Shown piece by piece: positions 1 through 64,000 of a stretch of DNA of 64,000 bases; within the stretch, counting starts at the first letter, position 1; each line of letters opens with the position of its first letter. Made by a program: the position numbers and the translations under genes. This stretch comes from Planctomycetota bacterium (GTDB lineage Bacteria > Planctomycetota > B15-G4 > JADJEK01). The stretch spans positions 191,048-255,047 of the forward strand of contig JBGAIQ010000004.1 in the NCBI GenBank assembly GCA_044225365.1, in the 5' to 3' direction. Under the pieces are notes generated by a model that was given only the letters and a program-made list of their open reading frames with translations, was not told the DNA's origin and did not search any database.

Positions 1-793
1 CGAAGAAGAGCACGAACGGCTTGCTGCGGCGTGCCTGGTCGAACAGTTCGTGGAGCTGCTTCTCGCTGTTGCCGATCCACATGTCGAGGACGTCGGACAG
101 GCCCACCGCGAAGAAGCCCGCCTTCACCTGACCCGCCGTCGCGCGCGCGAGATGCGTCTTGCCGCAACCCGGCGGTCCGTAGAGAAGGATGCCGCCCCCC
201 GTCTTCTTGCCGTAGGCTTTGAAGAGTTCGGGATTGAGCAACGGCTGGATGACCTTGATGTCGATCTCGGCCTTGACCTCGTCCATGCCGCCGACGGCGG
301 AGAAGTCGATATCGGGTCGTTCGACCTCGATCTCGGCGTCGGCGTTCCCGTCGCTGCCGTCCGTGCCCATCGCCATCGCCTCGCCCGCCCCACCGGGATC
401 GCGGAGGAGGAGTCGCTCGAGGTCGGGGTCCTTCGCGGCGGGATCGAGTTCGACGGCTTCGCGATAGTGATGAGCCGCTCCGGTCGAATCGCCGCCGCGA
501 TACTTGATGCGTGCGAGCAAGCGATGTGCGGTCGCCGGCACGTTGCCCTTCGCGAGCACGCTCTCCAGCACGACGAGGGCGTGCGAGTCGCGTCCGAGGT
601 CCGCGTAACAGGTCGCGAGTGCCACCTTGAGATCGGCGTCGTCGGGGGTCAGCTTCAGCGCTTCACGGAATTGCTCGAGAGCCTCGTCCCTCTTCTCCTC
701 CCTCACCAGCATCTCCGCGAAATGGCGGCGCAACTGTGCGTTGCCCGGCATCGCCTTCACGGCATCGCCGAGGATTCGCAAGGTCTCGTCCAT
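1..793 (-). CDS. TPR-containing AAA+ ATPase (CDC48/SpoVK-like), runs off the window edge
   Basis: Hand translation from ATG 793: MDETLRILG... with a TPR-like N-terminus, then DFSAVGGMDEVK, Walker A GPPGCGKT, and a Walker B start (PFVLFF) at the edge. Missing from the ORF track because it has no stop in the window. Confidence 0.9.
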   Translation of the reverse strand, partial: MDETLRILGDAVKAMPGNAQLRRHFAEMLVREEKRDEALEQFREALKLTPDDADLKVALATCYADLGRDSHALVVLESVLAKGNVPATAHRLLARIKYRGGDSTGAAHHYREAVELDPAAKDPDLERLLLRDPGGAGEAMAMGTDGSDGNADAEIEVERPDIDFSAVGGMDEVKAEIDIKVIQPLLNPELFKAYGKKTGGGILLYGPPGCGKTHLARATAGQVKAGFFAVGLSDVLDMWIGNSEKQLHELFDQARRSKPFVLFF

Positions 794-885
794 GCCGCCC
801 TTTCCCCTGTCGTTGCCGTCCTTGGTGTCGTCGCTCAACGGTGAAACTCCTGTTCAGTCGCGCCCCCCGAGTATAGAACGAAGGG

Positions 886-1413
886 ATGACCAGCCCACAA
901 TCTTCGCAATCCGCGAACTTGCCCTGCACCCGCGATCTCACCCTGCGCTTCGCGGTCCTGCCCGCTGCGGTGCTGCTCGTCATCACCTGCGCGCGCAGCT
1001 ACCTCGAGATCCATCATCCCGAGCACGCCAACATGGTTTCCGCGATGACCCTGCTCATCGCGATGAATCTCGTATGGCCTGCGATCTTCCTCGCCAAGAA
1101 CGCCACGTTCGGACAGTTTCTCAAGGTGAACCTGCTCCTCATCCTGCTCGTTCGCGCGCCGATCGCGGCGATGTACGGATTGGCGTTCGCCGGGCAATGG
1201 AAGGTCGAAGGCACGGGTGAGTTCGTTCGCTACATCGTGCAGTTCACCGACGGCAAACAAGGCCCGAAGCTCGCTCTCGATACGAACCCCTTCATCATTT
1301 TCGCCGTATCGCTCTTCTTCTCGACCCTCGTCCATCTCGTCATGACCCTCGTCGCGTACGCGCTGACGTGGGCCGGAGCGTTCAAGAGCAAACGGTCGTT
1401 CATGCGGCCTTGA
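886..1413 (+). CDS. Hypothetical integral membrane protein (~4 TM)
   Basis: 175-aa ORF with several hydrophobic segments and host-like codon usage. Confidence 0.7.
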   Translation: MTSPQSSQSANLPCTRDLTLRFAVLPAAVLLVITCARSYLEIHHPEHANMVSAMTLLIAMNLVWPAIFLAKNATFGQFLKVNLLLILLVRAPIAAMYGLAFAGQWKVEGTGEFVRYIVQFTDGKQGPKLALDTNPFIIFAVSLFFSTLVHLVMTLVAYALTWAGAFKSKRSFMRP

Positions 1414-3097
1414 TGCGGCGAGCGAGCAAGGACTTCACGCGCGCAGCTTCGTCGAGCTTCATCGCATTCGCCGCCGCGAAGTAGACGAGGCCTCCGGCGA
1501 GGATCGCGCCGGAGCACACGATCGCGCGCGCGAAGGTCGAGGGCTGCGGGAACAAGTGCTCGAGCCCTAGCCTCGCGAAGTGCGCGGTGACCCCGAGCAG
1601 GAGCGAACCGATCCCAATCCGTACGAGTCCTGCGACGATGTAACCGCCGCGCAGCGGGCCGACCTTGCGACGCAGCAGCTCGAACAGGAAGAGCGCGTTG
1701 AGCGTCGCAACGAGGGCCGTCGAGAGCGCGAGGCCGCGCTCGCGCAATGTCCCGACGAGCGCCCAATTGAGGCCGAAGTTCACGGCGATCGACAGCATCG
1801 AGATGCGGGCGGGAGTCTTGGCGTCGTTCTGCGCGTAGAACGCGGGCGCCAGGATCTTGATGAGCGAATAGCCGACGAGGCCGAGCGCATAGCAGGCGAG
1901 GGTCGAAGCGGTGCTCGTTGTGTCCTCGGCGCTGAAGCGACCGCGTTCGTAGATCATCGCGATGATCGGACGACCGAGCACGATGAGGCCCACGGCCGAG
2001 GGGAGCGTCAGGAAGAGCGCGTAACGCAACGACGACGCCAGCGTGGTCCGAAACTCCCCGCTGTCGCCACGCGCGGCGGAGCGCGAGATCGACGGCAGCG
2101 TCGCCGTCGCGATCGCGACGCCGAAGACTCCGATCGGGAACTGCATGAGACGAAAGGCGTAGTTGAGATGCGAGACCGCGCCATGCGCGCCGCCCTCGTC
2201 GAGCCCCGTCGCGAAGTTGCTGTTGACGAGGATGTTCACCTGGACCGCGGCGGCGCCGATCACCGCGGGTCCGAGCAGACGCAGGACTTCCTTCAGACCG
2301 GGATCATCGAATCCGAAATCGAACCGATACCGGAGTCCCGAGCGCCTCAGCGCCGGGATCTGACACGCGAACTGCATGAACCCGCCGACGAGCACGCCGA
2401 CCGCCATCCCGAAGATGGCGTGACTCGCGCCGCCGATGTCGGTCACGATCGATTTGCCGTGGAAGATCGCGTCCGCGACCGAGGACACGTAATCCGGCGC
2501 GAAGAGATAGCTCGCGAGGAGGCCGACCACGATCGAGCCGCCATTGAAGAACGTGGAGGCCATCGCGGGGATGCCGAAGACGCCGCGTGCGTTCAACGCG
2601 CCCATCGCCACCGCGGCGAGCACCACGAGCAGGAGGAAAGGGAACATCCAGCGCGTGAGTTCGATCGTGAGCTCGCGCTGCGCGGGCTCCCACTTGTGCG
2701 CGAAGAGATTCACGAGCTGCGGCGCGAAGACGATCCCGAGCGCGCAGATGAACGCCACAGCGAGGAACAGGAAGTTGAAGACCTTGACGGACAAGTCGAG
2801 CGCCGACTGCGTCCCCTCCGTCTCGAGCTTCTGAGAGAACGTCTTCACGAACGCCGAAGAGAGCGCGCCCTCCGCGAGCAGATCCCGCAACAGATTCGGG
2901 ATGCGAAATGCGATCTGGAACGCGTCGTTCGCCTGACCCGCTCCGAAGAACGCTGCGAACACCTGCTCGCGTACGAGGCCGAGCACGCGACTCGAGAGCA
3001 CCGCGAGTCCAACGATCCCCGCGGATCGCGCGACGCCGCGCGCGCCGGCCTCGCGGTCCTTTGGCGTGTTCGTCGGAGCTCCTTCGTCTTCTTGCAT
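1400..3097 (-). CDS. murJ: Lipid II flippase MurJ (MviN)
   Basis: SRVLGLVRE, AFRIPNLLRDLLAEGALSSAF, RLMQFPIGVFG; many TM helices. Confidence 0.95.
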   Translation of the reverse strand: MQEDEGAPTNTPKDREAGARGVARSAGIVGLAVLSSRVLGLVREQVFAAFFGAGQANDAFQIAFRIPNLLRDLLAEGALSSAFVKTFSQKLETEGTQSALDLSVKVFNFLFLAVAFICALGIVFAPQLVNLFAHKWEPAQRELTIELTRWMFPFLLLVVLAAVAMGALNARGVFGIPAMASTFFNGGSIVVGLLASYLFAPDYVSSVADAIFHGKSIVTDIGGASHAIFGMAVGVLVGGFMQFACQIPALRRSGLRYRFDFGFDDPGLKEVLRLLGPAVIGAAAVQVNILVNSNFATGLDEGGAHGAVSHLNYAFRLMQFPIGVFGVAIATATLPSISRSAARGDSGEFRTTLASSLRYALFLTLPSAVGLIVLGRPIIAMIYERGRFSAEDTTSTASTLACYALGLVGYSLIKILAPAFYAQNDAKTPARISMLSIAVNFGLNWALVGTLRERGLALSTALVATLNALFLFELLRRKVGPLRGGYIVAGLVRIGIGSLLLGVTAHFARLGLEHLFPQPSTFARAIVCSGAILAGGLVYFAAANAMKLDEAARVKSLLARRIKAA

Positions 3098-3189
3098 GGC
3101 GCCGTACTCTACGAACGTCGCTTCGCGATCTCGACCTCGAGCCGCACAGAGATCGCGGCCGGTGGAGATCCGTTCGTTATGCTTCCGTC

Positions 3190-3702
3190 ATGCCTTCCTC
3201 CTCCGCCCCCTACAAGAGCTTCGCGCAGTTCCGCAAGGTCCTCCATCTGATCTACGCCGCGATGTGCTTCGGCCTCGCGACGGCGACGGGACTCTTCTAC
3301 TTCGTGTCGCGCTCGATGAGCCCGCCCGACCCGAAGCAGATGGAGAACATGAACGAGCGCGCACTGCTGATCGCCGCGTCGGTGGTCTCGGTGGCGGCCG
3401 TGGGAATCGCCGCATTCCTGCCCATGCTCGCGACGAATCGAGTGCCGGACTCGCAGTTCGCCTTGAAGATCCGCAGCGTGCTCTACTCGAAGATCCTCTT
3501 CGTCGCGGCCTTCGAAGGCGGCGGCCTGCTGTGGGCCATCCTCGGCGTGCTCTTCCGCGACGAACGTTATTTCCTGGGTCCGATCGTGGCGCTCGCGATC
3601 CTCATCGTCTTCTTCCCGAACACGGCGCGACTCGAAGCGGCTCTCGGCGTCGACGAAGCGACGGCGGATCGGCGTCTCTTGGAGATGGGAGCTGGCGGAT
3701 GA
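3190..3702 (+). CDS. Hypothetical membrane protein (4 TM)
   Basis: ATG 3190 (MPSSSAPYKSF...), hydrophobic segments, ATGA overlap with the next gene. Confidence 0.7.
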   Translation: MPSSSAPYKSFAQFRKVLHLIYAAMCFGLATATGLFYFVSRSMSPPDPKQMENMNERALLIAASVVSVAAVGIAAFLPMLATNRVPDSQFALKIRSVLYSKILFVAAFEGGGLLWAILGVLFRDERYFLGPIVALAILIVFFPNTARLEAALGVDEATADRRLLEMGAGG

Positions 3703-5060
3703 TCCGGATCCTGCGCACCGTTCTCGGACTCCTTCTGCTCGCGACGGTCGTCGTCGCGTGTCGCCCCGTCGTCACCGTGAAGATGCGCACCAAGGTTGCG
3801 ACGGGCGGCGCAACCACTCGCGAAACGGAACTCCGGCGCACCGTCGACTCGGACAACAAGTCCGATCCGAGCCGGACCAAGCCGCTGCGCGAGTTCTTCC
3901 CGACGGCGTTCGGCGAAGGCTTCCCGAAACGTAGCGAGGACGCGAACGCCATCTCGCTCGCGGGCTCGTTTCCGAATCCCGAGGCGATCCCCGCCGACTT
4001 CGAGCGGGCCGTCGACCTCGTGAACAACAGCTCGCGCAACAAGATCTCGTTCAAGACCGAGGACATCCTGTTCGGCACGCGATACCTCTATCGCGAGCGC
4101 TTCGCCGACGCGATCGAGCCCGAGGACCTGGCCAAGGCGCGCGACGAACTCATCGATCAATGCATCCGGTTCGTGCGCGCCGCAGCGCGGTACGAGTTCG
4201 GTCGCGATTTCGATACCGCCGCATTCGAGACCTGGGTGAAAAGCGATCTGCGCAAGCTCCTCGTCGACCTGATGGAGATCTACTACTCCGAGCGACGCAA
4301 CTTCGGGAAGAAGGATCCGCATACCGGCGAAGATGGATTCGACCGCGCGTGGAAGCGCGTTCGCGCCCGTCTCGAACACTCCGGCCTCGCGCTCGACGCG
4401 GACATGGACGCTCCGCTCAATCGTCTCCTCATCGAGAGCTGGATCTCGGATCAACTCGCACTCCAACTCGTGCGCCGCGGCGCGACGAAGCACCCGAAGA
4501 TCGAGGAGTTCAAGTACCTGTTCCCCGAGAAGGAGCCGTGGTCCGGACTCGAGCGCGTGATGGAGAAGACGGCGGAGCAGGAATACGGCTCGCTCGAAGC
4601 CGCGCAGAAGGCGTTCGAGCGTTCGTTGCTCGCCGTGACCGGGACGTTCGGCTCCGCCGACTTCGACTACCGCTTCGACTGCGCCGTCGAGATGCCCGGA
4701 TTCCTGCTGAGGACCAACGGCAACATCGAATCGACGACGAGCGCGTTCTGGCTCTTCGAAGGCGAAGACATGTTTCCAAACGGCGTGTCGCTCGAACTCG
4801 AGTCCGCCGTGATGGAGACCGACCTCTGCGCTCGCATCAAGGAACTGAAGGCTTCTCTCGAACCCCGCGACGCCGTGTGGCTGATCTCGCACCTCGAGGG
4901 GACCGACGCGCCGTCGCGAGCCGAGATGAAGAAGGCACTCACCGAATGCGCGCGCTACGGATCGCTCGCCTGGTTCGACGATCCGGCGCTGCCCGATCCG
5001 CAGGATCGCGCGACCCTCAAAGGCAAACTCGAACCGATCCTCGCCGGATTGCGGCGCTGA
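3699..5060 (+). CDS. Hypothetical lipoprotein
   Basis: MIRILRTVLGLLLLATVVVAC lipobox; translationally coupled to the upstream gene. Confidence 0.7.
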   Translation: MIRILRTVLGLLLLATVVVACRPVVTVKMRTKVATGGATTRETELRRTVDSDNKSDPSRTKPLREFFPTAFGEGFPKRSEDANAISLAGSFPNPEAIPADFERAVDLVNNSSRNKISFKTEDILFGTRYLYRERFADAIEPEDLAKARDELIDQCIRFVRAAARYEFGRDFDTAAFETWVKSDLRKLLVDLMEIYYSERRNFGKKDPHTGEDGFDRAWKRVRARLEHSGLALDADMDAPLNRLLIESWISDQLALQLVRRGATKHPKIEEFKYLFPEKEPWSGLERVMEKTAEQEYGSLEAAQKAFERSLLAVTGTFGSADFDYRFDCAVEMPGFLLRTNGNIESTTSAFWLFEGEDMFPNGVSLELESAVMETDLCARIKELKASLEPRDAVWLISHLEGTDAPSRAEMKKALTECARYGSLAWFDDPALPDPQDRATLKGKLEPILAGLRR

Positions 5061-5075
5061 CGCCTAGCAGTGCCG

Positions 5076-5603
5076 TCAATCGGCATCATCCGCGGAATCG
5101 AGAGGGCTCGCGCGGAAGAAGTTGAAGACGTCGTTCTCGGTGCGCGCCGCGAGGAGATGCGGCAACGTCGCACTGCGCAGGAAGAGCTCGCCCGCTTCAC
5201 GGTAGATCTTGAGGTAGAGCCGGTCGTCCCATGGCGGCGCGACGAGCACGAGGAAGATGTGGACGAGTTCGCCGTCGGGCGCGCCGTAAGCGAGGCCCGG
5301 CAACGAACGCAGGAGCGCGATCGTCGGCTCCTTCACGTTCATCGTCCGCACGTGGGGAATCGCGAGGCCGCCGCCGACGGCCATCGTCGCCTTCTTCTCG
5401 CGGTCGTAGAGATCCTTGAACAATCGGGTCGCGTTCCCGACGCGCCCCGTCTCGTCGAGGAACTGCGCGATCTCTTCGAGTACGCGCTCCTTCAATACGC
5501 GAGTCGCACGCGGGCCAAGCTCCTCGAGCTCGTCCTGCGTGAGCGGCTCGGTGTGCATCGCGAGCCGAATGCGGTCGTTTCGAAGATGCCGCGCGATGAG
5601 CAT
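5076..5603 (-). CDS. PTS EIIA domain protein (PtsN/fructose-mannitol type)
   Basis: DREKKATMAVGGGLAIPHVR with the phospho-His; DGELVHIFLVLVAP. Confidence 0.85.
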   Translation of the reverse strand: MLIARHLRNDRIRLAMHTEPLTQDELEELGPRATRVLKERVLEEIAQFLDETGRVGNATRLFKDLYDREKKATMAVGGGLAIPHVRTMNVKEPTIALLRSLPGLAYGAPDGELVHIFLVLVAPPWDDRLYLKIYREAGELFLRSATLPHLLAARTENDVFNFFRASPLDSADDAD

Positions 5604-5670
5604 GGCCCGTTTCCGACGGCCAGGGTTCGGATCGCAGAGGATACCCGCCGGCGCGCGCCCGCGCGCCTCC

Positions 5671-6156
5671 CTACAGCACGAGCTCCATGTAGACGTCCGC
5701 GGTCACGTACGGAACGTCCTTCGGAACCGGGCCGCGGACGAACCCCAAACGCTCGTACAAACCGAGAGCCGCCTTCAACTTCGTCGACGAGACGAGGATC
5801 ACTCTTCGCGCGCCGTGAGCCCTCGCCCAGTCGATCGCCCGCATCGTCAATGCCCTGCCGATCCCCCCACCGCGGGCTTTGGAATCGACCGCCAGCTTCA
5901 CGAGTTCGAAGCTCGTCGAATCGTGCGGCTTCACCCCGCACACGCCGACGATGCGCCCATTCGAACGGGCGACGAAGATCTCACCGCCCTCGTCGAGGAT
6001 CGTCTGCCGGGGGCGTTCGAGATGTGGGAGATCGCCGTCCTCCAACAGATCGTGCTGCACGAGCCAGTCGCGATTGAGACGCGCGAAATCCGGGGCGTCG
6101 TCGTCGCGGAACGAGGCGATCTCGAATGCACTCGACGGAGCGTGCTCGGCTTCCAT
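5671..6156 (-). CDS. GNAT family N-acetyltransferase
   Basis: ELVKLAVDSKARGGGIGRAL (motif A) and ALGLYERLGF; start overlaps the stop of the RlmI-like gene. Confidence 0.9.
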   Translation of the reverse strand: MEAEHAPSSAFEIASFRDDDAPDFARLNRDWLVQHDLLEDGDLPHLERPRQTILDEGGEIFVARSNGRIVGVCGVKPHDSTSFELVKLAVDSKARGGGIGRALTMRAIDWARAHGARRVILVSSTKLKAALGLYERLGFVRGPVPKDVPYVTADVYMELVL

Positions 6157-7538
6157 CACAGGCGCGCCCATACGGCTTTGAGATACTGCGTCTCGGGCAC
6201 GTACGGACTCACGGGATGATCGGGCGCGGCGCCGGTCTTCGCGAGGATCTGGATCGGTCGCGCGGCGTGTCTCGGACGACCCGTCGCCGTCTTCTCCGGA
6301 AGTTCCTCGCCCGCCTGCCGCGAGGCCTGGAACACGAGCTTCGTGAACTCTTCTTCCGGCATCAGTCCCGAGCACGAGCACGTAAGGAACAGTCCGCCCG
6401 GTTTCACGAGCTGCATGGCGAGGCGGTTGAGGTCGAAGTACTTCTTGCGGCCCTCGTCCACTTCGAGGCGATTGTGGATGAGCTTCGGTGGATCGAGGAC
6501 GACCACATCGAAGCGATGGCCGTGGAGCAAGCGATCGCGCATGTACGTGAACGCGTCGGCCTGCACGAAGTTGATGCGGACCTGGTTCAGGTTCGCGTTC
6601 TCACGCGCGAGCAGGAGTGGCTCCTCGTCGAGATCGACTCCCGTGACTTCGCTTGCGCCGCCGAGCTTCTTCGCCTGTATCGAGAACCCGCCCGAGTAGC
6701 AGCACAGATCGAGGACGGTCTTGTCCTTCACGAACGACGCGAGCATCTTGCGATTGTCGCGTTGATCGCAGAAGAAGCCCGTCTTGTGCCCTCCTTCGAA
6801 CCGAATGCGGAACCGAGAGCCGTGCTCCTCGATCGTGATCTTCTGCGGCGCGGAGTCGGATTGCACGACGGGGACTTCGTAGCCCTCCTGCGCGAGGAAG
6901 TGCGGGCTCGGCTTCACGATCGTGTGCTTCGTACCCAGATCTCGCGCGAGGCGATCGAGGAACGCAGAAGCGCGCAGGTACATTCCGAGGCTGAACGCCT
7001 CGGCGGAGAGGACGTCGCCGTAGCGATCGATCACGAGTCCCGAGAACCCATCGGCTTCGGCATGAACGACGCGATAAGCTGTCGTGACGGAATCGAGGCG
7101 CAGGACGTCGCGTCGCAGTTCTGCGGCACGCGAGAGGAGACCGCCGAAGAACTCGGCGTCGGGAGGAGCTTCGCCGTGGCGCACGATGCGCACCAGGATC
7201 TCGCTCTTCGGATTGAAGAAGCCGAAGCCGAGCAGCTTGTCGGGAGCGCCCTTGCTCGGCACGACCGGCGCGGAATCGTCGGCCTCGTCGGTCCGTTCGG
7301 GCTTGTCGTTGTAGACAGGCGATGGCGCGTAGATCGCGACGAGATCGCCCGGCCTAGTCGCCGAATCGACCTTGGCGATGCGCTTGCGATAGAGCAGCGG
7401 GTACGCGGTCCACGCCTTCAACTCGACCTCGGGCGGCGCGCCGCGCAGATCGATGTCGAGCGATCGTTGCGCGAAGCGCGAAGTTGCCGAAGTCGCCTCC
7501 TCGCGGGGGCGTCGCTTGCCTCCGTCGTCGTTCGTCAA
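6156..7538 (-). CDS. rlmI: Class I SAM-dependent rRNA methyltransferase (RlmI/YccW family)
   Basis: HAEADGFSGLVIDRYG, GHKTGFFCDQRDNR, VLDLCCYSGGF, VVLDPPK, TCSCSG, ETQYLK; TTG start overlapping the upstream stop. Confidence 0.85.
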   Translation of the reverse strand: MTNDDGGKRRPREEATSATSRFAQRSLDIDLRGAPPEVELKAWTAYPLLYRKRIAKVDSATRPGDLVAIYAPSPVYNDKPERTDEADDSAPVVPSKGAPDKLLGFGFFNPKSEILVRIVRHGEAPPDAEFFGGLLSRAAELRRDVLRLDSVTTAYRVVHAEADGFSGLVIDRYGDVLSAEAFSLGMYLRASAFLDRLARDLGTKHTIVKPSPHFLAQEGYEVPVVQSDSAPQKITIEEHGSRFRIRFEGGHKTGFFCDQRDNRKMLASFVKDKTVLDLCCYSGGFSIQAKKLGGASEVTGVDLDEEPLLLARENANLNQVRINFVQADAFTYMRDRLLHGHRFDVVVLDPPKLIHNRLEVDEGRKKYFDLNRLAMQLVKPGGLFLTCSCSGLMPEEEFTKLVFQASRQAGEELPEKTATGRPRHAARPIQILAKTGAAPDHPVSPYVPETQYLKAVWARL

Positions 7539-8326
7539 TTCCCGGCTCCCGTGGGAGCTGCAGCCGGCGGAAGGTTGAACGTCCTCGGATCGACGCCCGT
7601 GTTCCACGCGAGCGAGTCGATGCGGAGTTCCTCCATCAGCTTGTTGCCGTCGTAGCTCTTCCAGACGAACGGCACGCGGCCCGCGCGCGGATCGTCGCGA
7701 TAGTCGTCGAAATAGGTGTCGATCGCGCGATCCTTGCCATCGGCGAATGGGATGAAGGTCTGCATCAGCCGGGGCTCGAGCGACGTTCCGTCGAGCATCA
7801 GGTAGCACGGTCGACCTTTGACGTTGACCTTCGACAGACGGATCCACGTCTCGCCCTTCGGGCCGCGCGTGTTCTCCTTGAGCTCCGTCGCTCCGCCCGA
7901 GCCGGTTCGGAAGTAGTGGAGTACGAACAATCGATTCATGAAGTGCGCGATCCCCGTGTCGTCGAGAGGCACGTCGGCTCGCGAGACCTTGCCGTCGGTG
8001 TACTCCACGCAGCGGGTCCCATCGGAGACGAGCTTCTTGCCCTTCAACGGCCCGCCCGTCACCTCGATCGAGAACGAGCCGGGGCGCTTCCACTTCACGA
8101 CGTAGCGCGCGTCGATGGGATCGATGTCGTAGTTGAGGCGGATCGTGGCGAAGACCGTGAGGTCGTCCGCCTGCTCCATCGGATCGATCTTGCTCTTCGC
8201 CTTCTCGAGCGCCTGATTCAGCACCTCGGACGCGGTGTACGGACCCTGCCAACCCTTCGGCGGGTCGTAGTACGTGGTGCATGCGGCGAGCATGAGGATC
8301 GCGACAAGACTGCTGAAACGGCGCAT
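7535..8326 (-). CDS. Lipoprotein, possibly LolA-like fold
   Basis: GGAGG SD, MRRFSSLVAILMLAAC lipobox; C-terminal WNTGVDPRTF resembles LolA-like proteins. Confidence 0.6.
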   Translation of the reverse strand: MRRFSSLVAILMLAACTTYYDPPKGWQGPYTASEVLNQALEKAKSKIDPMEQADDLTVFATIRLNYDIDPIDARYVVKWKRPGSFSIEVTGGPLKGKKLVSDGTRCVEYTDGKVSRADVPLDDTGIAHFMNRLFVLHYFRTGSGGATELKENTRGPKGETWIRLSKVNVKGRPCYLMLDGTSLEPRLMQTFIPFADGKDRAIDTYFDDYRDDPRAGRVPFVWKSYDGNKLMEELRIDSLAWNTGVDPRTFNLPPAAAPTGAGN

Positions 8327-8423
8327 CAATCGACCTCCGACGACGGACCCGGAACAAGCTACCAAGCGCAAAGCGATTGGACGACGGTTGCCGCTTCGAC
8401 TCCACATCCGCATCATGAGGGCC

Positions 8424-10373
8424 ATGACTCACGCCTCGAAGAACCCGCGTCCGTTCGCTCCTACCGCATTCGCCCTGCTGATCACGACGGCCTCCCTCGC
8501 GAGCTCGGCGCGAGCGCAAGACGACTCCGCCGTCGAAGTCGCCATCGACGGGCGCTTCGAGGACTGGGCGGGAAAGAACGCCGTCGCCCTCGCCTCGGGC
8601 ACCTATCTCTACGTGCATTTCCACGTTCCCAGCGAGTACACGCTGCAGGCGGGCACGCAGTCCACCTACCTCGACCTCGACCTCGACGGCAAGGCGACGA
8701 CGGGAAAGACGATGGGCGAAGGCGCGGGCGCGCTCGGAGTCGATCTCGAGATCGTGTTCAATCCACCCTCGGAGCGCGATCCCAAGAACTCGAAATCGAT
8801 TCGCGGCGGCCTCGAGATCCGCAACTACGAGGACAACGGATTGTTCGACCGCGTCGGACATTCCACGATCGACCTCAGCTTCGCGCCGACGATCGCATCG
8901 AGCGAGTACGAGCTGCGGATCGGCCGCGTCCAGTCGCTGAAGGAGCCCGCGGGTTCGCGGTTCCGCTCGTCGAGCAAAGTACGCGGAGCGATCCGGATCG
9001 AGGGCGGCACCGCGAGCGCGCCGACGAAGGTGTTCACGAGCGACGTCTTCGAGGCGACGCTGCCACCGCTCGGCAAACGCGCTCGTTTCTCCGGAGCGAT
9101 CCCGAAGAAGCCCGCCGGCAGCCTGCGGCTCGTCTCGTGGAACGTCGAGAAGGAGGGTCCGGATCACGATCCGAAGCCGTTCGCGAACATCCTGCACGAA
9201 TTGGATCCCGACGTCATCCATCTGCAGGAGTGGAAGGCGAGCGACGAGGATCTCGTCGCGTGGTTCTCGGCGAACTATCCCTCGAAGGAACCGTGGCGCG
9301 CGCACACCTACAAGGATCTCGATTCGTCGATCGTCACGCGTCTGCCGCTCACCGCGATCGAAGGTGATCGATTGATGCCGAGTCACAAGGTCGACGGCAA
9401 GGCCGCGCAGACGGTGCGTTTCGTGGCAGCGCGCATCGAGTCGCCTCTCGGCCCGCTCCTCGCGGGGTCGATGCATCTCAAGTGCTGCGGCGGAAAGGAC
9501 ACGTACGAGGATCGCCTGCGCATCGCGCAGACGGAAGCGATCCGCGACTTCGCGCACCACGTGCTCGCGAACGACTCCTCGCTCATCCCGTTGTTCTCGG
9601 GTGACCTCAATCTCGTGGGCACCGGGGAGCCGCTTCTGAACCTCGGGAAGGGACTCGACACCGACGGCAGCGACCTTGCGATCGCGAACGCGAGCGTCCT
9701 CGGTGAACCGTCGAACTACACGTGGTCCGACTCCGAATCGCCATTCAGCCCGGGCCGCCTCGATTACGCGCTCTTTGGCGACAATGTGCTCGAAGTCGCG
9801 CAGAGCTTCGTCTTCGACGGCGACCGCATCGATCCCGCGACCCTGAAGGCGGTAGGACTCGAGCCGAAGGATTTCAGGGCGAGCGACCATCGGCCGCTGG
9901 TCGTCGATTTGAAGAAGAAGACTCCCGTCGTGAAGGCACCGATCCCCGACTTGAAACCGATCACCGGCGGCGAGTTGCTCTCGCTCGCCACGGACGGCAC
10001 GGCGGACGTCACGATCGTGAACCTGTGGGCGACGTGGTGCGTTCCGTGCGTGAAGGAACTCCCCGACCTGCTGCGCGCCGCGAGCGAGAAGGGGCCGAAG
10101 GTGCGCTTGATCCTCGTTTCCTGCGACGGCAAGAACGACTTGGAGAAGGCGAAGCAACTCCTCGGTCGCCTCGGCGTCGAATTCCAGACCTATGCGAAAT
10201 CAGGTTCCGACGCGGAGTTCATCGACGCACTCGACAGGGAATGGGAAGGCACCCTTCCTGTCACCCTCGTCTACGATCGCTCCGGCAAGAAGCGGCTCAC
10301 GCATCAGGGTCAGGCTTCGTACGAGGAGTTCGCGCGCCTCGCCTCGCTCGAAGACGAGGCGAAGAACCGGTAA
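8424..10373 (+). CDS. Secreted endonuclease/exonuclease/phosphatase (EEP) fused to a C-terminal TlpA-like thioredoxin
   Basis: Signal peptide (ARA-Q); EEP motifs SWNV, LQE, GDLN, RLDY, SDHRP; C-terminal NLWATWCVPCVKELP. Confidence 0.85.
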   Translation: MTHASKNPRPFAPTAFALLITTASLASSARAQDDSAVEVAIDGRFEDWAGKNAVALASGTYLYVHFHVPSEYTLQAGTQSTYLDLDLDGKATTGKTMGEGAGALGVDLEIVFNPPSERDPKNSKSIRGGLEIRNYEDNGLFDRVGHSTIDLSFAPTIASSEYELRIGRVQSLKEPAGSRFRSSSKVRGAIRIEGGTASAPTKVFTSDVFEATLPPLGKRARFSGAIPKKPAGSLRLVSWNVEKEGPDHDPKPFANILHELDPDVIHLQEWKASDEDLVAWFSANYPSKEPWRAHTYKDLDSSIVTRLPLTAIEGDRLMPSHKVDGKAAQTVRFVAARIESPLGPLLAGSMHLKCCGGKDTYEDRLRIAQTEAIRDFAHHVLANDSSLIPLFSGDLNLVGTGEPLLNLGKGLDTDGSDLAIANASVLGEPSNYTWSDSESPFSPGRLDYALFGDNVLEVAQSFVFDGDRIDPATLKAVGLEPKDFRASDHRPLVVDLKKKTPVVKAPIPDLKPITGGELLSLATDGTADVTIVNLWATWCVPCVKELPDLLRAASEKGPKVRLILVSCDGKNDLEKAKQLLGRLGVEFQTYAKSGSDAEFIDALDREWEGTLPVTLVYDRSGKKRLTHQGQASYEEFARLASLEDEAKNR

Positions 10374-10400
10374 GCTCGTCCAACCTGGAGGTATGAAGTC

Positions 10401-11063
10401 ATGCGTCGTCTCGCCCTCGCTCTCGCTCTCGTCTCCGGCACGCTCCTGTCCACCGGCCTCATCGCCCAGGACAAGAAGCACGAATCGAAGAAGGCCCCCG
10501 CTCGTCTCCAACTCGGTGCGGCCGCGCCCGCGGGGAAGACCGAGATGGAAGGCGTCGACGGCAAGAAGTACACGATCGACGGCGTCGCGGGCAAAGCCGG
10601 CACGCTCGTCATCTTCTCCTGCAACCATTGCCCGTACGCCAAGGCCTGGGCGGGCCGCATCGCGGCTCTCGGGAACGAGTACGCCAAGAAGGGCTTCGGC
10701 GTCCTCGTGGTGAACAGCAACGACATCGCCGTTCATGCCGACGACAGCATGGACAAGATGAAGGACGAGTCGAAGCGGCTGAAGCTGGAGTTCCCCTACG
10801 TGATGGACTCCGACTCCTCGGTCGCGCGGGCGTTCGGCGCCACCAAGACGCCCGAGGTCTTCCTCTTCGACAAGGACAAGAAGCTCGTCTACTGGGGCGC
10901 CGTCGACGACAACTCGGACGACGAGAAGGCCGTGAAGCAGCACTACCTGAAGGACGCGCTCGACGCCGTCGTCGCCGGCAAGAAGCCCGAGCCCGCGGAG
11001 ACCAAGGCGCTCGGTTGTGGAATCAGCTTCCGCCCCGAAGCTCCGGAGAAGAAGGGCTCCTGA
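10401..11063 (+). CDS. Exported thioredoxin/AhpC-TSA redoxin family protein
   Basis: GGAGG SD, signal peptide, FSCNHCPY, VARAFGATKTPEVFLFD, GCGI. Confidence 0.9.
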   Translation: MRRLALALALVSGTLLSTGLIAQDKKHESKKAPARLQLGAAAPAGKTEMEGVDGKKYTIDGVAGKAGTLVIFSCNHCPYAKAWAGRIAALGNEYAKKGFGVLVVNSNDIAVHADDSMDKMKDESKRLKLEFPYVMDSDSSVARAFGATKTPEVFLFDKDKKLVYWGAVDDNSDDEKAVKQHYLKDALDAVVAGKKPEPAETKALGCGISFRPEAPEKKGS

Positions 11064-11490
11064 AGCCCGCGACGCAGAGCGCGCCCCAACCGAGGAGCAG
11101 CAGCACGCCGCCGATCGGCGTGATCGGTCCGAGCCAGCTGGGGAAGGTCGGCGCGGAAAGGGCCATCGCGTAGAGCGAGCCCGAGAACAGGAAGATCCCG
11201 GCGGTGAACGATGATGCTGCAAAGTTCGCGGCGCGTTCACCGCCGCGCGCGTTCATCGTGCCGCAGAGCACGATCAGCGGCGCGTGATAGAGCTGGTAGC
11301 GCGCGGCCGTTTCCCACCACTCGAGCGCCTTCGGCTCGAGCTTCGACTTGAGCGCGTGCGCAGCGAACGCGCCGGCCGCGACGCCGAGGAATCCGAGGAT
11401 TCCTCCGACCACGAGCCATCGCTTCCTGCGAGCCGAGTCTTCTTGCGTCGCAAGAGCGTCCGAATCCGGTGTGATCATGGGAGTCCTCAT
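11023..11490 (-). CDS. DUF423 (YgdD/TMEM256) membrane protein
   Basis: GAFAAHALK, WETAARYQLYH, LFSGSLY, GPITPIGG. Confidence 0.9.
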   Translation of the reverse strand: MRTPMITPDSDALATQEDSARRKRWLVVGGILGFLGVAAGAFAAHALKSKLEPKALEWWETAARYQLYHAPLIVLCGTMNARGGERAANFAASSFTAGIFLFSGSLYAMALSAPTFPSWLGPITPIGGVLLLLGWGALCVAGFRSPSSPELRGGS

Positions 11491-13589
11491 TCCTGCGAGC
11501 GGACGCGCAACAGCGCGACACCATCGAAGGGCAGTCGAAGGGAGTACGACGACGTCGCTGCCGTGCCGATCGCGCCCTTCGCAAGGTCGTCGACGAAGAC
11601 CGGATGATCGAATTCCAGCTCGAAGGAATCGGCGAGGGCCGCATCGACTCCCCCAAGATCGAGATCTGGAAGACTGAATTCGGTGCGCACGATCCCGTAG
11701 AGCTTGCCTCGTTCGGATTCGTGCTCGAACACGCGCACGCGCGGCACGCCGCCGCCCGCGCTTCGCTTCACTCGAAACGGAATCGTCGCTCCAGCGGCAG
11801 TGAACACGTCGCGCAGGCCGTTCTCGAATGCGATCGCGGACTCGATCCCGCGATCACGCAGCGCGCGATAGTCGCGAAGATTGCGATCGAGGAAGATCGC
11901 GCGCGTTTCCTCTGGGGACCGGATCTTCAGGTCACGTTCGACGGAACGGATCTTCGTCAGCGCCTCGTCCGCGAGGTGCTCGTCGCCAGGATTCGCCTCG
12001 TCCCACGGCGCCTCGCACCGCTTGCGTTCGATTCCGAACACGTCGTCGAGGCGACCGCGCAAAAGACCGTTGCCGTGCTCATCGAACAGCCCGCAATCGG
12101 CATCCGCAAGGACGGTACCGCCCTTCGCGACGAACTCGCGAATGCGACTCTCGACGGCGCCCGACATCGCGATCACCCGCGGCAGGACGAGGACCCTCAC
12201 GTTCGCGAGCGGATCACCGCCCGCTGCCGATTCGAGGTCCTCGTCGGCGAGGAAACGAAACGGCGCGAGGAGATCGGAGAGGAGGAGCTGCCAGCCCCAG
12301 TAGACCTCGGCGAGCGGGAGGATCTCGCCCTCGAGCCGAGCGGCGCGCGTCGGCCAGTAGATTCCGTCCGGTTCGGCTTCGATCAGCCATTCGAGCTTGA
12401 GGGAGCGCGCCGAGTAGAGGATCGCAACCCGCGGCGACACGTCGCGAGCGTTCACCCATTCGTGCGCTCCTTCGGTTGCGAAGAACCGAGCGCTCTCCGA
12501 TATGGCGACCGCAAAATTGGAAGCGACGACGGGCAGGGGCTTCGAGGACGAGTCCACCCTCGCGTCGAACCAGACGTCTGCATGCTCCACGATTCCACCG
12601 CGCGCTCCGACGAAGAACTGCTCGAACATCGCGCGGCGCGACAAACGAAAGTCCCCTTCGGCCTGTCCCGGGATCGGATGCAACGGAAGGAACACGCGAC
12701 AGTCTGGCCGCTTCACGGAGCATGCGATCTCGCTCGAGGTCGGATCGCGCGGCGGACAGATCAGCGTGACGACACGGGGCAGGCGCGACCAATCGACGCC
12801 GCTGAAGGGATTCGGCAGCGCACCCCCGACGAAACCGGCGGCGACGTCGGAGTCCCCGCGCGCCTTCTTTGCCAGATCGGCGAGGATCTGAGTCATCGAG
12901 CGATCGAGGAACTCACGGTAGTCGAGCCAGCCGCCGACGCGAGCCTGCGTGCGCGTCTTCCCCTCGTTCTGCGCGCGCGCGCGATCCACGCCCCACGGCT
13001 CGAGCGCCTCGAAGCTCGTGCCGTCGATACCCAGCGCGGTCGCCGCGGCCTCGGCGCTCTGGAAACGCGTCGCGAGATCGCGCCGCCAGGCTGCGATGCA
13101 GTCGCCGCACATGCAGATGTCACTGGGATCGGAGTCGCGACCCCACGACGGCTCGTTCGCGACCGAGATCCCGATCACGTTCGGACGTTTCGATTCTCGG
13201 ACTTCCGCGAGGCGAGGATCGAAGATGCCGGCTTCGAGCGCGCGACGCGGACAGGTCGATCGCACCGTGAGGCGAGGATCTCGCGTCACGAGATATCGTG
13301 CGGCGCTGTCCTCGTACTCCGGATCGCTCCATCGCAGTTCGCCGCGATCGGCGACGCGATCGAGAAGGACGGGCGCGGAGTCGGTGTTCGTCGAAGCGAC
13401 CACCGGGTCCGCGACCGAGATCGAAAGACCGGAGACCGACGTACGTTCGAGGATCGCCTTTTCGGGCTCCGTCGGCGGATGCGAGAGACGAACGAAGATG
13501 GGAAACACGGGGCTCGAGGGCGCACTCTCGACGCTCGCGGCGCACACCGGACTCACCGCGAACGAGACGACTAGGACTGGAAGGAGCAT
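11487..13589 (-). CDS. GH42-like beta-galactosidase with trimerization domain, exported
   Basis: Signal-like N-terminus; VANEP, CMCGDC, WLDYREF; VAILYS, FVAKGGTVLADADCGLFDEHG. Start uncertain. Confidence 0.65.
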   Translation of the reverse strand: MLLPVLVVSFAVSPVCAASVESAPSSPVFPIFVRLSHPPTEPEKAILERTSVSGLSISVADPVVASTNTDSAPVLLDRVADRGELRWSDPEYEDSAARYLVTRDPRLTVRSTCPRRALEAGIFDPRLAEVRESKRPNVIGISVANEPSWGRDSDPSDICMCGDCIAAWRRDLATRFQSAEAAATALGIDGTSFEALEPWGVDRARAQNEGKTRTQARVGGWLDYREFLDRSMTQILADLAKKARGDSDVAAGFVGGALPNPFSGVDWSRLPRVVTLICPPRDPTSSEIACSVKRPDCRVFLPLHPIPGQAEGDFRLSRRAMFEQFFVGARGGIVEHADVWFDARVDSSSKPLPVVASNFAVAISESARFFATEGAHEWVNARDVSPRVAILYSARSLKLEWLIEAEPDGIYWPTRAARLEGEILPLAEVYWGWQLLLSDLLAPFRFLADEDLESAAGGDPLANVRVLVLPRVIAMSGAVESRIREFVAKGGTVLADADCGLFDEHGNGLLRGRLDDVFGIERKRCEAPWDEANPGDEHLADEALTKIRSVERDLKIRSPEETRAIFLDRNLRDYRALRDRGIESAIAFENGLRDVFTAAGATIPFRVKRSAGGGVPRVRVFEHESERGKLYGIVRTEFSLPDLDLGGVDAALADSFELEFDHPVFVDDLAKGAIGTAATSSYSLRLPFDGVALLRVRSQE

Positions 13590-13629
13590 CGAGGAGCTCG
13601 AATTCGCCGTCGAACCGTTCTCGATCCTA

Positions 13630-14289
13630 TCACCGTACGAGGCGAGCGAGCAGTTCGCGCGCGGCCGACTCGCAATCACGCGCGCCGAGAATCGCCTGCG
13701 AGACCGCGATGCGATCCCCACCCTGCTGAACGATGAGGTCGACGTTGGCGCAAGTGATTCCGCCGATCGCGAACACCGGGATCTCGACGCTCGAAACGAC
13801 CGGTCGCAGTGCGGGAGGCCCCACGAGTTCGATCTTCGCCTTCGTCGCGGTATCGAACATCGCTCCGAATCCCAGGTAGTCGGCGCCCTTGCTCGCGGCG
13901 ACCTTCGCCTGCCCCAATGTATGGGTCGAGACTCCCACGAGCGCATCGCGTCCGAGTTTCGCCCGCGCGGTCGCGACGCTCGCGTCGCCTTGCCCGAGAT
14001 GGACCCCGTCGGCTCCACTCGAACACGCCGCTTCGATGTCGTCGTTCACGATGAGCAGCGCCCCTTCGAGCCACGGCTTCAGTTCTGCGGCGAGACGGAC
14101 GACATCTCGTGTCGGCGCTTCCTTCGCCCGGAGTTGGACGATTCCAACTCCACCGCGAACGGCGGCGCCGATGCGTTCGCAGAACCGCGAGAGTTCTTCG
14201 CGACGAAGCGTCACCGGGGGCTGCGCGACGAGGTAGAGACGCGTCGCCGCGAGCGCCCGGGCTCGCTCCTCGCCGTGACGATTTGTCAT
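13630..14289 (-). CDS. thiE: Thiamine-phosphate synthase
   Basis: VQLRAK, IVNDD, GADGVHLGQGD, GVSTH, AIGGI. Confidence 0.95.
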   Translation of the reverse strand: MTNRHGEERARALAATRLYLVAQPPVTLRREELSRFCERIGAAVRGGVGIVQLRAKEAPTRDVVRLAAELKPWLEGALLIVNDDIEAACSSGADGVHLGQGDASVATARAKLGRDALVGVSTHTLGQAKVAASKGADYLGFGAMFDTATKAKIELVGPPALRPVVSSVEIPVFAIGGITCANVDLIVQQGGDRIAVSQAILGARDCESAARELLARLVR

Positions 14290-14393
14290 CGATGACTCCG
14301 GCCGACTCCGACCTCTGGTCGCTGTCGGGACAAAATGTCGCGAATTCCGGTGGACGAGCTCACGACCGACTTCCGCGCCTGCACATAAGTGTT

Positions 14394-14409
14394 TGGCAAT
14401 TCGAATGCA
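14394..14409 (+). promoter_or_regulatory. Putative sigma-54 (-24/-12) promoter upstream of the receiver gene and groES/groEL
   Basis: TGGCAATTCGAATGCA has GG-N10-GC; a second near-match TGGCATCACGTTTGT starts at 14435. Confidence 0.55.
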
Positions 14410-14538
14410 ACGATACCCGACCGGACCCGTTGTTTGGCATCACGTTTGTGGTGCCGCGCTCGCCTCGTTCGTCGAGGCAGGGTGTGGTCGGTAGAACGAC
14501 CCTTCCGAGTGACATCGAATCGAAGTCGAACGACTTTC

Positions 14539-14949
14539 ATGACTCGCCACAACCGAAACAAGAAGCATCCCATGGAGATCCTGCTCGCGGAAGACGACAC
14601 CAGCGTCCGCGCGGCTCTCAAGGAGTTTCTCGGTCGCGAGGGCTTCGTCGTCTACGAAGCCGACAGCGGACTCGCCGCGCTCGAAATCCTTCAGCGTACA
14701 CGCGTCACGTTCTCCATCATGGATGTCGACATGCCCGGGATGACCGGATTCGAAGTGCTGAAGATCGTCCGCCAGCAGCTTGGCGGCGCGCTTCCTTGCA
14801 TCTTCATCTCCGGTGACAGCTCGCGGGAACGACAGATGAAGGCACTCGAAGTCGGAGCTTTCTCGCTCCTCGAAAAACCGATCGCACCCGATCTGCTGCG
14901 CTTCTCGGTGCAGCGACTCGTGGATTTCCACTACGGCAAGCTTCGCTGA
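14539..14949 (+). CDS. Single-domain response regulator receiver (CheY-like)
   Basis: ILLAEDD, IMDVDMPGMTG, FISG, LEKP; alternative start at 14572. Confidence 0.9.
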   Translation: MTRHNRNKKHPMEILLAEDDTSVRAALKEFLGREGFVVYEADSGLAALEILQRTRVTFSIMDVDMPGMTGFEVLKIVRQQLGGALPCIFISGDSSRERQMKALEVGAFSLLEKPIAPDLLRFSVQRLVDFHYGKLR

Positions 14950-15155
14950 GCGCAGCAGCTCGGAGCGACTCGTCGCTCCAGCGATGCGACTTGCGGGCTT
15001 TGGCGTAGCGACGGACAGCGGGATCGGTCCCCTGCCGAAGTTTTGACACCGCACGGCGACGTGCTCCTCCTTCTCGATCGGCGACGGTCGAGTCCGCAGG
15101 GCCGGCGTCGCGCGAATTCGTATTCGATCGAGCAACGTGTTTTGAGGAGTTCGCC

Positions 15156-15482
15156 ATGGCGACGAAGGCAAAGACCCAGACGAGTGTGAAGACGTCCGTG
15201 AAGCCGCTGAACGACCACATCCTGGTCCGCCCGGCCGAGGCCGAGGAGAAGACCCGCGGCGGCATCATCCTCCCGGACACGGCGAAGGAGAAGCCGGCGG
15301 AAGGCGTCGTGATCGCCCTCGGCGAAGGCCGCCTGCTCGACGACGGCAAGCGCGCCACGTTCCAGGTGAAGGTCAACGACCGCGTCATCTACTCGAAGTA
15401 CGCCGGCCACGAGATCACGATCGATGGCGAGGAGTACAAGGTCATCCAGGAGTCCGACGTGTACGCGGTGATCGAGAACTGA
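15156..15482 (+). CDS. groES: Co-chaperonin GroES
   Basis: KPLNDHILV, TRGGIILPDTAKEKP, SKYAG; GAGGAG SD. Confidence 0.97.
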   Translation: MATKAKTQTSVKTSVKPLNDHILVRPAEAEEKTRGGIILPDTAKEKPAEGVVIALGEGRLLDDGKRATFQVKVNDRVIYSKYAGHEITIDGEEYKVIQESDVYAVIEN

Positions 15483-15538
15483 TCGCTGCCCGCGACTCCT
15501 GAACCCGAAACCAACCACCAAGAAAAAGAGACAAGACC

Positions 15539-17155
15539 ATGGGTGCGAAGCGCATTGCGTATGACCAGGAAGCCCGAGAGCTGATTCGCAGCGGCGTGCG
15601 GAAGCTCGCCCGCGCCGTGAAGGTGACGCTCGGTCCCCGCGGCCGAAACGTGATCCTCCAGAAGTCGTTCGGCTCGCCGACCGTCACCAAGGACGGCGTC
15701 TCCGTCGCGAAGGAGATCGAGCTCGAGGACGCGTACGAGAACATGGGCGCGCAGATCGTGAAGGAGGTCGCCTCGAAGACCTCCGACGTCGCCGGTGACG
15801 GCACCACGACCGCGACCGTCCTCGCCGAGGCAATCTTCGAAGAGGGCCTCAAGAACGTCGCGGCCGGCGCCAATCCCGTCGACCTCAAGCGCGGCATCGA
15901 GAAGGCCGTCGCAGCGATCGTGGCTCACCTCAAGGATCAGAGCACTTCGATCAAGAATCGCGACGAGATCGCGCAGGTCGCGACGATCGCGAGCAACGGC
16001 GACGTCGAGATCGGCGGCAAGATCGCCGAGGCGATGGAGCGCGTCGGCAAGGACGGCGTCATCACGATCGAGGAAGGCAAGTCGCTGAACACCGAGATCG
16101 AGTGGGTCGAGGGCATGCAGTTCGACAAGGGCTACCTCTCGCCCCACTTCGTGACCGACGTCGCGAAGATGGAAGCGGTCCTCGAGGACCCGTTCATCCT
16201 GATCCACGAGAAGAAGATCTCGTCGGTGAAGGACCTCATCCCGGTCCTCGAGAAGGTCGCTCAGGCGGGTCGCCCGCTCGTGATCATCGCCGAGGAGATC
16301 GAGGGTGAAGCGCTCGCGACGCTCGTCGTGAACAAGCTGCGCGGCATCTTCTCCTGCTGCGCCGTGAAGGCTCCGGGCTTCGGCGATCGCCGCAAGGCGA
16401 TGCTCGAGGACATCGCGATCCTCACGGGCGGCACCGCGATCTTCGAAGACCTCGGAATCAAGCTCGAGAACATCGCTCTCACCGACCTCGGTCGCGCGAA
16501 GAAAGTGTTCATCGACAAGGACAACACCACGATCATCGAAGGCGCGGGCAAGAAGGCCGACATCCAGGCCCGCATCGGTCAGATCAAGTCCGAGATCGAG
16601 CGCACGACCTCCGACTACGACAAGGAGAAGCTCCAGGAGCGCCTTGCCAAGCTCGCGGGCGGCGTGGCGCAGGTCAACGTCGGCGCGGCGACCGAGTCCG
16701 AGATGAAGGAGAAGAAGGCGCGCGTCGAGGACGCGCTCCACGCGACTCGCGCGGCCGTCGAGGAGGGCATCCTCCCCGGTGGCGGCGTCGCGCTCCTGCG
16801 TTCGCAGAAGGTCCTCGACGGTCTCACCCTCAAGGGTGACGAGGGCGTCGGCGTCGGCATCATCCGCCGCGCGCTCGAGCTCCCGCTGAAGACGATCGCG
16901 GCGAACGCCGGCGTCGACGGCGCGATCGTCGTCGAGAACGTGAAGAACCAGAAGAAGGCGTCCGAAGGCTACGACGCGGCGACCCTCGAGTACTGCGACA
17001 TGGTGAAGCGCGGCATCATCGACCCGACGAAGGTCACCCGCAGCGCCCTCCAGAACGCGGCCTCGATCGCCACGCTCCTCCTCACGACCGACGCTCTCGT
17101 TTCGGACATCCCGGAAGAGAAGGCGGGCGCGAAGGCCGGGCCCGCGGCGTACTGA
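15539..17155 (+). CDS. groEL: Chaperonin GroEL
   Basis: [40 protein letters not shown]. Confidence 0.98.
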
Positions 17156-17179
17156 GCCCGACTGACGGATTCGTCACCT

Positions 17180-17226
17180 GAAAGGACCCGCATTCCACGA
17201 CGTGGAATGCGGGTCCTTTCCCTTTT
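17180..17226 (+). terminator. Rho-independent terminator after groEL
   Basis: Perfect 20-bp inverted repeat GAAAGGACCCGCATTCCACG-A-CGTGGAATGCGGGTCCTTTC followed by CCTTTT. Confidence 0.85.
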
Positions 17227-17467
17227 CACCCCGCAATGAAGAGATCGAACGATCGCAAATATATGTGATATAGTAGTTTGTGATTCTGAACCCGAGGCCG
17301 ACTCGAAACCCACGCGAATCGACTGCCCCTGCATCCACGGGCGAGTTCTACCCGAAATCTGACGCGTCTGTCATTTTTTCGAGTTCGCGCTCGAAGGGCG
17401 TCCCGCTCCACGGACTTCTCTCGACCGCACGACCCATCCGCCCACCCAAAACACGATCAGGTCCAGG

Positions 17468-19090
17468 ATGTCACAGGCCAATCTCCCGCCCTCCCGCGTG
17501 TTCGCCCTCGCAGCGATCTTCGTCACCTTTTCTCCCTCCACCTACGCCCGACAGCCCCGACAACTCGGACTCGAGCACGCGCTCGAGGAGAAGCTGAACG
17601 ATGGCGCGGAGTTCAGCAAGAAGTTGAAGAAGGTGCGTGAGCACGGCGACGAGATCTTTGGCGCCGCTTGGACGAAAGCCGACGGTCAGGGCCGGCCGCT
17701 GACGAACGGCAAGGGCGGGACGATCGCGGATCCGAACGATCCCCTCGTTGGCGCGCGGCGCATGAACTCGATCTCAGGACCCGACGCGTCGTCGTGCGCG
17801 GGCTGCCACAACAAACCGTTCGATGGAGGCGGCGGCGATTTCAGTTCGAGTGTCTTCGTGCTCTCCGAGCGGTTCGATCACATCAGCTTCGACGCCTCGG
17901 AGCTCACGTCGTTGAAGGGCGAGAAGGACGAGAATGGCCAGACCGTGAATCTGAAGACGGTCGGGAACCTTCGAGCTTCGATCGGCCTCGGCGGCTCCGG
18001 GTACATCGAACTCCTCGCCCGCCAGATCACCGAGGACTTGCAGACGGACCGCGACTCGCTCGCGCCGGGAGCTTCGATCGCTCTCGTTTCCGAACGCACG
18101 GGGAACCTCGAGTTCGGAACGCTCTCGCGCGATGCGCAAGGCGTGTGGGACACGAGCGCCGTGGTCGGGTTGCCCAGCTCGAGCACCGCTTCGACGGGCC
18201 CGTCGGATCCACCGAGCCTCATCGTGAAGCCGTTCCACCAATCCGGAGCGGTCGTGTCGCTGCGACAATTCGCGAACAACGCGCTGAACCAACATCACGG
18301 CATCCAATCGAGCGAGCGGTTCGGCGCGGGCATCGACGCGGACGGGGACGGCATCGCCGATGAGCTCGGCATCGCGGACGTCACCGCGCTCACGCTCGAC
18401 TCCGCGCAGTATCCCGTTCCTGGCCGCGTGATCCCCCGCGACAAGGCCCTGGAGGAGGTCATCCGCCGAGGCGAGGACAACTTCAAGGACATCGGATGCG
18501 TGGCTTGCCACGTCCCCGAGCTGCCGCTCGCGTCGTCGCTGTTCACCGAACCGAATCCCTTCAACCCGAAGGACGGCAATCTCGATCCGACCGACGCCTA
18601 CGTCGCCACCTACGGCACGTTCGCCTTCGACCTCAACGATGCGACGCTCGATGGCCCGCGGCTCAAGGCCAACTCGGAAGGGATCACGTTCGTCCCGGCG
18701 TTCACCGATCTGAAGCTCCACGACATCACCGACCCGAACCTCACTTGGCCCTTGGACGAGAACGAGGAGCCCCTCGACATGGAGCTCAGCCCTCCGACCC
18801 TCGGCCACAACGCCCGCTTCCTCACGAAGAAGCTCTGGGGCTTCGCGAACGAACCGCCCTACTTCCACCACGGCCGTTACACCACGATCCGCGAAGCGAT
18901 CGAGGCTCACAAGGGCGAGGCCGCGGCGGCCGCGGCGCAGTGGTCCTCCCTCAGCGCCGACGACAAGGACTCGGTGATCGAATTCCTGAAGACGCTGCAG
19001 GGTCGGCCCGCAGACTCGAAGAACCGAATCGTCGACGAGAATGGAAAGCCGCGGAAGTGGCAGAAGTTCGCCGCGAAGGATTTCGATTGA
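17468..19090 (+). CDS. Exported di-heme oxidoreductase (DHOR-like) c-type cytochrome
   Basis: Signal peptide; two CXXCH motifs (CAGCH, CVACH); FTDLKLHD, LWG..NEPPYFHHGR, IEAHKGEA. Confidence 0.85.
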   Translation: MSQANLPPSRVFALAAIFVTFSPSTYARQPRQLGLEHALEEKLNDGAEFSKKLKKVREHGDEIFGAAWTKADGQGRPLTNGKGGTIADPNDPLVGARRMNSISGPDASSCAGCHNKPFDGGGGDFSSSVFVLSERFDHISFDASELTSLKGEKDENGQTVNLKTVGNLRASIGLGGSGYIELLARQITEDLQTDRDSLAPGASIALVSERTGNLEFGTLSRDAQGVWDTSAVVGLPSSSTASTGPSDPPSLIVKPFHQSGAVVSLRQFANNALNQHHGIQSSERFGAGIDADGDGIADELGIADVTALTLDSAQYPVPGRVIPRDKALEEVIRRGEDNFKDIGCVACHVPELPLASSLFTEPNPFNPKDGNLDPTDAYVATYGTFAFDLNDATLDGPRLKANSEGITFVPAFTDLKLHDITDPNLTWPLDENEEPLDMELSPPTLGHNARFLTKKLWGFANEPPYFHHGRYTTIREAIEAHKGEAAAAAAQWSSLSADDKDSVIEFLKTLQGRPADSKNRIVDENGKPRKWQKFAAKDFD

Positions 19091-19167
19091 GCCGCGCGAC
19101 GACTCGCGTGACGCCGCCCTCTCTCATGTCGCCCGGGACGCTTCATGCGTCGGACGAATCGTGACGA

Positions 19168-21135
19168 TCACCTCGAAGCGAAGACGGGCATCACGGTCGT
19201 CGTCGCCGTTGCATGGATGTCCTGCTTCAGCTTGTCGACGTCCTTGCGCAGCTCGCGCACCTCGTTGCGAAGATCGTTGATCATCTCGCGAAGCTCCTGA
19301 TCGCCGCTCTCCGAAGGAGCGGGCGACCCGCGGCGGAGTTCCATCCTGCCACCGCTTCGCAGGCGCAATTGGCCCCCGGGCGCGGGGGGCGGAGCCACCT
19401 CTTCCGAGGGACTCGCGGCCTCGGGAGTCCGATTCTCGACCTTGTTGCCTCGCCGGGGGACAACGAGTGCGCGCGGCGCCGTGCGGAGCCGCATGCCCTG
19501 CGCGATCTTCGCCGGCAACTCCGAGTGGAGGCGGGCGAGTTTCGAGCGCAGCTTCTCGCCGACCTTCGCGTCGAGATCGATCTTCTTGCCGTTCACGATG
19601 ATCGTCGGCAGGCGCGTGTTCTGTCCGTCGATGCGAATCTCCGGGATCTCCACGCCCTGCGTGTGGATCTCGGGGATGACGATCTGCGGAATCGTGATGT
19701 CCGGAATCTTCATGCCCGGAACGACGACGCTGCCCTTCTTCACCTTGGCGACCTTCGTCTTTCCCGTATCGGGATCGACGGTGAGCGCGACGACGTCGTT
19801 GTCGCTCGCCCCTTCGGCGAAGGGGTCGGCTTCGGGCGCCAAATCGTCGGATCCGAGCACCGACGCAAGATCGAGGTCGCCGAGATCGATCTCGAACGCG
19901 CCCTCGTCGTCGGCGCAGTCGGTGCACGCATCGGTGCAGTCCGTGCACTCGTCCGCGCAGTCCTCCGCAGCTTCTCGAGCCTCTTCCGCGGCGTCCTCCG
20001 CAGCCTCTCGCGCCTCTTCCGCAGCGTCCTCCGCGGCGTCGGCTGCGTCCTCGGCCGCCTCCTCCGCAGCTTCACGAGCTTCTTCTGCAGCGGCCTCGGC
20101 TTCTTCGGCCTGACCCATCGCCTCGTCCAGGATCCCTTCGAGTTGATCTTGGAGTTGCGCGATCGCATCTTCGATCTGATCCCGCAGCTCGTCGCCAAGA
20201 CCCTCGAGCTGATCGTTGAGCTGCGCGATCGCATCGTCGAGCTGAGCTTGTGCGTCCGAATCGATGTCGGCGCTTTCGCCGCCTTCGAAGATGCTCGCAA
20301 CCATCGGCAATTCGATCGTCGCTGTCGACGGTGCGAGTTCGGTCGTCTCGACCGTCTCGACGGGTGCTCCGCCGACGACGACCGACTGCGAGGCCTTCGG
20401 CGGCATCGGAGCCTTCCCAGGCTTCGACCGCAGCTTGCTCGCTCCATTCACCGATGGCGCGTCACTCGGTACGGCACCACCCACGCTACCGCCGACACCA
20501 CCACCGAGCCCGCCGCCCGCGCTCTGACCGACGCCCACGGACGAGCCGAGCCCGGATGCGGAGCCACCCACACCGACCGGCGAACCGCCGCCGAGACTGT
20601 AGACGACCCCCGGCCCACCCGCGGTCGAAACGCCGCCCTGGCCATAGGCGATCACGTTCGCAGAACCCGGACCGCTCGTCGAAATCGAGCCCGCGAGTCC
20701 GCCGATGGAGCCGTTACGGGCCGGCGGGAGAGTGAGCGACGTGACGCTGCTGTGCTTCGCCTTCTTCGTCGCTTTGGGCGGAGCAGGGGGTGCTGCTGGA
20801 ATCGTGGAATCCGGGGCCATCGGGGCCATCGGGGCCATCGGGGCCATCGGGGCCATCGGGGCCATCGGGGCCATGGGAGCTCTGGGCGCACGCGGCGCTC
20901 GAGGTGCTCGGGGTGCGCGCGGGGCGCTCGGGGCGGCGATCGCCCCGGCCGCGGCTTGTCCCTCCTTCGGCGGGCAGTACGCAGCGAGCGTCAGGCCCGT
21001 CAACGGAACGCGACCGTTCACGTTCGCGGCGCCTCCGCCCATCGCGACAGCTTGTGCGGAGCCAGGGTTCAGGAAATACATCGCGCCGACGCCGAGCGTC
21101 AATGCGAGGCCAATACCGAGCTTGTTCGAGATCAC
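19168..21135 (-). CDS. Exported low-complexity protein (Pro/Met repeats, acidic helices, Cys cluster, C-terminal coiled coil)
   Basis: GTG 21135 with GGAGG SD and GTGA overlap with the M56 gene stop; signal-like N-terminus. Confidence 0.75.
   Translation of the reverse strand: MISNKLGIGLALTLGVGAMYFLNPGSAQAVAMGGGAANVNGRVPLTGLTLAAYCPPKEGQAAAGAIAAPSAPRAPRAPRAPRAPRAPMAPMAPMAPMAPMAPMAPMAPDSTIPAAPPAPPKATKKAKHSSVTSLTLPPARNGSIGGLAGSISTSGPGSANVIAYGQGGVSTAGGPGVVYSLGGGSPVGVGGSASGLGSSVGVGQSAGGGLGGGVGGSVGGAVPSDAPSVNGASKLRSKPGKAPMPPKASQSVVVGGAPVETVETTELAPSTATIELPMVASIFEGGESADIDSDAQAQLDDAIAQLNDQLEGLGDELRDQIEDAIAQLQDQLEGILDEAMGQAEEAEAAAEEAREAAEEAAEDAADAAEDAAEEAREAAEDAAEEAREAAEDCADECTDCTDACTDCADDEGAFEIDLGDLDLASVLGSDDLAPEADPFAEGASDNDVVALTVDPDTGKTKVAKVKKGSVVVPGMKIPDITIPQIVIPEIHTQGVEIPEIRIDGQNTRLPTIIVNGKKIDLDAKVGEKLRSKLARLHSELPAKIAQGMRLRTAPRALVVPRRGNKVENRTPEAASPSEEVAPPPAPGGQLRLRSGGRMELRRGSPAPSESGDQELREMINDLRNEVRELRKDVDKLKQDIHATATTTVMPVFASR
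20812..20874. repeat. In-frame 9-bp tandem repeat (CGGGGCCAT)x7 encoding (MAP)7
   Basis: Seven perfect copies seen directly. Confidence 0.95.
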
Positions 21136-22751
21136 GGTTTCCTCCGGGAATTGCTGCGGTCTGATTCGTTTTCGGTCGTCGTGGCGCTTCGCGAGGTGCG
21201 CGCGCGCCAATAGGCGGCGAGCTTCGTTCGCTGGCCCTCGAGGCGTTCGAGTCGAGATTCGAGGGCATCGAGTGATGCCTCGTAGGTTGCTGCACCGCTC
21301 TCGCCGAGGTCGGCGCGAACGGCGTGGAGTTCGCTCGAGAGCGCGGTGATCTCCGCGTCGAGCGAGGCGATCACTTCGGAAAGCTCGGCGCCGGCCTCGT
21401 CGTTCGCGAGAGCGAGGGTTCCTACGCTCGTCTCCTTCGGTGACGGAGTCATGAGTCCGACCGAAGGATGCGCGAGCGCAACGCGGCGCGGTGGCACGGC
21501 AACGGCAGGCGTCGAGATCGCGACGAGAGGGAGCACGAGGAAGACGAGCGGCGCGACGTTGCGTTGAGAGCGTTCGCGTTGAAGCGTGCGATCCTCGTCG
21601 AGCAGGCCTTCGATGCGCCGGCCGAGTGCGGATCCGAACTCCGCCATCGCGGGTGCGAGCGAACGCTGCGGCGCGTCGTGGATCCAGGACGCTACTTCGG
21701 CGAGGCAGCCCGCGAGAGCGAGGCCCGCGCCGAGTCGTTCCACCGCAAACGCATCGCAACGCTGCTCGATCACCTCGAAGAGTTGGCGTCGCGCGAGGCG
21801 ATTCAGCGGCTGGAAGAACATCACGCTCTCCAGCGTTCGCGCGAGAACGAGTCGCAGCGGATCGCGCCGGACGAGGTGAGCGAGCTCGTGCGCGAGCATC
21901 GCTTCTTGCTGACTGGGATCGAGTTCATCGAGTGCGCGAACCGGTACGCAGATCTCGCGGTCGAAGAACCCGAACGCAACGGGACTCGCGATTCGATGGG
22001 AAGTCGTCAGCGACACGTGGAACGAGATGCCGAATCGAGCCTTCAGTGTTTCGAGGCGATCGAAGAGTTCGCCCGAAGGAACGAGACGTCGCTCGCGCAA
22101 CGCCCGGCGCGACCGTACGACGAGGCACAGCAGCCAGAGCGCGCCGCCGATCATCGCGAGCCCGAGCACCGGCGAAGCGATCACGCGAACCGATGGAACG
22201 GCAGCGCGGAGTCGCAAGATGAACGCAGTGATCGCCGAAGGAAATGACGACTCCTCGCCAGGTACCTTGCCGTGCACAACCAAGAGCTCGGCGGGCTTTG
22301 GGTCGGCGACGACGGAGGCACGCGCTTTTCCGTCCTTCGACTTCGCCTGGATCGGACCTCCGAATCCTTGGAATCTCCGAAGTGACGTGTCGTCAGGATC
22401 GTTCGAACGGGCGGGGAACTCGGCGGACGGCGCGTTCGGGCGACCGTCGTTCACAACCTCGCATTCCTGCGACAGAGCAGAGCTCGGGGTTGTGGCGACG
22501 GGGTCGGCCGCCGCTCGCAGTTGAATTGTAGGTACGCGCGGCGCGGGCCCCGTGGCGAACTGGAAGCAGGTGGTGACGATGCCGCCGAAGAGCGCGGCGC
22601 TCCACAGCGCCTCGCGCAACGGATTCGAACGCGGCTTGGCGAAGCGAACGAGTGCGTACACCGCGACGATCAGCACGCTGCTGTGGATGAGGTAGGTCAA
22701 TACGAACGCGAGAGCCTGATCGGCGAGCGGCGAGAGGGATGGCAGGCTCAT
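21132..22751 (-). CDS. BlaR1/MecR1-like M56 family metallopeptidase
   Basis: N-terminal TMs, LAHELAHLVRRD zinc motif, FFQPL, EQRCD, RRIE. Confidence 0.92.
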   Translation of the reverse strand: MSLPSLSPLADQALAFVLTYLIHSSVLIVAVYALVRFAKPRSNPLREALWSAALFGGIVTTCFQFATGPAPRVPTIQLRAAADPVATTPSSALSQECEVVNDGRPNAPSAEFPARSNDPDDTSLRRFQGFGGPIQAKSKDGKARASVVADPKPAELLVVHGKVPGEESSFPSAITAFILRLRAAVPSVRVIASPVLGLAMIGGALWLLCLVVRSRRALRERRLVPSGELFDRLETLKARFGISFHVSLTTSHRIASPVAFGFFDREICVPVRALDELDPSQQEAMLAHELAHLVRRDPLRLVLARTLESVMFFQPLNRLARRQLFEVIEQRCDAFAVERLGAGLALAGCLAEVASWIHDAPQRSLAPAMAEFGSALGRRIEGLLDEDRTLQRERSQRNVAPLVFLVLPLVAISTPAVAVPPRRVALAHPSVGLMTPSPKETSVGTLALANDEAGAELSEVIASLDAEITALSSELHAVRADLGESGAATYEASLDALESRLERLEGQRTKLAAYWRARTSRSATTTENESDRSNSRRKP

Positions 22752-23140
22752 GGCTCACCCGCCTTCTCGCGTCGCCGCGATGCGATCTTCTTCTTGAGCG
22801 CTGCGATCTCCGTCTCCTCGATCTCCCCCGCCGCGAGGAGGTGATTGACGAGTGCGAGCGAATCGCCGAGGAACGCGCGGTCGACGAATTCGTCGACCAT
22901 CGAGCGCTCGACATCCGCCTGCTGGTGGACGGCCCGGTAGACGAATACGCGGCCGTCGACACGATGATCGACGAGCGCCTTCGCCTCCATCTTCTTCAGC
23001 ATCGTTGCGATCGTGGTCGGTGCGAGCCCGTGCTCTTCGAGAAGTGCTTGATGGACCTCGTTCGCACTCGCCTCCCCTCGCTCCCAGAGGACGCGCAGGA
23101 TGGCGAGCTGCAGGGCTCCCAATTGCCGGGGTTGTCGCAT
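22748..23140 (-). CDS. BlaI/MecI/CopY family repressor
   Basis: LGALQLAILRVLW, TTIATMLKKMEAK, GRVFVYRA; ATGA-coupled to the M56 gene. Confidence 0.93.
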   Translation of the reverse strand: MRQPRQLGALQLAILRVLWERGEASANEVHQALLEEHGLAPTTIATMLKKMEAKALVDHRVDGRVFVYRAVHQQADVERSMVDEFVDRAFLGDSLALVNHLLAAGEIEETEIAALKKKIASRRREKAGEP

Positions 23141-23194
23141 CGGATTCTCCGGTCCAGCACTCGCGGCTTCCGTCGCACGAACGACCGCGTTAGT

Positions 23195-23208
23195 ACTACC
23201 TCGGTAGT
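23195..23208. promoter_or_regulatory. Putative BlaI/MecI-type operator
   Basis: Palindrome ACTACC-TC-GGTAGT ~55 bp upstream of the repressor, resembling the ACTACA-NN-TGTAGT operators of this family. Confidence 0.7.
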
Positions 23209-23394
23209 TTGTCGCTTGTTGGATGAGTCTCAAGAAAAAAATCTCGAAGCCGCCGCGCGGCCGAGGTCGCGCGCGATCGTCGCGCACCGAGAATTCTCCG
23301 GTAGCGTCGCAACCGAACCGCGGCGTCCCACCGTATGAGTTGCGAATCGACTCCGGGATAGGCACCGGCTCTGCAGGAACCTCGGACCATTTCC

Positions 23395-23859
23395 TTGGAA
23401 CAGATCGTCGCCACGCACGAAGCGCGCCTCGTCCGCTTGCTGACGCGAATCCTCGGCGATTCGCACGCGGCGCGCGATGCGGCGCAGGACACGTGGTACG
23501 CGATCTTCCAGGCGCGCGAACGACTTCTCGAGGGAGTCGATCCCTGGCCGTACATCCGCACGACGGGCGTTCGGAAGGCGATCGATCTCCTCCGAGGCCT
23601 GTCGCGCGGAGTCCCCCTCACGATCGTGGCCGATCGAATCGAGCAGCATCCGGCGCCAAGCTTGCGCGACGACGCGCTCGATCTCGAAGGCTTGTCACCC
23701 GAGGAACGCGCGTGCCTCACGCTCTACTTCGTGGAAGGTTGTTCGGTGAACGAAATCTCGAGACAACTGCATGCGCCCGAAGGCACGGTGAAGTCGTGGA
23801 TGTTCCGTGGCCGCGAGAAACTAAGGCAGCGACTCCGCGCGAAGGGACCAACACCATGA
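23395..23859 (+). CDS. ECF RNA polymerase sigma factor
   Basis: ARDAAQDTW (region 2), SVNEISRQLHAPEGTVKSWMFRGREKLR (region 4); TTG start. Confidence 0.85.
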   Translation: MEQIVATHEARLVRLLTRILGDSHAARDAAQDTWYAIFQARERLLEGVDPWPYIRTTGVRKAIDLLRGLSRGVPLTIVADRIEQHPAPSLRDDALDLEGLSPEERACLTLYFVEGCSVNEISRQLHAPEGTVKSWMFRGREKLRQRLRAKGPTP

Positions 23860-24335
23860 TGCCGACCTCTCTCGATTGCTCCGCGCTGGTAAACGCCCTC
23901 GAACTCTCGAGCGTCGACGCCGAGCCCGATCTCGCCGCGATCGATCTCCATCTCGCGCGCTGTGCGAAGTGTCGCGCCGATCATCCCGAGGTCGCGTACC
24001 TGCGCGGACTACGAGATCCGATCGCGGCGGGTTCCCACTCCCCCCGCGTCCTCCGCTTCCACGGAATCGAAGGCGCGAGGATCCTCCGCCCGACTCGAGC
24101 GCTCGCCGCGGCGGCCGTGTTGATCTTCTGCACCTTCGCGCTCGATCGATCGAGGCAGCGCGTCTTTCACCCGATCTCTCCCCCGGCTCCCGACCAAACG
24201 TCGATCGCACGCGTGGGCCGCGTTCGAATCCTCCCCTCCCACCTGTCGAGCGTGACGACGACCGTCGCGAGTTCGACGGGAACCCGCAACTCCACGACCC
24301 GGCGCACGATCGCGCTCGATCCCCGAACGAACTGA
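23856..24335 (+). CDS. Zinc-finger (HxxxCxxC) membrane anti-sigma factor
   Basis: HLARCAKC followed by a TM segment; ATGA-coupled to the sigma. Confidence 0.75.
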   Translation: MMPTSLDCSALVNALELSSVDAEPDLAAIDLHLARCAKCRADHPEVAYLRGLRDPIAAGSHSPRVLRFHGIEGARILRPTRALAAAAVLIFCTFALDRSRQRVFHPISPPAPDQTSIARVGRVRILPSHLSSVTTTVASSTGTRNSTTRRTIALDPRTN

Positions 24336-24350
24336 CGCGAGTTTCCATCC

Positions 24351-25664
24351 ATGTCGATTTCGATGCCCATCGTCACCGCCGCGGCGATCACTTCTCTCTT
24401 CGGAGCGACCCTCGACGCGCGCGCCCAAACGATCGTCGCAAAGGGTGACACGACGATCGATCGAAAGCAGGAGCCCGGCGCGTCGCCCTTCGGCGACCTG
24501 ATCGGCGAGCACACGCTGACGCCCACGAGCGGCGGTGAATCGCGATTGCGCTTCGTGCTCATGCGATCGAATCCATCGACGGTTCCCAGTGCCGGCGCCG
24601 GAGAGACCGATCCGCCGCAGGGCGTGAAGGCGGTCGATCGTTATCTCTTCGAGGTCCTGCGCAGTGTCGATCGCGATCGACTGCACGATCTCGTCGCGAT
24701 CGACCAGCTCGTCACCCGCGTGAGCGAGGACACGAGGACGATCGAGCTCGAGCATTCCATCGAGGTACAGGGACCGGAGGATTCGTTACGACGCGCCCTT
24801 TCGAAGCTGGACGCATTCGTCGCTGCGAACCGCACCCTCATCACGGTTTCGATCACGGCGGCGAAGAAAGCCACTCCCGCGGCGAACGATACGGCGCTCG
24901 TTTCGATCGTCGACCAGGCTGCATGCGACGCGATCCGTTCGGCCATGAAGTCGGCGTCGCACGAGGTGCTCAGTGCCCCGACTCTCACGGTCTACGGCGG
25001 ACAACGCGGCGAGATCTCGGCGTTGAACGACACTCCCTACATCGCCGATTTCACCGTCACGGCCACGAAAGACGCACTCATCGCCGACCCCGTGATCAAA
25101 GTGCTCAAAGAAGGGATTCGCTTCAGCGTCACGCCGATCGTCGACGTCGATGGAGAGCACCTCCATCTCGCGATCGAGTCCTGGATCGGTCGCGTGCGCC
25201 GACCGATCCGGGAATTCCAGACGACGCTCGCGGCTGGGGCCGCGCAGGTCACATTGCAATTGCCGGAAGCGCTCGAGACGCGGTGGAAGAGCGATTTCCT
25301 CGCAATGTCCCGCGACGACCACGCGGTGCACGTCGAGAAGATCCGTTTCGTCGAGTTCGACGACGAGAAGGGCGAGATCCCGGAGGAACTCGAGTTGCTG
25401 ATCGAGGTCCGGCGCGCGACACCTCCTTCGAACGACGGAGGTCCCTTCAGCGGAATGGTGATCGGCGTGGACGCCTCGAACCTCCGCGTCTTCGTCACCT
25501 GTCGAGACTCGAGTGGGAAGACGACGACACTTCGAGCGAATCAGATCTCCATCTTCCGGGGAAACGACCCCGTGGGCGAATGCGTGGTTCTCGAGAATCT
25601 AGGCGGAGTGCTCGTGTGCAGGCTCGCGAAGGGAGAAGCCCGCGCGGGCGATTCCGCAAAGTGA
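24351..25664 (+). CDS. Exported protein with a partial secretin-like segment
   Basis: Signal peptide; VLSAPTLTVYGGQRGEI...ADPVIKVLKEGIRFSVTPIV...TLQLPE resembles the GspD/PilQ core. Confidence 0.55.
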   Translation: MSISMPIVTAAAITSLFGATLDARAQTIVAKGDTTIDRKQEPGASPFGDLIGEHTLTPTSGGESRLRFVLMRSNPSTVPSAGAGETDPPQGVKAVDRYLFEVLRSVDRDRLHDLVAIDQLVTRVSEDTRTIELEHSIEVQGPEDSLRRALSKLDAFVAANRTLITVSITAAKKATPAANDTALVSIVDQAACDAIRSAMKSASHEVLSAPTLTVYGGQRGEISALNDTPYIADFTVTATKDALIADPVIKVLKEGIRFSVTPIVDVDGEHLHLAIESWIGRVRRPIREFQTTLAAGAAQVTLQLPEALETRWKSDFLAMSRDDHAVHVEKIRFVEFDDEKGEIPEELELLIEVRRATPPSNDGGPFSGMVIGVDASNLRVFVTCRDSSGKTTTLRANQISIFRGNDPVGECVVLENLGGVLVCRLAKGEARAGDSAK

Positions 25665-25766
25665 ACATGCGGGCGGGCGCGGCGGCCCATTTCTCGTGAT
25701 TTGGGAACCGAAGCGAGGAGTGATTTCGGGTAGGCTCTGGCCTTTTCCGCCTGTTGGAGCCTCTTT

Positions 25767-27422
25767 CTGTCTGCATCATCCGACTCGTCCGCGTTCGCCT
25801 CCCTCGGACTCTCCGCCGCGTCACTCGACGCGCTCGCGCGGGCGAACTACACGGCTCCAACCCCCATTCAGCAGAAGGCCATTCCGCTGGCTCTCGAGGG
25901 CCGTGACATCATTGGTTGCGCTGCAACCGGCACCGGGAAGACGGCGGCGTTCCTCCTCCCCATCATCGAGAAACTGACGGGAAAGCGCGGCCCGCGCGCT
26001 CTCGTCCTCGCCCCCACTCGCGAACTCGTGCAGCAGATCGCCGAGCACCTCGAACGCTTCGGCGCATCGCGCGGAGTGCGCGGCGCCGAGATCATCGGCG
26101 GCGCGTCGATGGGCAATCAGGTCGCGCAACTTCGCCAACAGCGCGAAGTCATCATCGCGACGCCGGGCCGCCTCCTCGATCACCTCGAACAACGCACCGC
26201 GCAGCTCGACCAGGTCGAGATCCTCGTCCTCGACGAGGCCGACCGCATGCTGGACATGGGCTTCATGCCGCAGCTCAAGCGGATCATGCGCTACGTGCCC
26301 GAGCGTCGGCAGACGATGCTGTTCTCCGCCACGATGGCGGGGGAAGTCGCGGAATTCGCGAAGCGCGCACTCCACGATCCGGCCCGCGTCGAGATCGAGC
26401 GCAGCGGGACGGTCGCCCGTAACGCCACGCAAACCGCTTTCGTGGTCAACGAAGCCGACAAGACCGCTCTCCTCCTCGCGCTGCTCTCGCAGGACGAAGA
26501 GACCACGCTCGTCTTCGCACGCACGCAGCGCCGCGCGGACAAGCTCGCGAAGACGCTCGCTCGGCTCGGACATCGAGTCGCGCGGATCCACGGCGGACGC
26601 ACGCAAGCTCAACGCGAGCACGCTCTCGATGGTTTCAAGTCGGGGCAGCATCGCGTGCTCGTCGCCACCGACATCGCGGCGCGCGGCATCGATGTGAGCG
26701 ACATCGGTCACGTCGTGATGTTCGACATCTCGCGAGCGCCCGAAGACCACGTCCATCGCGTCGGACGAACGGCCCGCGCCGAGGCCGTGGGTCACGCGTC
26801 GACGTTCGTCGCGCACGAGGAACTGCGCGCGCTGAAGGACATCGAACGCTTCCTGCGTACTTCGATCACTCGCGCCGACCTGCCCGATCTCTCGACGTGG
26901 CGCGCCGAGATCGAGCGCGCGCGGTTCGCCGCCGAATCGCAGCATGCATCTCATGCGCCGCGCGCACACTCCAACGCACCACGACGCGGACCGCCGCGCG
27001 AGAAGTCGCGCGGTTATGGAAAGTCGCACGGCAACCCGGGACATTCCGCAAAGCCGGGGCACGGCGGCAAGAAATTCGGAAGTGGACGCCGCGGATTCGC
27101 ATTCATCGGCCGGTCGAGTTCGTCGCCCCGCCCGAGTTCCGCCCCACGCTCGAATCATTTCGATTCGCCCGAACGCCGGTCCGACGCGCCCGTTCGCAAC
27201 GACGAACGCGGACATTTCCGCAATGAACCGCGGCGCGAACACTTCGAGGATCGACCGACAGGAAAAGGCGCGAATACCTTCAGTCGCGGTCCCTATGAAG
27301 GCCGACAAGACAACGTAGACCGCAGAGGTTCCGATTCCCGCCCCTCGGGTCAGAATGCTCCACGCGGCCGCTTCGACGCTCGCAAGAATCGTCCCTACCG
27401 TTCCCGAGGAGAGCGATCCTGA
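25767..27422 (+). CDS. DEAD-box RNA helicase (RhlE-like), probable CTG start
   Basis: Q motif PTPIQ, ATGTGKT, PTREL, TPGRL, DEAD, SAT, ARGID, HRVGRTAR; basic tail; GGAG 7 nt upstream of CTG 25767. Confidence 0.9.
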   Translation: MSASSDSSAFASLGLSAASLDALARANYTAPTPIQQKAIPLALEGRDIIGCAATGTGKTAAFLLPIIEKLTGKRGPRALVLAPTRELVQQIAEHLERFGASRGVRGAEIIGGASMGNQVAQLRQQREVIIATPGRLLDHLEQRTAQLDQVEILVLDEADRMLDMGFMPQLKRIMRYVPERRQTMLFSATMAGEVAEFAKRALHDPARVEIERSGTVARNATQTAFVVNEADKTALLLALLSQDEETTLVFARTQRRADKLAKTLARLGHRVARIHGGRTQAQREHALDGFKSGQHRVLVATDIAARGIDVSDIGHVVMFDISRAPEDHVHRVGRTARAEAVGHASTFVAHEELRALKDIERFLRTSITRADLPDLSTWRAEIERARFAAESQHASHAPRAHSNAPRRGPPREKSRGYGKSHGNPGHSAKPGHGGKKFGSGRRGFAFIGRSSSSPRPSSAPRSNHFDSPERRSDAPVRNDERGHFRNEPRREHFEDRPTGKGANTFSRGPYEGRQDNVDRRGSDSRPSGQNAPRGRFDARKNRPYRSRGERS

Positions 27423-28288
27423 ATCTTCAAGCCACACAACCCGATCGTGATCCGACGCGCCCCTGGACCTGGGGTTTCTTCGACTGGCTGCCGGGCGAAG
27501 GACGGACGCTCTTCTGGATCGTCCTGATCCACGTCCTCTCGATCGTTGGAATCGTCCTGTTCCCGCTTCCCAGTCTGAACGTCGGGCTCGCGGCCTTCGC
27601 GCTCGCCTTCCTCGGCGGGCTCGGAACGACCGTCGGTTATCACCGCGCACTCGCCCACAAGGCCGTCACGCTGAACCCGGTCGTACAGTTCTGCCTCACG
27701 TTCCTCGCGATGTTCAACGGCTCGGGCGCGCCCGCGACCTGGACGTCGAATCATCGCAATCACCACATGAACGCGGAGACCGAGGCCGACGTCTCGAGCC
27801 CGCGCATCGGCGGTTTCTGGTGGGCGCATCTCCGCTGGCTCTGGCAGTCCTCGCAGAGCTCGCTCACGCGCTACGCACCCGATCTCGACACGCCGTACTG
27901 GCGCTTCTGGACCAAGGCGCAGCCCTTCGTCGTCGCTGCGTCGCTGTTCGTCGGTCTCCCCTTCGGCTGGCAGGCGTTCTTCTGGATGGGCGCGATTCGC
28001 CTCACCTTCTCGCTGCACGCGCAGTGCACCGTGAACTCGATTGCCCACATGAAGAAGGGCGTCGCTCCGGGCGAGGATTCGTCGCAGAACCTTCTCTGGC
28101 TCGGCTTCTTCCAGTGGTTCCAGGGTGAGAACTGGCACGGCAATCACCACGCCGAACCCAATTCCGCGCAGCTCGGCTGGAGCTGGCGTCAGCCCGACCT
28201 CGGCTGGGCCTTCATCTACGTGATGGAGAAGGTCGGCCTCGCGAGCCGAGTCCGCCGGCGCAAGGACGTGGCGCGAAAAGCGGCCTGA
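27419..28288 (+). CDS. Membrane fatty-acid (delta-9-like) desaturase, probable CTG start
   Basis: Three His boxes HRALAH, HRNHH, HGNHH; the first box lies upstream of the first ATG; AGGAG 7 nt before CTG 27419; CTGA overlap. Confidence 0.88.
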   Translation: MNLQATQPDRDPTRPWTWGFFDWLPGEGRTLFWIVLIHVLSIVGIVLFPLPSLNVGLAAFALAFLGGLGTTVGYHRALAHKAVTLNPVVQFCLTFLAMFNGSGAPATWTSNHRNHHMNAETEADVSSPRIGGFWWAHLRWLWQSSQSSLTRYAPDLDTPYWRFWTKAQPFVVAASLFVGLPFGWQAFFWMGAIRLTFSLHAQCTVNSIAHMKKGVAPGEDSSQNLLWLGFFQWFQGENWHGNHHAEPNSAQLGWSWRQPDLGWAFIYVMEKVGLASRVRRRKDVARKAA

Positions 28289-28310
28289 CCCCCCCCGAAT
28301 CGATCGACTC

Positions 28311-28348
28311 GAAGAGCGGCCTTCACCTGCGGGTGCGGCCGCTCTTTC
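28311..28348 (+). terminator. Probable intrinsic terminator
   Basis: AAGAGCGGCC...GGCCGCTCTT stem followed by TCGTT. Confidence 0.6.
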
Positions 28349-28497
28349 GTTGCATCGCACGCTCGCTCGAGAATCCCGCGAGAAGCGTGGCGGGTTCCGA
28401 ACTCGCTTTCCGACCCTTTCTCCTGAACCCGAATCGCGCGATCCCGATGCGGCACGTCGCCGCCGAGGGATCTCGCACCTCGAACAGGAGAAACGTC

Positions 28498-30606
28498 ATG
28501 TCCCGCCTCCAGAGTCGCCTCGCGCTTTCCTTCGCCGCCTGCCTCCTCGGTGCCTCGCACGCGCTTGCGACCGACGACGACGCGAACGACGCCCAAACCG
28601 CCTGGGTCTGGTATCACGATCAGACACCTTCGCAGATCACGGCCCTCATCCAACAGGGTTATCGCGTCACGAATATCGAAGTCGACTCCGCATCCCCCGC
28701 GCTGTTCACCGTCGCGATGGTGAAGAACTCCGGTTCGTACGCGAAGACCTTCTGGTGGTACTACGGACAGGACTCCGCGACGATCGCCACCGAGCTCGCC
28801 CAGAACAGCGCGCGCCTGATCGATCTCGAACCGTACAACCTGAACGGTCAGGTGCGTTTCGCCGCCGTCATGGTGAAGAACACCGGCGCCGACGCAAAGA
28901 ACTGGTGGTGGGTCGCGAGCTCGAATCTGAACGATGTCTCGACGACACTGACGCAGAACGGCGCGCGTCTCACCAAGCTCGATGAAGTCACGATCGGCGC
29001 GAACACCTACTACGCCGCGATCATGATCCAGAACTCGGGCGCCGACGCGAAGAGTTGGTGGTGGTACCACGGCGTCGACGGCTCGTTCGTCGCGACGCAG
29101 CTCGGTGCGACCGGCGCCCGTCTGCTCGATCTCGCGCGGCGGTCGGATGGACTCTTCGACGTCGTCCTCGCGCAGAACGACGAAGGCTTCCATTGGTGGT
29201 GGTACTACGGCCTCGACGAGGCCGCGCTGAATGCGGAAATGGCCCAGACCGGCTCACGGGCCCTCTGCGTCCAGAAGTCGAATTCGTTCCTCGGTGCGAC
29301 CTACTCCGCCGTGCTCATCAACGACTCGAACGCGCTGACCACGACGGTCGGCGACATCTTGCGCACCGGCACCGATGGCGTTTCGGGCCTCTACCTCAAG
29401 GAGATCAACGGTCCCGTCCTCGCGAGCCTCGAGGAGCAATACGTCTTCGAGCCCGCGAGCACTTTGAAGACGCTCGTCCATGCCCATGCGATGAAGCAAG
29501 TCGCGCTCGGCACGGTCTCGCTGAACCAGCCGATCCTCGTCGACACGGGGCTCACCGGTTCGTGTCCGAACGGCACGCAGCCCGTCATCGAGTCCCTGCA
29601 GGTCGTCCTCACCAAGATGATGCAGAACTCCGACAATGCCCGCACCAAAGCGGCCGTCGACTTCTTCGGGCAAGCGAACATCAACGCCACCGCGGTCGCG
29701 CTCGGCATGACCCACTCGCAGATCAACCATGTATTCGGATGCGGCGGTCCGATTCCGAATCAGCTCACACTCGTCGACGGCGACGCGCTTCACGAGGCCG
29801 TCGCGAATGGATTCCTGGGCGCACAGAAGCAGACGTTCCACGACATCATGCTGTCGAGCGTCCCGGGATATGCGGGCGGCCTCCTCGGACAGGTGATCGA
29901 TCAGGAAGCCGCGGCGATCGGCGTCAGCAACGCGATGAAGGCGCAGTTCATCACGCTCGCCGAGATGGCGTACAAGGGCGGCAGCTACACGATCTTCCCG
30001 GGTCCGAAGGAATACCGATCGGTCCTCTCGTACGTCGATCTCCCCTTCCTCGCGCAGTTCTTCGGAAACACCGTGGTCACGCATCATCAGTACGTCACCG
30101 GGATCTTCGTCCACGCGGCTTCGAACGGCTTGACGGTCGACGGCGTCGTCAATCACGCCGCATCGGAGCTGCTGCGCGATGAGATCCATGCGGCACTCCT
30201 CACCTGGAAGTCGAACTGCGTCGCGTTCAATGCGTCCTACGGTTCGGGCAAGGCGGGAACCAAGGGCGTGCCGACTCTCACGTCGAGCCAGCTCCCGAGC
30301 CTCGGCGCGACGTCGAGCATCACGCTCGGCAACGGCAAACCCGGAGCCGCACCGCTGCTCTTCGTCGGCTTGAACAGTTCGAACCAGAGCTTCGACGGCG
30401 GCAAGTTGCTGGTCCAGCCGCAACTCATCCTGACGCTCCCCGTGATTCCCCAGAATGGAACGCTCTCGATCGCGGGCACGCTGCCGGCGGATCCGACGCT
30501 CTGTGGCGTCACGATCTATCACCAGATGATGTTCGCCGACGCGGGCGCGTCCGGCCCGTATCACACGGCGCAGACCGCGGGTCTCGCGCGCACGCTCGGC
30601 AACTGA
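28498..30606 (+). CDS. Secreted protein: Trp-rich tandem repeats (BTRD1-like) + serine beta-lactamase-like domain + shared C-terminal domain
   Basis: AGGAG SD, signal peptide; about five W(W)Y..G...RL repeats; EPASTLK (SxxK), SDN, KGG. Confidence 0.8.
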   Translation: MSRLQSRLALSFAACLLGASHALATDDDANDAQTAWVWYHDQTPSQITALIQQGYRVTNIEVDSASPALFTVAMVKNSGSYAKTFWWYYGQDSATIATELAQNSARLIDLEPYNLNGQVRFAAVMVKNTGADAKNWWWVASSNLNDVSTTLTQNGARLTKLDEVTIGANTYYAAIMIQNSGADAKSWWWYHGVDGSFVATQLGATGARLLDLARRSDGLFDVVLAQNDEGFHWWWYYGLDEAALNAEMAQTGSRALCVQKSNSFLGATYSAVLINDSNALTTTVGDILRTGTDGVSGLYLKEINGPVLASLEEQYVFEPASTLKTLVHAHAMKQVALGTVSLNQPILVDTGLTGSCPNGTQPVIESLQVVLTKMMQNSDNARTKAAVDFFGQANINATAVALGMTHSQINHVFGCGGPIPNQLTLVDGDALHEAVANGFLGAQKQTFHDIMLSSVPGYAGGLLGQVIDQEAAAIGVSNAMKAQFITLAEMAYKGGSYTIFPGPKEYRSVLSYVDLPFLAQFFGNTVVTHHQYVTGIFVHAASNGLTVDGVVNHAASELLRDEIHAALLTWKSNCVAFNASYGSGKAGTKGVPTLTSSQLPSLGATSSITLGNGKPGAAPLLFVGLNSSNQSFDGGKLLVQPQLILTLPVIPQNGTLSIAGTLPADPTLCGVTIYHQMMFADAGASGPYHTAQTAGLARTLGN

Positions 30607-30763
30607 GTCTCGAAGTCCTCGAAGTGTGTTCGTCGAGATCGGCGCGACCCGTGCCGATCTCGACGTTCGCGTAGTCCATGCGTCGAGGTGGCCAACCGTG
30701 TTAAGTTCGAATGCTGGCCCAGCGCCGGAAACGACGCGATTCGAGGGCCGTCGGAGACGATGC

Positions 30764-33697
30764 GTGCCTGCCGACTGGAAGACCCCATCCCCGATCGCCG
30801 TTCGAGTCCTGCTCGATTTCCTTGCGGCGCAGAATCGCAAGGGCGGCGGAAGCGACTCGCTCGACCAGTTGTGCGTGCAGCACCCCGAGCAAGCCGCCGA
30901 ATTGCGCATGCTCTACGCCGAATGGGGATCGATCGAAACGATCGAGGATTCGAACGTCGCCGAGTCCATCGTCGCCCGCCTCGCTCGCGATCTCGGCCAG
31001 GACATCGATCCTCAGATCGCGCTGCGCGACGGGGAGACCGCGAAGACGACGGACTCGAGCAGCGAGGACGAGAAGGGCGAGAGCGGAAGGATCCCCCGAC
31101 AGCTCGTGGCTCGCGGTGGAATGGCGACGATCTACCGCATCCAGGATCCCGAACTGCGCCGCGATCTCGCGATGAAGATCGCTCATCCCGCAGTGCGCAA
31201 GACGGCCCGACTCCTCGCGCGCTTCCTCGAGGAAGCGCAGATCACCGCGCAGCTCGACCATCCCGGCATCGTTCCGGTGCACCAACTGGGAATGGACGAC
31301 GACGGCAGCGTGTACTTCACGATGAAGCTGGTGCGCGGCCGCACCCTGCAGGAAGTGCTCGATCTCGTCGAACGCGGCGATTCCGAGTGGACGCGGACGC
31401 GAGCGCTCGGCGTGCTCCTCCGCGTCTGCGAAGCGGTCGCCTTCGCTCACAGCAAGGGCGTCATCCATCGCGACCTCAAACCGACGAACGTCATGGTCGG
31501 TCGCTTCGGCGAGACGTACGTCATGGACTGGGGTCTCGCGCGCGTGATCGGACGCGAGGACTCTCACGACGTTCGCCTGGATCTGACGGGCGCATCGCAA
31601 ACCCGCATCGTGACCGTCCGATTCCCCGGAGAAGGAACGCCGGTCGATTCGCCTCTCCACACTCTCGACGGCGACGTCGTCGGCACGCCGATCTACATGT
31701 CGCCGGAACAGGCTCGGGGGGCGCTCGAAGAGATCGGCCCCGCCTCCGATGTCTATTCCGCGGGAGCGATCCTCTACCAACTCCTCGCAGGGTCGGCGCC
31801 GTTCGTGAAGAAAGGAGAGTCCCTGTCGGCCCGCGGCGCATGGAGCCGCGTCCTCGAAGGTCCCCCCGAACCGCTCTCGACGCTCGCTCGCGAGATCCCT
31901 CCGGAACTCGTCTCGATCTGCGAGAAGTCGATGGCCCGCAAGATCACGGATCGATACCGCGACATGTCGGAGATGGCGAGCGATCTGCGTGCGTTCCTCG
32001 AGAACCGAGTCGTCAAGGCGTATGCGAGGGGTCCGATGGCCGAACTACGGAAATGGGTGACCCGCAATCGCGGAGTCGCAGCGTCGATCGCCTCCGCCGT
32101 CGCCGTCGTGATCGCGGCCGGCGGCTACGTCGTACACATCGAAACCCGGGCGAACACGCGATCCGAGGCTTTGTTGCCCGGCCACGTCCGAACCGAGCTG
32201 AACCGCCTCGCGATCGAGGCCGCGGCGCTGTGGCCCGCCGTTCCGGAGAAGCTCCCGTCGATCGATCGATGGCTGCGGGACGCACAAGAGCTCGCGCCGT
32301 CGATCGAGGCGTTGAAGCGCCAGCTCGAAGGCCTCGAAACCCACGGCGAGGCGGACGCGAGCGGAACCGAAGGATCGAGCGATCGAATCGCGCTGCAGAG
32401 CGAGCTCGACGCCGTCGACGAGTCGCATACGTTGATCGAGAGCGCTCTCGGATCGATCGACGGAATGGCGTCGGAGGGAGAGAGGTCCGCGGAGGTACGC
32501 CTGTTGACGGAGGAGAAGCGCCGACTCGAGGCGCGCGGCAGGAGCCTCCTCTCCAGGATCCAACGCACGCCGTTCCGCTTCTCCGAATGGCGGGATGCGA
32601 CGCAGTACGCCGCACTCGTCCCCGTTCTCGACGAAGCGGAACGCTTCCACGATCCCGATCCGATGATCGGAACCGTCGCCTCGATCGCAGCGAGGCGCGT
32701 CTTCGCGTCGAATCTCGCGAAGCGCTCGCTCGAAGATCGACACGAGGAATGGAAGGAGGCGATCGAGGCGATCGCGGATCCGTCGCACTGCCCCGCCTAC
32801 CATGGTCTCAAGATCCACGCGCAGCTCGGGCTCGTTCCGCTCGGACGCGATCGTGAGTCCGGGCTGTACGAGTTCGCCGCGCTCTCCAGCGGTGAGATCC
32901 CGTCGCGCGACTCGAACGGTCGACTCGTCGCAACTGCCGACTCCGCGATCGTGCTCGTCCTGCTCCCCGGCGGGAAGTTCTTCATGGGCTCCGATCCGAA
33001 CCAGGATCCGGATGCCGATGCTTCCGCGGAGGGTCCGCGCCAGGAGATCGAGCTCGCTCCCTTCCTCATCGGGAAGTACGAAGTCACACAAGCGCAGTGG
33101 CTGCGTCACACGGGATCGAACCCGAGCATCTATGCGCCCGGCGAGAAAGCGGATCGCAAGATCTCGCTGCTGTGTCCCGTCGAGAACGTGAGTTGGACGG
33201 CGGCGAACGAGTTCGCATCGGAGCTCGGACTCGGTTTGCCGACCGAGGCACAATGGGAATACGCTGCAAGAGCCGGAACGACGACGCCGTGGTGGACCGG
33301 CAGTTCTCCGGAGTCGCTGACAGGCGCAGGGAACATCGCGGATCGCGACGCTCGCAACGCGGGAGCACCGGCCGCGTGGGCCTTCGAGGATCGCCTTTCC
33401 GACGGCTTCTTCCTCCATGCCCCGGTCGGTTCGTATCGACCGAATCCCTTTGGCCTCCTGGATGTCATCGGGAACGTCGCCGAATGGTGTCATGATGCAC
33501 GAACCGACTACGCTCGCAGTGCCCCTCGCGCGGGAGACGGCGAGCGCACGGTCAATCTCGTGGCCACGCGGATCGATCGCGGTGGCAGTTTCGCGCATGG
33601 CACGAAGTCCGCGCGCTCGGCCGCACGCGAAGCCCTTCCGCCGAACGATGCGTTCGGATTCGTGGGACTTCGCGCCGTACGCAGACTCGATCCTTGA
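30764..33697 (+). CDS. Membrane Ser/Thr protein kinase with a C-terminal FGE-sulfatase (SUMF1) domain
   Basis: RGGM, HRDLKPTNV, DWGLA, GTPIYMSPEQ, a TM, then LPTEAQWEYAARAG, GNVAEWC, RGGSF; start inferred from GGAG+GTG. Confidence 0.9.
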   Translation: MPADWKTPSPIAVRVLLDFLAAQNRKGGGSDSLDQLCVQHPEQAAELRMLYAEWGSIETIEDSNVAESIVARLARDLGQDIDPQIALRDGETAKTTDSSSEDEKGESGRIPRQLVARGGMATIYRIQDPELRRDLAMKIAHPAVRKTARLLARFLEEAQITAQLDHPGIVPVHQLGMDDDGSVYFTMKLVRGRTLQEVLDLVERGDSEWTRTRALGVLLRVCEAVAFAHSKGVIHRDLKPTNVMVGRFGETYVMDWGLARVIGREDSHDVRLDLTGASQTRIVTVRFPGEGTPVDSPLHTLDGDVVGTPIYMSPEQARGALEEIGPASDVYSAGAILYQLLAGSAPFVKKGESLSARGAWSRVLEGPPEPLSTLAREIPPELVSICEKSMARKITDRYRDMSEMASDLRAFLENRVVKAYARGPMAELRKWVTRNRGVAASIASAVAVVIAAGGYVVHIETRANTRSEALLPGHVRTELNRLAIEAAALWPAVPEKLPSIDRWLRDAQELAPSIEALKRQLEGLETHGEADASGTEGSSDRIALQSELDAVDESHTLIESALGSIDGMASEGERSAEVRLLTEEKRRLEARGRSLLSRIQRTPFRFSEWRDATQYAALVPVLDEAERFHDPDPMIGTVASIAARRVFASNLAKRSLEDRHEEWKEAIEAIADPSHCPAYHGLKIHAQLGLVPLGRDRESGLYEFAALSSGEIPSRDSNGRLVATADSAIVLVLLPGGKFFMGSDPNQDPDADASAEGPRQEIELAPFLIGKYEVTQAQWLRHTGSNPSIYAPGEKADRKISLLCPVENVSWTAANEFASELGLGLPTEAQWEYAARAGTTTPWWTGSSPESLTGAGNIADRDARNAGAPAAWAFEDRLSDGFFLHAPVGSYRPNPFGLLDVIGNVAEWCHDARTDYARSAPRAGDGERTVNLVATRIDRGGSFAHGTKSARSAAREALPPNDAFGFVGLRAVRRLDP

Positions 33698-33717
33698 GAC
33701 GACGCACGGGCAACACC

Positions 33718-34869
33718 ATGAAAACTCTCCTCGTCGCTCTGTTCTTCGCACTCGCTCGCGTGACGGCTTCCGCGCAAACGATGTACGTCTGCACGATCGC
33801 GACCAACGGCTGTGCGAACCTCCCGCACGCGACCGTCGGCGCCGGGGTGTTCGACTACGATCCCGCATCGACATCCTTGAAGGGCTCGGTTGCTCTCCCC
33901 AACATGAACCCGCCCGCCGATGCGGCGTACTTCTACGAACTGCAGTCGAACTTCGGATCCTGCCCTACGGTGAACCTCGGCGCGCTGGTGAAGAATGCGG
34001 GTTCCTTCACTCTTCCTTCGACGGTGGTCGATCCCGTGAAACTCGTCTCCGGCAAGTACGCGATCGCGGTGAGCACGGTGCAGGGACAACTCCCCGGCAG
34101 CACCTCACCGAAGGGCCAGGTCACTCACGCCGACATCGGCTACCTGACGGTGCCCGTCGCGATGCCCGGAGTCTCCGCGGTCGGGAAGGGCGACGGAGAG
34201 ATCGTCCTGCTGCCGAACGATTCCCTCACCTATTCGATCGTCCTCAACGGCTTGACGTCGAACGCGACGAAGGCGGAGATCAAGTTCACGATCGGACCGA
34301 CCGTCTCCGTCCAGGAGGTTCCTCTCCAGCAAGCGAGCCCATCGTCGTTCGTCGGCACGACGATCCAACTGACGCAGGCGCAGAAGGAATCGCTCAAAGG
34401 AGGAAGCGCCTTCGTCCTCGTCCACACCATGATGAATCCGCTCGGCGAGCTCGGCGCTCCCGTCGCGACCTCGTTCACGAAGTACGGGTCGTCCTGCATG
34501 GGCGTACCGGGCGTGACCGGTGCGCCAGTGCTCTCGGCTTTCGGTATTCCGGCGGCCTCGCAGACCGTCCATCTCCATCTCAATGGTCCGCCCAATGCCA
34601 TCGCGGTCACGTTCGTGAACATCAAGGGGGCTCAGTTGCCCCTGGGCGGAGGATGCACGTTCTACGTTTCGCCGCAGGTCCTCGGTCAAGTGCCTCCACC
34701 CGTCACCTTGTTGTTCCCGCTCGATTCCACGGGGAACTTCACCGGCACGTTCGTCAGCCCGAACGTCGGGAGCGACTTGTGGCTGCAGCTCCAGAGTTTC
34801 ATGGCCGAGCCCTTGGCCCCGCTCGGCTTCGTCGCCTCGAACGGGCTGACGGCGCATCACGTCCCATGA
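33718..34869 (+). CDS. Secreted CHRD-like domain protein with shared C-terminal domain
   Basis: Signal peptide; LTYSIVLNGLTS...LTQAQKESLKGG...VHTMMNPLGEL resembles CHRD. Confidence 0.65.
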   Translation: MKTLLVALFFALARVTASAQTMYVCTIATNGCANLPHATVGAGVFDYDPASTSLKGSVALPNMNPPADAAYFYELQSNFGSCPTVNLGALVKNAGSFTLPSTVVDPVKLVSGKYAIAVSTVQGQLPGSTSPKGQVTHADIGYLTVPVAMPGVSAVGKGDGEIVLLPNDSLTYSIVLNGLTSNATKAEIKFTIGPTVSVQEVPLQQASPSSFVGTTIQLTQAQKESLKGGSAFVLVHTMMNPLGELGAPVATSFTKYGSSCMGVPGVTGAPVLSAFGIPAASQTVHLHLNGPPNAIAVTFVNIKGAQLPLGGGCTFYVSPQVLGQVPPPVTLLFPLDSTGNFTGTFVSPNVGSDLWLQLQSFMAEPLAPLGFVASNGLTAHHVP

Positions 34870-35432
34870 AGCCCGACCCCGCGATCTCCGAGCTGGTCGC
34901 TCGGATGCAGCAAGGCGACCAGGGCGCGAAGGATGGGCTCTTCGCCGCGCTCTACGACGAGCTGTATCGTCTCGCGCGGCGCTACGTCGCCGACGATTCG
35001 CCGCGCGACAGTCTTCATGCGACGACACTCCTCCACGAGACGTTCGTACGACTTCGGGAGAACCACGAGCTCGAGGCCGACGGTCGCTCGCACTTCTTTC
35101 GCATCGCGGCGCAAGCGATGCGCTTCGTCCTGGTCGATCGCGCGCGCGCCCGCACGGCGCAAAAACGCGGCGAGGGAAAACGGCCCGAAGCGTTGCGCGA
35201 TTCGATCGAACTTCCGAGCGGTCATCTCGTCGACGTCCTCACCATCGACGAAGCCCTCGTCGAGCTCGGCAGGGCGAAGGCCGTCCTCGCACGGATCGTG
35301 GAGATGAAATTGTTCGGCGGCTTCAGCGAAGCCGAGATTGCGAGCGCCCTCGGCATCTCCCTGCGCACCGTGGAACGAGGGTGGCAGACCGCGAAGATCT
35401 GGCTCGCCGATCGACTGGGAACGACGGCGTAA
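34866..35432 (+). CDS. ECF sigma factor, kinase-associated type (TIGR02999-like)
   Basis: LYDELYRLARRY, SLHATTLLHE, HFFRIAAQAMRFVLVD, SLRTVERGWQTAKIWL. Confidence 0.9.
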   Translation: MKPDPAISELVARMQQGDQGAKDGLFAALYDELYRLARRYVADDSPRDSLHATTLLHETFVRLRENHELEADGRSHFFRIAAQAMRFVLVDRARARTAQKRGEGKRPEALRDSIELPSGHLVDVLTIDEALVELGRAKAVLARIVEMKLFGGFSEAEIASALGISLRTVERGWQTAKIWLADRLGTTA

Positions 35433-35486
35433 AGCAACTCCACGACCGTCCCGTGAACGCCCGACACTCGCTGGAGCGGGACCCGA

Positions 35487-37415
35487 CTAATGAGATCGTC
35501 GCGCGGTGATCTCGACATCGCGCGCCCCGGGCACCATCTCGATCCGCCCGCCGCCCGCCCACACTTCGTAACGTTGCCAGCCGTACTCCGGCAGAAAGAG
35601 AACGAACCGGCCGTCCGCGCCCGTGACCACCTCGCGCGAAGACGTCGCCGGATTCGCAACGGATTCACCGGGCCATCCGATTGTCCTCGCCCACACGCGC
35701 GCACCCGCGACCGGCGTCCCATCGACGTCGTCGACGACCCGTCCCGAGATCCTGCCGAGGTCGAGGATCGGGGCGATGTCGATCCCGAACACGGAATGAG
35801 GCTCGACCGCGAACTCGCCCTTCGCCAGCGTTGCGTCCCACGGTGAACTGCCGAAGCAGAACGCGAACTCGACATCGCCAGCAGGAACCCCATCGAACTC
35901 GTAGTGGCCACGATCGTCGGTCTCCACCGCGCGCGACAGTCCATCCTGACGCCACTCGATCGTGCCCCTCGCCGGAGCGCCCTCGATGGTGACGGCGCCG
36001 TTCACGTGGGAATCGTTCTTCGAGAAATCGAAGTCGTGACGCTGCACTTCGGCCTGCGAGACGAATGCCGCGGCGCGATAGACGAAGTCTCCTGCACTGG
36101 GAGAGTGGATCCGAAAATAGGGTCGCTCGCACCACGGCCAGAGTCCATCGAGGCGATAGCGACCGCGTGAGTCGGTGAAGACCGAAGGAGTGACCGGACC
36201 GAGCGGATGCAATCCGGCCGGAAATGGAATCGGAGGGCGAAAGTACTGCGGCCATTCCTCCGGGCCGAACGCCGTGATGCGAGCGTTGGCTTCCGGTTTT
36301 CCATCGCGACCCCGAACGATGCCCTCGAGAGCGCAGCTCGGAGCGATCACGAATTCGCTGGCGGCGAAGGTCGTATCGGGCCTCGACCTCGCATCGACCC
36401 GCCTCAGGCTTTCCGCGTAGCCCGGCTTCGAAAGTCGAACCTCGCAGCTCCATTGCTGCGGCACCGGCAGGTTCAAGACTTCGAACGAGCCCGCGAGATC
36501 GCTTCGATTCACGTCGCGGGAAAACACGAACTGCTCACTCAGCGCGCCCCACCCCTCGAGCACGCCGATCGAACAATCGGACAACGCCTCGCCTGTGAGA
36601 AGGTCGACGACACGGCCGCGATACGTCGGTCCCTCGCCGAGCTCGAAGTCACGCTGGACCTCTCCCGCCGTCCCAACACGGAAATTCTCGTGTCGGGGGC
36701 ACGTGTTTCTCGGCGCAATCGCAATCCCCCATGCCCAAGCGGTTCCCGCTTCGCTTCTCACTGAGGTTGGGAGATCGTCGATCCGATACCGCCCATTCTC
36801 GTCGGTCGTGGCCGTCGCCAGCGACTCGGGCCAATTGCCAATGACGGTGATTCGAGCGCCCTCTACCGGCATGGCGCTCCTCGCATCGGTGACGCGGCCG
36901 AAGATCGAGACGGCGTCGCCCATTCGAACCGTCCCGGTCGCCGTACTCATCACTTCGTCGATGCGAAGGCCGAATCCGCTCTTTCGCACCAGGACTCGAC
37001 TCGCGCCGTGCAGCGCGATTCGAAAACGCCCTCTTCCATCCGTCGCCACGCTGTGCTCCGCGAACTCCCACCCGCGGTTCTCACCCTCGTATCGCAGCGC
37101 ATCGACGCTCGCGCCTTCGATCGGCGCCCCATGCGCGTCCACGACGGTCCCCGAGCATTCGGCCACTTCAGGGTCGCTCTTGGATGCGAACGAGACGAGT
37201 CGCCGCAACGGCTCGACCGTTCGAACCTCGATCGGGGAAGTCGCGAGAGATCGCTCGATCCGAACGAACTCGGGACGCGGTCGATGGATCCTCGTTCGCG
37301 CGGTCGGCCTCTGTTCGAACAACACGACGCACAGCGTGTCGATCAACAAGACGGCGATAAATGTGCGAGAATCGGCTCGCATTCCGCCTCGGTCGTGACC
37401 GCCCCCGCTGTTCAT
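35487..37415 (-). CDS. Carboxypeptidase-regulatory-like repeat protein
   Basis: Repeated G.V.D..G.P..GA.V ... TD..GR(F/Y) beta modules; alternative start at 37382. Confidence 0.8.
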   Translation of the reverse strand: MNSGGGHDRGGMRADSRTFIAVLLIDTLCVVLFEQRPTARTRIHRPRPEFVRIERSLATSPIEVRTVEPLRRLVSFASKSDPEVAECSGTVVDAHGAPIEGASVDALRYEGENRGWEFAEHSVATDGRGRFRIALHGASRVLVRKSGFGLRIDEVMSTATGTVRMGDAVSIFGRVTDARSAMPVEGARITVIGNWPESLATATTDENGRYRIDDLPTSVRSEAGTAWAWGIAIAPRNTCPRHENFRVGTAGEVQRDFELGEGPTYRGRVVDLLTGEALSDCSIGVLEGWGALSEQFVFSRDVNRSDLAGSFEVLNLPVPQQWSCEVRLSKPGYAESLRRVDARSRPDTTFAASEFVIAPSCALEGIVRGRDGKPEANARITAFGPEEWPQYFRPPIPFPAGLHPLGPVTPSVFTDSRGRYRLDGLWPWCERPYFRIHSPSAGDFVYRAAAFVSQAEVQRHDFDFSKNDSHVNGAVTIEGAPARGTIEWRQDGLSRAVETDDRGHYEFDGVPAGDVEFAFCFGSSPWDATLAKGEFAVEPHSVFGIDIAPILDLGRISGRVVDDVDGTPVAGARVWARTIGWPGESVANPATSSREVVTGADGRFVLFLPEYGWQRYEVWAGGGRIEMVPGARDVEITARRSH

Positions 37416-37696
37416 CAGGTCTTCGGCACGTACTTCTCGAGAGTGGTCAGAAGAACCTCGCCGCAAAGCTCGACCCTCGCCCGCGCGATCCTCGTTCCCT
37501 CCTCGCGTAATCTCACCGACACCACGTCCACGAGCCCGGCGAATGCACTCGATCGCCCGAACGAGTCGAAGGAAAGTAGGCGCACTTGGCGCAGTGCGTG
37601 GCCGTGAGCAGCGCACAAGTCTCCAAGCGCTAGAACGCCCGCGACACCGATAAGCATTGCGGCCCTGACGGGTCGAATCATGGATTCCGCCTCCAA
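37415..37696 (-). CDS. Small hypothetical protein
   Basis: 93-aa ORF filling the gap, hydrophobic N-terminus, stop abuts the next start. Confidence 0.35.
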   Translation of the reverse strand: MEAESMIRPVRAAMLIGVAGVLALGDLCAAHGHALRQVRLLSFDSFGRSSAFAGLVDVVSVRLREEGTRIARARVELCGEVLLTTLEKYVPKT

Positions 37697-37798
37697 CTTC
37701 GAATCGGCGGACTCTTCAGACTACGACGCATCCCGCTGACTCGTCCACCGGTCGGACCCGACGAACGTGCCTGAGAGCCGGAAGGTTCACTCCGAGAC

Positions 37799-38797
37799 TC
37801 AGGGAATCGAGAGCTGCAGCCCGTTCGACGCCGAGAAGGTCGCCGGCGCCGTGTGATCGGGCACCAAGGCCTGGAGCACGAACGTCGAACCCGAGAGGCT
37901 CGGCGCCACGACGAACGATTGCGAGAATGCGCCTTCGCAGGGACCGGTGCCACTGAGGAAGATGGGACCGACGAACGCCACGAGCGGGCTGACCAGCAGC
38001 GCGCAGCCGTGGCCGAGGGAGAGCTGGGCCTGCTGGTTCCCGATCGCGAAGAACGCGCCGCTTCCACCGAGGCCTTCCGACAGCTCGACGCCGAGCGTCG
38101 ACCCCACGGACGGAGCGCCCGTGGCAGAAAGAAGTGGAACGCAACCGCCCGAGCCCGGGCACCCGGCGCCGTAGATCCCGAGTGCGCGGCCATACTGGAC
38201 GTGGTCGATCTCCCAATCGGTCGACCCCTGACACGTCACTTCGATACGCGAGATTCCGCCGCCGAAGCGGGCGCCGAGGAATCGATCCTCCGCCGTGGCG
38301 CTGAACGCGCTGCCATCGCCGAGCGATACAGGAGTCGTCGTGCCGAGACTGACGCCATTCGCGTCGAAGGCCTCGAGCGTGACGAGCGCGAATCCGGACT
38401 GCGGACTCGCGAATCCGACGTCCGTCCAGACGACGCCAGCATGCGTCGGCAGGGCGCCGAGCATTCCCACGTCGAAGTTGATGACGACGGTTTGCGAGAG
38501 GTTCACGAGGTAGGAATTCCCCGAGCTTCCGCTGCCATCGATCGCGCCGTCGTCGGCGTCGACGCTGTCGGTGAACGCTCCCGGACCGATGGGCGAACCT
38601 CCGACGATGGCGAGACCGGGCGTGTTCACGAGACCATCCTCGAAGTTCTCGAGGTGGAAATATGCGAATGCGACCCCGTTGAAGGGGCTGTCGCTCGACT
38701 GCAGGTAGGGGGAGGGGCCGAGCAGCGCCTGCGCGTGCGCGGAGGGCGACAGGATCGACGCGATGACGATGGCGAACATGGATCCAACGAGCTTCAC
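37799..38797 (-). CDS. Secreted protein with shared C-terminal domain
   Basis: GAGGAG SD + GTG, signal peptide AHA-Q; ends SASNGLQLSIP. Confidence 0.8.
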   Translation of the reverse strand: MKLVGSMFAIVIASILSPSAHAQALLGPSPYLQSSDSPFNGVAFAYFHLENFEDGLVNTPGLAIVGGSPIGPGAFTDSVDADDGAIDGSGSSGNSYLVNLSQTVVINFDVGMLGALPTHAGVVWTDVGFASPQSGFALVTLEAFDANGVSLGTTTPVSLGDGSAFSATAEDRFLGARFGGGISRIEVTCQGSTDWEIDHVQYGRALGIYGAGCPGSGGCVPLLSATGAPSVGSTLGVELSEGLGGSGAFFAIGNQQAQLSLGHGCALLVSPLVAFVGPIFLSGTGPCEGAFSQSFVVAPSLSGSTFVLQALVPDHTAPATFSASNGLQLSIP

Positions 38798-38917
38798 GAC
38801 GGCGCTCTCCTCGACGACGATGCACGACGGAAATGCCGGATTCGACGCAGCGGTCGACAGCCGCGTTCCGTTCGATTGCCGGCGGAGCATCGCTCGCTCC
38901 GGAGGATCGCGCGTGCG

Positions 38918-39373
38918 TCAGGGCTTCACGGGCAGACGACCCGCGATCGCGATGCGATTCCACGCGTTGATGACGACGCCGATCCATTCTACGGCGGCGA
39001 TCTCTTCGCTCGAGAGAGCCGCGGCCGCGGCGTCGTACACGGCATCGGGGATCTGGCCCTCGGTGATGCGGGTGATCGACTCCACGAGCGACAGGGCGGC
39101 GCGCTCCTTCGGATCGAAGTACTCGGACTCGTGCCACGCGGCGATCACCGCAATGCGGTCGTTCGGTTCGCCCGTTCTCAGCGCGTCGCGAGTATGCATC
39201 CGGACGCAGTAAGCGCACCCATTGATCTGCGAGGCCCGCAGCTTGAGGAGGTGCGAGAATCCTTCCTTGAAGCCCACGGCGCCCATCAATGCGCTCGCCT
39301 TCTGATCGAGGTTGATGACGATCTGCTGGAGATCGTTCGACGTCTTGCCGAGTACGACTCGCTGCGAAGTCAT
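38918..39373 (-). CDS. AhpD-like / carboxymuconolactone decarboxylase family protein
   Basis: LRASQINGCAYCVRMH, ERAAL, INAWNRI. Confidence 0.92.
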   Translation of the reverse strand: MTSQRVVLGKTSNDLQQIVINLDQKASALMGAVGFKEGFSHLLKLRASQINGCAYCVRMHTRDALRTGEPNDRIAVIAAWHESEYFDPKERAALSLVESITRITEGQIPDAVYDAAAAALSSEEIAAVEWIGVVINAWNRIAIAGRLPVKP

Positions 39374-39443
39374 TGCCCGTTCCTTTCCGGATTCATGATC
39401 GCTCTGCGCAAGGAATCGGGAATCCCGCGACCGCGCATCGAGT

Positions 39444-39752
39444 TCACTTCCAGCCCTTGTGCCAGCCACGCTGCGGGTTGTACCAGCCCCATCCGAAGTG
39501 GGCGTGAAACTTCCACTCGTAACCGGGAGCGGGCATTGGATAGCTCGGCGCGACATAAACGACGCCTGCCGGAACGACCACGCCCGGCGGCGGAGGCGGC
39601 GAGGTATTGAAGAAACAGGCTCCGAACGCGCCGCTTCCGGCCATCGCAAGCGCAAGAGCCGCAGCTCTCGCTCGAGGATGACGGAAGAGGACTCCCCGAG
39701 TCGGGGAAAGCGATCGGTCGAACGACGACTGCGATACCACGGAACGATTCAT
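39444..39752 (-). CDS. Small Pro/Trp-rich putative lipoprotein (YXWGXW-like)
   Basis: GGAGG SD; FGAC lipobox-like motif; PPPPP, PAPGYEW, GWGWY, GWHKGW. Confidence 0.6.
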   Translation of the reverse strand: MNRSVVSQSSFDRSLSPTRGVLFRHPRARAAALALAMAGSGAFGACFFNTSPPPPPGVVVPAGVVYVAPSYPMPAPGYEWKFHAHFGWGWYNPQRGWHKGWK

Positions 39753-39951
39753 GATGTGCCTCCTCGATGGAAACGTCGCTCCGCGAGGAGCGCGTCCAAC
39801 CCGAGGGACGTCACAAATGCCTTGCCGTCGCGGAGGATTCACGACTTGCGTTCGAACGACGCCCGTGAGCTACGACTCGTTTCTACATTTGGCGAGCGGT
39901 GACGCGCAGTTCGACCGCGGGCCCGTGCTCGCGGTTCTTTCTCACGGTGCG

Positions 39952-41601
39952 TCACGGCACTCGAGGAAATCGAGTCGCCGGGTCGAAGCGCGGCTCGATC
40001 GCTGGCATCACGTCGGCACTCCGAAGCGGTCCGGACGGTGCGCCGCGAATCGTCGTGAACAGGACTCCATCGCTGTGGCGTTGCGCCAATCCACCGTGGG
40101 AAGAGCGCATCGTGATGAACCATTCGAGGACGGCTAGGCCGACGTGGTACTCATCCTTCGTCACGCAGAGCACGCTACAGGGGAACCTGACTCGCGATTC
40201 GAAGGCGTCGCACAATCGTCGCGGCGCGTCCGGGTACTCATGGTCGGCGGTGGCGAGGAACAGATCGCGATCCGCGACGAAGCCGTCGGAATCGACTCCT
40301 CCCCGTTCGGCGAGCGCTGCGAGCACGGGCGCATATCCCAAGACGTCCCGATCGATCGGGCGATATCGATACCGGTCGCCGCGATGATCGATCGCGGCGC
40401 GACCGCGAGCATCGCGAACGATCACGCGGTCGCCGTCGCGATAGAACACGAGCGCGAGCTCCGGCCGAGCGATCAGGGCGCTGGCGACTTCCTCGGGATG
40501 TCCGGTCTGCACGCCGAAGTAGCGGACGAGTCCGTCCTCCTCGAGGAACACCTCACGATCGAAATCGATCCAATCGTCCTTCGGCGAGAACCCGGCGGCT
40601 CGGAGCACGGGCTCGGGATCGAAGCGCTTTGACGGGACGAGGTCGTGCCCGTGATCGGAGACGACGGAGATCTCGATCCGGCCGCTCATGTCATGCAACA
40701 GGCCCAGGCAGAATGGCTCGAGCAGGTCGAGGCTGCGCTCCAGTCCCTCGAGACCGCGGACGCTGACCATTCCCGAGCTCGCGGAGAGATAGGAGATCAC
40801 GATGGGGTCGGTGCGCTCACCGCGGGCCAGCTGCGCGAACGCGCGGTGGGCGGCGCGTTCGGTCGCGCCCATCTCGGCGCGCAGGAATGCCTCGGGGTCG
40901 ACGAAGCTGGCGCCGATCTCGAGCGCGCCCGCGAGGTGGTAGTCGAGGGAGCGCTGCCACGGCTGATCGAGCGTGAAGGGTGACTCGATGACTTCGTTCA
41001 CCACTCGTTTCGCATCGAGGTCGAGATACCGCTCGGTCGCAGCCGGCTCCTTGGGCCCGTGCAGGATGTCGGCGAAGATCACGATGCTCATGGAAGGGAA
41101 CGGTGCGATCACTTTCGCGGGCGGGAAGAACCAGTGGAGATCGCCGGCCGCGTAGCGCTCGATGGCGACGCGGTACGGGATCGAGTCCATCAGGATCACG
41201 ACGTGCGGGACCTTTCGCGGGTCGGAATCGGAGAGGTGAACGGTGCGGTCGAAGGTGCCGTCGAAGTCGTCGTCGTAGAGGAGTTCGTCGAGGATTCCGT
41301 CCTTGCCCGGTCTCGCCACGAAATCGACGGCGCGGTCGCCGTTCGTGTCGTAGTGACGGCCGCCCGCGGAATCGACGTAGAGCGGATGTTCCGGGAACGA
41401 GAGTTCGCCGCGCGGCGCGAGGAGGCGAACGGCCGTGCCGCAGGCCGGTTGAACGGCAGCAGCGAGGAGCAGCAGAAAGAAGAGGGCAGGGCGCACGGGA
41501 ATTCGCGACTCGCGACCGCCGTGCCGAACGATGTGGCGCGGACGCGATGCGGGGGTCGCCGCGATCGACGATCGGCGGCGGGATTCCTTCGGATCCATCA
41601 T
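39952..41601 (-). CDS. Alkaline-phosphatase superfamily (nucleotide pyrophosphatase-like) lipoprotein
   Basis: VILMDSIPY, APFPSMS, VSDHGH, SHGGL; hydrophobic stretch ending in PACG. Start uncertain (41601 or 41496). Confidence 0.7.
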   Translation of the reverse strand: MMDPKESRRRSSIAATPASRPRHIVRHGGRESRIPVRPALFFLLLLAAAVQPACGTAVRLLAPRGELSFPEHPLYVDSAGGRHYDTNGDRAVDFVARPGKDGILDELLYDDDFDGTFDRTVHLSDSDPRKVPHVVILMDSIPYRVAIERYAAGDLHWFFPPAKVIAPFPSMSIVIFADILHGPKEPAATERYLDLDAKRVVNEVIESPFTLDQPWQRSLDYHLAGALEIGASFVDPEAFLRAEMGATERAAHRAFAQLARGERTDPIVISYLSASSGMVSVRGLEGLERSLDLLEPFCLGLLHDMSGRIEISVVSDHGHDLVPSKRFDPEPVLRAAGFSPKDDWIDFDREVFLEEDGLVRYFGVQTGHPEEVASALIARPELALVFYRDGDRVIVRDARGRAAIDHRGDRYRYRPIDRDVLGYAPVLAALAERGGVDSDGFVADRDLFLATADHEYPDAPRRLCDAFESRVRFPCSVLCVTKDEYHVGLAVLEWFITMRSSHGGLAQRHSDGVLFTTIRGAPSGPLRSADVMPAIEPRFDPATRFPRVP

Positions 41602-41767
41602 GCTTCGCTCGAATTTCCTCTCTTTGCGAGGGCAGGGGATCCACGGCTCGCCGACGCCAGCCTTGCCCGGTGTCACGCCGCTGCGAACGACGACCTCGGC
41701 GATGGTCGAGAATCCTTCTCCCGAATTCAAGAACTCGGGCCCACGACGTCCCCAGGACGGGCGACAC

Positions 41768-41796
41768 TTGCCCCCGCCGTCCGGTCGCCTTACTCT
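41768..41796 (+). promoter_or_regulatory. Putative sigma-70 promoter of ileS
   Basis: TTGCCC-N17-TACTCT, 50 bp upstream of the ATG. Confidence 0.45.
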
Positions 41797-41845
41797 GCCC
41801 GTTTCGACGCTACGGACGAACCTCCTTCGCGGAAACGACTCATCC

Positions 41846-44800
41846 ATGTACTCCGAAATCGGCGGCACCACGCGGCAGATCGAACTCGAAGAGCGCATCC
41901 TCGCACGCTGGCGCGAGAAGAAGATCTTCGCTCGATCGATCGAGCGCCGGACGTCGAAGAATGCGCCGCGCTTCACGTTCTACGAAGGTCCGCCGACCGC
42001 GAACGGACGACCCGGCATCCATCACGTGCTCTCGCGCACGTTCAAGGACGTGATCTGCCGTTATCGGGATCTCTCGGGATTCGCCGTCGAGCGCAAAGCG
42101 GGCTGGGATACGCACGGCCTGCCCGTCGAGGTCGAGGTCGAGAAGAGCCTCGGCATCCACGGCAAGGAAGCGATCGTCGCCTATGGGCTCGAGGGATTCA
42201 CGAAGGGCTGCATCGACTCGGTCTTCAAGTACGTCTCCGACTGGGAGAAGATGACGGAACGGATCGGCTACTGGCTCGATCTCGAGAAGGCCTACGTGAC
42301 CTATCACGAGAGCTTCGTCGAGTCGGTGTGGTGGTCGCTCTCGGAGTTGTTCAAGAAAGGCCTGCTCTACAAGGACCACAAGGTGATCTGGTGGTGGCCG
42401 CAGGGCGGCACCGCCCTCTCGGCGCAAGAGGTCGGACTCGGCTACCGCGAGGCGACCGACCCGTCGATCACCGTGCGCTTCAAGCTCGTGGGAACCGCGC
42501 TCTGCGAGCGCGAAGTCTCGGCGCTGGCCTGGACGACGACGCCCTGGACGCTGCCGTCCAACGTGGCGCTCGCGATCGGTGAGAATCTCGACTACGTGTT
42601 GTGCGAGGTCGGTAGCGAAGTGTTGCTCCTCGCCGCGGCGTTGAAGGACGCCGTGTTGAAGAAGCATCCGCACACCGTTTTGAAGACTCTGAAAGGCAAA
42701 GAACTCGTCGGCACGAAGTACGAACCGCTCTTCACGTTCGAGACTCCCGCGGGCGGCCGCGCGTACGAGATCATCGCGGGAGACTTCGTCGCGACCGATA
42801 CCGGCACCGGGCTCGTGCACCTCGCCCCGGCCTTCGGCGTCGACGACCATCGCGCATGCAAGGCGAACGGCATCGGTTTCCTCCAACTCGTCACGCCCGA
42901 TGGCAAGATGAGCAAGGCGTGCGGCGCCTTCGCGGGCCTGTACTTCAAGGACGCGGACAAGGAGATCCTGAAGGAGCTGAAGAGCCGCGGCGTCGTCTTC
43001 GAACACAGCCAGTACAAGCACGACTATCCATTCTGCTGGCGCGCACAGAACGATCCACTGATCCAGTACGCGCGGCCGTGCTGGTTCATCCGCACCACGG
43101 CCGTCAAGGACGGTCTGCTCGAGAACAACGCGAAGATCCACTGGCACCCCGAGCACATCCAGGAAGGGCGCTTCGGCGACTTCCTGCGCAACAACGTCGA
43201 TTGGGCCCTTTCCCGCGAACGCTTCTGGGGCACGCCGCTGCCGATCTGGGTGAACGACGTCACGGGCGCGATGGAGTGCCTCGGATCCGTCGCCGAGATC
43301 GAATCGCGAAATCCGAATGCGTTCGCGGCGTTCGAGGCCGCGCGCGCCAAGGATCCGTCGCTCTCGCCCCATTTGCGCGTTCACAAGCCATGGGTCGATT
43401 CGATCACGTATTCCAAGCCCGGTGAATCCGGCGTCTATCGCCGCGTGTCGGACGTCATCGACTGCTGGTACGACTCGGGGGCGATGCCGTTCGCGCAGCG
43501 TCATTATCCGTTCGAGAACAAGGAAGTCTTCGAGCAGAGCTATCCCGCCGACTACATCTGCGAAGCGATCGATCAGACGCGCGGCTGGTTCTACTCACTG
43601 CTCGCGATCTCGACCCTGTTGTTCGGCAGGGAGCCGTATCGCCACGTGATCGTGAACGGTCACATCAACGACAAACACGGCAAGAAGATGTCGAAGTCGC
43701 TCGGCAACACGGTGAATCCGTGGGACGTGATCGGCAAGCACGGAGTCGATCCGTTGCGCTGGTACATGCTTACGATCAACGCGCCCTGGCAGAGCAAGTC
43801 GTTCGACGTCGAAGATGTCGCCGACATCGAACGCAAGGTGTTCGGCACGCTCTGGCCGTCGTTCAACTTCTTCGCGCTCTACGCGAACGTCGAGCAGTGG
43901 TCGCCCACCTCGTCGAAGGGAATCGCGCCGCCGATCTCGAAGCGCCAGGTGACGGATCGCTGGCTGCTCTCGCGGCTCAATACGCTGCTCGGCGACTATC
44001 GCGCCGCGATGGACGACTACGATCCGATGAAGGCCGCGCGCATGCTCGGCGCGTTCATCGTCGACGAGCTCTCGAATTGGTACATCCGGCGCAATCGCGC
44101 GCGCTTCTGGAAAGCGACGGACAAGGCGGATCAAGCGGCGGCATTCGACACATTGCATTCCGCGCTCGAAGCCATCGCCTTCATGCTCGCCCCCATCGCG
44201 CCGCTCTCGGCGGACGCCCTCTACCTTGCGCTGCACCCCGCGGGCAGTGGGCTCGATTCCGTCCATCTCGGCGACATGCCGAAGCGCGACGAATCGCTCG
44301 TCGACAGCGTTCTCGAGCGCCGGATGGGCGCCGTGCTCGAAGTCGTCTCACTCGGTCGCGCCGCGCGCGAGAGCGCGAAGCTGCGCGTCCGCCAGCCGCT
44401 GTCTCGCCTCATCGCGTCCGGGCCCGACCACGAGGCGTTGAAGGGACTGCAGGACGAGGCGCTCGCCCGCGAGGTGCGCGACGAGCTGAACGTGAAGCAA
44501 CTGGTCGTCGCCGACCGCTCGGGCGAATACTGCACCGTCACGATCAAACCGAATCTGCCGGTGCTCGGGCCGCGCCTCGGCAAGAACCTCGGCAAGGCGA
44601 AGCAGGCGTTGTCTGCGCTCAGCGAGGCGCAACTCGCCGAGTTCGAATCCCACGGCAAACTCGCGCTCTCGATCGACGGAACGAACATCGATCTCGAAGG
44701 GAACGATCTCCTCGTCGAGCGCAGCGGCAAGGCGGGCTACGCCGTCGCAGCGGCCCACGGCTACATGGCCGCCCTCGACACGACGCTCACGCCGGACCTC

Positions 44801-45064
44801 GTCACGGAAGGTCTCGCCCGCGAGCTCATCAACCGCATTCAGAACCAACGCAAGACGAGCGGTCTCGACGTCACGGATCGCATCGCGCTCTTCATCGCGG
44901 GTCCGCCCGAGGTGGAGGACGCGGCGCGGCGCTTCCAGGACCGCATCGCGACGGAAGTGCTCGCGACTTCGGTGGCCATCGGTTCGACGACCCTCGTTTC
45001 GACGGAGGCAAAGGACCACGACATCGAGGGCCACCCCGCAAGGATCGCGCTGCGCAAGGCCTGA
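41846..45064 (+). CDS. ileS: Isoleucine--tRNA ligase, type 2
   Basis: YEGPPTANG, GWDTHGLPVE, WTTTPWTLPSN, DWALSRERFWGTP, DQTRGWFY, KMSKS; type-2 C-terminus EGLARELINRIQ. Confidence 0.97.
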   Translation: MYSEIGGTTRQIELEERILARWREKKIFARSIERRTSKNAPRFTFYEGPPTANGRPGIHHVLSRTFKDVICRYRDLSGFAVERKAGWDTHGLPVEVEVEKSLGIHGKEAIVAYGLEGFTKGCIDSVFKYVSDWEKMTERIGYWLDLEKAYVTYHESFVESVWWSLSELFKKGLLYKDHKVIWWWPQGGTALSAQEVGLGYREATDPSITVRFKLVGTALCEREVSALAWTTTPWTLPSNVALAIGENLDYVLCEVGSEVLLLAAALKDAVLKKHPHTVLKTLKGKELVGTKYEPLFTFETPAGGRAYEIIAGDFVATDTGTGLVHLAPAFGVDDHRACKANGIGFLQLVTPDGKMSKACGAFAGLYFKDADKEILKELKSRGVVFEHSQYKHDYPFCWRAQNDPLIQYARPCWFIRTTAVKDGLLENNAKIHWHPEHIQEGRFGDFLRNNVDWALSRERFWGTPLPIWVNDVTGAMECLGSVAEIESRNPNAFAAFEAARAKDPSLSPHLRVHKPWVDSITYSKPGESGVYRRVSDVIDCWYDSGAMPFAQRHYPFENKEVFEQSYPADYICEAIDQTRGWFYSLLAISTLLFGREPYRHVIVNGHINDKHGKKMSKSLGNTVNPWDVIGKHGVDPLRWYMLTINAPWQSKSFDVEDVADIERKVFGTLWPSFNFFALYANVEQWSPTSSKGIAPPISKRQVTDRWLLSRLNTLLGDYRAAMDDYDPMKAARMLGAFIVDELSNWYIRRNRARFWKATDKADQAAAFDTLHSALEAIAFMLAPIAPLSADALYLALHPAGSGLDSVHLGDMPKRDESLVDSVLERRMGAVLEVVSLGRAARESAKLRVRQPLSRLIASGPDHEALKGLQDEALAREVRDELNVKQLVVADRSGEYCTVTIKPNLPVLGPRLGKNLGKAKQALSALSEAQLAEFESHGKLALSIDGTNIDLEGNDLLVERSGKAGYAVAAAHGYMAALDTTLTPDLVTEGLARELINRIQNQRKTSGLDVTDRIALFIAGPPEVEDAARRFQDRIATEVLATSVAIGSTTLVSTEAKDHDIEGHPARIALRKA

Positions 45065-45329
45065 TCCCGTTCCCCCGTCCTGCGAAGCGCCGAACTCGGC
45101 TCGGCATGCTGGATCCGAATCGTGACGACGATGGGCGACGCCCCGCTCATCGCATCTCGTCAGCGACATTCGAAGACTCAATTCGACGCTGCCGTGGCTT
45201 CGCACGAAGTGCGTCCATCGAGGGAATCGTCGCATTCCACGCCGATCGACCGTTCCGGGCGGCGCATCGGCGGTGACATCCTTCTTCGAGAACGGCGTCA
45301 CCAAGAACGTTCGCCGACGATTCGGTGGC

Positions 45330-46427
45330 GTGACCTCCCTCGATCGAAAACCCCATGACCGTCTCGTGAAGGCTGCGTTCCGTCGAGTCGCCGGCGCCCG
45401 CGCATTGCTCATGTTGGCGCTACCGGAAGCCGTTCGGAAGCAGCTCGACTTCGACGACCTGCGCCTAGTCTCGGGCGACCTCATCGGCTCGCGCCTCCGC
45501 GAGAGCCTCACCGACCTGTTGTATTCGATCGGCGACGATGCGAACCCGGTCTTGGTGCACGCGCTCGTCGAGCACAAGAGTCGATCCGAGCGATTCACGA
45601 TCCTACAACTCCTCACGAGCAGCGCTGATCTGTGGTCGGCCTACCGCCGCGAGAACCCGTTGGCTCGACGCATCCCGAGGATCCTCCCGATCGTTCTGCA
45701 CCATGGCGTCGGCAGGCGTCGCCCTTGGACAGCACCCACGACCCTGCCCGCGTTGTTCGCGGGCGGCCCCGGGCTTGCTCACGCCTGCGCCCCATTCGAT
45801 CCTCACTTCCCCATCGTCGTGATCGACCTCACGTCGATCGAAGACGAGCGAATCTTGGATGTCGCTGCAATCGACCCCTTCGCCGCCGCCGCGCTCTGGG
45901 CGCTCAAGTGGTCACGAGCTGTCGACTTCCTGACGAGGCTGACCGCACAACCCTTCGTCCTCGAATTCATGCTGCGTCCGGGCTGTTTGGGCGCGGAGCG
46001 CCCCGATGCAGAATCGCTGTTAGACTATGCGGTGATGGTCGGCGCATCGACGCTCGACTACGACGAGTTCGTGCGACGCCTGCAGCAACACTTACCGGCG
46101 GTCGAGACGGAGGACTTCATGAAGACGCTCGGACAGGAACTGATCGAACGCGGCAAGATCGAAGGCAAGATCGAAGGCAAGATCGAAGGCAAGATCGAAG
46201 GCAAGATCGAAGGCAAGATCGAGGGCAAGATCGAAGGCAAGATTGAAGGCAAGATCGAGGGGCAGCTTCAAGCCTTGCGGAAGTTCCTCTCGGTGCGTTT
46301 CGGTCCTCTCCCACCGGATCTCGACCGCAAGCTCGAGATCTCCGCCCATCCGACCGTGCTCGATCGGCTCACCGCGCTCGCGGCCTCCGCACGGAGCCTG
46401 ACGGAGTTCGAACGGGAACTTGCATGA
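45330..46427 (+). CDS. Rpn family (YhgA-like) PD-(D/E)xK nuclease
   Basis: PHDRLVK, TDLLYS, LVEHKS, ILPIVLHHG, WTAPT; GKIE-repeat tail. Start approximate. Confidence 0.88.
   Translation: MTSLDRKPHDRLVKAAFRRVAGARALLMLALPEAVRKQLDFDDLRLVSGDLIGSRLRESLTDLLYSIGDDANPVLVHALVEHKSRSERFTILQLLTSSADLWSAYRRENPLARRIPRILPIVLHHGVGRRRPWTAPTTLPALFAGGPGLAHACAPFDPHFPIVVIDLTSIEDERILDVAAIDPFAAAALWALKWSRAVDFLTRLTAQPFVLEFMLRPGCLGAERPDAESLLDYAVMVGASTLDYDEFVRRLQQHLPAVETEDFMKTLGQELIERGKIEGKIEGKIEGKIEGKIEGKIEGKIEGKIEGKIEGQLQALRKFLSVRFGPLPPDLDRKLEISAHPTVLDRLTALAASARSLTEFERELA
46119..46427 (+). CDS. Putative in-frame internal RpnS antitoxin
   Basis: GGAGG at 46109-46113 followed by ATG 46119 (MKTLGQELIE...). Confidence 0.65.
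   Translation: MKTLGQELIERGKIEGKIEGKIEGKIEGKIEGKIEGKIEGKIEGKIEGQLQALRKFLSVRFGPLPPDLDRKLEISAHPTVLDRLTALAASARSLTEFERELA
46152..46259. repeat. 12-bp tandem repeat (GGCAAGATCGAA)x9 encoding GKIE
   Basis: Nine near-perfect in-frame copies. Confidence 0.95.
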
Positions 46428-46545
46428 CGTTGCGAGACGATTCCTCGCCCGCGGCACGGGCGGACTCGATCGGCTCCCCGGCTCGCCGCTTTGCATGCAG
46501 TTCGACCCACAGCTGCCCTTGCCGGACGCCGAGACGGAGGAACTC

Positions 46546-46782
46546 ATGAGAACGCTCGGACAGGAACTGATCGAACGCGGCAAGATCGAAGGCAGGATCG
46601 AAGGCAGGATCGAGGGTCAACTCCAAGCGCTGCGGAAGTTCCTGACGGTGCGATTCGGTCCGCTCACGCCCGAGATCGAGCTCAAGCTCATGGATTCCGG
46701 ACGATCGGACGTGCTCGATCGACTCGCGGCGATCGCGGCCTCCGCGACGAATCTGCGAGACTTCGCGCAGGCCCTTCCCTGA
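46546..46782 (+). CDS. Orphan RpnS-like small protein (paralog of the Rpn C-terminus)
   Basis: ACGGAGGAACTC-ATG; MRTLGQELIERGKIEGRIE...QLQALRKFLTVRFGPL. Confidence 0.75.
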   Translation: MRTLGQELIERGKIEGRIEGRIEGQLQALRKFLTVRFGPLTPEIELKLMDSGRSDVLDRLAAIAASATNLRDFAQALP

Positions 46783-46863
46783 GACCGTCCGTGGTCTCGG
46801 ATCGCGGCCTGAGCGAGCGAGATCGCGGAACTCGAGCGCGTCGCGGTTCCCTTCCCCGCAGCC

Positions 46864-47322
46864 TCAGTCGCTGTTCGGCCAGGTGAGGATCGCTGCCGTT
46901 GCGTTCGACTCGTACAGGGCGGCGAATGGGCCGGCATCGCGGAGCCAATCCCCGAGCGTCACATGGACCCACGCTTCCATCGATACGTCGCCGGAGAGGC
47001 TCGGAGTTCCAAGACGGCTCCGGTCGACGCGGATTCCTCGCGTGAAAAGCGACTCCGCCAGGATCGCGTCGATGAAGTCGGCGTCGTCGGGTGAGACGAC
47101 GCCGACTCCCGATTCGAATCGCTTCATCAGTCGCGGACAGAGGCCGCGCTCCGGTTCAGCTGAACCAAAATGACCGGTGTCGATCGGCACCAGGAATCCC
47201 TCGGCATACGGATGAAAGCACCCCGTTCCGTTCACCTGATTCGAATACTGAACGCCCGTCGGCATCAGGACGATAAGCGCCGCCTGATTGAAGTAGATGA
47301 GATCGACGCACGCGTCGGACAT
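46864..47322 (-). CDS. Hypothetical protein (DUF6210-like)
   Basis: TGVQYSNQVNG.GCFHP.AEG, MEAWVHV, ILTWPNSD; family recalled, not searched. Confidence 0.6.
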   Translation of the reverse strand: MSDACVDLIYFNQAALIVLMPTGVQYSNQVNGTGCFHPYAEGFLVPIDTGHFGSAEPERGLCPRLMKRFESGVGVVSPDDADFIDAILAESLFTRGIRVDRSRLGTPSLSGDVSMEAWVHVTLGDWLRDAGPFAALYESNATAAILTWPNSD

Positions 47323-47645
47323 AGATGGGCGATTCCTTCGATTCGATTCAGCCACGAGCCTCGTCGAGCCCGTCCCTCTTCCGGATCCTAACGATCTTGG
47401 CGGGGATCCTCGCGGCCTCGCACGACGTGAAACCAACGGACAACGAACGTAATACGCCGCCGCCCGGCGTCCAAGGCCTTGCGACCTGGAGACCGGGCGA
47501 CCGCGCCGATCGAGGAGCCATCGACGATCGGGATGTTCGGGTGGGACGCGGCTTCGAGGCGAGCTCGGGTTCACGTCCGTCGCTGAGGAAAACGATTGGG
47601 AGGATCCGAGCGAACGGCGGTGTCGGAAAAGAAGGGGAGAATTCG

Positions 47646-47745
47646 GAGCCACGCTGGAGCGTGGCGGTCCACATTTTCCAGAGCCACGCTGGAGCGTGGC
47701 GGTCCACATTTTCCAGAGCCACGCTGGAGCGTGGCGGTCCGCATT
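47646..47745. repeat. Three tandem 35-bp REP-like palindromic units
   Basis: GAGCCACGCTGGAGCGTGGCGGTCCACATTTTCCA x2 plus a partial third copy; internal hairpin GCCACGCT-GG-AGCGTGGC. Confidence 0.85.
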
Positions 47746-47749
47746 CAGA

Positions 47750-49393
47750 TCAGTTCGAGGCGTGGCGATTGAGTCGCCAGACGCGCGTCACGACGCCGGT
47801 TTCCTTGCGGCAGGCGTCGAGCAAGACGCCGATTCGCGTGAGTTCCAGCGCGGGCGCCTTCTCCCGCTCGGGACCGGACGTGGCGCGAACGCTCTCCACG
47901 GATCGGGTGTCACCGGCCGCGACCAACGAACGATCGTCGTCGCGCGGGACCGCGGCGCGCGCTCCGGTGTCGGCGAGCCATGCCTCGACGGCGCGAATCG
48001 GTTCCTTCGACGCCACGATCGCGAAGTACTCCGCGCGCCCACCGTCCCCCAGGATCCACTCTGCCTTGTCGCCATCCGATTTTCTTGGGAGGTGCTCGCG
48101 ACCCTTCACGATCACGTCGGCCTCCCCACCGCGGCCTTCTGGGAACAACAGATTCAGCGCGCCTCGATCATCCTCGTTGAAGACGTAGACGTGGGTCCGA
48201 CGATCGGTCTCGAGGTCGAGCACGATGCGGTCGCCTTCGCGAACGACGTCTCCATCCTCGAGTCGTGATTCCGTATTGGCTTCGACGCGGAGCAGGTCCG
48301 CGCGAACGAGGCCGCGGGTCGTGTCGCGCAGCGCGAAGTAGGCCCCGAGGACGACGACCGCCGCGAACGCGACGAGCGCGAGATTCCGCCGGCGCCGGAG
48401 CGGTGCGTTCACGAACGTCTGCAGGCGATCGGCAACCGCCTGGGCGTTCCGCGGACGCTTCTCGCGATCCTCGGCGAGGCAGTCGGCGATGATCCGTCGC
48501 AGGACCGTCGGGGCACCGCGCAGCGCGAGATCGAAGTTCGGCGGCCGCCTGTGCATCTCACGGATCGCCGTCGTGTTCGTGCCGGGGAATGGATACGACC
48601 CCGAGAGCAGGAAATGCAGAACCGCCCCGAGCGCGAAGACGTCCGCTCTCCCATCCGGAAGGAGTCGATCGAACACCTCCGGCGCCATGAACAAGGGTGT
48701 GCCCTGGGGAACGACGCGCCCGAGTTCGACGCTTTCGACGCGCGGATCGCGCGCGATCCCGAAATCGAGCAGGACGATCCGCCCATTCGTCGCGCGCATG
48801 ACGTTCTGCGGTTTGAGGTCGCCATGAACGAGCCCGGCGCCATGCAGCTCCGAGAGCGCGGAGCACAGATCGATGCAGACTCGTGCGGCATGCTCGGGCG
48901 ACATCGGCCCTTGCTCGCGGACGAATTGATCGAGTGTCTTGCCGTCGATTCGCTCGAGCGTGAGGCGCAGCTTGCCGTCGGCTTCGTCCACCGAGAAGAT
49001 CTTCACGATGTTCGGATGCTCGAGCTTCGCGAGAATGCGAGCTTCGCGCAGGAAGCGCTCCCGAGCGTCCGCGCCGGCGAACAGATCTTCCCGAACGACC
49101 TTCAGCGCGACCTCCCGATGGAGCATCTTGTCTCGCGCCAGCAGCACCGATCCGAACGTTCCGCGGCCGAGTTCGCGCACGATCTCGAAGCCGCGCTCGA
49201 TCGAGCCCGTTCCCACGACGCTGGGTGCGTTCTTCCCGCTCGATCGCCCGCGTAGCGCGGCGAGCACTTTCAGCGCATCGACCTCGGGGCCGTCGAGATC
49301 GCCGCGGGTCGAATCCATCGACCAATCGATTGCGCCGCCGTCCGCGATCGCTTTCGCGAGGTCGTCGAATCGCTTTTCATTCTCGTTTGTCAC
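47750..49393 (-). CDS. Membrane Ser/Thr kinase with a C-terminal DUF4384-like domain
   Basis: GRGTFG, VALK, HGDLKPQN, DFG, APE; a TM; then VREGDRIVL...HVYVFNED..G.LNLLFP. Confidence 0.88.
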   Translation of the reverse strand: MTNENEKRFDDLAKAIADGGAIDWSMDSTRGDLDGPEVDALKVLAALRGRSSGKNAPSVVGTGSIERGFEIVRELGRGTFGSVLLARDKMLHREVALKVVREDLFAGADARERFLREARILAKLEHPNIVKIFSVDEADGKLRLTLERIDGKTLDQFVREQGPMSPEHAARVCIDLCSALSELHGAGLVHGDLKPQNVMRATNGRIVLLDFGIARDPRVESVELGRVVPQGTPLFMAPEVFDRLLPDGRADVFALGAVLHFLLSGSYPFPGTNTTAIREMHRRPPNFDLALRGAPTVLRRIIADCLAEDREKRPRNAQAVADRLQTFVNAPLRRRRNLALVAFAAVVVLGAYFALRDTTRGLVRADLLRVEANTESRLEDGDVVREGDRIVLDLETDRRTHVYVFNEDDRGALNLLFPEGRGGEADVIVKGREHLPRKSDGDKAEWILGDGGRAEYFAIVASKEPIRAVEAWLADTGARAAVPRDDDRSLVAAGDTRSVESVRATSGPEREKAPALELTRIGVLLDACRKETGVVTRVWRLNRHASN

Positions 49394-49997
49394 GCGCCAT
49401 CTCCTCGGCGACCTTGGTGATCGCTCGAGTGACTGCCATGCGTGCTGCATCGGCGGAGGCGTACCCGCATTCGCTCGCGATCTCGGCGTACTCGACATCG
49501 AGCTCGAAGCGCAGGAGCAACGCGTTCCTCGTGCGCTCGTCGAGCGTGAGCAGACCCTTCTCGAAGGCGGCGAGATCCTCGCTCTTCACGAGTTTGTCCA
49601 TCGGCCCGAGGGACGCCGCCGCGGGTTGCGACCGCGAGTCGCCGACCCAGGTCTCGGCCTGTCGCATCTTGCCGGGCGTTCGCGAGAGATCGCGCAGGTA
49701 GTTCTGCGCCGATCCACGGAGATAGGCCCAGAACGCTCCCACGCCCCGATGCTCGAAACGATCGAGCGAACGAAACACCTTGGCGCAGATCTCCTGCGCC
49801 GCGTCTTCCGTGGCAAGGACCCCCGCCGCCGCGGGCGGGAGTCGTCCATGAAGGAATCGCAGGAGTGGCTTCTCGAAGCGCAGGAAGAGCTCGTCTCGCG
49901 CGGTGGCATCGCCCCCGCGAATCCGGCCGAGGAGGTCGGCGGTCGCGGCGACGTCGATGTCGGATCCTGGAGCGTTCTCCGCCTCGTCTTGCGTCAT
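49377..49997 (-). CDS. ECF sigma factor
   Basis: TADLLGRIRGGDATARDELF, TEDAAQE, YAEIASECGYASADAARMAVTRA. Confidence 0.88.
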   Translation of the reverse strand: MTQDEAENAPGSDIDVAATADLLGRIRGGDATARDELFLRFEKPLLRFLHGRLPPAAAGVLATEDAAQEICAKVFRSLDRFEHRGVGAFWAYLRGSAQNYLRDLSRTPGKMRQAETWVGDSRSQPAAASLGPMDKLVKSEDLAAFEKGLLTLDERTRNALLLRFELDVEYAEIASECGYASADAARMAVTRAITKVAEEMARDKRE

Positions 49998-50201
49998 GAT
50001 CGGTCGCACAGCATGCTAGGAACCCGCCCGATTGTCGACGGGTACTGGCCTCGTAGCAAGCCGGGACAATAAAACGATGATTCGACATCGGACAAGACCT
50101 CGGCCCCGGAAACGAGGCGGATACCCCGAACGAACACGCCAGAGTCAGCAATTCCGATGATCCGTAGCGGGCAACACGACTCGAGAGTGAGCAGCAGGGG
50201 G

Positions 50202-53200
50202 ATGTGGAGGGCATGCGCCCTCGCATCCGCCGTTCTTCTCGCTTTGCCCGCCTTCGCGGGATCCCCGCCCCAGGACTCGGCGGAACCGGCCAAGGATGCG
50301 GAGGTCGAGAACGCAATCCGGATCCTGGGCAAGCGGGCCGACGAATCGCCGGGCGAGCGACTCGCCGCCGCTGCGCTCCTCCTCCAACGCAGTCGCGGCG
50401 ACCTTGCCTCCGATGCGATCCACGAACTTTCGAACGCCTCCGATCCGACGATTGCGGCGTGCTGCCGGGCTCTGAATGCACTCTCCTCGAGAGAGGGCTC
50501 GATCCCCTCGCTCGACTCCATCCTGGAAACGGCGCGAGGACTCGACGACACGACGCGTCGAGCGTTCCTCTTCACGGTCTACGACCGGGTGGGTCGCTTC
50601 GCGATCCGGGTTCGCGATGAACGCGTCACGGACCGATGCATCGACGAGCTTCGAAAGCTCGCGAGCGAATCCAAGGATCCGCGAATCGCGATCGACGCCG
50701 ATCTCGTCGCCGGAGCGGATGCGTTGTCCCGCTTCGACTCGATCCACGCCGCTCCGCTCCTGCAGTCCGCTTTCACCTCCGCGCGAGCGGCCGGCGACGC
50801 TCTTCTCGAGGCGCGCGCGCGGGCCGGCCTCGGATGGCACTACTCTCGGATCGATGACACGGAACACGCCATCGTCGAATTGAGAGCGGCTTGCGCCACG
50901 TTCTCCGCCCTACATGCCACCGAAGTCGAACAGGAGTTTCGCATCGTCCTGGGCCAACAGCTCATGTCCCACGGCGACGTCGATGCCGCGCTCGTCGAGA
51001 CCGGTCGGGGGATCGCGCTCGCACGCCAACTCGCCGACACGTCGGCCGAGGTCTTCGCACTCAAGACCGAAGGATTGATCCTCCTCGCGACCGGTCACCC
51101 GGCAGAGAGCGCCGAACGATTCTCGGCGATGCGCGAGATCGGCGAGAAGCTGCATCGACCCGCGATCCGAGCCGAAGCCGAACGCGACCTCGCCGTCATC
51201 GAGTTCAGCCAGGATCACCTCGAGACCGCCCGACGATTGCTGGAGCATTCGCTCTCGTCCTCGCTCGAGTCCGGCGACGTGAGTGGATCGGTCGAGGCCC
51301 GCTTTCGAATCGCTTCGATCGCCGACCGCCAAGGCGATACACGTGCCGTGATCGAGCATGCGACCGCCGTACTCGACGACGAGCTGGCGCGCCGTGAGGC
51401 GCAGTACGCGCTCGATCTCCTCCTAATGCGCGGAGCCGCTCACCACGCCGTCGGAGACTATCCGGCCGCGCGCCGCGATATCGAATCCGGGCTCGCGATC
51501 GCGCGTGAACGCGCGCAGAAGACGATGATCTGCTACGGCCTGTTCCTGCGCTCCAAGGTCGCGGCCTCGACAGGTGACCTCGACGCGGCGCTCGCCGATG
51601 CAATCGAGTGCGTCGCCGCGTCGATCGGAACGCCCGACCCGAGTCAAGAGATCGAAGCCCGCCTCTTCCTCGCCGAGATCCGCCTGGTGCGCCGCGAGTC
51701 GGAGGAGGCCGCGAAGGAGTTCGCGGCCATCACCGTGCCGGACGACGCTTCGCCCCTCGTCCGGTGCTATGTCGAGATGCTCCGTTCGCGCATCCTCGAT
51801 GCGACGAACGATCCCGTCGGAGCCAAGGCCGCCGCGGAAACCGCGCTCGCGACGGCGGAGGACACCGGCGACCGCGCGATCGTCCAATTCGAACAGATCA
51901 AGCTCGCCGAAGCCGCCCTCGAGCGCGTCGAGAGCGGCGCGGGGAGCGAGGCCGATCTCGCGGACGCCAAGCGCTACGCAACGGCTGCGCTCGGAGACGG
52001 TCACGACCCGACGACGTTCGATCGCCGGCAACTCGATGCCACGTTCGTGCTGATCGGTTGCGCCTTGCGCGAGGGAAACGTCGAGGACGCAGCAACTCGA
52101 ATCGAACACGCCAGCCGGGCCGTGGAGCGCGTCGCGGGCAGTGCGGCGATCGAGCAGATGGGCGTGGAGTCCGCGTCGCGCGCACGTGCGCCGTTCTCCG
52201 AACTTTCGAACGACGTGATGGACCTCGTCGCGATCCAGGTCGCACGCGCCGACGATTCCGAGAAACGCAAACTCATCGAACGCGGGTTCGCACGGTCCAG
52301 CGGTTTCCAGGCCCGCGCGTTGCTCGAGGGCATCGAGGAGCATCGAGCCGGCGGTCGCGACAAAAGAATCCTTGAACTGCGCTCGAAGCGGAAGGAAGCC
52401 CTCGATCGCCGCGAAGCCGCGCTCCGACTCGCATCCGAGCGCCTCCTCCTCTCCGACGCAGAGGGCGCCGCGGCCGCCCGCGCCGAATCGAATGCCGCTT
52501 TCGAAGCCGCAGGGCGAATCGATGACGAACTCGCCACGGCGGACCCGCGCCACGCACGGGCTTTCGATCCGCCGTCGATCCCACCGCAGGAACTCGTGCG
52601 AGCGGGCATCGTCGGGCCTGGCCGCGCCGTCCTTCAATACGTGATGGGACGAACGCACACATTCGTCTACGTCGTCGCGCCCGGCGAGACACGACTCGTC
52701 GATCTCGGGAACACCGCCGATCTCGAGAGCGAGATCGCGGCGTATCTCACGCGTGTCGCGGATCCGAAGCGCCTCGGTACGGCACCCGAGATCGCGACTC
52801 TCGGAGGGAAGCTGTTCGACGACCTCCTGCGCCCCGCATTTCCCGACCCGATGAAGGCGGAGAGCGAGTGGATCGTCGTACCGAGCGGAGCCATCGCGAG
52901 CCTGCCGTTCGAGTCGCTCGTCGTCGACGTGAGCGGACCGAAGGGCGATGCGACGTTCGATCGCATCGAATTCGTCCTCGATCGATTCTCCGTCCGCTAC
53001 GCGCCGTCGATCCCGGTTCTCCTCGAGCTGCAGGAGGAAGGTCGCAGGACCGATTCGCGCTCGCTCCGCGAGAAGCGAGCCCTCGTCATCGCGAGCCCAG
53101 AGATCGGTGGCGATCTCCCCCCGCTGCCGGCAGCCGCGGAGGAAGGAAAGATCGTCGCGAGCCATTTCGACTCCGTCGAGAGCCTCGTCGGCAAGAGCGC

Positions 53201-53726
53201 GCTCGCTTCGATTCTGCGCGGTGATCTGCGGAGGTTCGACGTCCTCCACTTCGCAACCCACGGCGCGGTGAGCGCCACGACGCCGCTCGAAACGGGACTC
53301 GTTCTTCGCGGAGTCGATGGCAAGGCCGAACTCGTCGGTGTGCCCGAGGTCCTCGACTTCGATCTGAGCGCGCAACTCGTGGTCCTGTCCGCGTGCTCCA
53401 CATCCGAAGGTCCGCGGCGCGAAGGCGAAGGCGTCGAGTCGCTCGCGCGAGCCTTCCTGTTCGCAGGATCTCGATCCGTCGTCGCGAGCTTGTGGGAACT
53501 CTCCGACGCCGCCGCATTGCCGACGATCCGCGTCTTCTACGACGAGTACTCGAAGAACGCGACGCCGTCGCAAGCGCTCCTGCTCGCAAAGCGTGCGTTG
53601 CGGCACGGGGCACTGTCCACGAGCGCGGCGGAGAATCGCGGTGTTGGCAGCGTGCGACGCGCGCCGATCACCGCCCCGTCCGGGCATCCATTCCTCTGGG
53701 CGCCGCTCGTCGCGATCGGAAAGTAG
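50202..53726 (+). CDS. Exported TPR-CHAT (caspase-like) protease
   Basis: Signal peptide MWRACALASAVLLALPAFA; long TPR-like region; catalytic HFATHG and LSACST; SLW, HPFLWAP. Confidence 0.9.
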   Translation: MWRACALASAVLLALPAFAGSPPQDSAEPAKDAEVENAIRILGKRADESPGERLAAAALLLQRSRGDLASDAIHELSNASDPTIAACCRALNALSSREGSIPSLDSILETARGLDDTTRRAFLFTVYDRVGRFAIRVRDERVTDRCIDELRKLASESKDPRIAIDADLVAGADALSRFDSIHAAPLLQSAFTSARAAGDALLEARARAGLGWHYSRIDDTEHAIVELRAACATFSALHATEVEQEFRIVLGQQLMSHGDVDAALVETGRGIALARQLADTSAEVFALKTEGLILLATGHPAESAERFSAMREIGEKLHRPAIRAEAERDLAVIEFSQDHLETARRLLEHSLSSSLESGDVSGSVEARFRIASIADRQGDTRAVIEHATAVLDDELARREAQYALDLLLMRGAAHHAVGDYPAARRDIESGLAIARERAQKTMICYGLFLRSKVAASTGDLDAALADAIECVAASIGTPDPSQEIEARLFLAEIRLVRRESEEAAKEFAAITVPDDASPLVRCYVEMLRSRILDATNDPVGAKAAAETALATAEDTGDRAIVQFEQIKLAEAALERVESGAGSEADLADAKRYATAALGDGHDPTTFDRRQLDATFVLIGCALREGNVEDAATRIEHASRAVERVAGSAAIEQMGVESASRARAPFSELSNDVMDLVAIQVARADDSEKRKLIERGFARSSGFQARALLEGIEEHRAGGRDKRILELRSKRKEALDRREAALRLASERLLLSDAEGAAAARAESNAAFEAAGRIDDELATADPRHARAFDPPSIPPQELVRAGIVGPGRAVLQYVMGRTHTFVYVVAPGETRLVDLGNTADLESEIAAYLTRVADPKRLGTAPEIATLGGKLFDDLLRPAFPDPMKAESEWIVVPSGAIASLPFESLVVDVSGPKGDATFDRIEFVLDRFSVRYAPSIPVLLELQEEGRRTDSRSLREKRALVIASPEIGGDLPPLPAAAEEGKIVASHFDSVESLVGKSALASILRGDLRRFDVLHFATHGAVSATTPLETGLVLRGVDGKAELVGVPEVLDFDLSAQLVVLSACSTSEGPRREGEGVESLARAFLFAGSRSVVASLWELSDAAALPTIRVFYDEYSKNATPSQALLLAKRALRHGALSTSAAENRGVGSVRRAPITAPSGHPFLWAPLVAIGK

Positions 53727-53732
53727 CGTCGA

Positions 53733-55163
53733 TCAAGCTCGCATGGAAACGACGGGAACGGCCAGCGCGCCGTTCGACGAGCCTTCGAGCACCGTTCCGC
53801 CGCGGCCCGTCTCCGTGGCGTAGTCGCGCGCCAGGTTTCGCACGACGTCCGCCGCCTCGCTCCTCGCGAGCACCGCGACCGTCCCGCCGCTGCCGCCGCC
53901 CGTGATCTTCGCGCCGAGGACTCCGCACGACGCCGGGAGCGCTCGAAACATCTCGACGAGGCGGTCGGTCCCGCTCGAGCCGAGGCCGCACGCACCGTAG
54001 CTCGCGTGGCTCGCGAACATCCGTTCGCCGAGTCCTTCGCAGCCCGCCGGCGTGAGCGGGTTCGAAGCGAGCAGAGTCCGGAATTCGGCGACTCTCGCGT
54101 TTTCGTGGATCGGATGCCGCGTGGGGATGCGGACGGCATAACGACGATCCGGGTCGACGCGCGTCACGGTATCCGTGATGCCTTCGTACGCCGCGAGGAA
54201 ATCGCGGCCGAGGATGGTCTCTGGCACCTTTTCCTCGAGGGTCGCCCATTCGCCCGGTGTGACGTTCGCGAGGTAACCGCGCCAACGGCGATCTTCGATC
54301 ACGACGCGGCCCGCGTCCACGCGCTCGCACCGAAAGCCTTCGAGCGCCGCGAGGATCCGGTAACCCATGAACGCGCCGGTCCGCACCGATCCGTAGTCCG
54401 CGCCCTTCACCTCGTGACGCACTCCGGAGTCGATGCCGAATACCGCGAGCCCTTTCGGTAGTCGTACCGGCGCTTCCAGTTCAGCGGGTTGACAGAGCAT
54501 CGCGACGAGTGCGTCCTTCGTGCCGCACGCCGAAGTGATCTGGTCCATGACGCCGCACGGCGCGCCCGCGACGAGGTTCTCGACCTTTTGCGCGAGGAGT
54601 GCGAGTTCCCGACCTTCGAGCCGAAGATCCAGGACGCAGGCGAGCGCACGCATCGCGGCGACTTCGAGCGCCGCCGACGAACTCACGCCCTTCCCGGAAG
54701 GGACGTCCGACGCGACGAGCACGCGCAGGCCGTGCTCGAGCCGCGCGCCACGCTCGCTCGTGAGGACCGTGAGGGCTCCGAGCGCATAGGCGATCCAGTG
54801 CCGCCGCGGGTCGCGAGCGAATCGCGAGCGAACCGATTCGTAGTCCCCGAGCAGATCGGAGACGGGAATGCGCAAGCGCGAGTCGATCTCCGCGCTCTCG
54901 ACATCGACGCTCGTCGTCACGATCTCGATGACGCCCTCATCCCACCGCTGCATCGCGACGAACGTCGCGACCGCAAGGGGAAGCTCCAGAACGAGACTTC
55001 CCGAGTAATCGGCGATCCCACCCATGAGGTCGAGGCGCCCCGGCGCTCGTGCGACGATCACGTCTTCGGAACGATCGAAGAGATCGCCGTGACGCTCGAG
55101 GGCGAGGAAGAGGCTCTCTGCTCCCGGTTCGTCGATCGCCGAAGAATGAAAGCGCCAGCTCAC
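53733..55163 (-). CDS. GHMP sugar kinase, L-arabinokinase/galactokinase-like
   Basis: [54 protein letters not shown]. Confidence 0.85.
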
Positions 55164-56224
55164 GACGGTTCCATCGCCCTGTAGTGCTCGGATTTCACTG
55201 CGCGCAGTTCCGCCGCGCTGGCCTCCGGCGAGGTGTCCGACAGGAAGTTCCCGCCGCCGATCTCGGGGCCCGCGAGGAACTTCATGAGGTTCGGTTGCCG
55301 CAAGGGCGGCAGGAAACCGATGAAGAAGTGGAAGTCACCTACATCGCTGCCATCGGTCGGCGCCTGATGCAGGGGCATCACGTACGGAAACGACATGCGC
55401 CACAGATTGTCGAACCGAACCGTCACATCGCGGAGTGCACGTGCGAGCGATTCCACCTCGACGTCGCGGAGCGCGTGAACGTGCGGCACCGGTCGCTTCG
55501 GCGCGACGTACACCTCGTACGCATATCGCGCGAAGTAGGGCACGAACGCGATCGAGTGCGCGTCCTCGAACAACACGCGCCGACCATCCCGCGATTCCGC
55601 CTCGATGATGGCGGAGAAGAGGTCCCGCCCGGTCGCTGCGCGGTGCTTGCGCATCGCGGACAACTCGGTCTCGATCGTCTTCCAGACGAAATTCGTCGCG
55701 TAGATCTGGCCGTGCGGATGCGGATTCGAGACGCCGACGACCTCGCCCTTGTTCTCGAAGCACAGGACGTGGTTCACCTCGGGCCGCGCGCCGAGATCAT
55801 GGGTCTCACGTTGCCAGATACGGACGACGTCCTCGATCTCGTTCGCACTCATTCGAGCGAGCGTCGAGTCGTGCCGGGGCGAGAAGCAGAGGACGCGAGC
55901 GACGCCATTCGCGCGGCGATTCACGTAGAGCGGATCGGGAGGCGGCGCGACCTCGGGAGCCAGCGGGCCCGTGCAGGGATGATCGTTGTCGAACGTGTAG
56001 GTCGAAACGTAGGCGGGGTTCACGGCTCCCGAGACCCGGCGATTGCCCGGACAGAGATGACAGGCTGCATCGTACGAAGGAACCGCGACATCGGCCTTCG
56101 CGACGGTTGCTCCCGTCCAGGGCCGGTTCTGACGATGCGCGGCGACGATCACCCATTCCTCGCGGAGTGGATGCCAACGTTGTTCCCAGAGTCCCGAGAC
56201 GGGTCCGCTCATGTCAGCCGTCAT
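55160..56224 (-). CDS. galT: Galactose-1-phosphate uridylyltransferase family protein
   Basis: [39 protein letters not shown]. Confidence 0.92.
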
Positions 56225-58613
56225 CCGTCTCCGCGGCAACGACCTGCCACTCGTGGATGCCCGCGGCCCAGGCGTCTTGCATGTCGACCTCGAGCTTCAG
56301 CTCCTTCGTCGTGATCGTCTCGAACGAGAACTCGCACCACTTGTCCTTCGCGATCGTGAAGTCGGCCGCCTTTCCGACCGGCTTCCATGCATCCCCATCC
56401 TTCGCGAGGAGGCGCCACGCTTTCGGCAATCGACAGGCACCGCGGCCGGTGTCGTCGAACCAGTACACCTTCACGCCCGAGACCGCGACGGGCTTCTCCC
56501 ATGAGTACGTCACCCATTCCGTACCTCCGTGATGGTCCCAGAAATGGCAGAGCGTCGCCGGCTGATGATCCGAGGAGACAGGGTCCGCGCCGTCATGGAT
56601 CGCCTCGGGCTCGCTGTTCCAGTTCTTGAAGGAGACGCTCACTTTCGCGCTCTTCTCGAGAGATCCCGCGACGGGCGGTGCGGGCGTCGAAGGGAACCAG
56701 ACCTTCATCGCTCCCTGTGCGCGATTGTCCCAGTCCGCGTACGGGATCGCGACGAGCCGAATCGGAGCGGAGGGTAGGACGGCGCGATAGAGCCCGCCGT
56801 TCGATGACGACCAGTTCGGATCGGGGCCGATGCGACCCTCGCCCTCGAGGACATGCACGCCGCCGAGCAGATCGTGTCGCGCTTTCGGCTCGAAACTCGC
56901 ACCCTCTGGAACGAACACGCGGTCGAGTGGGACCGGTTGCGCGTTGGAATCGACCTGGTCACAGCTCTCGAAACAGTACACGACGGGTCCGCGCACGAAT
57001 GCAGTCAGGCCGCGCAACTCCTTGGCCGCGGGATGCGCCTGCACCCGACGCACGGGCATGGAGAGATCGAGCGTGACGACATCGCCGGCCTTGAAGTCAG
57101 GGTCGATCACGAGGTAGCCGCGATCGTTCCTGGCCTTGAACGACTTCTCGTTCACCTCCACGACGGCGCGATCGCACCAGCTCGGCACTCGCAGGTGGAG
57201 CGGCGCATGCATCGGTTCGCGCATCGTGAACCGGACCTTCCCGCTCCACGGATACTCGGTAGCGACATCCATCGAATACAGCGCGTCGCCGACCTTGGTA
57301 TCGACCCGCCCGGCGACGTACAGATTGACGTAGAACCCGTCCGCGCCGGTCGCGTACACGTAGTTGCCGAGCGCGGAGAGAGTGCGAGCCTCGTTCGGCG
57401 GACAGCACGCGCACGAGAACCACTCCGTTCGGTGGTGACCGCCGAGCGACTCCAGCGGGTTCACGTAGAAGTAGCGCTTGCCGTCCTGCGAACCTCCGGA
57501 TGGCACGCCGTTGTAGAGCGCCGTCTCCACGCAGTCCGCGTACTTCGCGTCGCCGAACAGGAGGTTCATGCGATGGTTCCACATCGCGAGCGCCACCGTG
57601 GCGCAAGTCTCCTGATACGCCGACTGCGTCGGAAGATCGTAGTCCTCCGTGAATCCCTCGTTGGATCCCGAGGGTCCGATACCGCCCGTGAGGAACGTGT
57701 TCTTCTCCGCGACGTTTCGCCAAACGCGCCGCAGCATCTTGGAGAGGGCTTCGTCCCCGGTCTTCGCGACGACGTCGGTCGCGCCCGACATCAGGTATCC
57801 GAATCGCACCGCGTGACCGACGACGCCCTTCAGATCGCGCAGCGGCACGTTGTCCTGGAAGTACCCGCCGTCGTAGCGATCGAGCGGCTCACCGTGCTCC
57901 ACCGCGAAGAACTTCGAGCCGCGGGCGTCGATGAAATGCTTCGCGAGGTCGAAGTACTCCTGCTTACCGGTCTCGTTGCTGAGCTTGACGAGAGCGAGCT
58001 CGATCTCCGGATGGCCGCAATAGCCGGGGCGCTTGCCGGGCCCGGAGCCGAACGTCGCGCACAACAGATCCGCATACTTCGTCGCGACATCGAGGAGCGT
58101 CGTCTTCTTCGTCGCCTGGTGATGCGCGACGGCTGCCTCGAAGAGGTGACCCGCGCAATAGAGCTCATGATGATCGCGCAGGTTCGTGAACCGCTTGTCG
58201 GGGGCGTTCACCTGGTACCACGTGTCGATGTAGCCGTCCTTCATCTGCGCCGCCGCGATCTTGGCGATGACGCGATCGAGCCTGGCGTCGAGGACGGGAT
58301 CCGGATCGGTGGCGAGCGAATAGGAGATCGCTTCCACCGATTTGTAGAGGTCGCTGTCCATGAACACCGGGCCGTGATAACCGGTGTGCGCGCCTTTCGC
58401 CGCAAGCTCCAGGTTCTCCATGTTCCCCGCCTTCTCGAGCATGTCGAGGCTGTGCGGGAGGGAGATCGTGCGGTTGATCTCGCGGCGCGGCGCGAAGAAC
58501 GGATCCGCGATCTTCACCTTCGTGAAGGGCACTTCGGTGAGGTGTGCGGGTTCCGCGGCGAACGAGGAGCCGAGGCAAAGCAGCGTCGGAAGGACCCATC
58601 GGCAACGACTCAT
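56214..58613 (-). CDS. Exported GH127 beta-L-arabinofuranosidase-like protein with a C-terminal discoidin-like domain
   Basis: Signal peptide; [39 protein letters not shown]. Confidence 0.9.
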
Positions 58614-58784
58614 CGGAGGGCTCCAGGCTTGTTTCCGGGACATCGCCAGATCTACCACACCGCCACCCATCCGCCGAGACGCATCTACCGCCACGTGGAT
58701 CTCGCGCAAGACGAGTTCCTCCCGTAATCTGTCGGGTTCCGCGCCACCCGTGAACGGGCGATGCGGCGCAAGGAGCACGGTGTC

Positions 58785-60476
58785 ATGACCGAACCGATTA
58801 CCAGCAGCGAACCGACCGACGGCGGAAAGCCGCGCGACTTCATCCGCGAGATCATCGACGACCACAACAAGACGGGTCGTTTCGGTGGTCGCGTTCACAC
58901 GCGCTTCCCCCCCGAACCGAACGGGTATCTCCACGCCGGACACGTCAAGTCGATCTGCCTGAACTTCGGAATCGCTCGCGAGTACGGCGGCAAGTGCAAC
59001 CTGCGCTACGACGACACCAATCCGATCACCGAGGATGTGGAGTACGTCGACTCGATCGAACGCGACGTGAAGTGGCTCGGCTTCGAGTGGGACGGCAAGT
59101 TCTACGCGTCCGACTACTTCGAGCAAATCTATGGGTTCGCCGAGAAGTTGATCGAGAAGGGCAAGGCGTACGTCTGTCATCAGACGGCCGAGGAGATGGG
59201 CGCGTACCGCGGAAGTGCGACGACGCCCGGCAGGAACAGTCCGTATCGCGATCGCTCCGTCGCCGAGAATCTCGACCTCTTCCGTCGCATGCGGAAGGGT
59301 GAGTTCAAGGATGGTGAGTGCACGCTACGCGCCAAGATCGACATGGCGTCGCCGAATTTCCACCTCCGCGATCCCGCGCTCTATCGCATCCGCCACGCGA
59401 AGCACCATCGCACGGGCGATACGTGGTGCATCTATCCGACCTACGATTGGACTCACGGCTCGTGCGACTCGATCGAGAAGATCACGGCCTCGATCTGCAC
59501 TCTCGAATTCGAGGATCATCGCCCTCTCTACGATTGGTTCCTCGATCAACTCGAGATCTATCACCCGCAACAGATCGAGTTCGCGCGCCTCAATCTCACC
59601 TATACGGTGCTGTCGAAACGCAAGCTGATCCAACTCGTCGAGGGCAAACACGTCCGCGGCTGGGATGATCCTCGCATGCCCACGATCGCCGGAATTCGGC
59701 GCAAGGGATTCACTCCGACCGCACTGCGGACCTTCTGCGACAAGATCGGCGTCTCGAAGGTCAACAGCATGATCGACATCGAGTACCTCGAGGGCTGCGT
59801 CCGCGATGAATTCAACAAGACGGCCGCGCGCCGACTCGGAGTCTTGCGACCGCTGAAGCTCGTCATCGAGAACTACCCCGCCGACAAGATCGAGGACTTC
59901 GAACTTCCGAACAATCCCGAGGACGAGGCCGCAGGCACGCGAAAAGTGCCGTTCTGCCGCGAACTCTGGATCGAGAGCGACGACTTCCTCGAGGATCCGC
60001 CCAAGAACTTCTTCCGACTCGGACCTGGGCGCGAAGTGCGATTGCGCGGCGCCTACTGGGTTCGTTGCGAGTCGTTCAAGCTCGACATGACGACGGGCGA
60101 GATCAAGGAGATCACCTGCACCTACGACCCGCGGACCCGCGGTGGACAAGCCCCGCCGGATGGTCGCAAGGTGAAGGGAACGATCCACTGGGTCTCGGCG
60201 CGTCACGCGGTGAGCGCCGAGGTTCGCCTCTACGACCACCTGTTCACGGCGAAGGACCCGAACGACGTTCCGGAGGGCAAAGACTTCACGATGCACCTGA
60301 ACCCGAACTCGCTCGAAGTGTTGAAGGACTGCAAGCTGGAACCCGCCCTCGCCGAGGCCTCGCCGGAGCTTCGCTACCAATTCGAACGGCTTGGTTACTT
60401 CTGTCTCGACCTCGATTCGCGTCCAGACGCCCTCGTGTTCAATCGCACGGTAAAACTAAAAGACTCCTGGAAGTAG
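58785..60476 (+). CDS. glnS: Glutamine--tRNA ligase
   Basis: [52 protein letters not shown]. Confidence 0.97.
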
Positions 60477-60547
60477 GGGCGCACGGCTGTGCGCCCGGAT
60501 TCGCGCACGGCAAATTCAACGACGGGCACACAGCCATGTGCCCCTAC
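60473..60547. repeat. GTAG-type REP doublet (REPIN-like)
   Basis: GTAGGGGCGCACGGCTGTGCGCCC ... GGGCACACAGCCATGTGCCCCTAC, an inverted pair. Confidence 0.85.
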
Positions 60548-60556
60548 GAGCCATCG

Positions 60557-61414
60557 ATGACGAAACTCTTCACGATCCTCGGTAATTCCCAGCGCCTCGA
60601 TGGCGGAGCGATGTTCGGCAACGCCCCCAAAGCCGTCTGGTCGAAGTGGATTGCGCCGGACGAGCTCAATCGAATACCGCTCGCCTGTCGCGCGCTGCTC
60701 ATCGTCGAGGACTCCGGTCGCACGATCCTGCTCGAGACCGGAATCGGCGCGTTCTTCGCCCCGAAGATGCGAGACCGTTTTGGCGTCGTCGAGAGCGAAC
60801 ACGTACTGCTCGAGAATCTGCGACGCGCTGGATTCGCTCCGAACGACATCGACGTCGTCGTACTCTCCCACCTCCATTTCGATCACGCGGGCGGTCTCCT
60901 CACCCCGTATCGCGAGGGAGAGGCGCCAAGGCTCGTCTTCGAGAAGGCGAGATTCGTCGTCGGCAAGGAAGCGTGGAAGCGCGCAAATGCGCCACATGCG
61001 CGCGATCGCGCTTCGTTCATCCCGGAATTACAGCCCTTGCTCGAGACTTCGAATCGACTCGAGATCGTCGCGGGAAGTTCGTCGACGACGCTCGGTCCGG
61101 GGTATCGACTCCACTTCAGCGACGGCCACACACCCGGACTCATGCTCGTCGAAGTGCCCACTGAAGATGGGCCCGTCGTGTTCGCGGGCGACCTGATCCC
61201 GGGCGCGGCGTGGGTCCACGTTCCGATCACGATGGGTTACGATCGTTACCCCGAACTGGTGATCGACGAGAAGCGTGCCCTCCTCACCGACCTCGCCGCG
61301 CGGAATGGGCGACTCTTCTTCACACACGATCCGGCGATCTCGTCCGCGCGAGTGAAGGCAAGAGACGGCGGCAGCTTCGAACCCATCGATCCCGTGATCG
61401 CCCACGCCGGCTGA
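60557..61414 (+). CDS. MBL-fold metallo-hydrolase (YtnP-like)
   Basis: [35 protein letters not shown]. Confidence 0.92.
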
Positions 61415-61601
61415 TCTCGCCCTCCGGAAAAACACCCTGTCCCTTCCGAAACGCGCGCGCGCGTTCCCGGTTCCCGTCCGGATTGTCACTCCCGTTCGTC
61501 GCAAACACGCGGTTTCTTGCGGCATGTCGATTGATGTCTCCATCGTGCTCGCTGTCGCGGCGCCTTGCCGCGAATTCCCGATGAGAAGTACTGGAGATCG
61601 C

Positions 61602-63158
61602 ATGAGTCCAAGAATCGACCGTCTCGTGCCCTGCGCGTTCGCTCTCGGCGTCCTACCCCTTGCTCACGCGGGTCTGCCGAACGAGCAGGGAATCCTGACG
61701 CAATACTCCGCGAGCTCGATGACGCTCGGCAGCACGGTGTCCGACCTCGTCGCGGGCGACATCGATCACGACGGTGATATCGACCTCATCGCCGCAGACA
61801 GCGCCGGCAATGCGGTACGGTTCCTCGTCAACGATGGCGTCGGCGGATTCGTGAAGAAGAGCTTCAACCTCGGCGCGACTCCCGGCGCACTCGCCCTCGG
61901 CGACATCGACTCGGATGGAGACCTCGACCTGCTCGTCGGGTTCTATTCGGAGATGCGGACGTTGCGCAACGACGGCGCGGGCAATTTCCTCATCACCTCT
62001 ACCCTTTCCTACCCGTCGAGCGGAATCGATGCCGTGGGCGCCAGCTTCACCGACGTGAACGGCGACGGAAAGCTCGACGCCGTCGTGGGACTGCGCCACA
62101 TCTCGGTCGGAGCGAGCTACTCGGGTGCGCTGTTCGTCGCGATCGGCGATGGAATCGGCGGGTTCACCGCTTCGACTCCCCATGTCCTCGCTCTTTCGGC
62201 CTTCGCGATCGTCGAGGCCGATTTCAATCGCGACGGGAAAGCCGATTTCGCCGAACTCGGCGGCAACGTGACCGCGTCGCCCATGAACATCGCGTTCGGG
62301 AACGGCGACGGAACGTTCGTGAACAGTGGAGTCAGCTACTCCGCGGGCTTGTATGCCGGAGCGCTGACCGCGGGCGACTTCGACGGCGACGGCGCCCCGG
62401 AACTCGTGGGCGGCGGGAAGTACAACCTGTCCGTCTATCACAACGACGGTAGCGGGAACTTCGCGTTGCTCCAGAACGTCAGCATCGGCGCGTATGCGAA
62501 GGGCGCGACGGTCGGGGACATCGACAACGACGGTGATCTCGACATGATGGCGACCTCGGGCTCGGCGGCGGCGGCTCGCATGCTGATGAACGACGGTACC
62601 GGTCACTTCACCACGACGGCCTCGATCCCCGCCTCGGTGCAGTGTTACGCGGTGGTTCTCGCCGACACGAACGGGGACGGCTACCTCGATCCGTTCGCCG
62701 GCGACGTGACCAGCGGCGCTCTCACGTCGGGCAGCAGTCACAACGTCGTCGCTCGCTACGGCACGGCGAAGACGAACTCGCTCGGCTGCGCGCCCAAGAT
62801 GACCGCGACCGGAACACCTTCGAAGACCGGAAGCGGCTTCACGATGGGCGTCTCGAACGAGATCCCCTCGCAGCCCGGCATCCTCCTCATCGGCTTCGCG
62901 CCTCTCTCGCAGCCGGCCCTCGGCGGTCAGCTCCTCGTGGCCGCGCCCTACGTGGTCGTGCCCGTGACGACGAGCGCGGGCTCCGGGAATCCCTTCACGT
63001 GCGACGGCAGCGTCAGCATCCCGTTGAGCGCGGCGTCACTCGGCCTCGGCGCCGTCGGCCTGAAGGTGTACGCGCAAGTGCTGACGGTCGATCCGCAGAT
63101 GTTCGACGGCACCCAGGCTTCACTCAGCGATGGTCTGCGGTTCGAGATCACGCCCTGA
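61602..63158 (+). CDS. Secreted FG-GAP/VCBS repeat protein with shared C-terminal domain
   Basis: Signal peptide; about seven D.D/N.DG..D repeats; ends SLSDGLRFEITP. Confidence 0.88.
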   Translation: MSPRIDRLVPCAFALGVLPLAHAGLPNEQGILTQYSASSMTLGSTVSDLVAGDIDHDGDIDLIAADSAGNAVRFLVNDGVGGFVKKSFNLGATPGALALGDIDSDGDLDLLVGFYSEMRTLRNDGAGNFLITSTLSYPSSGIDAVGASFTDVNGDGKLDAVVGLRHISVGASYSGALFVAIGDGIGGFTASTPHVLALSAFAIVEADFNRDGKADFAELGGNVTASPMNIAFGNGDGTFVNSGVSYSAGLYAGALTAGDFDGDGAPELVGGGKYNLSVYHNDGSGNFALLQNVSIGAYAKGATVGDIDNDGDLDMMATSGSAAAARMLMNDGTGHFTTTASIPASVQCYAVVLADTNGDGYLDPFAGDVTSGALTSGSSHNVVARYGTAKTNSLGCAPKMTATGTPSKTGSGFTMGVSNEIPSQPGILLIGFAPLSQPALGGQLLVAAPYVVVPVTTSAGSGNPFTCDGSVSIPLSAASLGLGAVGLKVYAQVLTVDPQMFDGTQASLSDGLRFEITP

Positions 63159-63165
63159 TCCAGCC

Positions 63166-63242
63166 GTAGGGGCAGACGGCTGTCTGCCCGCGCCGCGGTT
63201 TTCCATCTAATCAACGCCGGGCGCACCGCCGTGCGCCCCTAC
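63166..63242. repeat. GTAG-type REP doublet (REPIN-like)
   Basis: GTAGGGGCAGACGGCTGTCTGCCC ... GGGCGCACCGCCGTGCGCCCCTAC. Confidence 0.85.
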
Positions 63243-63266
63243 GAGTAGGCAACTCCGGGGACGCGG

Positions 63267-64000
63267 TCACACGTCGTCGAGTTCGCCATCGAGGCTGCCG
63301 AGCATCCGGAGATAACTATCGTATCGTTCGCGACGGACGAGCCCGGCGTTCACGGCCTGGATGACCGTGCACCCGGGCTCGTGTGCGTGAGTACAGTCCG
63401 GGTACTTGCAGTCCACCGCATGCGGGCGAAGATCCGGCATCAGGATCGCGAGTTCCGCGGCGGGGACGTCGACGATGCCAAAGCCGCGGAGCCCGGGTGA
63501 ATCGACGACGAATCCGCCGCACGGCAATCGCCACAACGAAACGCTCGTCGTGGTGTGACGACCGCGCCCATGCTTCGCGACCGTGCCCGTGCGCAGCGTC
63601 AGATTCGGGTCGAGGGCGTTCAACAACGAGCTCTTCCCGACCCCCGAATGCCCGACGAAGAGTGAAGTCTTGTCCTTCAACTGCGCTTCCAGGCTTTCGA
63701 TCCCGACGTTCGCCGTCGTGCTCGTGAACGACACCGGGTAACCCATTTCGCGGTAGATGGCGAGCCGCGAAGCGAGTTCGACCTCCGATGTCTGATCGAT
63801 CTTGTTCACGACGATGACGGGGTCCATCTCGTTTCGTTCGGCCACGACGAGGAAACGATCGATGAGACCCTCGCGCAAGGGCGGATCCTTGGCGGCCGAG
63901 ACGATGACGAGCTGATCGATGTTGGCGGCCGTCACCTGAATGATGCGAGGATCCCGCGGCGTGGGGCGACCGAGCTGGTTGTGCCGCGGAAGCCGCTCTT
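63267..64000 (-). CDS. rsgA: Ribosome small subunit-dependent GTPase RsgA (5' end outside the window)
   Basis: AANID, NKID, GHSGVGKSS, GRHTTT, DSPG, CKYPDCTHAHEPGC. Confidence 0.95.
   Translation of the reverse strand, partial: ERLPRHNQLGRPTPRDPRIIQVTAANIDQLVIVSAAKDPPLREGLIDRFLVVAERNEMDPVIVVNKIDQTSEVELASRLAIYREMGYPVSFTSTTANVGIESLEAQLKDKTSLFVGHSGVGKSSLLNALDPNLTLRTGTVAKHGRGRHTTTSVSLWRLPCGGFVVDSPGLRGFGIVDVPAAELAILMPDLRPHAVDCKYPDCTHAHEPGCTVIQAVNAGLVRRERYDSYLRMLGSLDGELDDV

Follow-up and report, generated by a model that had tools for sequence, protein, structure and literature searches.

How are two adjacent genes translated when neither reading frame offers an ATG, GTG or TTG ahead of residues essential to its product? 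This question is raised by a locus in the window, the stretch of 64,000 nucleotides that was analysed, in which a DEAD-box RNA helicase gene runs into a gene for a membrane fatty-acid desaturase and both are proposed to start at CTG. The features on which the argument turns are the following:

25731..25733, plus strand: in-frame TAG that closes the helicase frame upstream; in 6/6 orthologous loci a stop lies 1-11 codons upstream of the CTG.
25756..25759, plus strand: GGAG Shine-Dalgarno-like motif, followed after 7 nt by CTG 25767; GGAG lies 6-7 nt ahead of CTG in 6/6 orthologues.
25767..27422, plus strand: DEAD-box RNA helicase gene with proposed CTG start, 551 codons, a TGA stop and a basic, RG-rich C-terminal tail.
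27407..27411, plus strand: AGGAG motif within the 3' end of the helicase gene, spaced 7 nt from CTG 27419; genus g6 has AGAGAGG at the equivalent place.
27419..27422, plus strand: CTGA overlap between the proposed desaturase start (CTG 27419-27421) and the helicase stop (TGA 27420-27422), conserved in genomes G000, G005, G010 and G011.
27419..28288, plus strand: gene for a membrane acyl-CoA-type (SCD-like) fatty-acid desaturase, with proposed CTG start and 289 codons.
28331..28353, plus strand: terminator-like hairpin with a T-rich tail after the desaturase stop, only suggestive, as the region holds 2 such sites against 2.5 expected from shuffled sequences.

The helicase frame extends from stop to stop over 25734-27422, and the first ATG, GTG or TTG inside it is GTG 26028. 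As the earlier note had read from the letters, the TAG is in frame, the GGAG stands 7 nt ahead of CTG 25767, and the translation places the Q motif, motif I and PTREL upstream of 26028; the Pfam DEAD domain begins at residue 43 of the open frame. The protein carries motifs Q, I, Ia, II (DEAD), III (SAT) and VI (HRxGRxxR), present as F...TPIQ, AATGTGKT, PTREL, DEAD, SAT and HRVGRTAR, and both Pfam DEAD (PF00270; 185.7 bits, 7e-55, cut-off 26) and Helicase_C (PF00271; 106 bits, 1.6e-30, cut-off 23.5) score above the gathering threshold. In alignments to the CshA and RhlE models and to the CshA chain 5ivl, residue 9-10 falls on position 1-3. Compared with the DEAD-box helicases of cold adaptation (CsdA, SrmB, RhlE, CshA, CrhR), the protein comes closest to the models of CshA and RhlE and to the structure of CshA, at scores below the equivalog cut-offs, so that it is not a named orthologue: none of the equivalogs CshA, RhlE, DbpA, SrmB, CsdA and RhlB is reached at the curated NCBIfam cut-offs, the best scores being 407 bits for CshA (cut-off 646) and 374 bits for RhlE (cut-off 743).

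Concerning the desaturase, the open frame covers 27299-28288, with ATG 27710 as the earliest canonical start in it. It had been claimed that no such start precedes this ATG and that His box 1 lies upstream of it, both of which hold, and that the frame is bounded by TGA 27224; this codon is also in frame, but the nearest stop is TGA 27296-27298. The AGGAG 7 nt ahead of CTG 27419 and the overlap of this CTG with the helicase TGA are as had been described. A start at ATG 27710 would delete residues 1-97, including the invariant W16 and His box 1 (H75, R76, H80). The His boxes H75/H80, H112/H115/H116 and H240/H243/H244, together with N206/H210, are invariant in an alignment of 10 sequences. Residues 28-276 align with mammalian SCD1 (PDB 4ymk, 4zyo; phmmer E 2e-12 to 4ymk), whose pattern of three His boxes (HxxxxH, HxxHH, HxxHH) plus NxxxH is found here. 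Unlike mammalian SCD1, the protein is bacterial and shorter; its substrate may be an acyl-CoA or an acyl-lipid, and Pfam FA_desaturase gives no match in hmmscan, even at E<=10. NCBIfam DesA_fam scores 81 bits, below its cut-off of 400, and the nearest Atlas clusters carry PF00487 (scores 0.96-0.97). The known cold-induced desaturases are a natural comparison for this SCD-like enzyme, for which cold induction is an assumption.

Counted over 1475 long ORFs of the genome, in-frame ATG, GTG and TTG together account for 5.03% of sense codons, and the canonical-free runs of 87 (helicase) and 97 (desaturase) codons would each be a ca. 1% event, an estimate limited by the choice of the window for this very feature. 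Because the window was picked for its start-codon-free runs, the comparative data are the real test. Helicase orthologues were found in 5 other genomes, belonging to genera g4 and g6, the only ones among 12 genomes of the family, with 66-71% identity. The CTG lies exactly 9 codons ahead of the conserved Phe of FASLGL in 6/6 helicases and is invariant in alignment A2; the six come from three genera, which amounts to effectively about three independent observations. Between the upstream in-frame stop and this Phe no canonical codon occurs in any of the six, and GGAG-N6-CTG is found in 5/5 of the other orthologues, the spacer being N7 in this genome. The 8 codons after the CTG have almost completely diverged, and the first base of the CTG is kept as C, though every substitution there gives ATG, GTG or TTG. 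The only other near-cognate codon upstream of the Phe is CTG 25737, not conserved in relatives, and in the G008 helicase the CTG is the sole near-cognate codon between stop and Phe. More distant helicase matches (<=53% identity) have ATG, GTG or TTG within 10 codons of that Phe in 15/24 cases. The GGAG is an uncommon motif as well, occurring at -16 to -5 in 13.4% of 938 genes with constrained starts in this genome, versus 4.2% at random positions.

The CTGA junction is kept in 4/4 genomes that have the helicase-desaturase pair, each time with a Shine-Dalgarno-like motif, and the desaturase of G010 resembles that of this genome in lacking a canonical start upstream of the conserved PWTW region, the first one in G010 lying at codon 37. 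In G008, TTG AAT stands where the others have CTG AAT/AAC. A two-gene unit with both CTG starts, GGAG or AGGAG ahead of them and the CTGA overlap, as put forward in the earlier note, is well supported by this conservation. Nine metagenome loci with a helicase directly upstream of a desaturase show at the junction ATGA (2), GTGA (1), TGATG (3), or TAA followed by GTG within 0-1 nt (3), which makes a coupled start at the helicase stop the ancestral layout; since distant pairs have ATGA, GTGA or TGATG there, CTG 27419 occupies the position of a normal coupled start in relatives. The helicases of distant pairs start with TTG in 7/8 and with CTG in 1/8. Against the operon helicase these distant 'lineage B' helicases reach slightly higher scores than against paralogue C60 in 7/8 cases, so their orthology appears only marginal. 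The linkage of the two genes recurs in distant lineages, with reversed gene order in G022, and another, separate clade of this desaturase family has ATT as its apparent start, a placement taken from a quick tree. A search of genome contigs for relatives with the desaturase protein as the single query returned only 3 distant loci. Genome-wide, CTGA junctions number 87, which by NTGA counts cannot be told from chance, given the frequent C at third codon positions.

Canonical starts are thus absent from both genes, the sequence is real (see below), and CTG, Shine-Dalgarno-like motif and overlap are conserved. The reading that we consider probable is that one bicistronic unit without canonical starts encodes an intact, functional helicase and desaturase, with initiation at CUG 25767 followed by termination-reinitiation at CUGA. 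The helicase would be initiated de novo at this weak near-cognate codon, aided by a GGAG at a suitable distance, of a kind uncommon in this genome, while ribosomes ending at the helicase UGA would reinitiate on the overlapping CUG with the help of the AGGAG 7 nt upstream. From a weak CUG start plus a CUGA restart it would follow that a single weak initiation event limits both proteins to low output, and that desaturase synthesis depends on translation of the helicase. CUG is reported to support ca. 1-2% of AUG initiation in E. coli (PMC5499595), and experiments have confirmed that ribosomes reinitiate after termination at 4-nt overlaps (PMC6728339).

Two known systems frame this proposal. As in the AUU starts of E. 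coli infC (IF3) and pcnB (PMC5499595), a near-cognate start is fixed by selection in an ordinary gene with a Shine-Dalgarno motif ahead, and IF3-dependent output would be expected. Like these genes, the locus has no canonical start before essential residues, here, in 5/5 helicase orthologues and in the G010 desaturase, and its near-cognate codon is conserved with a Shine-Dalgarno motif at working distance (6/6 helicases, 4/4 desaturases). Unlike them, it uses CUG instead of AUU, two consecutive genes are affected, and, as neither the helicase nor the desaturase is an initiation factor, there is no self-feedback; infC of this genome has ATG, and the IF3 dependence of the locus is putative. The second system is termination-reinitiation at ATGA and TGATG (Huber et al. 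2019, PMC6728339; reviewed in PMC12548453), with which the locus shares a 4-nt overlap, co-directed genes and a Shine-Dalgarno motif inside the upstream gene. The overlapping stop and start of co-directed genes are kept in relatives, as CTGA in 4/4 and in the 9 distant pairs. Unlike in the textbook overlaps, the restart codon is CUG, where distant relatives of the pair do have ATGA, GTGA and TGATG. The available text of PMC6728339 mentions no overlaps but ATGA and TGATG and does not contain 'GTGA', and that of the review contains neither 'CUG' nor 'near-cognate'.

Several observations about alternative codons should be noted. In this genome only, ATC 27416 is a second near-cognate codon at the desaturase start and a possible alternative to CTG. 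The g6 desaturases have an ATG 8 codons (G005) or a GTG 10 codons (G011) after the CTG, both ahead of PWTW, and the g4 helicase has an ATG 18 codons after the CTG, whose use would delete the conserved Phe. A 'start-codon desert' after the CTG is unsupported as a conserved feature, as the first canonical codon of the helicase lies at +87 here, +47 in g6 and +18 in g4, and that of the g6 desaturases at +8, +10 and +37. A helicase-desaturase fusion by -1 frameshifting was rejected: reading of the junction gave no slippery heptamer, and relatives have ordinary start codons there.

The CUG starts might in addition act as a sensor, a proposal that we regard as possible but rather unlikely, in which cold or faulty 30S maturation relaxes proofreading by IF3 and mature 30S subunits and so raises output of the helicase and, via coupling, of the desaturase. 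IF3 and mature ribosomes would normally reject CUG and leave the operon nearly silent until relaxed proofreading switched it on; such a built-in device is a doubtful, tentative addition. The helicase would then repair RNA folding and ribosome assembly, and the CUGA-restarted desaturase would restore membrane fluidity. A cold- or IF3-governed fidelity switch is plausible from the literature: IF3 fidelity is described as strongly temperature-sensitive, a property put forward as the reason why AUU-infC is translated in the cold (PMC5499595), CUG initiation rises when rbfA, ksgA or lepA is deleted, with assembly defects worse at 25 C (PMC6868393), and the cold sensitivity of a DEAD-box mutant has partly been traced to membrane fatty-acid composition (PMC7392221), a published functional connection that concerns CshA of S. 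aureus. At the locus itself, retention of the weak C although all three substitutions give a canonical start, the apparent ATT of the second desaturase clade, the TTG and CTG of the distant-pair helicases and the recurrent linkage point in the same direction. Against it, GUG and AUU mRNAs are less active at low temperature in vitro (PMC5499595), and the ATG of infC means that AUU autoregulation is not visible in this genome. The sequence occurs in runs from bioreactor and sludge metagenomes, which are not evidently cold environments, and the weak start may do no more than fix expression at a constant low level. A consensus fold of the leader RNA puts the Shine-Dalgarno motif in a stem, but the fold is no more stable than shuffles (z = 0.38, 0.55 and -0.13) and the lineages are effectively three, hence no structural claim is made. 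An Rfam search of 25300-28500 at E<=1 gave nothing beyond a snoRNA hit on the other strand that is put down to chance, a sigma-70 scan of the region gave 0 sites, and its terminator-like sites do not exceed those of shuffled sequences.

Considerably less probable is a lineage-wide relaxation of start choice, under which CTG would be widely used and these two genes would not be special. At least 25 coding-like codons upstream of the first canonical start are found in only 19 of 3106 confident ORFs, among which the desaturase takes first place and most of the rest resemble normal ATG genes; the scan leaves some room for wider use, as it relied on a home-made, crude codon-usage model that kept 3106 ORFs and missed the helicase itself, and bounds the frequency only roughly. 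The two helicase paralogues of this genome have canonical starts, and there is nothing unusual in the tRNA set, which has one tRNA-Leu(CAG), three CAT tRNAs and no special initiator tRNA reading CUG.

That the genes owe their appearance to assembly or sequencing error, or are decaying pseudogenes whose true ATG, GTG or TTG starts have been lost or hidden by a frameshift, is very improbable and already largely refuted. The genome is a 103-contig assembly at 94% completeness, and an out-of-frame TTG 25754 and GTG 25696 lie upstream of the helicase; neither codon is conserved in relatives. Both frames are fully open with every catalytic motif conserved, and the CTG recurs in six genomes of three genera. 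The bases had been flagged for confirmation, and Logan contigs of run X1 show 0 differences over 25600-26121 and 26663-27800. Contigs of ca. 95% identity from two other studies (X3 and X5; X4) span the helicase start with no indels among the differences listed and no difference at 25720-25807 among the 40 of 124 that are listed, which leaves some probability for a strain-contig variant at the CTG. X4 contig 23 spans 27398-27498 with 0 differences. The runs listed as holding the locus are all represented by Logan contigs, and none of them is an RNA run. Finally, use of GTG 26028 and ATG 27710, the first ATG, GTG or TTG of each frame and the annotation of standard gene callers, is scarcely credible, since the shortened helicase would lose its ATP-binding loop (motif I) together with motifs Q and Ia, the shortened desaturase would miss what matches the first ca. 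70 aligned residues of SCD1, His box 1 included, and the upstream codons are conserved as protein in relatives.

CUG initiation with a coupled restart would make this an unusual locus. Fixed CUG starts are very rare in bacteria, with 2 of 61,358 ancestral AUG starts switched to CUG in one reconstruction (PMC5622118). Here an arrangement of two consecutive genes with proposed CUG starts has persisted while the proteins diverged to 66-71% identity, and the second CUG forms part of a stop/start overlap that reads ATGA or GTGA in relatives. None of the listed papers on DEAD-box helicases, desaturases, operons and cold reports a helicase-desaturase operon in its title or the opening of its abstract. 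Standard gene callers would truncate both proteins, leaving them without the ATP-binding loop and the first histidine box, or call them pseudogenes. The locus is a natural test case for the acceptance of CUG by reinitiating ribosomes. If a sensor were at work, the recurring near-cognate starts (CUG, the apparent AUU, and UUG or CUG in distant helicases) would be a solution selected more than once, and if output depends on IF3 or ribosome maturity, the arrangement would be a simple post-transcriptional link between the state of the ribosome, RNA remodelling and membrane lipid desaturation.

Two genes of the window, encoding a DEAD-box helicase and a membrane desaturase, had been described in an earlier note as lacking a canonical start codon (ATG, GTG or TTG) ahead of their first conserved motifs and as apparently beginning instead at CTG. 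The elements concerned are the following.

25734-27422, + strand: frame A, the helicase, open directly after the TAG at 25731
25756-59, + strand: GGAG, SD-like, at 7 nt spacing to CTG 25767
27299-28288, + strand: frame B, the membrane desaturase, with its first canonical start at ATG 27710
27407-11, + strand: AGGAG, SD-like, at 7 nt spacing to CTG 27419

Both sets of signals were recovered as the note had placed them, including the CTGA by which the desaturase CTG overlaps the helicase TGA, and both genes indeed lack the expected codon. The earliest ATG, GTG or TTG of frame A is GTG 26028, downstream of the Q motif, motif I (AATGTGKT) and PTREL. For the desaturase, claimed to have no canonical start before His box 1, a start at ATG 27710 would cost W16 and the upstream H75/R76/H80, which are invariant, together with the three histidine boxes, across 10 aligned relatives. 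The upstream stop noted for this gene, at 27224, is in frame but not the nearest, since a closer TGA at 27296 had been overlooked.

The protein encoded by frame A is a complete DEAD-box RNA helicase whose tail is basic and RG-rich; it matches the Pfam families DEAD (7e-55, open-frame residues 43-207) and Helicase_C (1.6e-30). Numbered from CTG 25767, residue 9-10 falls on position 1-3 in the alignments with the NCBIfam models for CshA and RhlE and with 5ivl, a crystal chain of CshA; the N-terminus hence lies where normal helicases begin. Judged from its sequence the protein is a RhlE/CshA-like DEAD-box helicase and no named orthologue, because every score against the NCBIfam equivalogs lies under its cut-off. 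The two helicase paralogues of the host genome have canonical starts. The desaturase finds no match in Pfam and only 81 bits against NCBIfam DesA_fam; it matches stearoyl-CoA desaturase 1 (4ymk) over residues 28-276 (E 2e-12), and the Atlas clusters closest to it carry PF00487. Flanking genes are unrelated; those downstream encode a protein of beta-lactamase fold and a kinase/FGE protein, and upstream no family is matched.

The bases, for which the note had looked to reads, were checked in Logan contigs, not raw reads. The contig of the window, C34, lies in a genome of 6.53 Mb (65% GC, 103 contigs). Contigs of run X1, which may be the source sample, agree fully with the window over 25600-26121 and 26663-27800, and the helicase start is covered by independent contigs of ~95% identity from two other studies (runs X3 and X5; X4). 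Among the 40 of 124 differences listed there is no indel anywhere and none falls within 25720-25807; contig 23 of X4 covers 27398-27498 with 0 differences.

Helicase orthologues (66-71% identity) occur in 6 of 12 family genomes, from genera g1, g4 and g6, and the comparison of orthologue starts favors the note, with CTG kept in all six. Their common layout is GGAG, 6 or 7 nt, CTG and exactly 9 codons to the Phe of FASLGL, with an in-frame stop 1-11 codons before the CTG and no ATG, GTG or TTG between that stop and the Phe. In the helicase alignment (A2) the CTG is among the very few invariant positions ahead of the conserved coding block, and the next 8 codons have diverged. In G008 (g4) the open frame has only GTT CTG and 8 further codons before the Phe, which leaves the CTG as the sole near-cognate candidate there. 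More distant helicase matches have ATG, GTG or TTG at most 10 codons from the conserved Phe in 15 of 24 cases, the other 9 showing longer or unclear N-termini. It should be noted that in g6 an A follows the helicase CTG as well (CTGA), and that in G005 (g6; locus L046) a two-codon leader mini-ORF, ATG TCC TGA, ends on it. This is probably coincidence: its ATG is replaced by ACG in G010 and by AAG in G011, and conservation of the mini-ORF does not extend to g1 or g4.

The helicase-desaturase pair was found in the host and in three g6 genomes, and the desaturase start proposed by the note is supported by these relatives: the CTGA junction, preceded by a purine-rich motif resembling an SD, is present in 4/4, despite differing helicase tails (ending in RGERS vs RGHA). 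The G010 desaturase resembles that of the host in lacking a canonical start ahead of the conserved PWTW region, the earliest in G010 being at codon 37. Past the CTG, an ATG comes 8 codons on in G005 and a GTG 10 codons on in G011. In g4 the two genes are not adjacent, and the desaturase shows TTG AAT at the site of the CTG AAT/AAC of the others (G008) or a TTG a few codons upstream of it (G003). Searching metagenomes with the desaturase alignment gave 80 loci, 11 of them with a DEAD-box helicase match (41-50% identity), which in 10 of the 11 lies upstream on the same strand. All nine junctions read have the desaturase start on or adjoining the helicase stop, as ATGA (L122, L152), GTGA (L151), TGATG (L129, L143, L144) or TAA with a GTG 0-1 nt behind it (L103, L127, L135). 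These nine make a coupled start at the helicase stop look ancestral, with CTGA as its weak-codon version. Helicase starts of the distant pairs are TTG in seven of eight readable cases and CTG in one, and orthology to the host helicase is only marginally supported. The exceptional CTG (within L151:1718-1790) occupies the site of a TTG in seven related loci, two codons ahead of the conserved Phe, in an open frame with no other canonical codon, on a single contig. Linkage also recurs in a different arrangement in L012 (G022:C6:121862-125668), with the desaturase first, a gap of ~30 nt and both starts canonical.

Within the same desaturase family, 8 of the 80 metagenome sequences offer no canonical codon from the upstream stop to the conserved motif at the N-terminus. 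GGAG or GGAGGA, 4-5 nt and ATT ACC RAA TCC are shared by seven of them, L098, L106, L107, L123, L130, L140 and L145, the last three being nearly identical; an in-frame stop lies 4 codons upstream in L098, L106 and L107. L128 shares this motif and the stop and has in addition a later GTG; with the seven it forms a clade whose start appears to be ATT. Separately, ATT candidates occur in L083. In a quick tree such desaturases fall in three places, namely the family-f1 clade, L083, and the ATT clade near Acidobacteriota-labelled sequences. A promoter-like TTGACA-N16/17-TARAGT directly in front of the gene in L098, L106, L107 and L128 implies a very short leader.

A crude codon-usage scan of the host genome kept 3106 confident ORFs, of which only 19 have at least 25 coding-like codons ahead of the first canonical start, a rough bound since the helicase itself was missed. 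The desaturase tops these 19, and most others resemble ordinary ATG genes. The second-ranked, G000:C35:2531-3049 (+), outside the window, has ~45 coding-like codons before its first canonical start (TTG, codon 99) and may represent either a frameshift or a further non-canonical start. CTGA junctions in the genome (87) are indistinguishable from chance, the tRNA set is ordinary and the usual CCUCC is present in the 16S tail, located on C6. SD-like motifs precede 27% of 938 constrained-start genes vs 10% background, and GGAG 13.4% vs 4.2%; with such motifs uncommon, the conserved GGAG before both CTGs is notable. The 11-mer GGATCACCTCC of the 16S 3' tail has nine further sites outside the rRNA gene (C16, C23, C42, C51, C59, C62, C75, C84, C98), which may be connected with CACGGAGG-type repeats.

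The best reading, which we consider fairly probable, is that ribosomes would initiate de novo at CUG 25767 with SD assistance, terminate at UGA 27420-22 and reinitiate on the overlapping CUG 27419. CUG initiation in E. coli reaches ~1-2% of AUG (PMC5499595), experiments in E. coli and Haloferax have confirmed that 4-nt overlaps support termination-reinitiation (PMC6728339), and coupling was lowered by IF3 overproduction in one study (summarised in PMC12548453). That the CUG starts further report initiation fidelity or cold seems unlikely. In its favor, IF3 fidelity is described as strongly temperature-sensitive (PMC5499595), CUG initiation as raised in rbfA, ksgA and lepA mutants, with assembly defects worse at 25 C (PMC6868393), and the cold sensitivity of a DEAD-box mutant as traced partly to fatty-acid composition (PMC7392221). 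Against it, low temperature reduced the in vitro activity of GUG and AUU mRNAs (PMC5499595), and the helicase leader has no significant structure. In many bacteria infC starts at AUU, AUC or AUA; that of the host (G000:C26:6043-6543, - strand) apparently starts at ATG, four residues ahead of the first aligned model position, which also speaks against this reading.

Judged by titles and abstract openings, none of the papers found reports a CUG start conserved in a bacterial helicase or desaturase, or a helicase-desaturase operon, and a reconstruction of start-codon evolution finds switches to CUG extremely rare (PMC5622118). The locus would be a variant of two known phenomena, the fixation of near-cognate start codons and coupling at NTGA. 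Any first-base substitution in the helicase CTG yields a canonical start, yet in about three independent lineages the C is kept, which is suggestive, though not proof, of selection for a weak start.

Follow-up and report, generated by a model that had tools for sequence, protein, structure and literature searches.

The window, by which we mean the whole 64,000-nucleotide stretch of DNA analysed here, encodes four proteins (P0001–P0004) with a signal-peptide-like N-terminus and a common terminal domain (Table 1). In Pfam, the core of P0001 matched Beta-lactamase2 (E 2.5e-15) and BTRD1 (E 4.8e-07), that of P0002 matched CHRD (E 5.8e-07), that of P0004 matched FG-GAP_3 (E 1.2e-42), and that of P0003 had no match. 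P0001, P0002 and P0004 start with M at 28498 (M56 of the printed ORF; stop codon 30604–30606), 33718 and 61602, and P0003 starts at ATG 38890 or GTG near 38797, of which the GTG may be the real start. In the AF2 model, P0003 residues 40–363 form two all-beta domains (mean pLDDT 82.8), and comparison of the full-length model with structures gave generic jelly-roll plus Ig tandem matches only (best E 3e-5, TM 0.30). The window stretch is present in four DNA sequencing runs, labelled as bioreactor and activated-sludge metagenomes, and no RNA sequencing runs containing it were listed.

Table 1. Carrier proteins and their terminal domains in the window.
Feature	Positions	Strand	Basis and remarks
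P0001: signal peptide, BTRD1-type repeats, beta-lactamase-like core, terminal domain	28498..30606	+	ORF and Pfam
P0001 terminal beta-sandwich domain	30199..30603	+	Iterated HMM i-E 5.9e-30, alignment; Cys pair absent
P0002: exported CHRD-domain protein with terminal domain	33718..34869	+	ORF and Pfam
P0002 terminal beta-sandwich domain	34444..34866	+	HMM i-E 3.3e-24, alignment; Cys pair present
P0003: exported, all-beta cargo domain (residues 45-232), then terminal domain	37799..38890	-	ORF, homologues, AF2 model
P0003 terminal beta-sandwich domain	37802..38206	-	HMM i-E 3.3e-33; AF2 pLDDT 94.6, pTM 0.87
P0004: exported FG-GAP beta-propeller protein with terminal domain	61602..63158	+	ORF and Pfam
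P0004 terminal beta-sandwich domain	62718..63155	+	HMM i-E 1.1e-21, alignment

Alignment and HMM comparison show that the four tails are one domain of ~125–135 residues, with 12 invariant columns that include the YG, G..L.V.P, Q and GL motifs; pairwise BLASTP scores between the tails were modest (22–41 bits). In the 42,117 ORFs of a six-frame translation of the genome, an HMM built from the four tails alone retrieved 123 domains (i-E <= 1e-5), which is far above chance expectation. The iterated HMM found the domain in 177 ORFs of the 6.5-Mb genome, one copy per ORF, and exactly four copies in the window, on P0001–P0004. The envelopes of these four run from 30199 to 30600, 34444 to 34863, 37802 to 38206 (minus strand) and 62718 to 63152. 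These results, together with the ORFs and Pfam cores, bear out the first-pass annotation of this DNA, which had noted that four signal-peptide proteins with different cores share one tail module; the scan that it proposed returned many hits in this genome, nearly all C-terminal and mostly with signal-peptide-like starts. Although 147 copies have a median pairwise identity of only 27%, Q108 is retained in 99%, G13, P24 and G88 in 95% and D113 in 91%, which points to an old family under selection. Conservation stays below 70% in every aromatic column. The Cys columns 16 and 68 covary, as 74 copies have both residues, 72 neither and 1 a single one, and the domain is predicted to be often stabilised by a Cys16–Cys68 disulfide.

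Does the domain belong to a described family? Among 44 copies, none matched any Pfam family at E <= 0.1, and the sole NCBIfam match was a chance-level one to STM0539_fam (E 0.031). A PDB sequence search with the 44-row profile gave no matches at E <= 10, an ESM Atlas search returned only Planctomycetota clusters without an assigned name, and a full-text literature search, judged mainly from abstracts, found no description. Judged by these comparisons, the domain is undescribed and without a named family; the first-pass annotation could not name one either.

Structure prediction and a Foldseek search, likewise proposed there, gave an all-beta, Ig-like sandwich of 8 strands for the P0003 copy and no PDB match at E <= 1e-3; the weak rows (E >= 1.5e-3, TM about 0.35–0.45) included chitin-binding and LPMO, CARDB and lipid-binding ML proteins. 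The top structural alignments were with 7s62_A (Z 7.8, rmsd 2.9, 100 residues), 6k7o_A (Z 7.8, rmsd 2.8, 90 residues) and 2pn5_A (Z 7.7), and the CTD region of PorU (6za2_B; Z 6.6, rmsd 3.3, 95 residues) ranked 32nd among generic Ig-like matches. On this model the fold match is generic, and the Ig-like class by itself is not specific. These Ig-like and macroglobulin-domain matches would suit a passive structural part, that is, an Ig-like stalk or stabiliser spread by shuffling, like the integrin thigh and calf domains, with no sorting or anchoring role. FG-GAP propellers make up ~30% of the scanned cargo, and in the TIGR03790 and CHRD families the domain is one among several optional C-terminal add-ons, both of which would agree with such a part. 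We nevertheless consider it quite improbable: the domain is always terminal and always single in the 177 ORFs, sits on at least 20 unrelated Pfam cargo types, keeps its polar positions strongly despite the low identity, and, on two cargo families described below, changes places with genuine sorting tails.

The domain lies within 15 residues of the stop in 169 of the 177 ORFs and directly after the signal peptide in 7, the remaining copy being a fragment, so that the earlier description of the module as strictly terminal in the C-terminal sense does not hold. Where near-complete C-terminal copies were scored, the end of the model fell -1 to +9 residues from the stop, and the last residue was Pro in 54 of the 169 C-terminal copies. 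Tandem or internal copies were absent from all 177 ORFs. One of the N-terminal architectures, SP-domain-LTD, has full-length counterparts in other genera (genomes G005, G010 and G011; 47–49% identity). The N-terminal copies and the retention of this architecture argue against a signal that requires a free C-terminus, and modules that are functional at either terminus typically bind rather than act as C-terminal signals.

Could the domain still serve as an outer-membrane export signal that a translocon specific to the lineage would read and that would afterwards be removed or modified, like the T9SS CTD of Bacteroidota? The extreme C-terminal position of ~95% of the copies, the single copy per protein on varied cargo, the final Pro and the Ig-like sandwich, which T9SS CTDs share, would all be compatible with this. 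On the other hand, the seven N-terminal copies are difficult to reconcile with it, no conserved linker or cleavage motif was found upstream of the domain, and neither Por_Secre_tail nor any other Pfam or NCBIfam family matched. SprA_N (PF14349), PorP_SprF (PF11751) and Por_Secre_tail (PF18962) had 0 matches in the 94%-complete genome and likewise 0 in 14 control genomes, so that this comparison has no positive control. We regard an export signal of this kind as unlikely, and as less likely than docking or retention at the cell envelope.

The context of the domain is extracytoplasmic. Signal-peptide-like starts were recognised by a crude rule in 142 of the 177 ORFs, and 8 of the others are truncated at contig ends. 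Neither a TM helix nor a basic tail follows the domain, as had been noticed at the outset, and the hydrophobic 19-mers past the signal peptides are beta-strands inside the domain, with the exception of one kinase-linked ORF. In that ORF (C10:6629-10801 of this genome), FG-GAP and the domain are preceded by a Ser/Thr kinase and a TM helix, with a second signal-peptide-like segment in between; the ORF was left out of the topology evidence.

The cargo is diverse, with at least 20 unrelated Pfam types. Among 102 proteins scanned, 31 carried FG-GAP and 16 other propeller-type domains, and the other cargoes include some peptidases, nucleases, dehydrogenases and multihaem proteins. A CBM- or lectin-like module that binds an external substrate, a prey surface or the cell's own exopolysaccharide would concentrate the proteins there rather than on the envelope. 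The size and beta-sandwich of the domain are typical of CBMs, the domain can stand at either terminus, the polar Q108 and D113 are nearly invariant, and the weak chitin-binding/LPMO, CARDB and ML rows lean the same way; but these cargoes are mostly non-enzymatic propellers and not glycoside hydrolases, tandem arrangement and conserved aromatic columns are both lacking, no Pfam CBM family matched, and the counterpart tails on shared cargo are of the membrane-anchor type (PEP-CTERM), not CBMs. Such ligand binding has, in our judgement, an outside chance.

Two cargo families that end in the domain here end elsewhere in PEP-CTERM-type or dockerin-like tails. Among the best 119 homologues of the P0003 cargo (residues 45–232), 106 have a short hydrophobic-plus-basic tail, which contains a P[ET][PS] motif in 75 of these. 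The tail is this domain in 5 homologues, a set of dockerin-like repeats in another 5 and of other kinds in the last 3; some of the homologues are labelled PEP-CTERM by their source or bear PF07589. This cargo was found in 9 of 301 Planctomycetota genomes. In the three domain-less ones (G031, G131 and G165) it has PEP-CTERM-type tails, accompanied by strong exosortase matches, and in the six domain-bearing ones the tail is the domain in 5 and a Cys-rich variant in 1. For the HAF-repeat cargo, we examined 30 loci, one per genome. Among the 12 domain-bearing genomes, 7 tails were this domain and none was PEP-CTERM, whereas the 18 domain-less genomes gave 11 PEP-CTERM-type tails, 2 dockerin-like, 2 with no tail and 3 incomplete; since domain-less genomes by definition cannot show the domain, the independent observation is the PEP-CTERM side of the swap only. 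A pattern search of this genome found 0 PEP-CTERM-like tails.

The presence of PEP-CTERM-type or dockerin-like tails on the same cargoes elsewhere provides independent support for an anchoring or sorting role. The first-pass annotation had likened the module to a T9SS CTD or a dockerin; the sorting or anchoring part of that proposal gains from the swap on two cargoes, and the N-terminal copies speak against a strict T9SS-CTD-like signal. TIGR03790, considered as a third family, showed no swap: none of 27 complete ORFs in domain-less genomes had a PEP-CTERM-like tail, and only 1 of the 19 complete ORFs retrieved from domain-bearing genomes passed the domain HMM. Most of 119 homologues of the CHRD cargo terminate in a further CHRD repeat, with the domain on 18, and a word-index search with the P0002 CHRD cargo returned only P0002 itself.

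The domain was present in 31 of 31 genomes of its own order, in 59 of 301 sampled Planctomycetota genomes and in 0 of 151 genomes of a neighbouring phylum. It is thus confined to certain uncultured Planctomycetota lineages, in agreement with the original suggestion of a lineage-specific, cargo-independent module on Sec-type exported proteins. Public sequence data hold at least 17,185 cluster representatives with the domain at E <= 1e-3, and in the best 150 of these it is C-terminal throughout. The members of 10 cluster representatives carried a single source name, 'lysyl endopeptidase'.

The first-pass annotation had further taken the module to imply dedicated export or attachment machinery. 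Our analysis found no receptor, translocon or protease for the domain. Among the gene neighbours of the 177 carriers, no family was convincingly enriched and no candidate partner emerged; apart from FG-GAP paralogues (29 of 114 near a carrier, p about 2e-4), the enrichment brought up tiny families only. Exosortase was rejected as complementary machinery, as it occurs in 25 of 59 domain-bearing and 108 of 242 domain-less genomes, that is, independently of the domain and with no anticorrelation. A two-copy complex prediction of the domain (score 0.01, mark 0.42) carries no weight either way.

Directly observed are the domain itself with its fold class, the placement of single copies at a terminus, the extracytoplasmic setting, the taxonomic distribution and the swap of tails; from these we infer binding to a receptor and localisation at the surface. 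The reading that we favour, with about even confidence, is that the domain docks diverse cargoes to the cell envelope or surface, or retains them there. N-terminal signal peptides would take the proteins over the inner membrane via Sec, and the domain would then fold outside the cytoplasm as a single copy at one end of the mature chain. There it would serve as a common handle by attaching to one and the same component of the cell envelope or of the surface matrix. Consequently, many different cargoes, chiefly FG-GAP and other beta-propellers, would be held at the cell surface, and the domain would do for them what PEP-CTERM/exosortase tails or dockerin modules do for the same cargo domains in other bacteria. 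A wider proposal, which we put forward more tentatively, is that these uncultured Planctomycetota have a protein-targeting system of their own, in which ~3–4% of genes might encode exported proteins with a folded beta-sandwich address domain that a dedicated receptor or translocon would read. It would be a third folded-tag system for surface sorting beside T9SS and cohesin–dockerin, and would have replaced PEP-CTERM/exosortase sorting on shared cargo.

To our knowledge, how proteins are placed on the unusual envelope of planctomycetes is largely not understood. With the domain as a mark, candidate surface proteins can be listed at once: 177 from this genome and, in public data, at least 17,185 sequence clusters. 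If the family were named and modelled, thousands of 'hypothetical' proteins could be annotated better. The N-terminal copies and the tail swap on two cargo families are new in this analysis, and the swap with PEP-CTERM and dockerin-like modules yields a definite hypothesis on function that can be tested. Should there be a receptor or translocon, it would represent a new surface-display system and might become a display tool for these bacteria.

How does the domain compare with known systems? Its best structural alignments are with Ig-like and macroglobulin (MG) domains, at 3–15% identity and with scores typical of models without a clear relative; those domains form tandem arrays inside proteins, in contrast to the one terminal copy seen here. 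Among CBMs, no described family in Pfam matched, and an aromatic column conserved at the 70% level is lacking. Dockerins are small Ca-binding helical repeats that are usually C-terminal and sometimes N-terminal. Like the domain, the dockerin of cohesin–dockerin systems, which is found on cellulosomal and other surface-docked proteins, is a cargo-independent terminal module, one that docks many proteins on a common receptor, and dockerin-like tails stand where the domain stands on each of the two swap cargo families; unlike a dockerin, the domain is an all-beta sandwich in the AF2 model, matched Pfam dockerin in 0 of 44 copies, and had no cohesin-like receptor found. The T9SS CTD (PF18962/TIGR04183; type B TIGR04131) is also a folded Ig-like sandwich that ends numerous unrelated Sec-exported proteins as a single copy, is restricted to a lineage and has dozens to >100 cargoes per genome; in that system a PorU-type sortase takes it off, and attachment to A-LPS follows. 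The domain differs from it in being longer (about 125–135 residues, 8 strands), in lacking sequence similarity (44 copies against Pfam and NCBIfam) and in being occasionally N-terminal. PEP-CTERM/exosortase, as set out by Haft et al. (2006; PMC1569441), marks numerous exported proteins in environmental bacteria, planctomycetes among them, with a motif of ~25 residues, a TM helix and a basic tail, which is cleaved by a membrane enzyme. The domain, on the other hand, is folded, has neither TM helix nor basic tail and occurs independently of exosortase, yet it takes the same position as the PEP-CTERM tail on both the P0003 cargo and the HAF-repeat cargo.

The first-pass annotation had proposed that four secreted proteins of the window, P0001 to P0004, end in one shared module (hereafter the domain, ~130 residues and all-beta) behind differing cores. 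The translations of the four open reading frames agree with this, each begins with a signal-peptide-like N-terminus, Pfam bears out the differing cores, and 12 columns are invariant in the alignment of the four tails. Pairwise BLASTP of the tails, however, yields merely 22–41 bits, so that a profile search is the test of whether the domain is real. The iterated HMM found exactly four copies inside the window, and the NCBIfam scan named none of the four window tails. The window is ordinary chromosome that also encodes MurJ, GroES/GroEL, IleRS, GalK/GalT, RsgA, kinases and a GH127 enzyme, and the four tagged genes form no common operon. In its architecture, the core of this planctomycete protein P0001 is reminiscent of polyglycine hydrolases; Pfam describes BTRD1 as a 'polyglycine hydrolase-like structural repeat'.

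Tagged proteins and other features in the window, and one open frame elsewhere in the source genome
Feature	Coordinates (strand)	Content
Window	C34:191048-255047	
P0001	28498-30606 (+)	core: BTRD1 repeats, beta-lactamase-like domain (Pfam)
P0001 core	28498-30198 (+)	BTRD1 repeats joined to the beta-lactamase-like domain
P0002	33718-34869 (+)	core: CHRD (Pfam)
P0003	37799-38890 (-)	core: no Pfam family
P0004	61602-63158 (+)	core: FG-GAP (Pfam)
1,055-residue ORF	30530-33694 (+)	Ser/Thr protein kinase (E 2.8e-31), C-terminal FGE-sulfatase/SUMF1-like domain (E 6.2e-41)
709-residue protein between two tagged genes	35490-37616 (-)	three CarboxypepD_reg domains, Big_1/bMG3-like matches; without the terminal domain
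YhgA-like gene	45126-46424 (+)	Transposase_31
1,217-residue protein	50073-53723 (+)	CHAT domain
1,391-codon open frame	C10:6629-10801 (+)	in order: Ser/Thr kinase, TM helix, TPR-like stretch, second signal-peptide-like segment, FG-GAP repeats, terminal domain

The source genome, G000 (6.53 Mb in 103 contigs), was searched as 42,117 six-frame ORFs of at least 80 residues. An HMM built from the four window tails alone retrieved 123 domains at i-E ≤ 1e-5, and one iteration placed the domain in 177 ORFs at i-E ≤ 1e-3 (154 at ≤ 1e-10 and 131 at ≤ 1e-20), with never more than one copy per ORF. The distance to the stop was at most 15 residues in 169 of the 177 copies; near-complete C-terminal copies ended -1 to +9 residues from it, most commonly 1–2, and, as annotated earlier, no TM or basic tail followed. 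The 30 residues upstream of the domain held neither a low-complexity linker nor a common motif. The 147 near-full copies share a median pairwise identity of 27%, so the expansion is old and did not arise by recent duplication. The last residue of the C-terminally tagged proteins is biased towards Pro (54 of 169), with Q (25) and N (19) next. The open frame on contig C10, whose tail is covered by locus L030, represents a membrane-anchored sensor kinase or, alternatively, two genes that were read through as a single one.

Is the domain strictly C-terminal, as first described? The 169 copies near the stop uphold this, but eight ORFs depart from it. Seven of them carry the domain directly behind the signal peptide with the cargo (a lamin-tail domain, LTD, FG-GAP repeats or other domains) downstream, four strongly (i-E 1e-27 to 1e-37) and three as weaker or partial copies; the eighth is a fragment. 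The signal peptide–domain–LTD protein has full-length counterparts in genomes G005, G010 and G011 (query 7–333 of 335, 47–49% identity), so that the N-terminal placement is real and conserved. The domain functions at the N-terminal end of the mature protein too, and it has no conserved cleavage motif.

A signal-peptide-like start was found in 142 of the 177 tagged ORFs by a crude rule that tries every candidate start and may over-call. Of the 35 ORFs missed, eight are cut at contig ends and several more look signal-peptide-like by eye; lipobox-like sites are scarce (8/142). Cys columns 16 and 68 covary with hardly an exception (both present in 74 of 147 copies, neither in 72, one alone in 1), which is consistent with an optional disulfide that would form outside the cytoplasm. 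We conclude that the domain is real, numerous, extracytoplasmic, single-copy and terminal. Conservation is highest at Q108 (99%), followed by G13, P24 and G88 (each 95%) and D113 (91%); aromatic columns all stay below 70%. We consider it unlikely that this exported domain serves as a module that binds an external ligand.

AlphaFold2, given a 44-row alignment, modelled the domain as eight beta-strands (pLDDT 94.6, pTM 0.87). Foldseek against the PDB returned no row at E ≤ 1e-3, the best being assorted sandwiches at 1.5e-3 and TM ~0.4. A structure search independent of Foldseek peaked at Z 7.8, a level typical, according to the tool, of models without a clear relative, with macroglobulin MG and LILR Ig domains. 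That a beta-domain of this kind is a passive structural element seems to us highly improbable beside its single-copy terminal placement. The profile had no match among PDB sequences at E ≤ 10, Pfam matched 0/44 copies at E ≤ 0.1, and NCBIfam gave a single chance-level match for the 44 copies. The Atlas neighbours are unnamed Planctomycetota clusters, and a full-text literature search, at the level of abstracts, found no description of the domain.

What does the domain tag? A Pfam scan covered the cargo portions of 102 of the 177 proteins, from 40 regions picked for several tagged genes each. FG-GAP repeats were found in 31 and other propeller-type repeats (PD40, Kelch, WD40, SBBP/DUF7948, DUF5122, NHL/SGL) in 16, followed by DUFs (4), other enzymes (4; Exo_endo_phos, two GSDH, an esterase), peptidases (3; M10, S8, M23), beta-helix only (2), CHRD (2), MtrC-like multihaem (2), TIG (1) and LTD (1); 36 matched no Pfam family. 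NCBIfam added HAF repeats in five proteins and one TIGR03790 family member. The largest paralogue cluster near tagged genes in G000, FG-GAP-like in look, comprises 47 tagged and 114 untagged members, so both versions of one cargo type coexist.

New evidence comes from cargoes whose tails are exchanged between genomes. The P0003 cargo (residues 45–232, ending in DWEIDHVQYG) has 537 homologues at E ≤ 1e-3. Among the best 119 of these, 106 end in a short hydrophobic stretch and basic cluster, with a P[ET][PS] motif in 75; the remainder end in the domain (5, E 1e-28 to 1e-36), dockerin-like repeats (5) or other tails (3). Several homologues, assigned by their sources to Burkholderiaceae and Opitutaceae, match PF07589 or bear PEP-CTERM or PEPxxWA-CTERM source names. 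Within the phylum, this cargo occurs in 9/301 genomes. In the three without the domain (G031, G131, G165), it precedes a 25–36-residue PEP-CTERM-type tail and exosortase matches are strong (9.5e-49, 1.5e-57 and 8.7e-61), whereas in the six with the domain such matches are absent or weak and the cargo precedes the domain in five. In the sixth, G034, it precedes a 160-residue Cys-rich domain missed by the HMM. Loci L170 (G034) and L187 (G274) come from a single planctomycete family in which this ~160-residue domain (...YYRDP...C...N.S.G..V.W) closes the same cargoes; it is similar to variants that the HMM picks up weakly, P0335 and P0350 among them, and may be a divergent subfamily.

HAF-repeat proteins, present in 41/301 genomes, behave similarly at 30 loci read one per genome. 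In 12 genomes with the domain, the tail was the domain by HMM in seven and an uncertain variant in two, two proteins had no tail and one locus was incomplete. In 18 genomes without it, the tail was PEP-CTERM-type in 11 (0/12 with the domain) and dockerin-like in two (likewise 0/12), two proteins had no tail and three loci were incomplete; none had an uncertain variant. For either cargo, a genome counted as lacking the domain can by definition not show it as a tail, hence the 0/18 for the domain here. CHRD homologues carry the domain in 18/119; most end in a further CHRD repeat and a few in PEP-CTERM, TM-plus-basic, FlgD_ig or dockerin-like tails. No swap was seen for the TIGR03790 cargo. Across the phylum, exosortase is about equally common in genomes with the domain (25/59) and without it (108/242); G000 has one weak exosortase-like match (1.3e-19) and no PEP-CTERM-like tail by our own pattern. 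On two cargo families, the domain fills the slot held in other bacteria by surface-anchoring or docking tags.

The GroEL relatives are Planctomycetota MAGs (top 86% identity). The domain occurs in 31/31 genomes of the order, with 2–4 matches per genome in one family and at least 131 reached in others, and, at E ≤ 1e-5, in 59 of the 301 genomes sampled from the phylum. It was found in none of the sampled genomes of large phylum families (0/15, 0/15, 0/10, 0/10), in 0/4 named genomes, Lacipirellula limnantheis I41 among them, and in 0/151 genomes from the phylum to which a Limisphaerales MAG belongs. A search of 1.84 billion cluster representatives gave 17,185 matches at E ≤ 1e-3 and 8,004 at ≤ 1e-10; in the best 150 of the 17,185, the domain is always C-terminal.

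The terminal single-copy placement, the occupation of a slot for anchoring or docking tags, the N-terminal use and the lack of a conserved cleavage motif argue for a non-covalent docking or retention module, to which we give about an even chance; it would bind a putative receptor at a presumed final location. Among the neighbours up to two genes away from the 177 tagged ones, no gene family is convincingly enriched. A T9SS-like export signal appears improbable. The PorU CTD region aligns with the domain at Z 6.6 (rank 32). Searches of G000 for SprA_N, Por_Secre_tail and PorP_SprF gave no match, but the control genomes gave none either. For a docking or retention module, the likeness to dockerin is one of logic.
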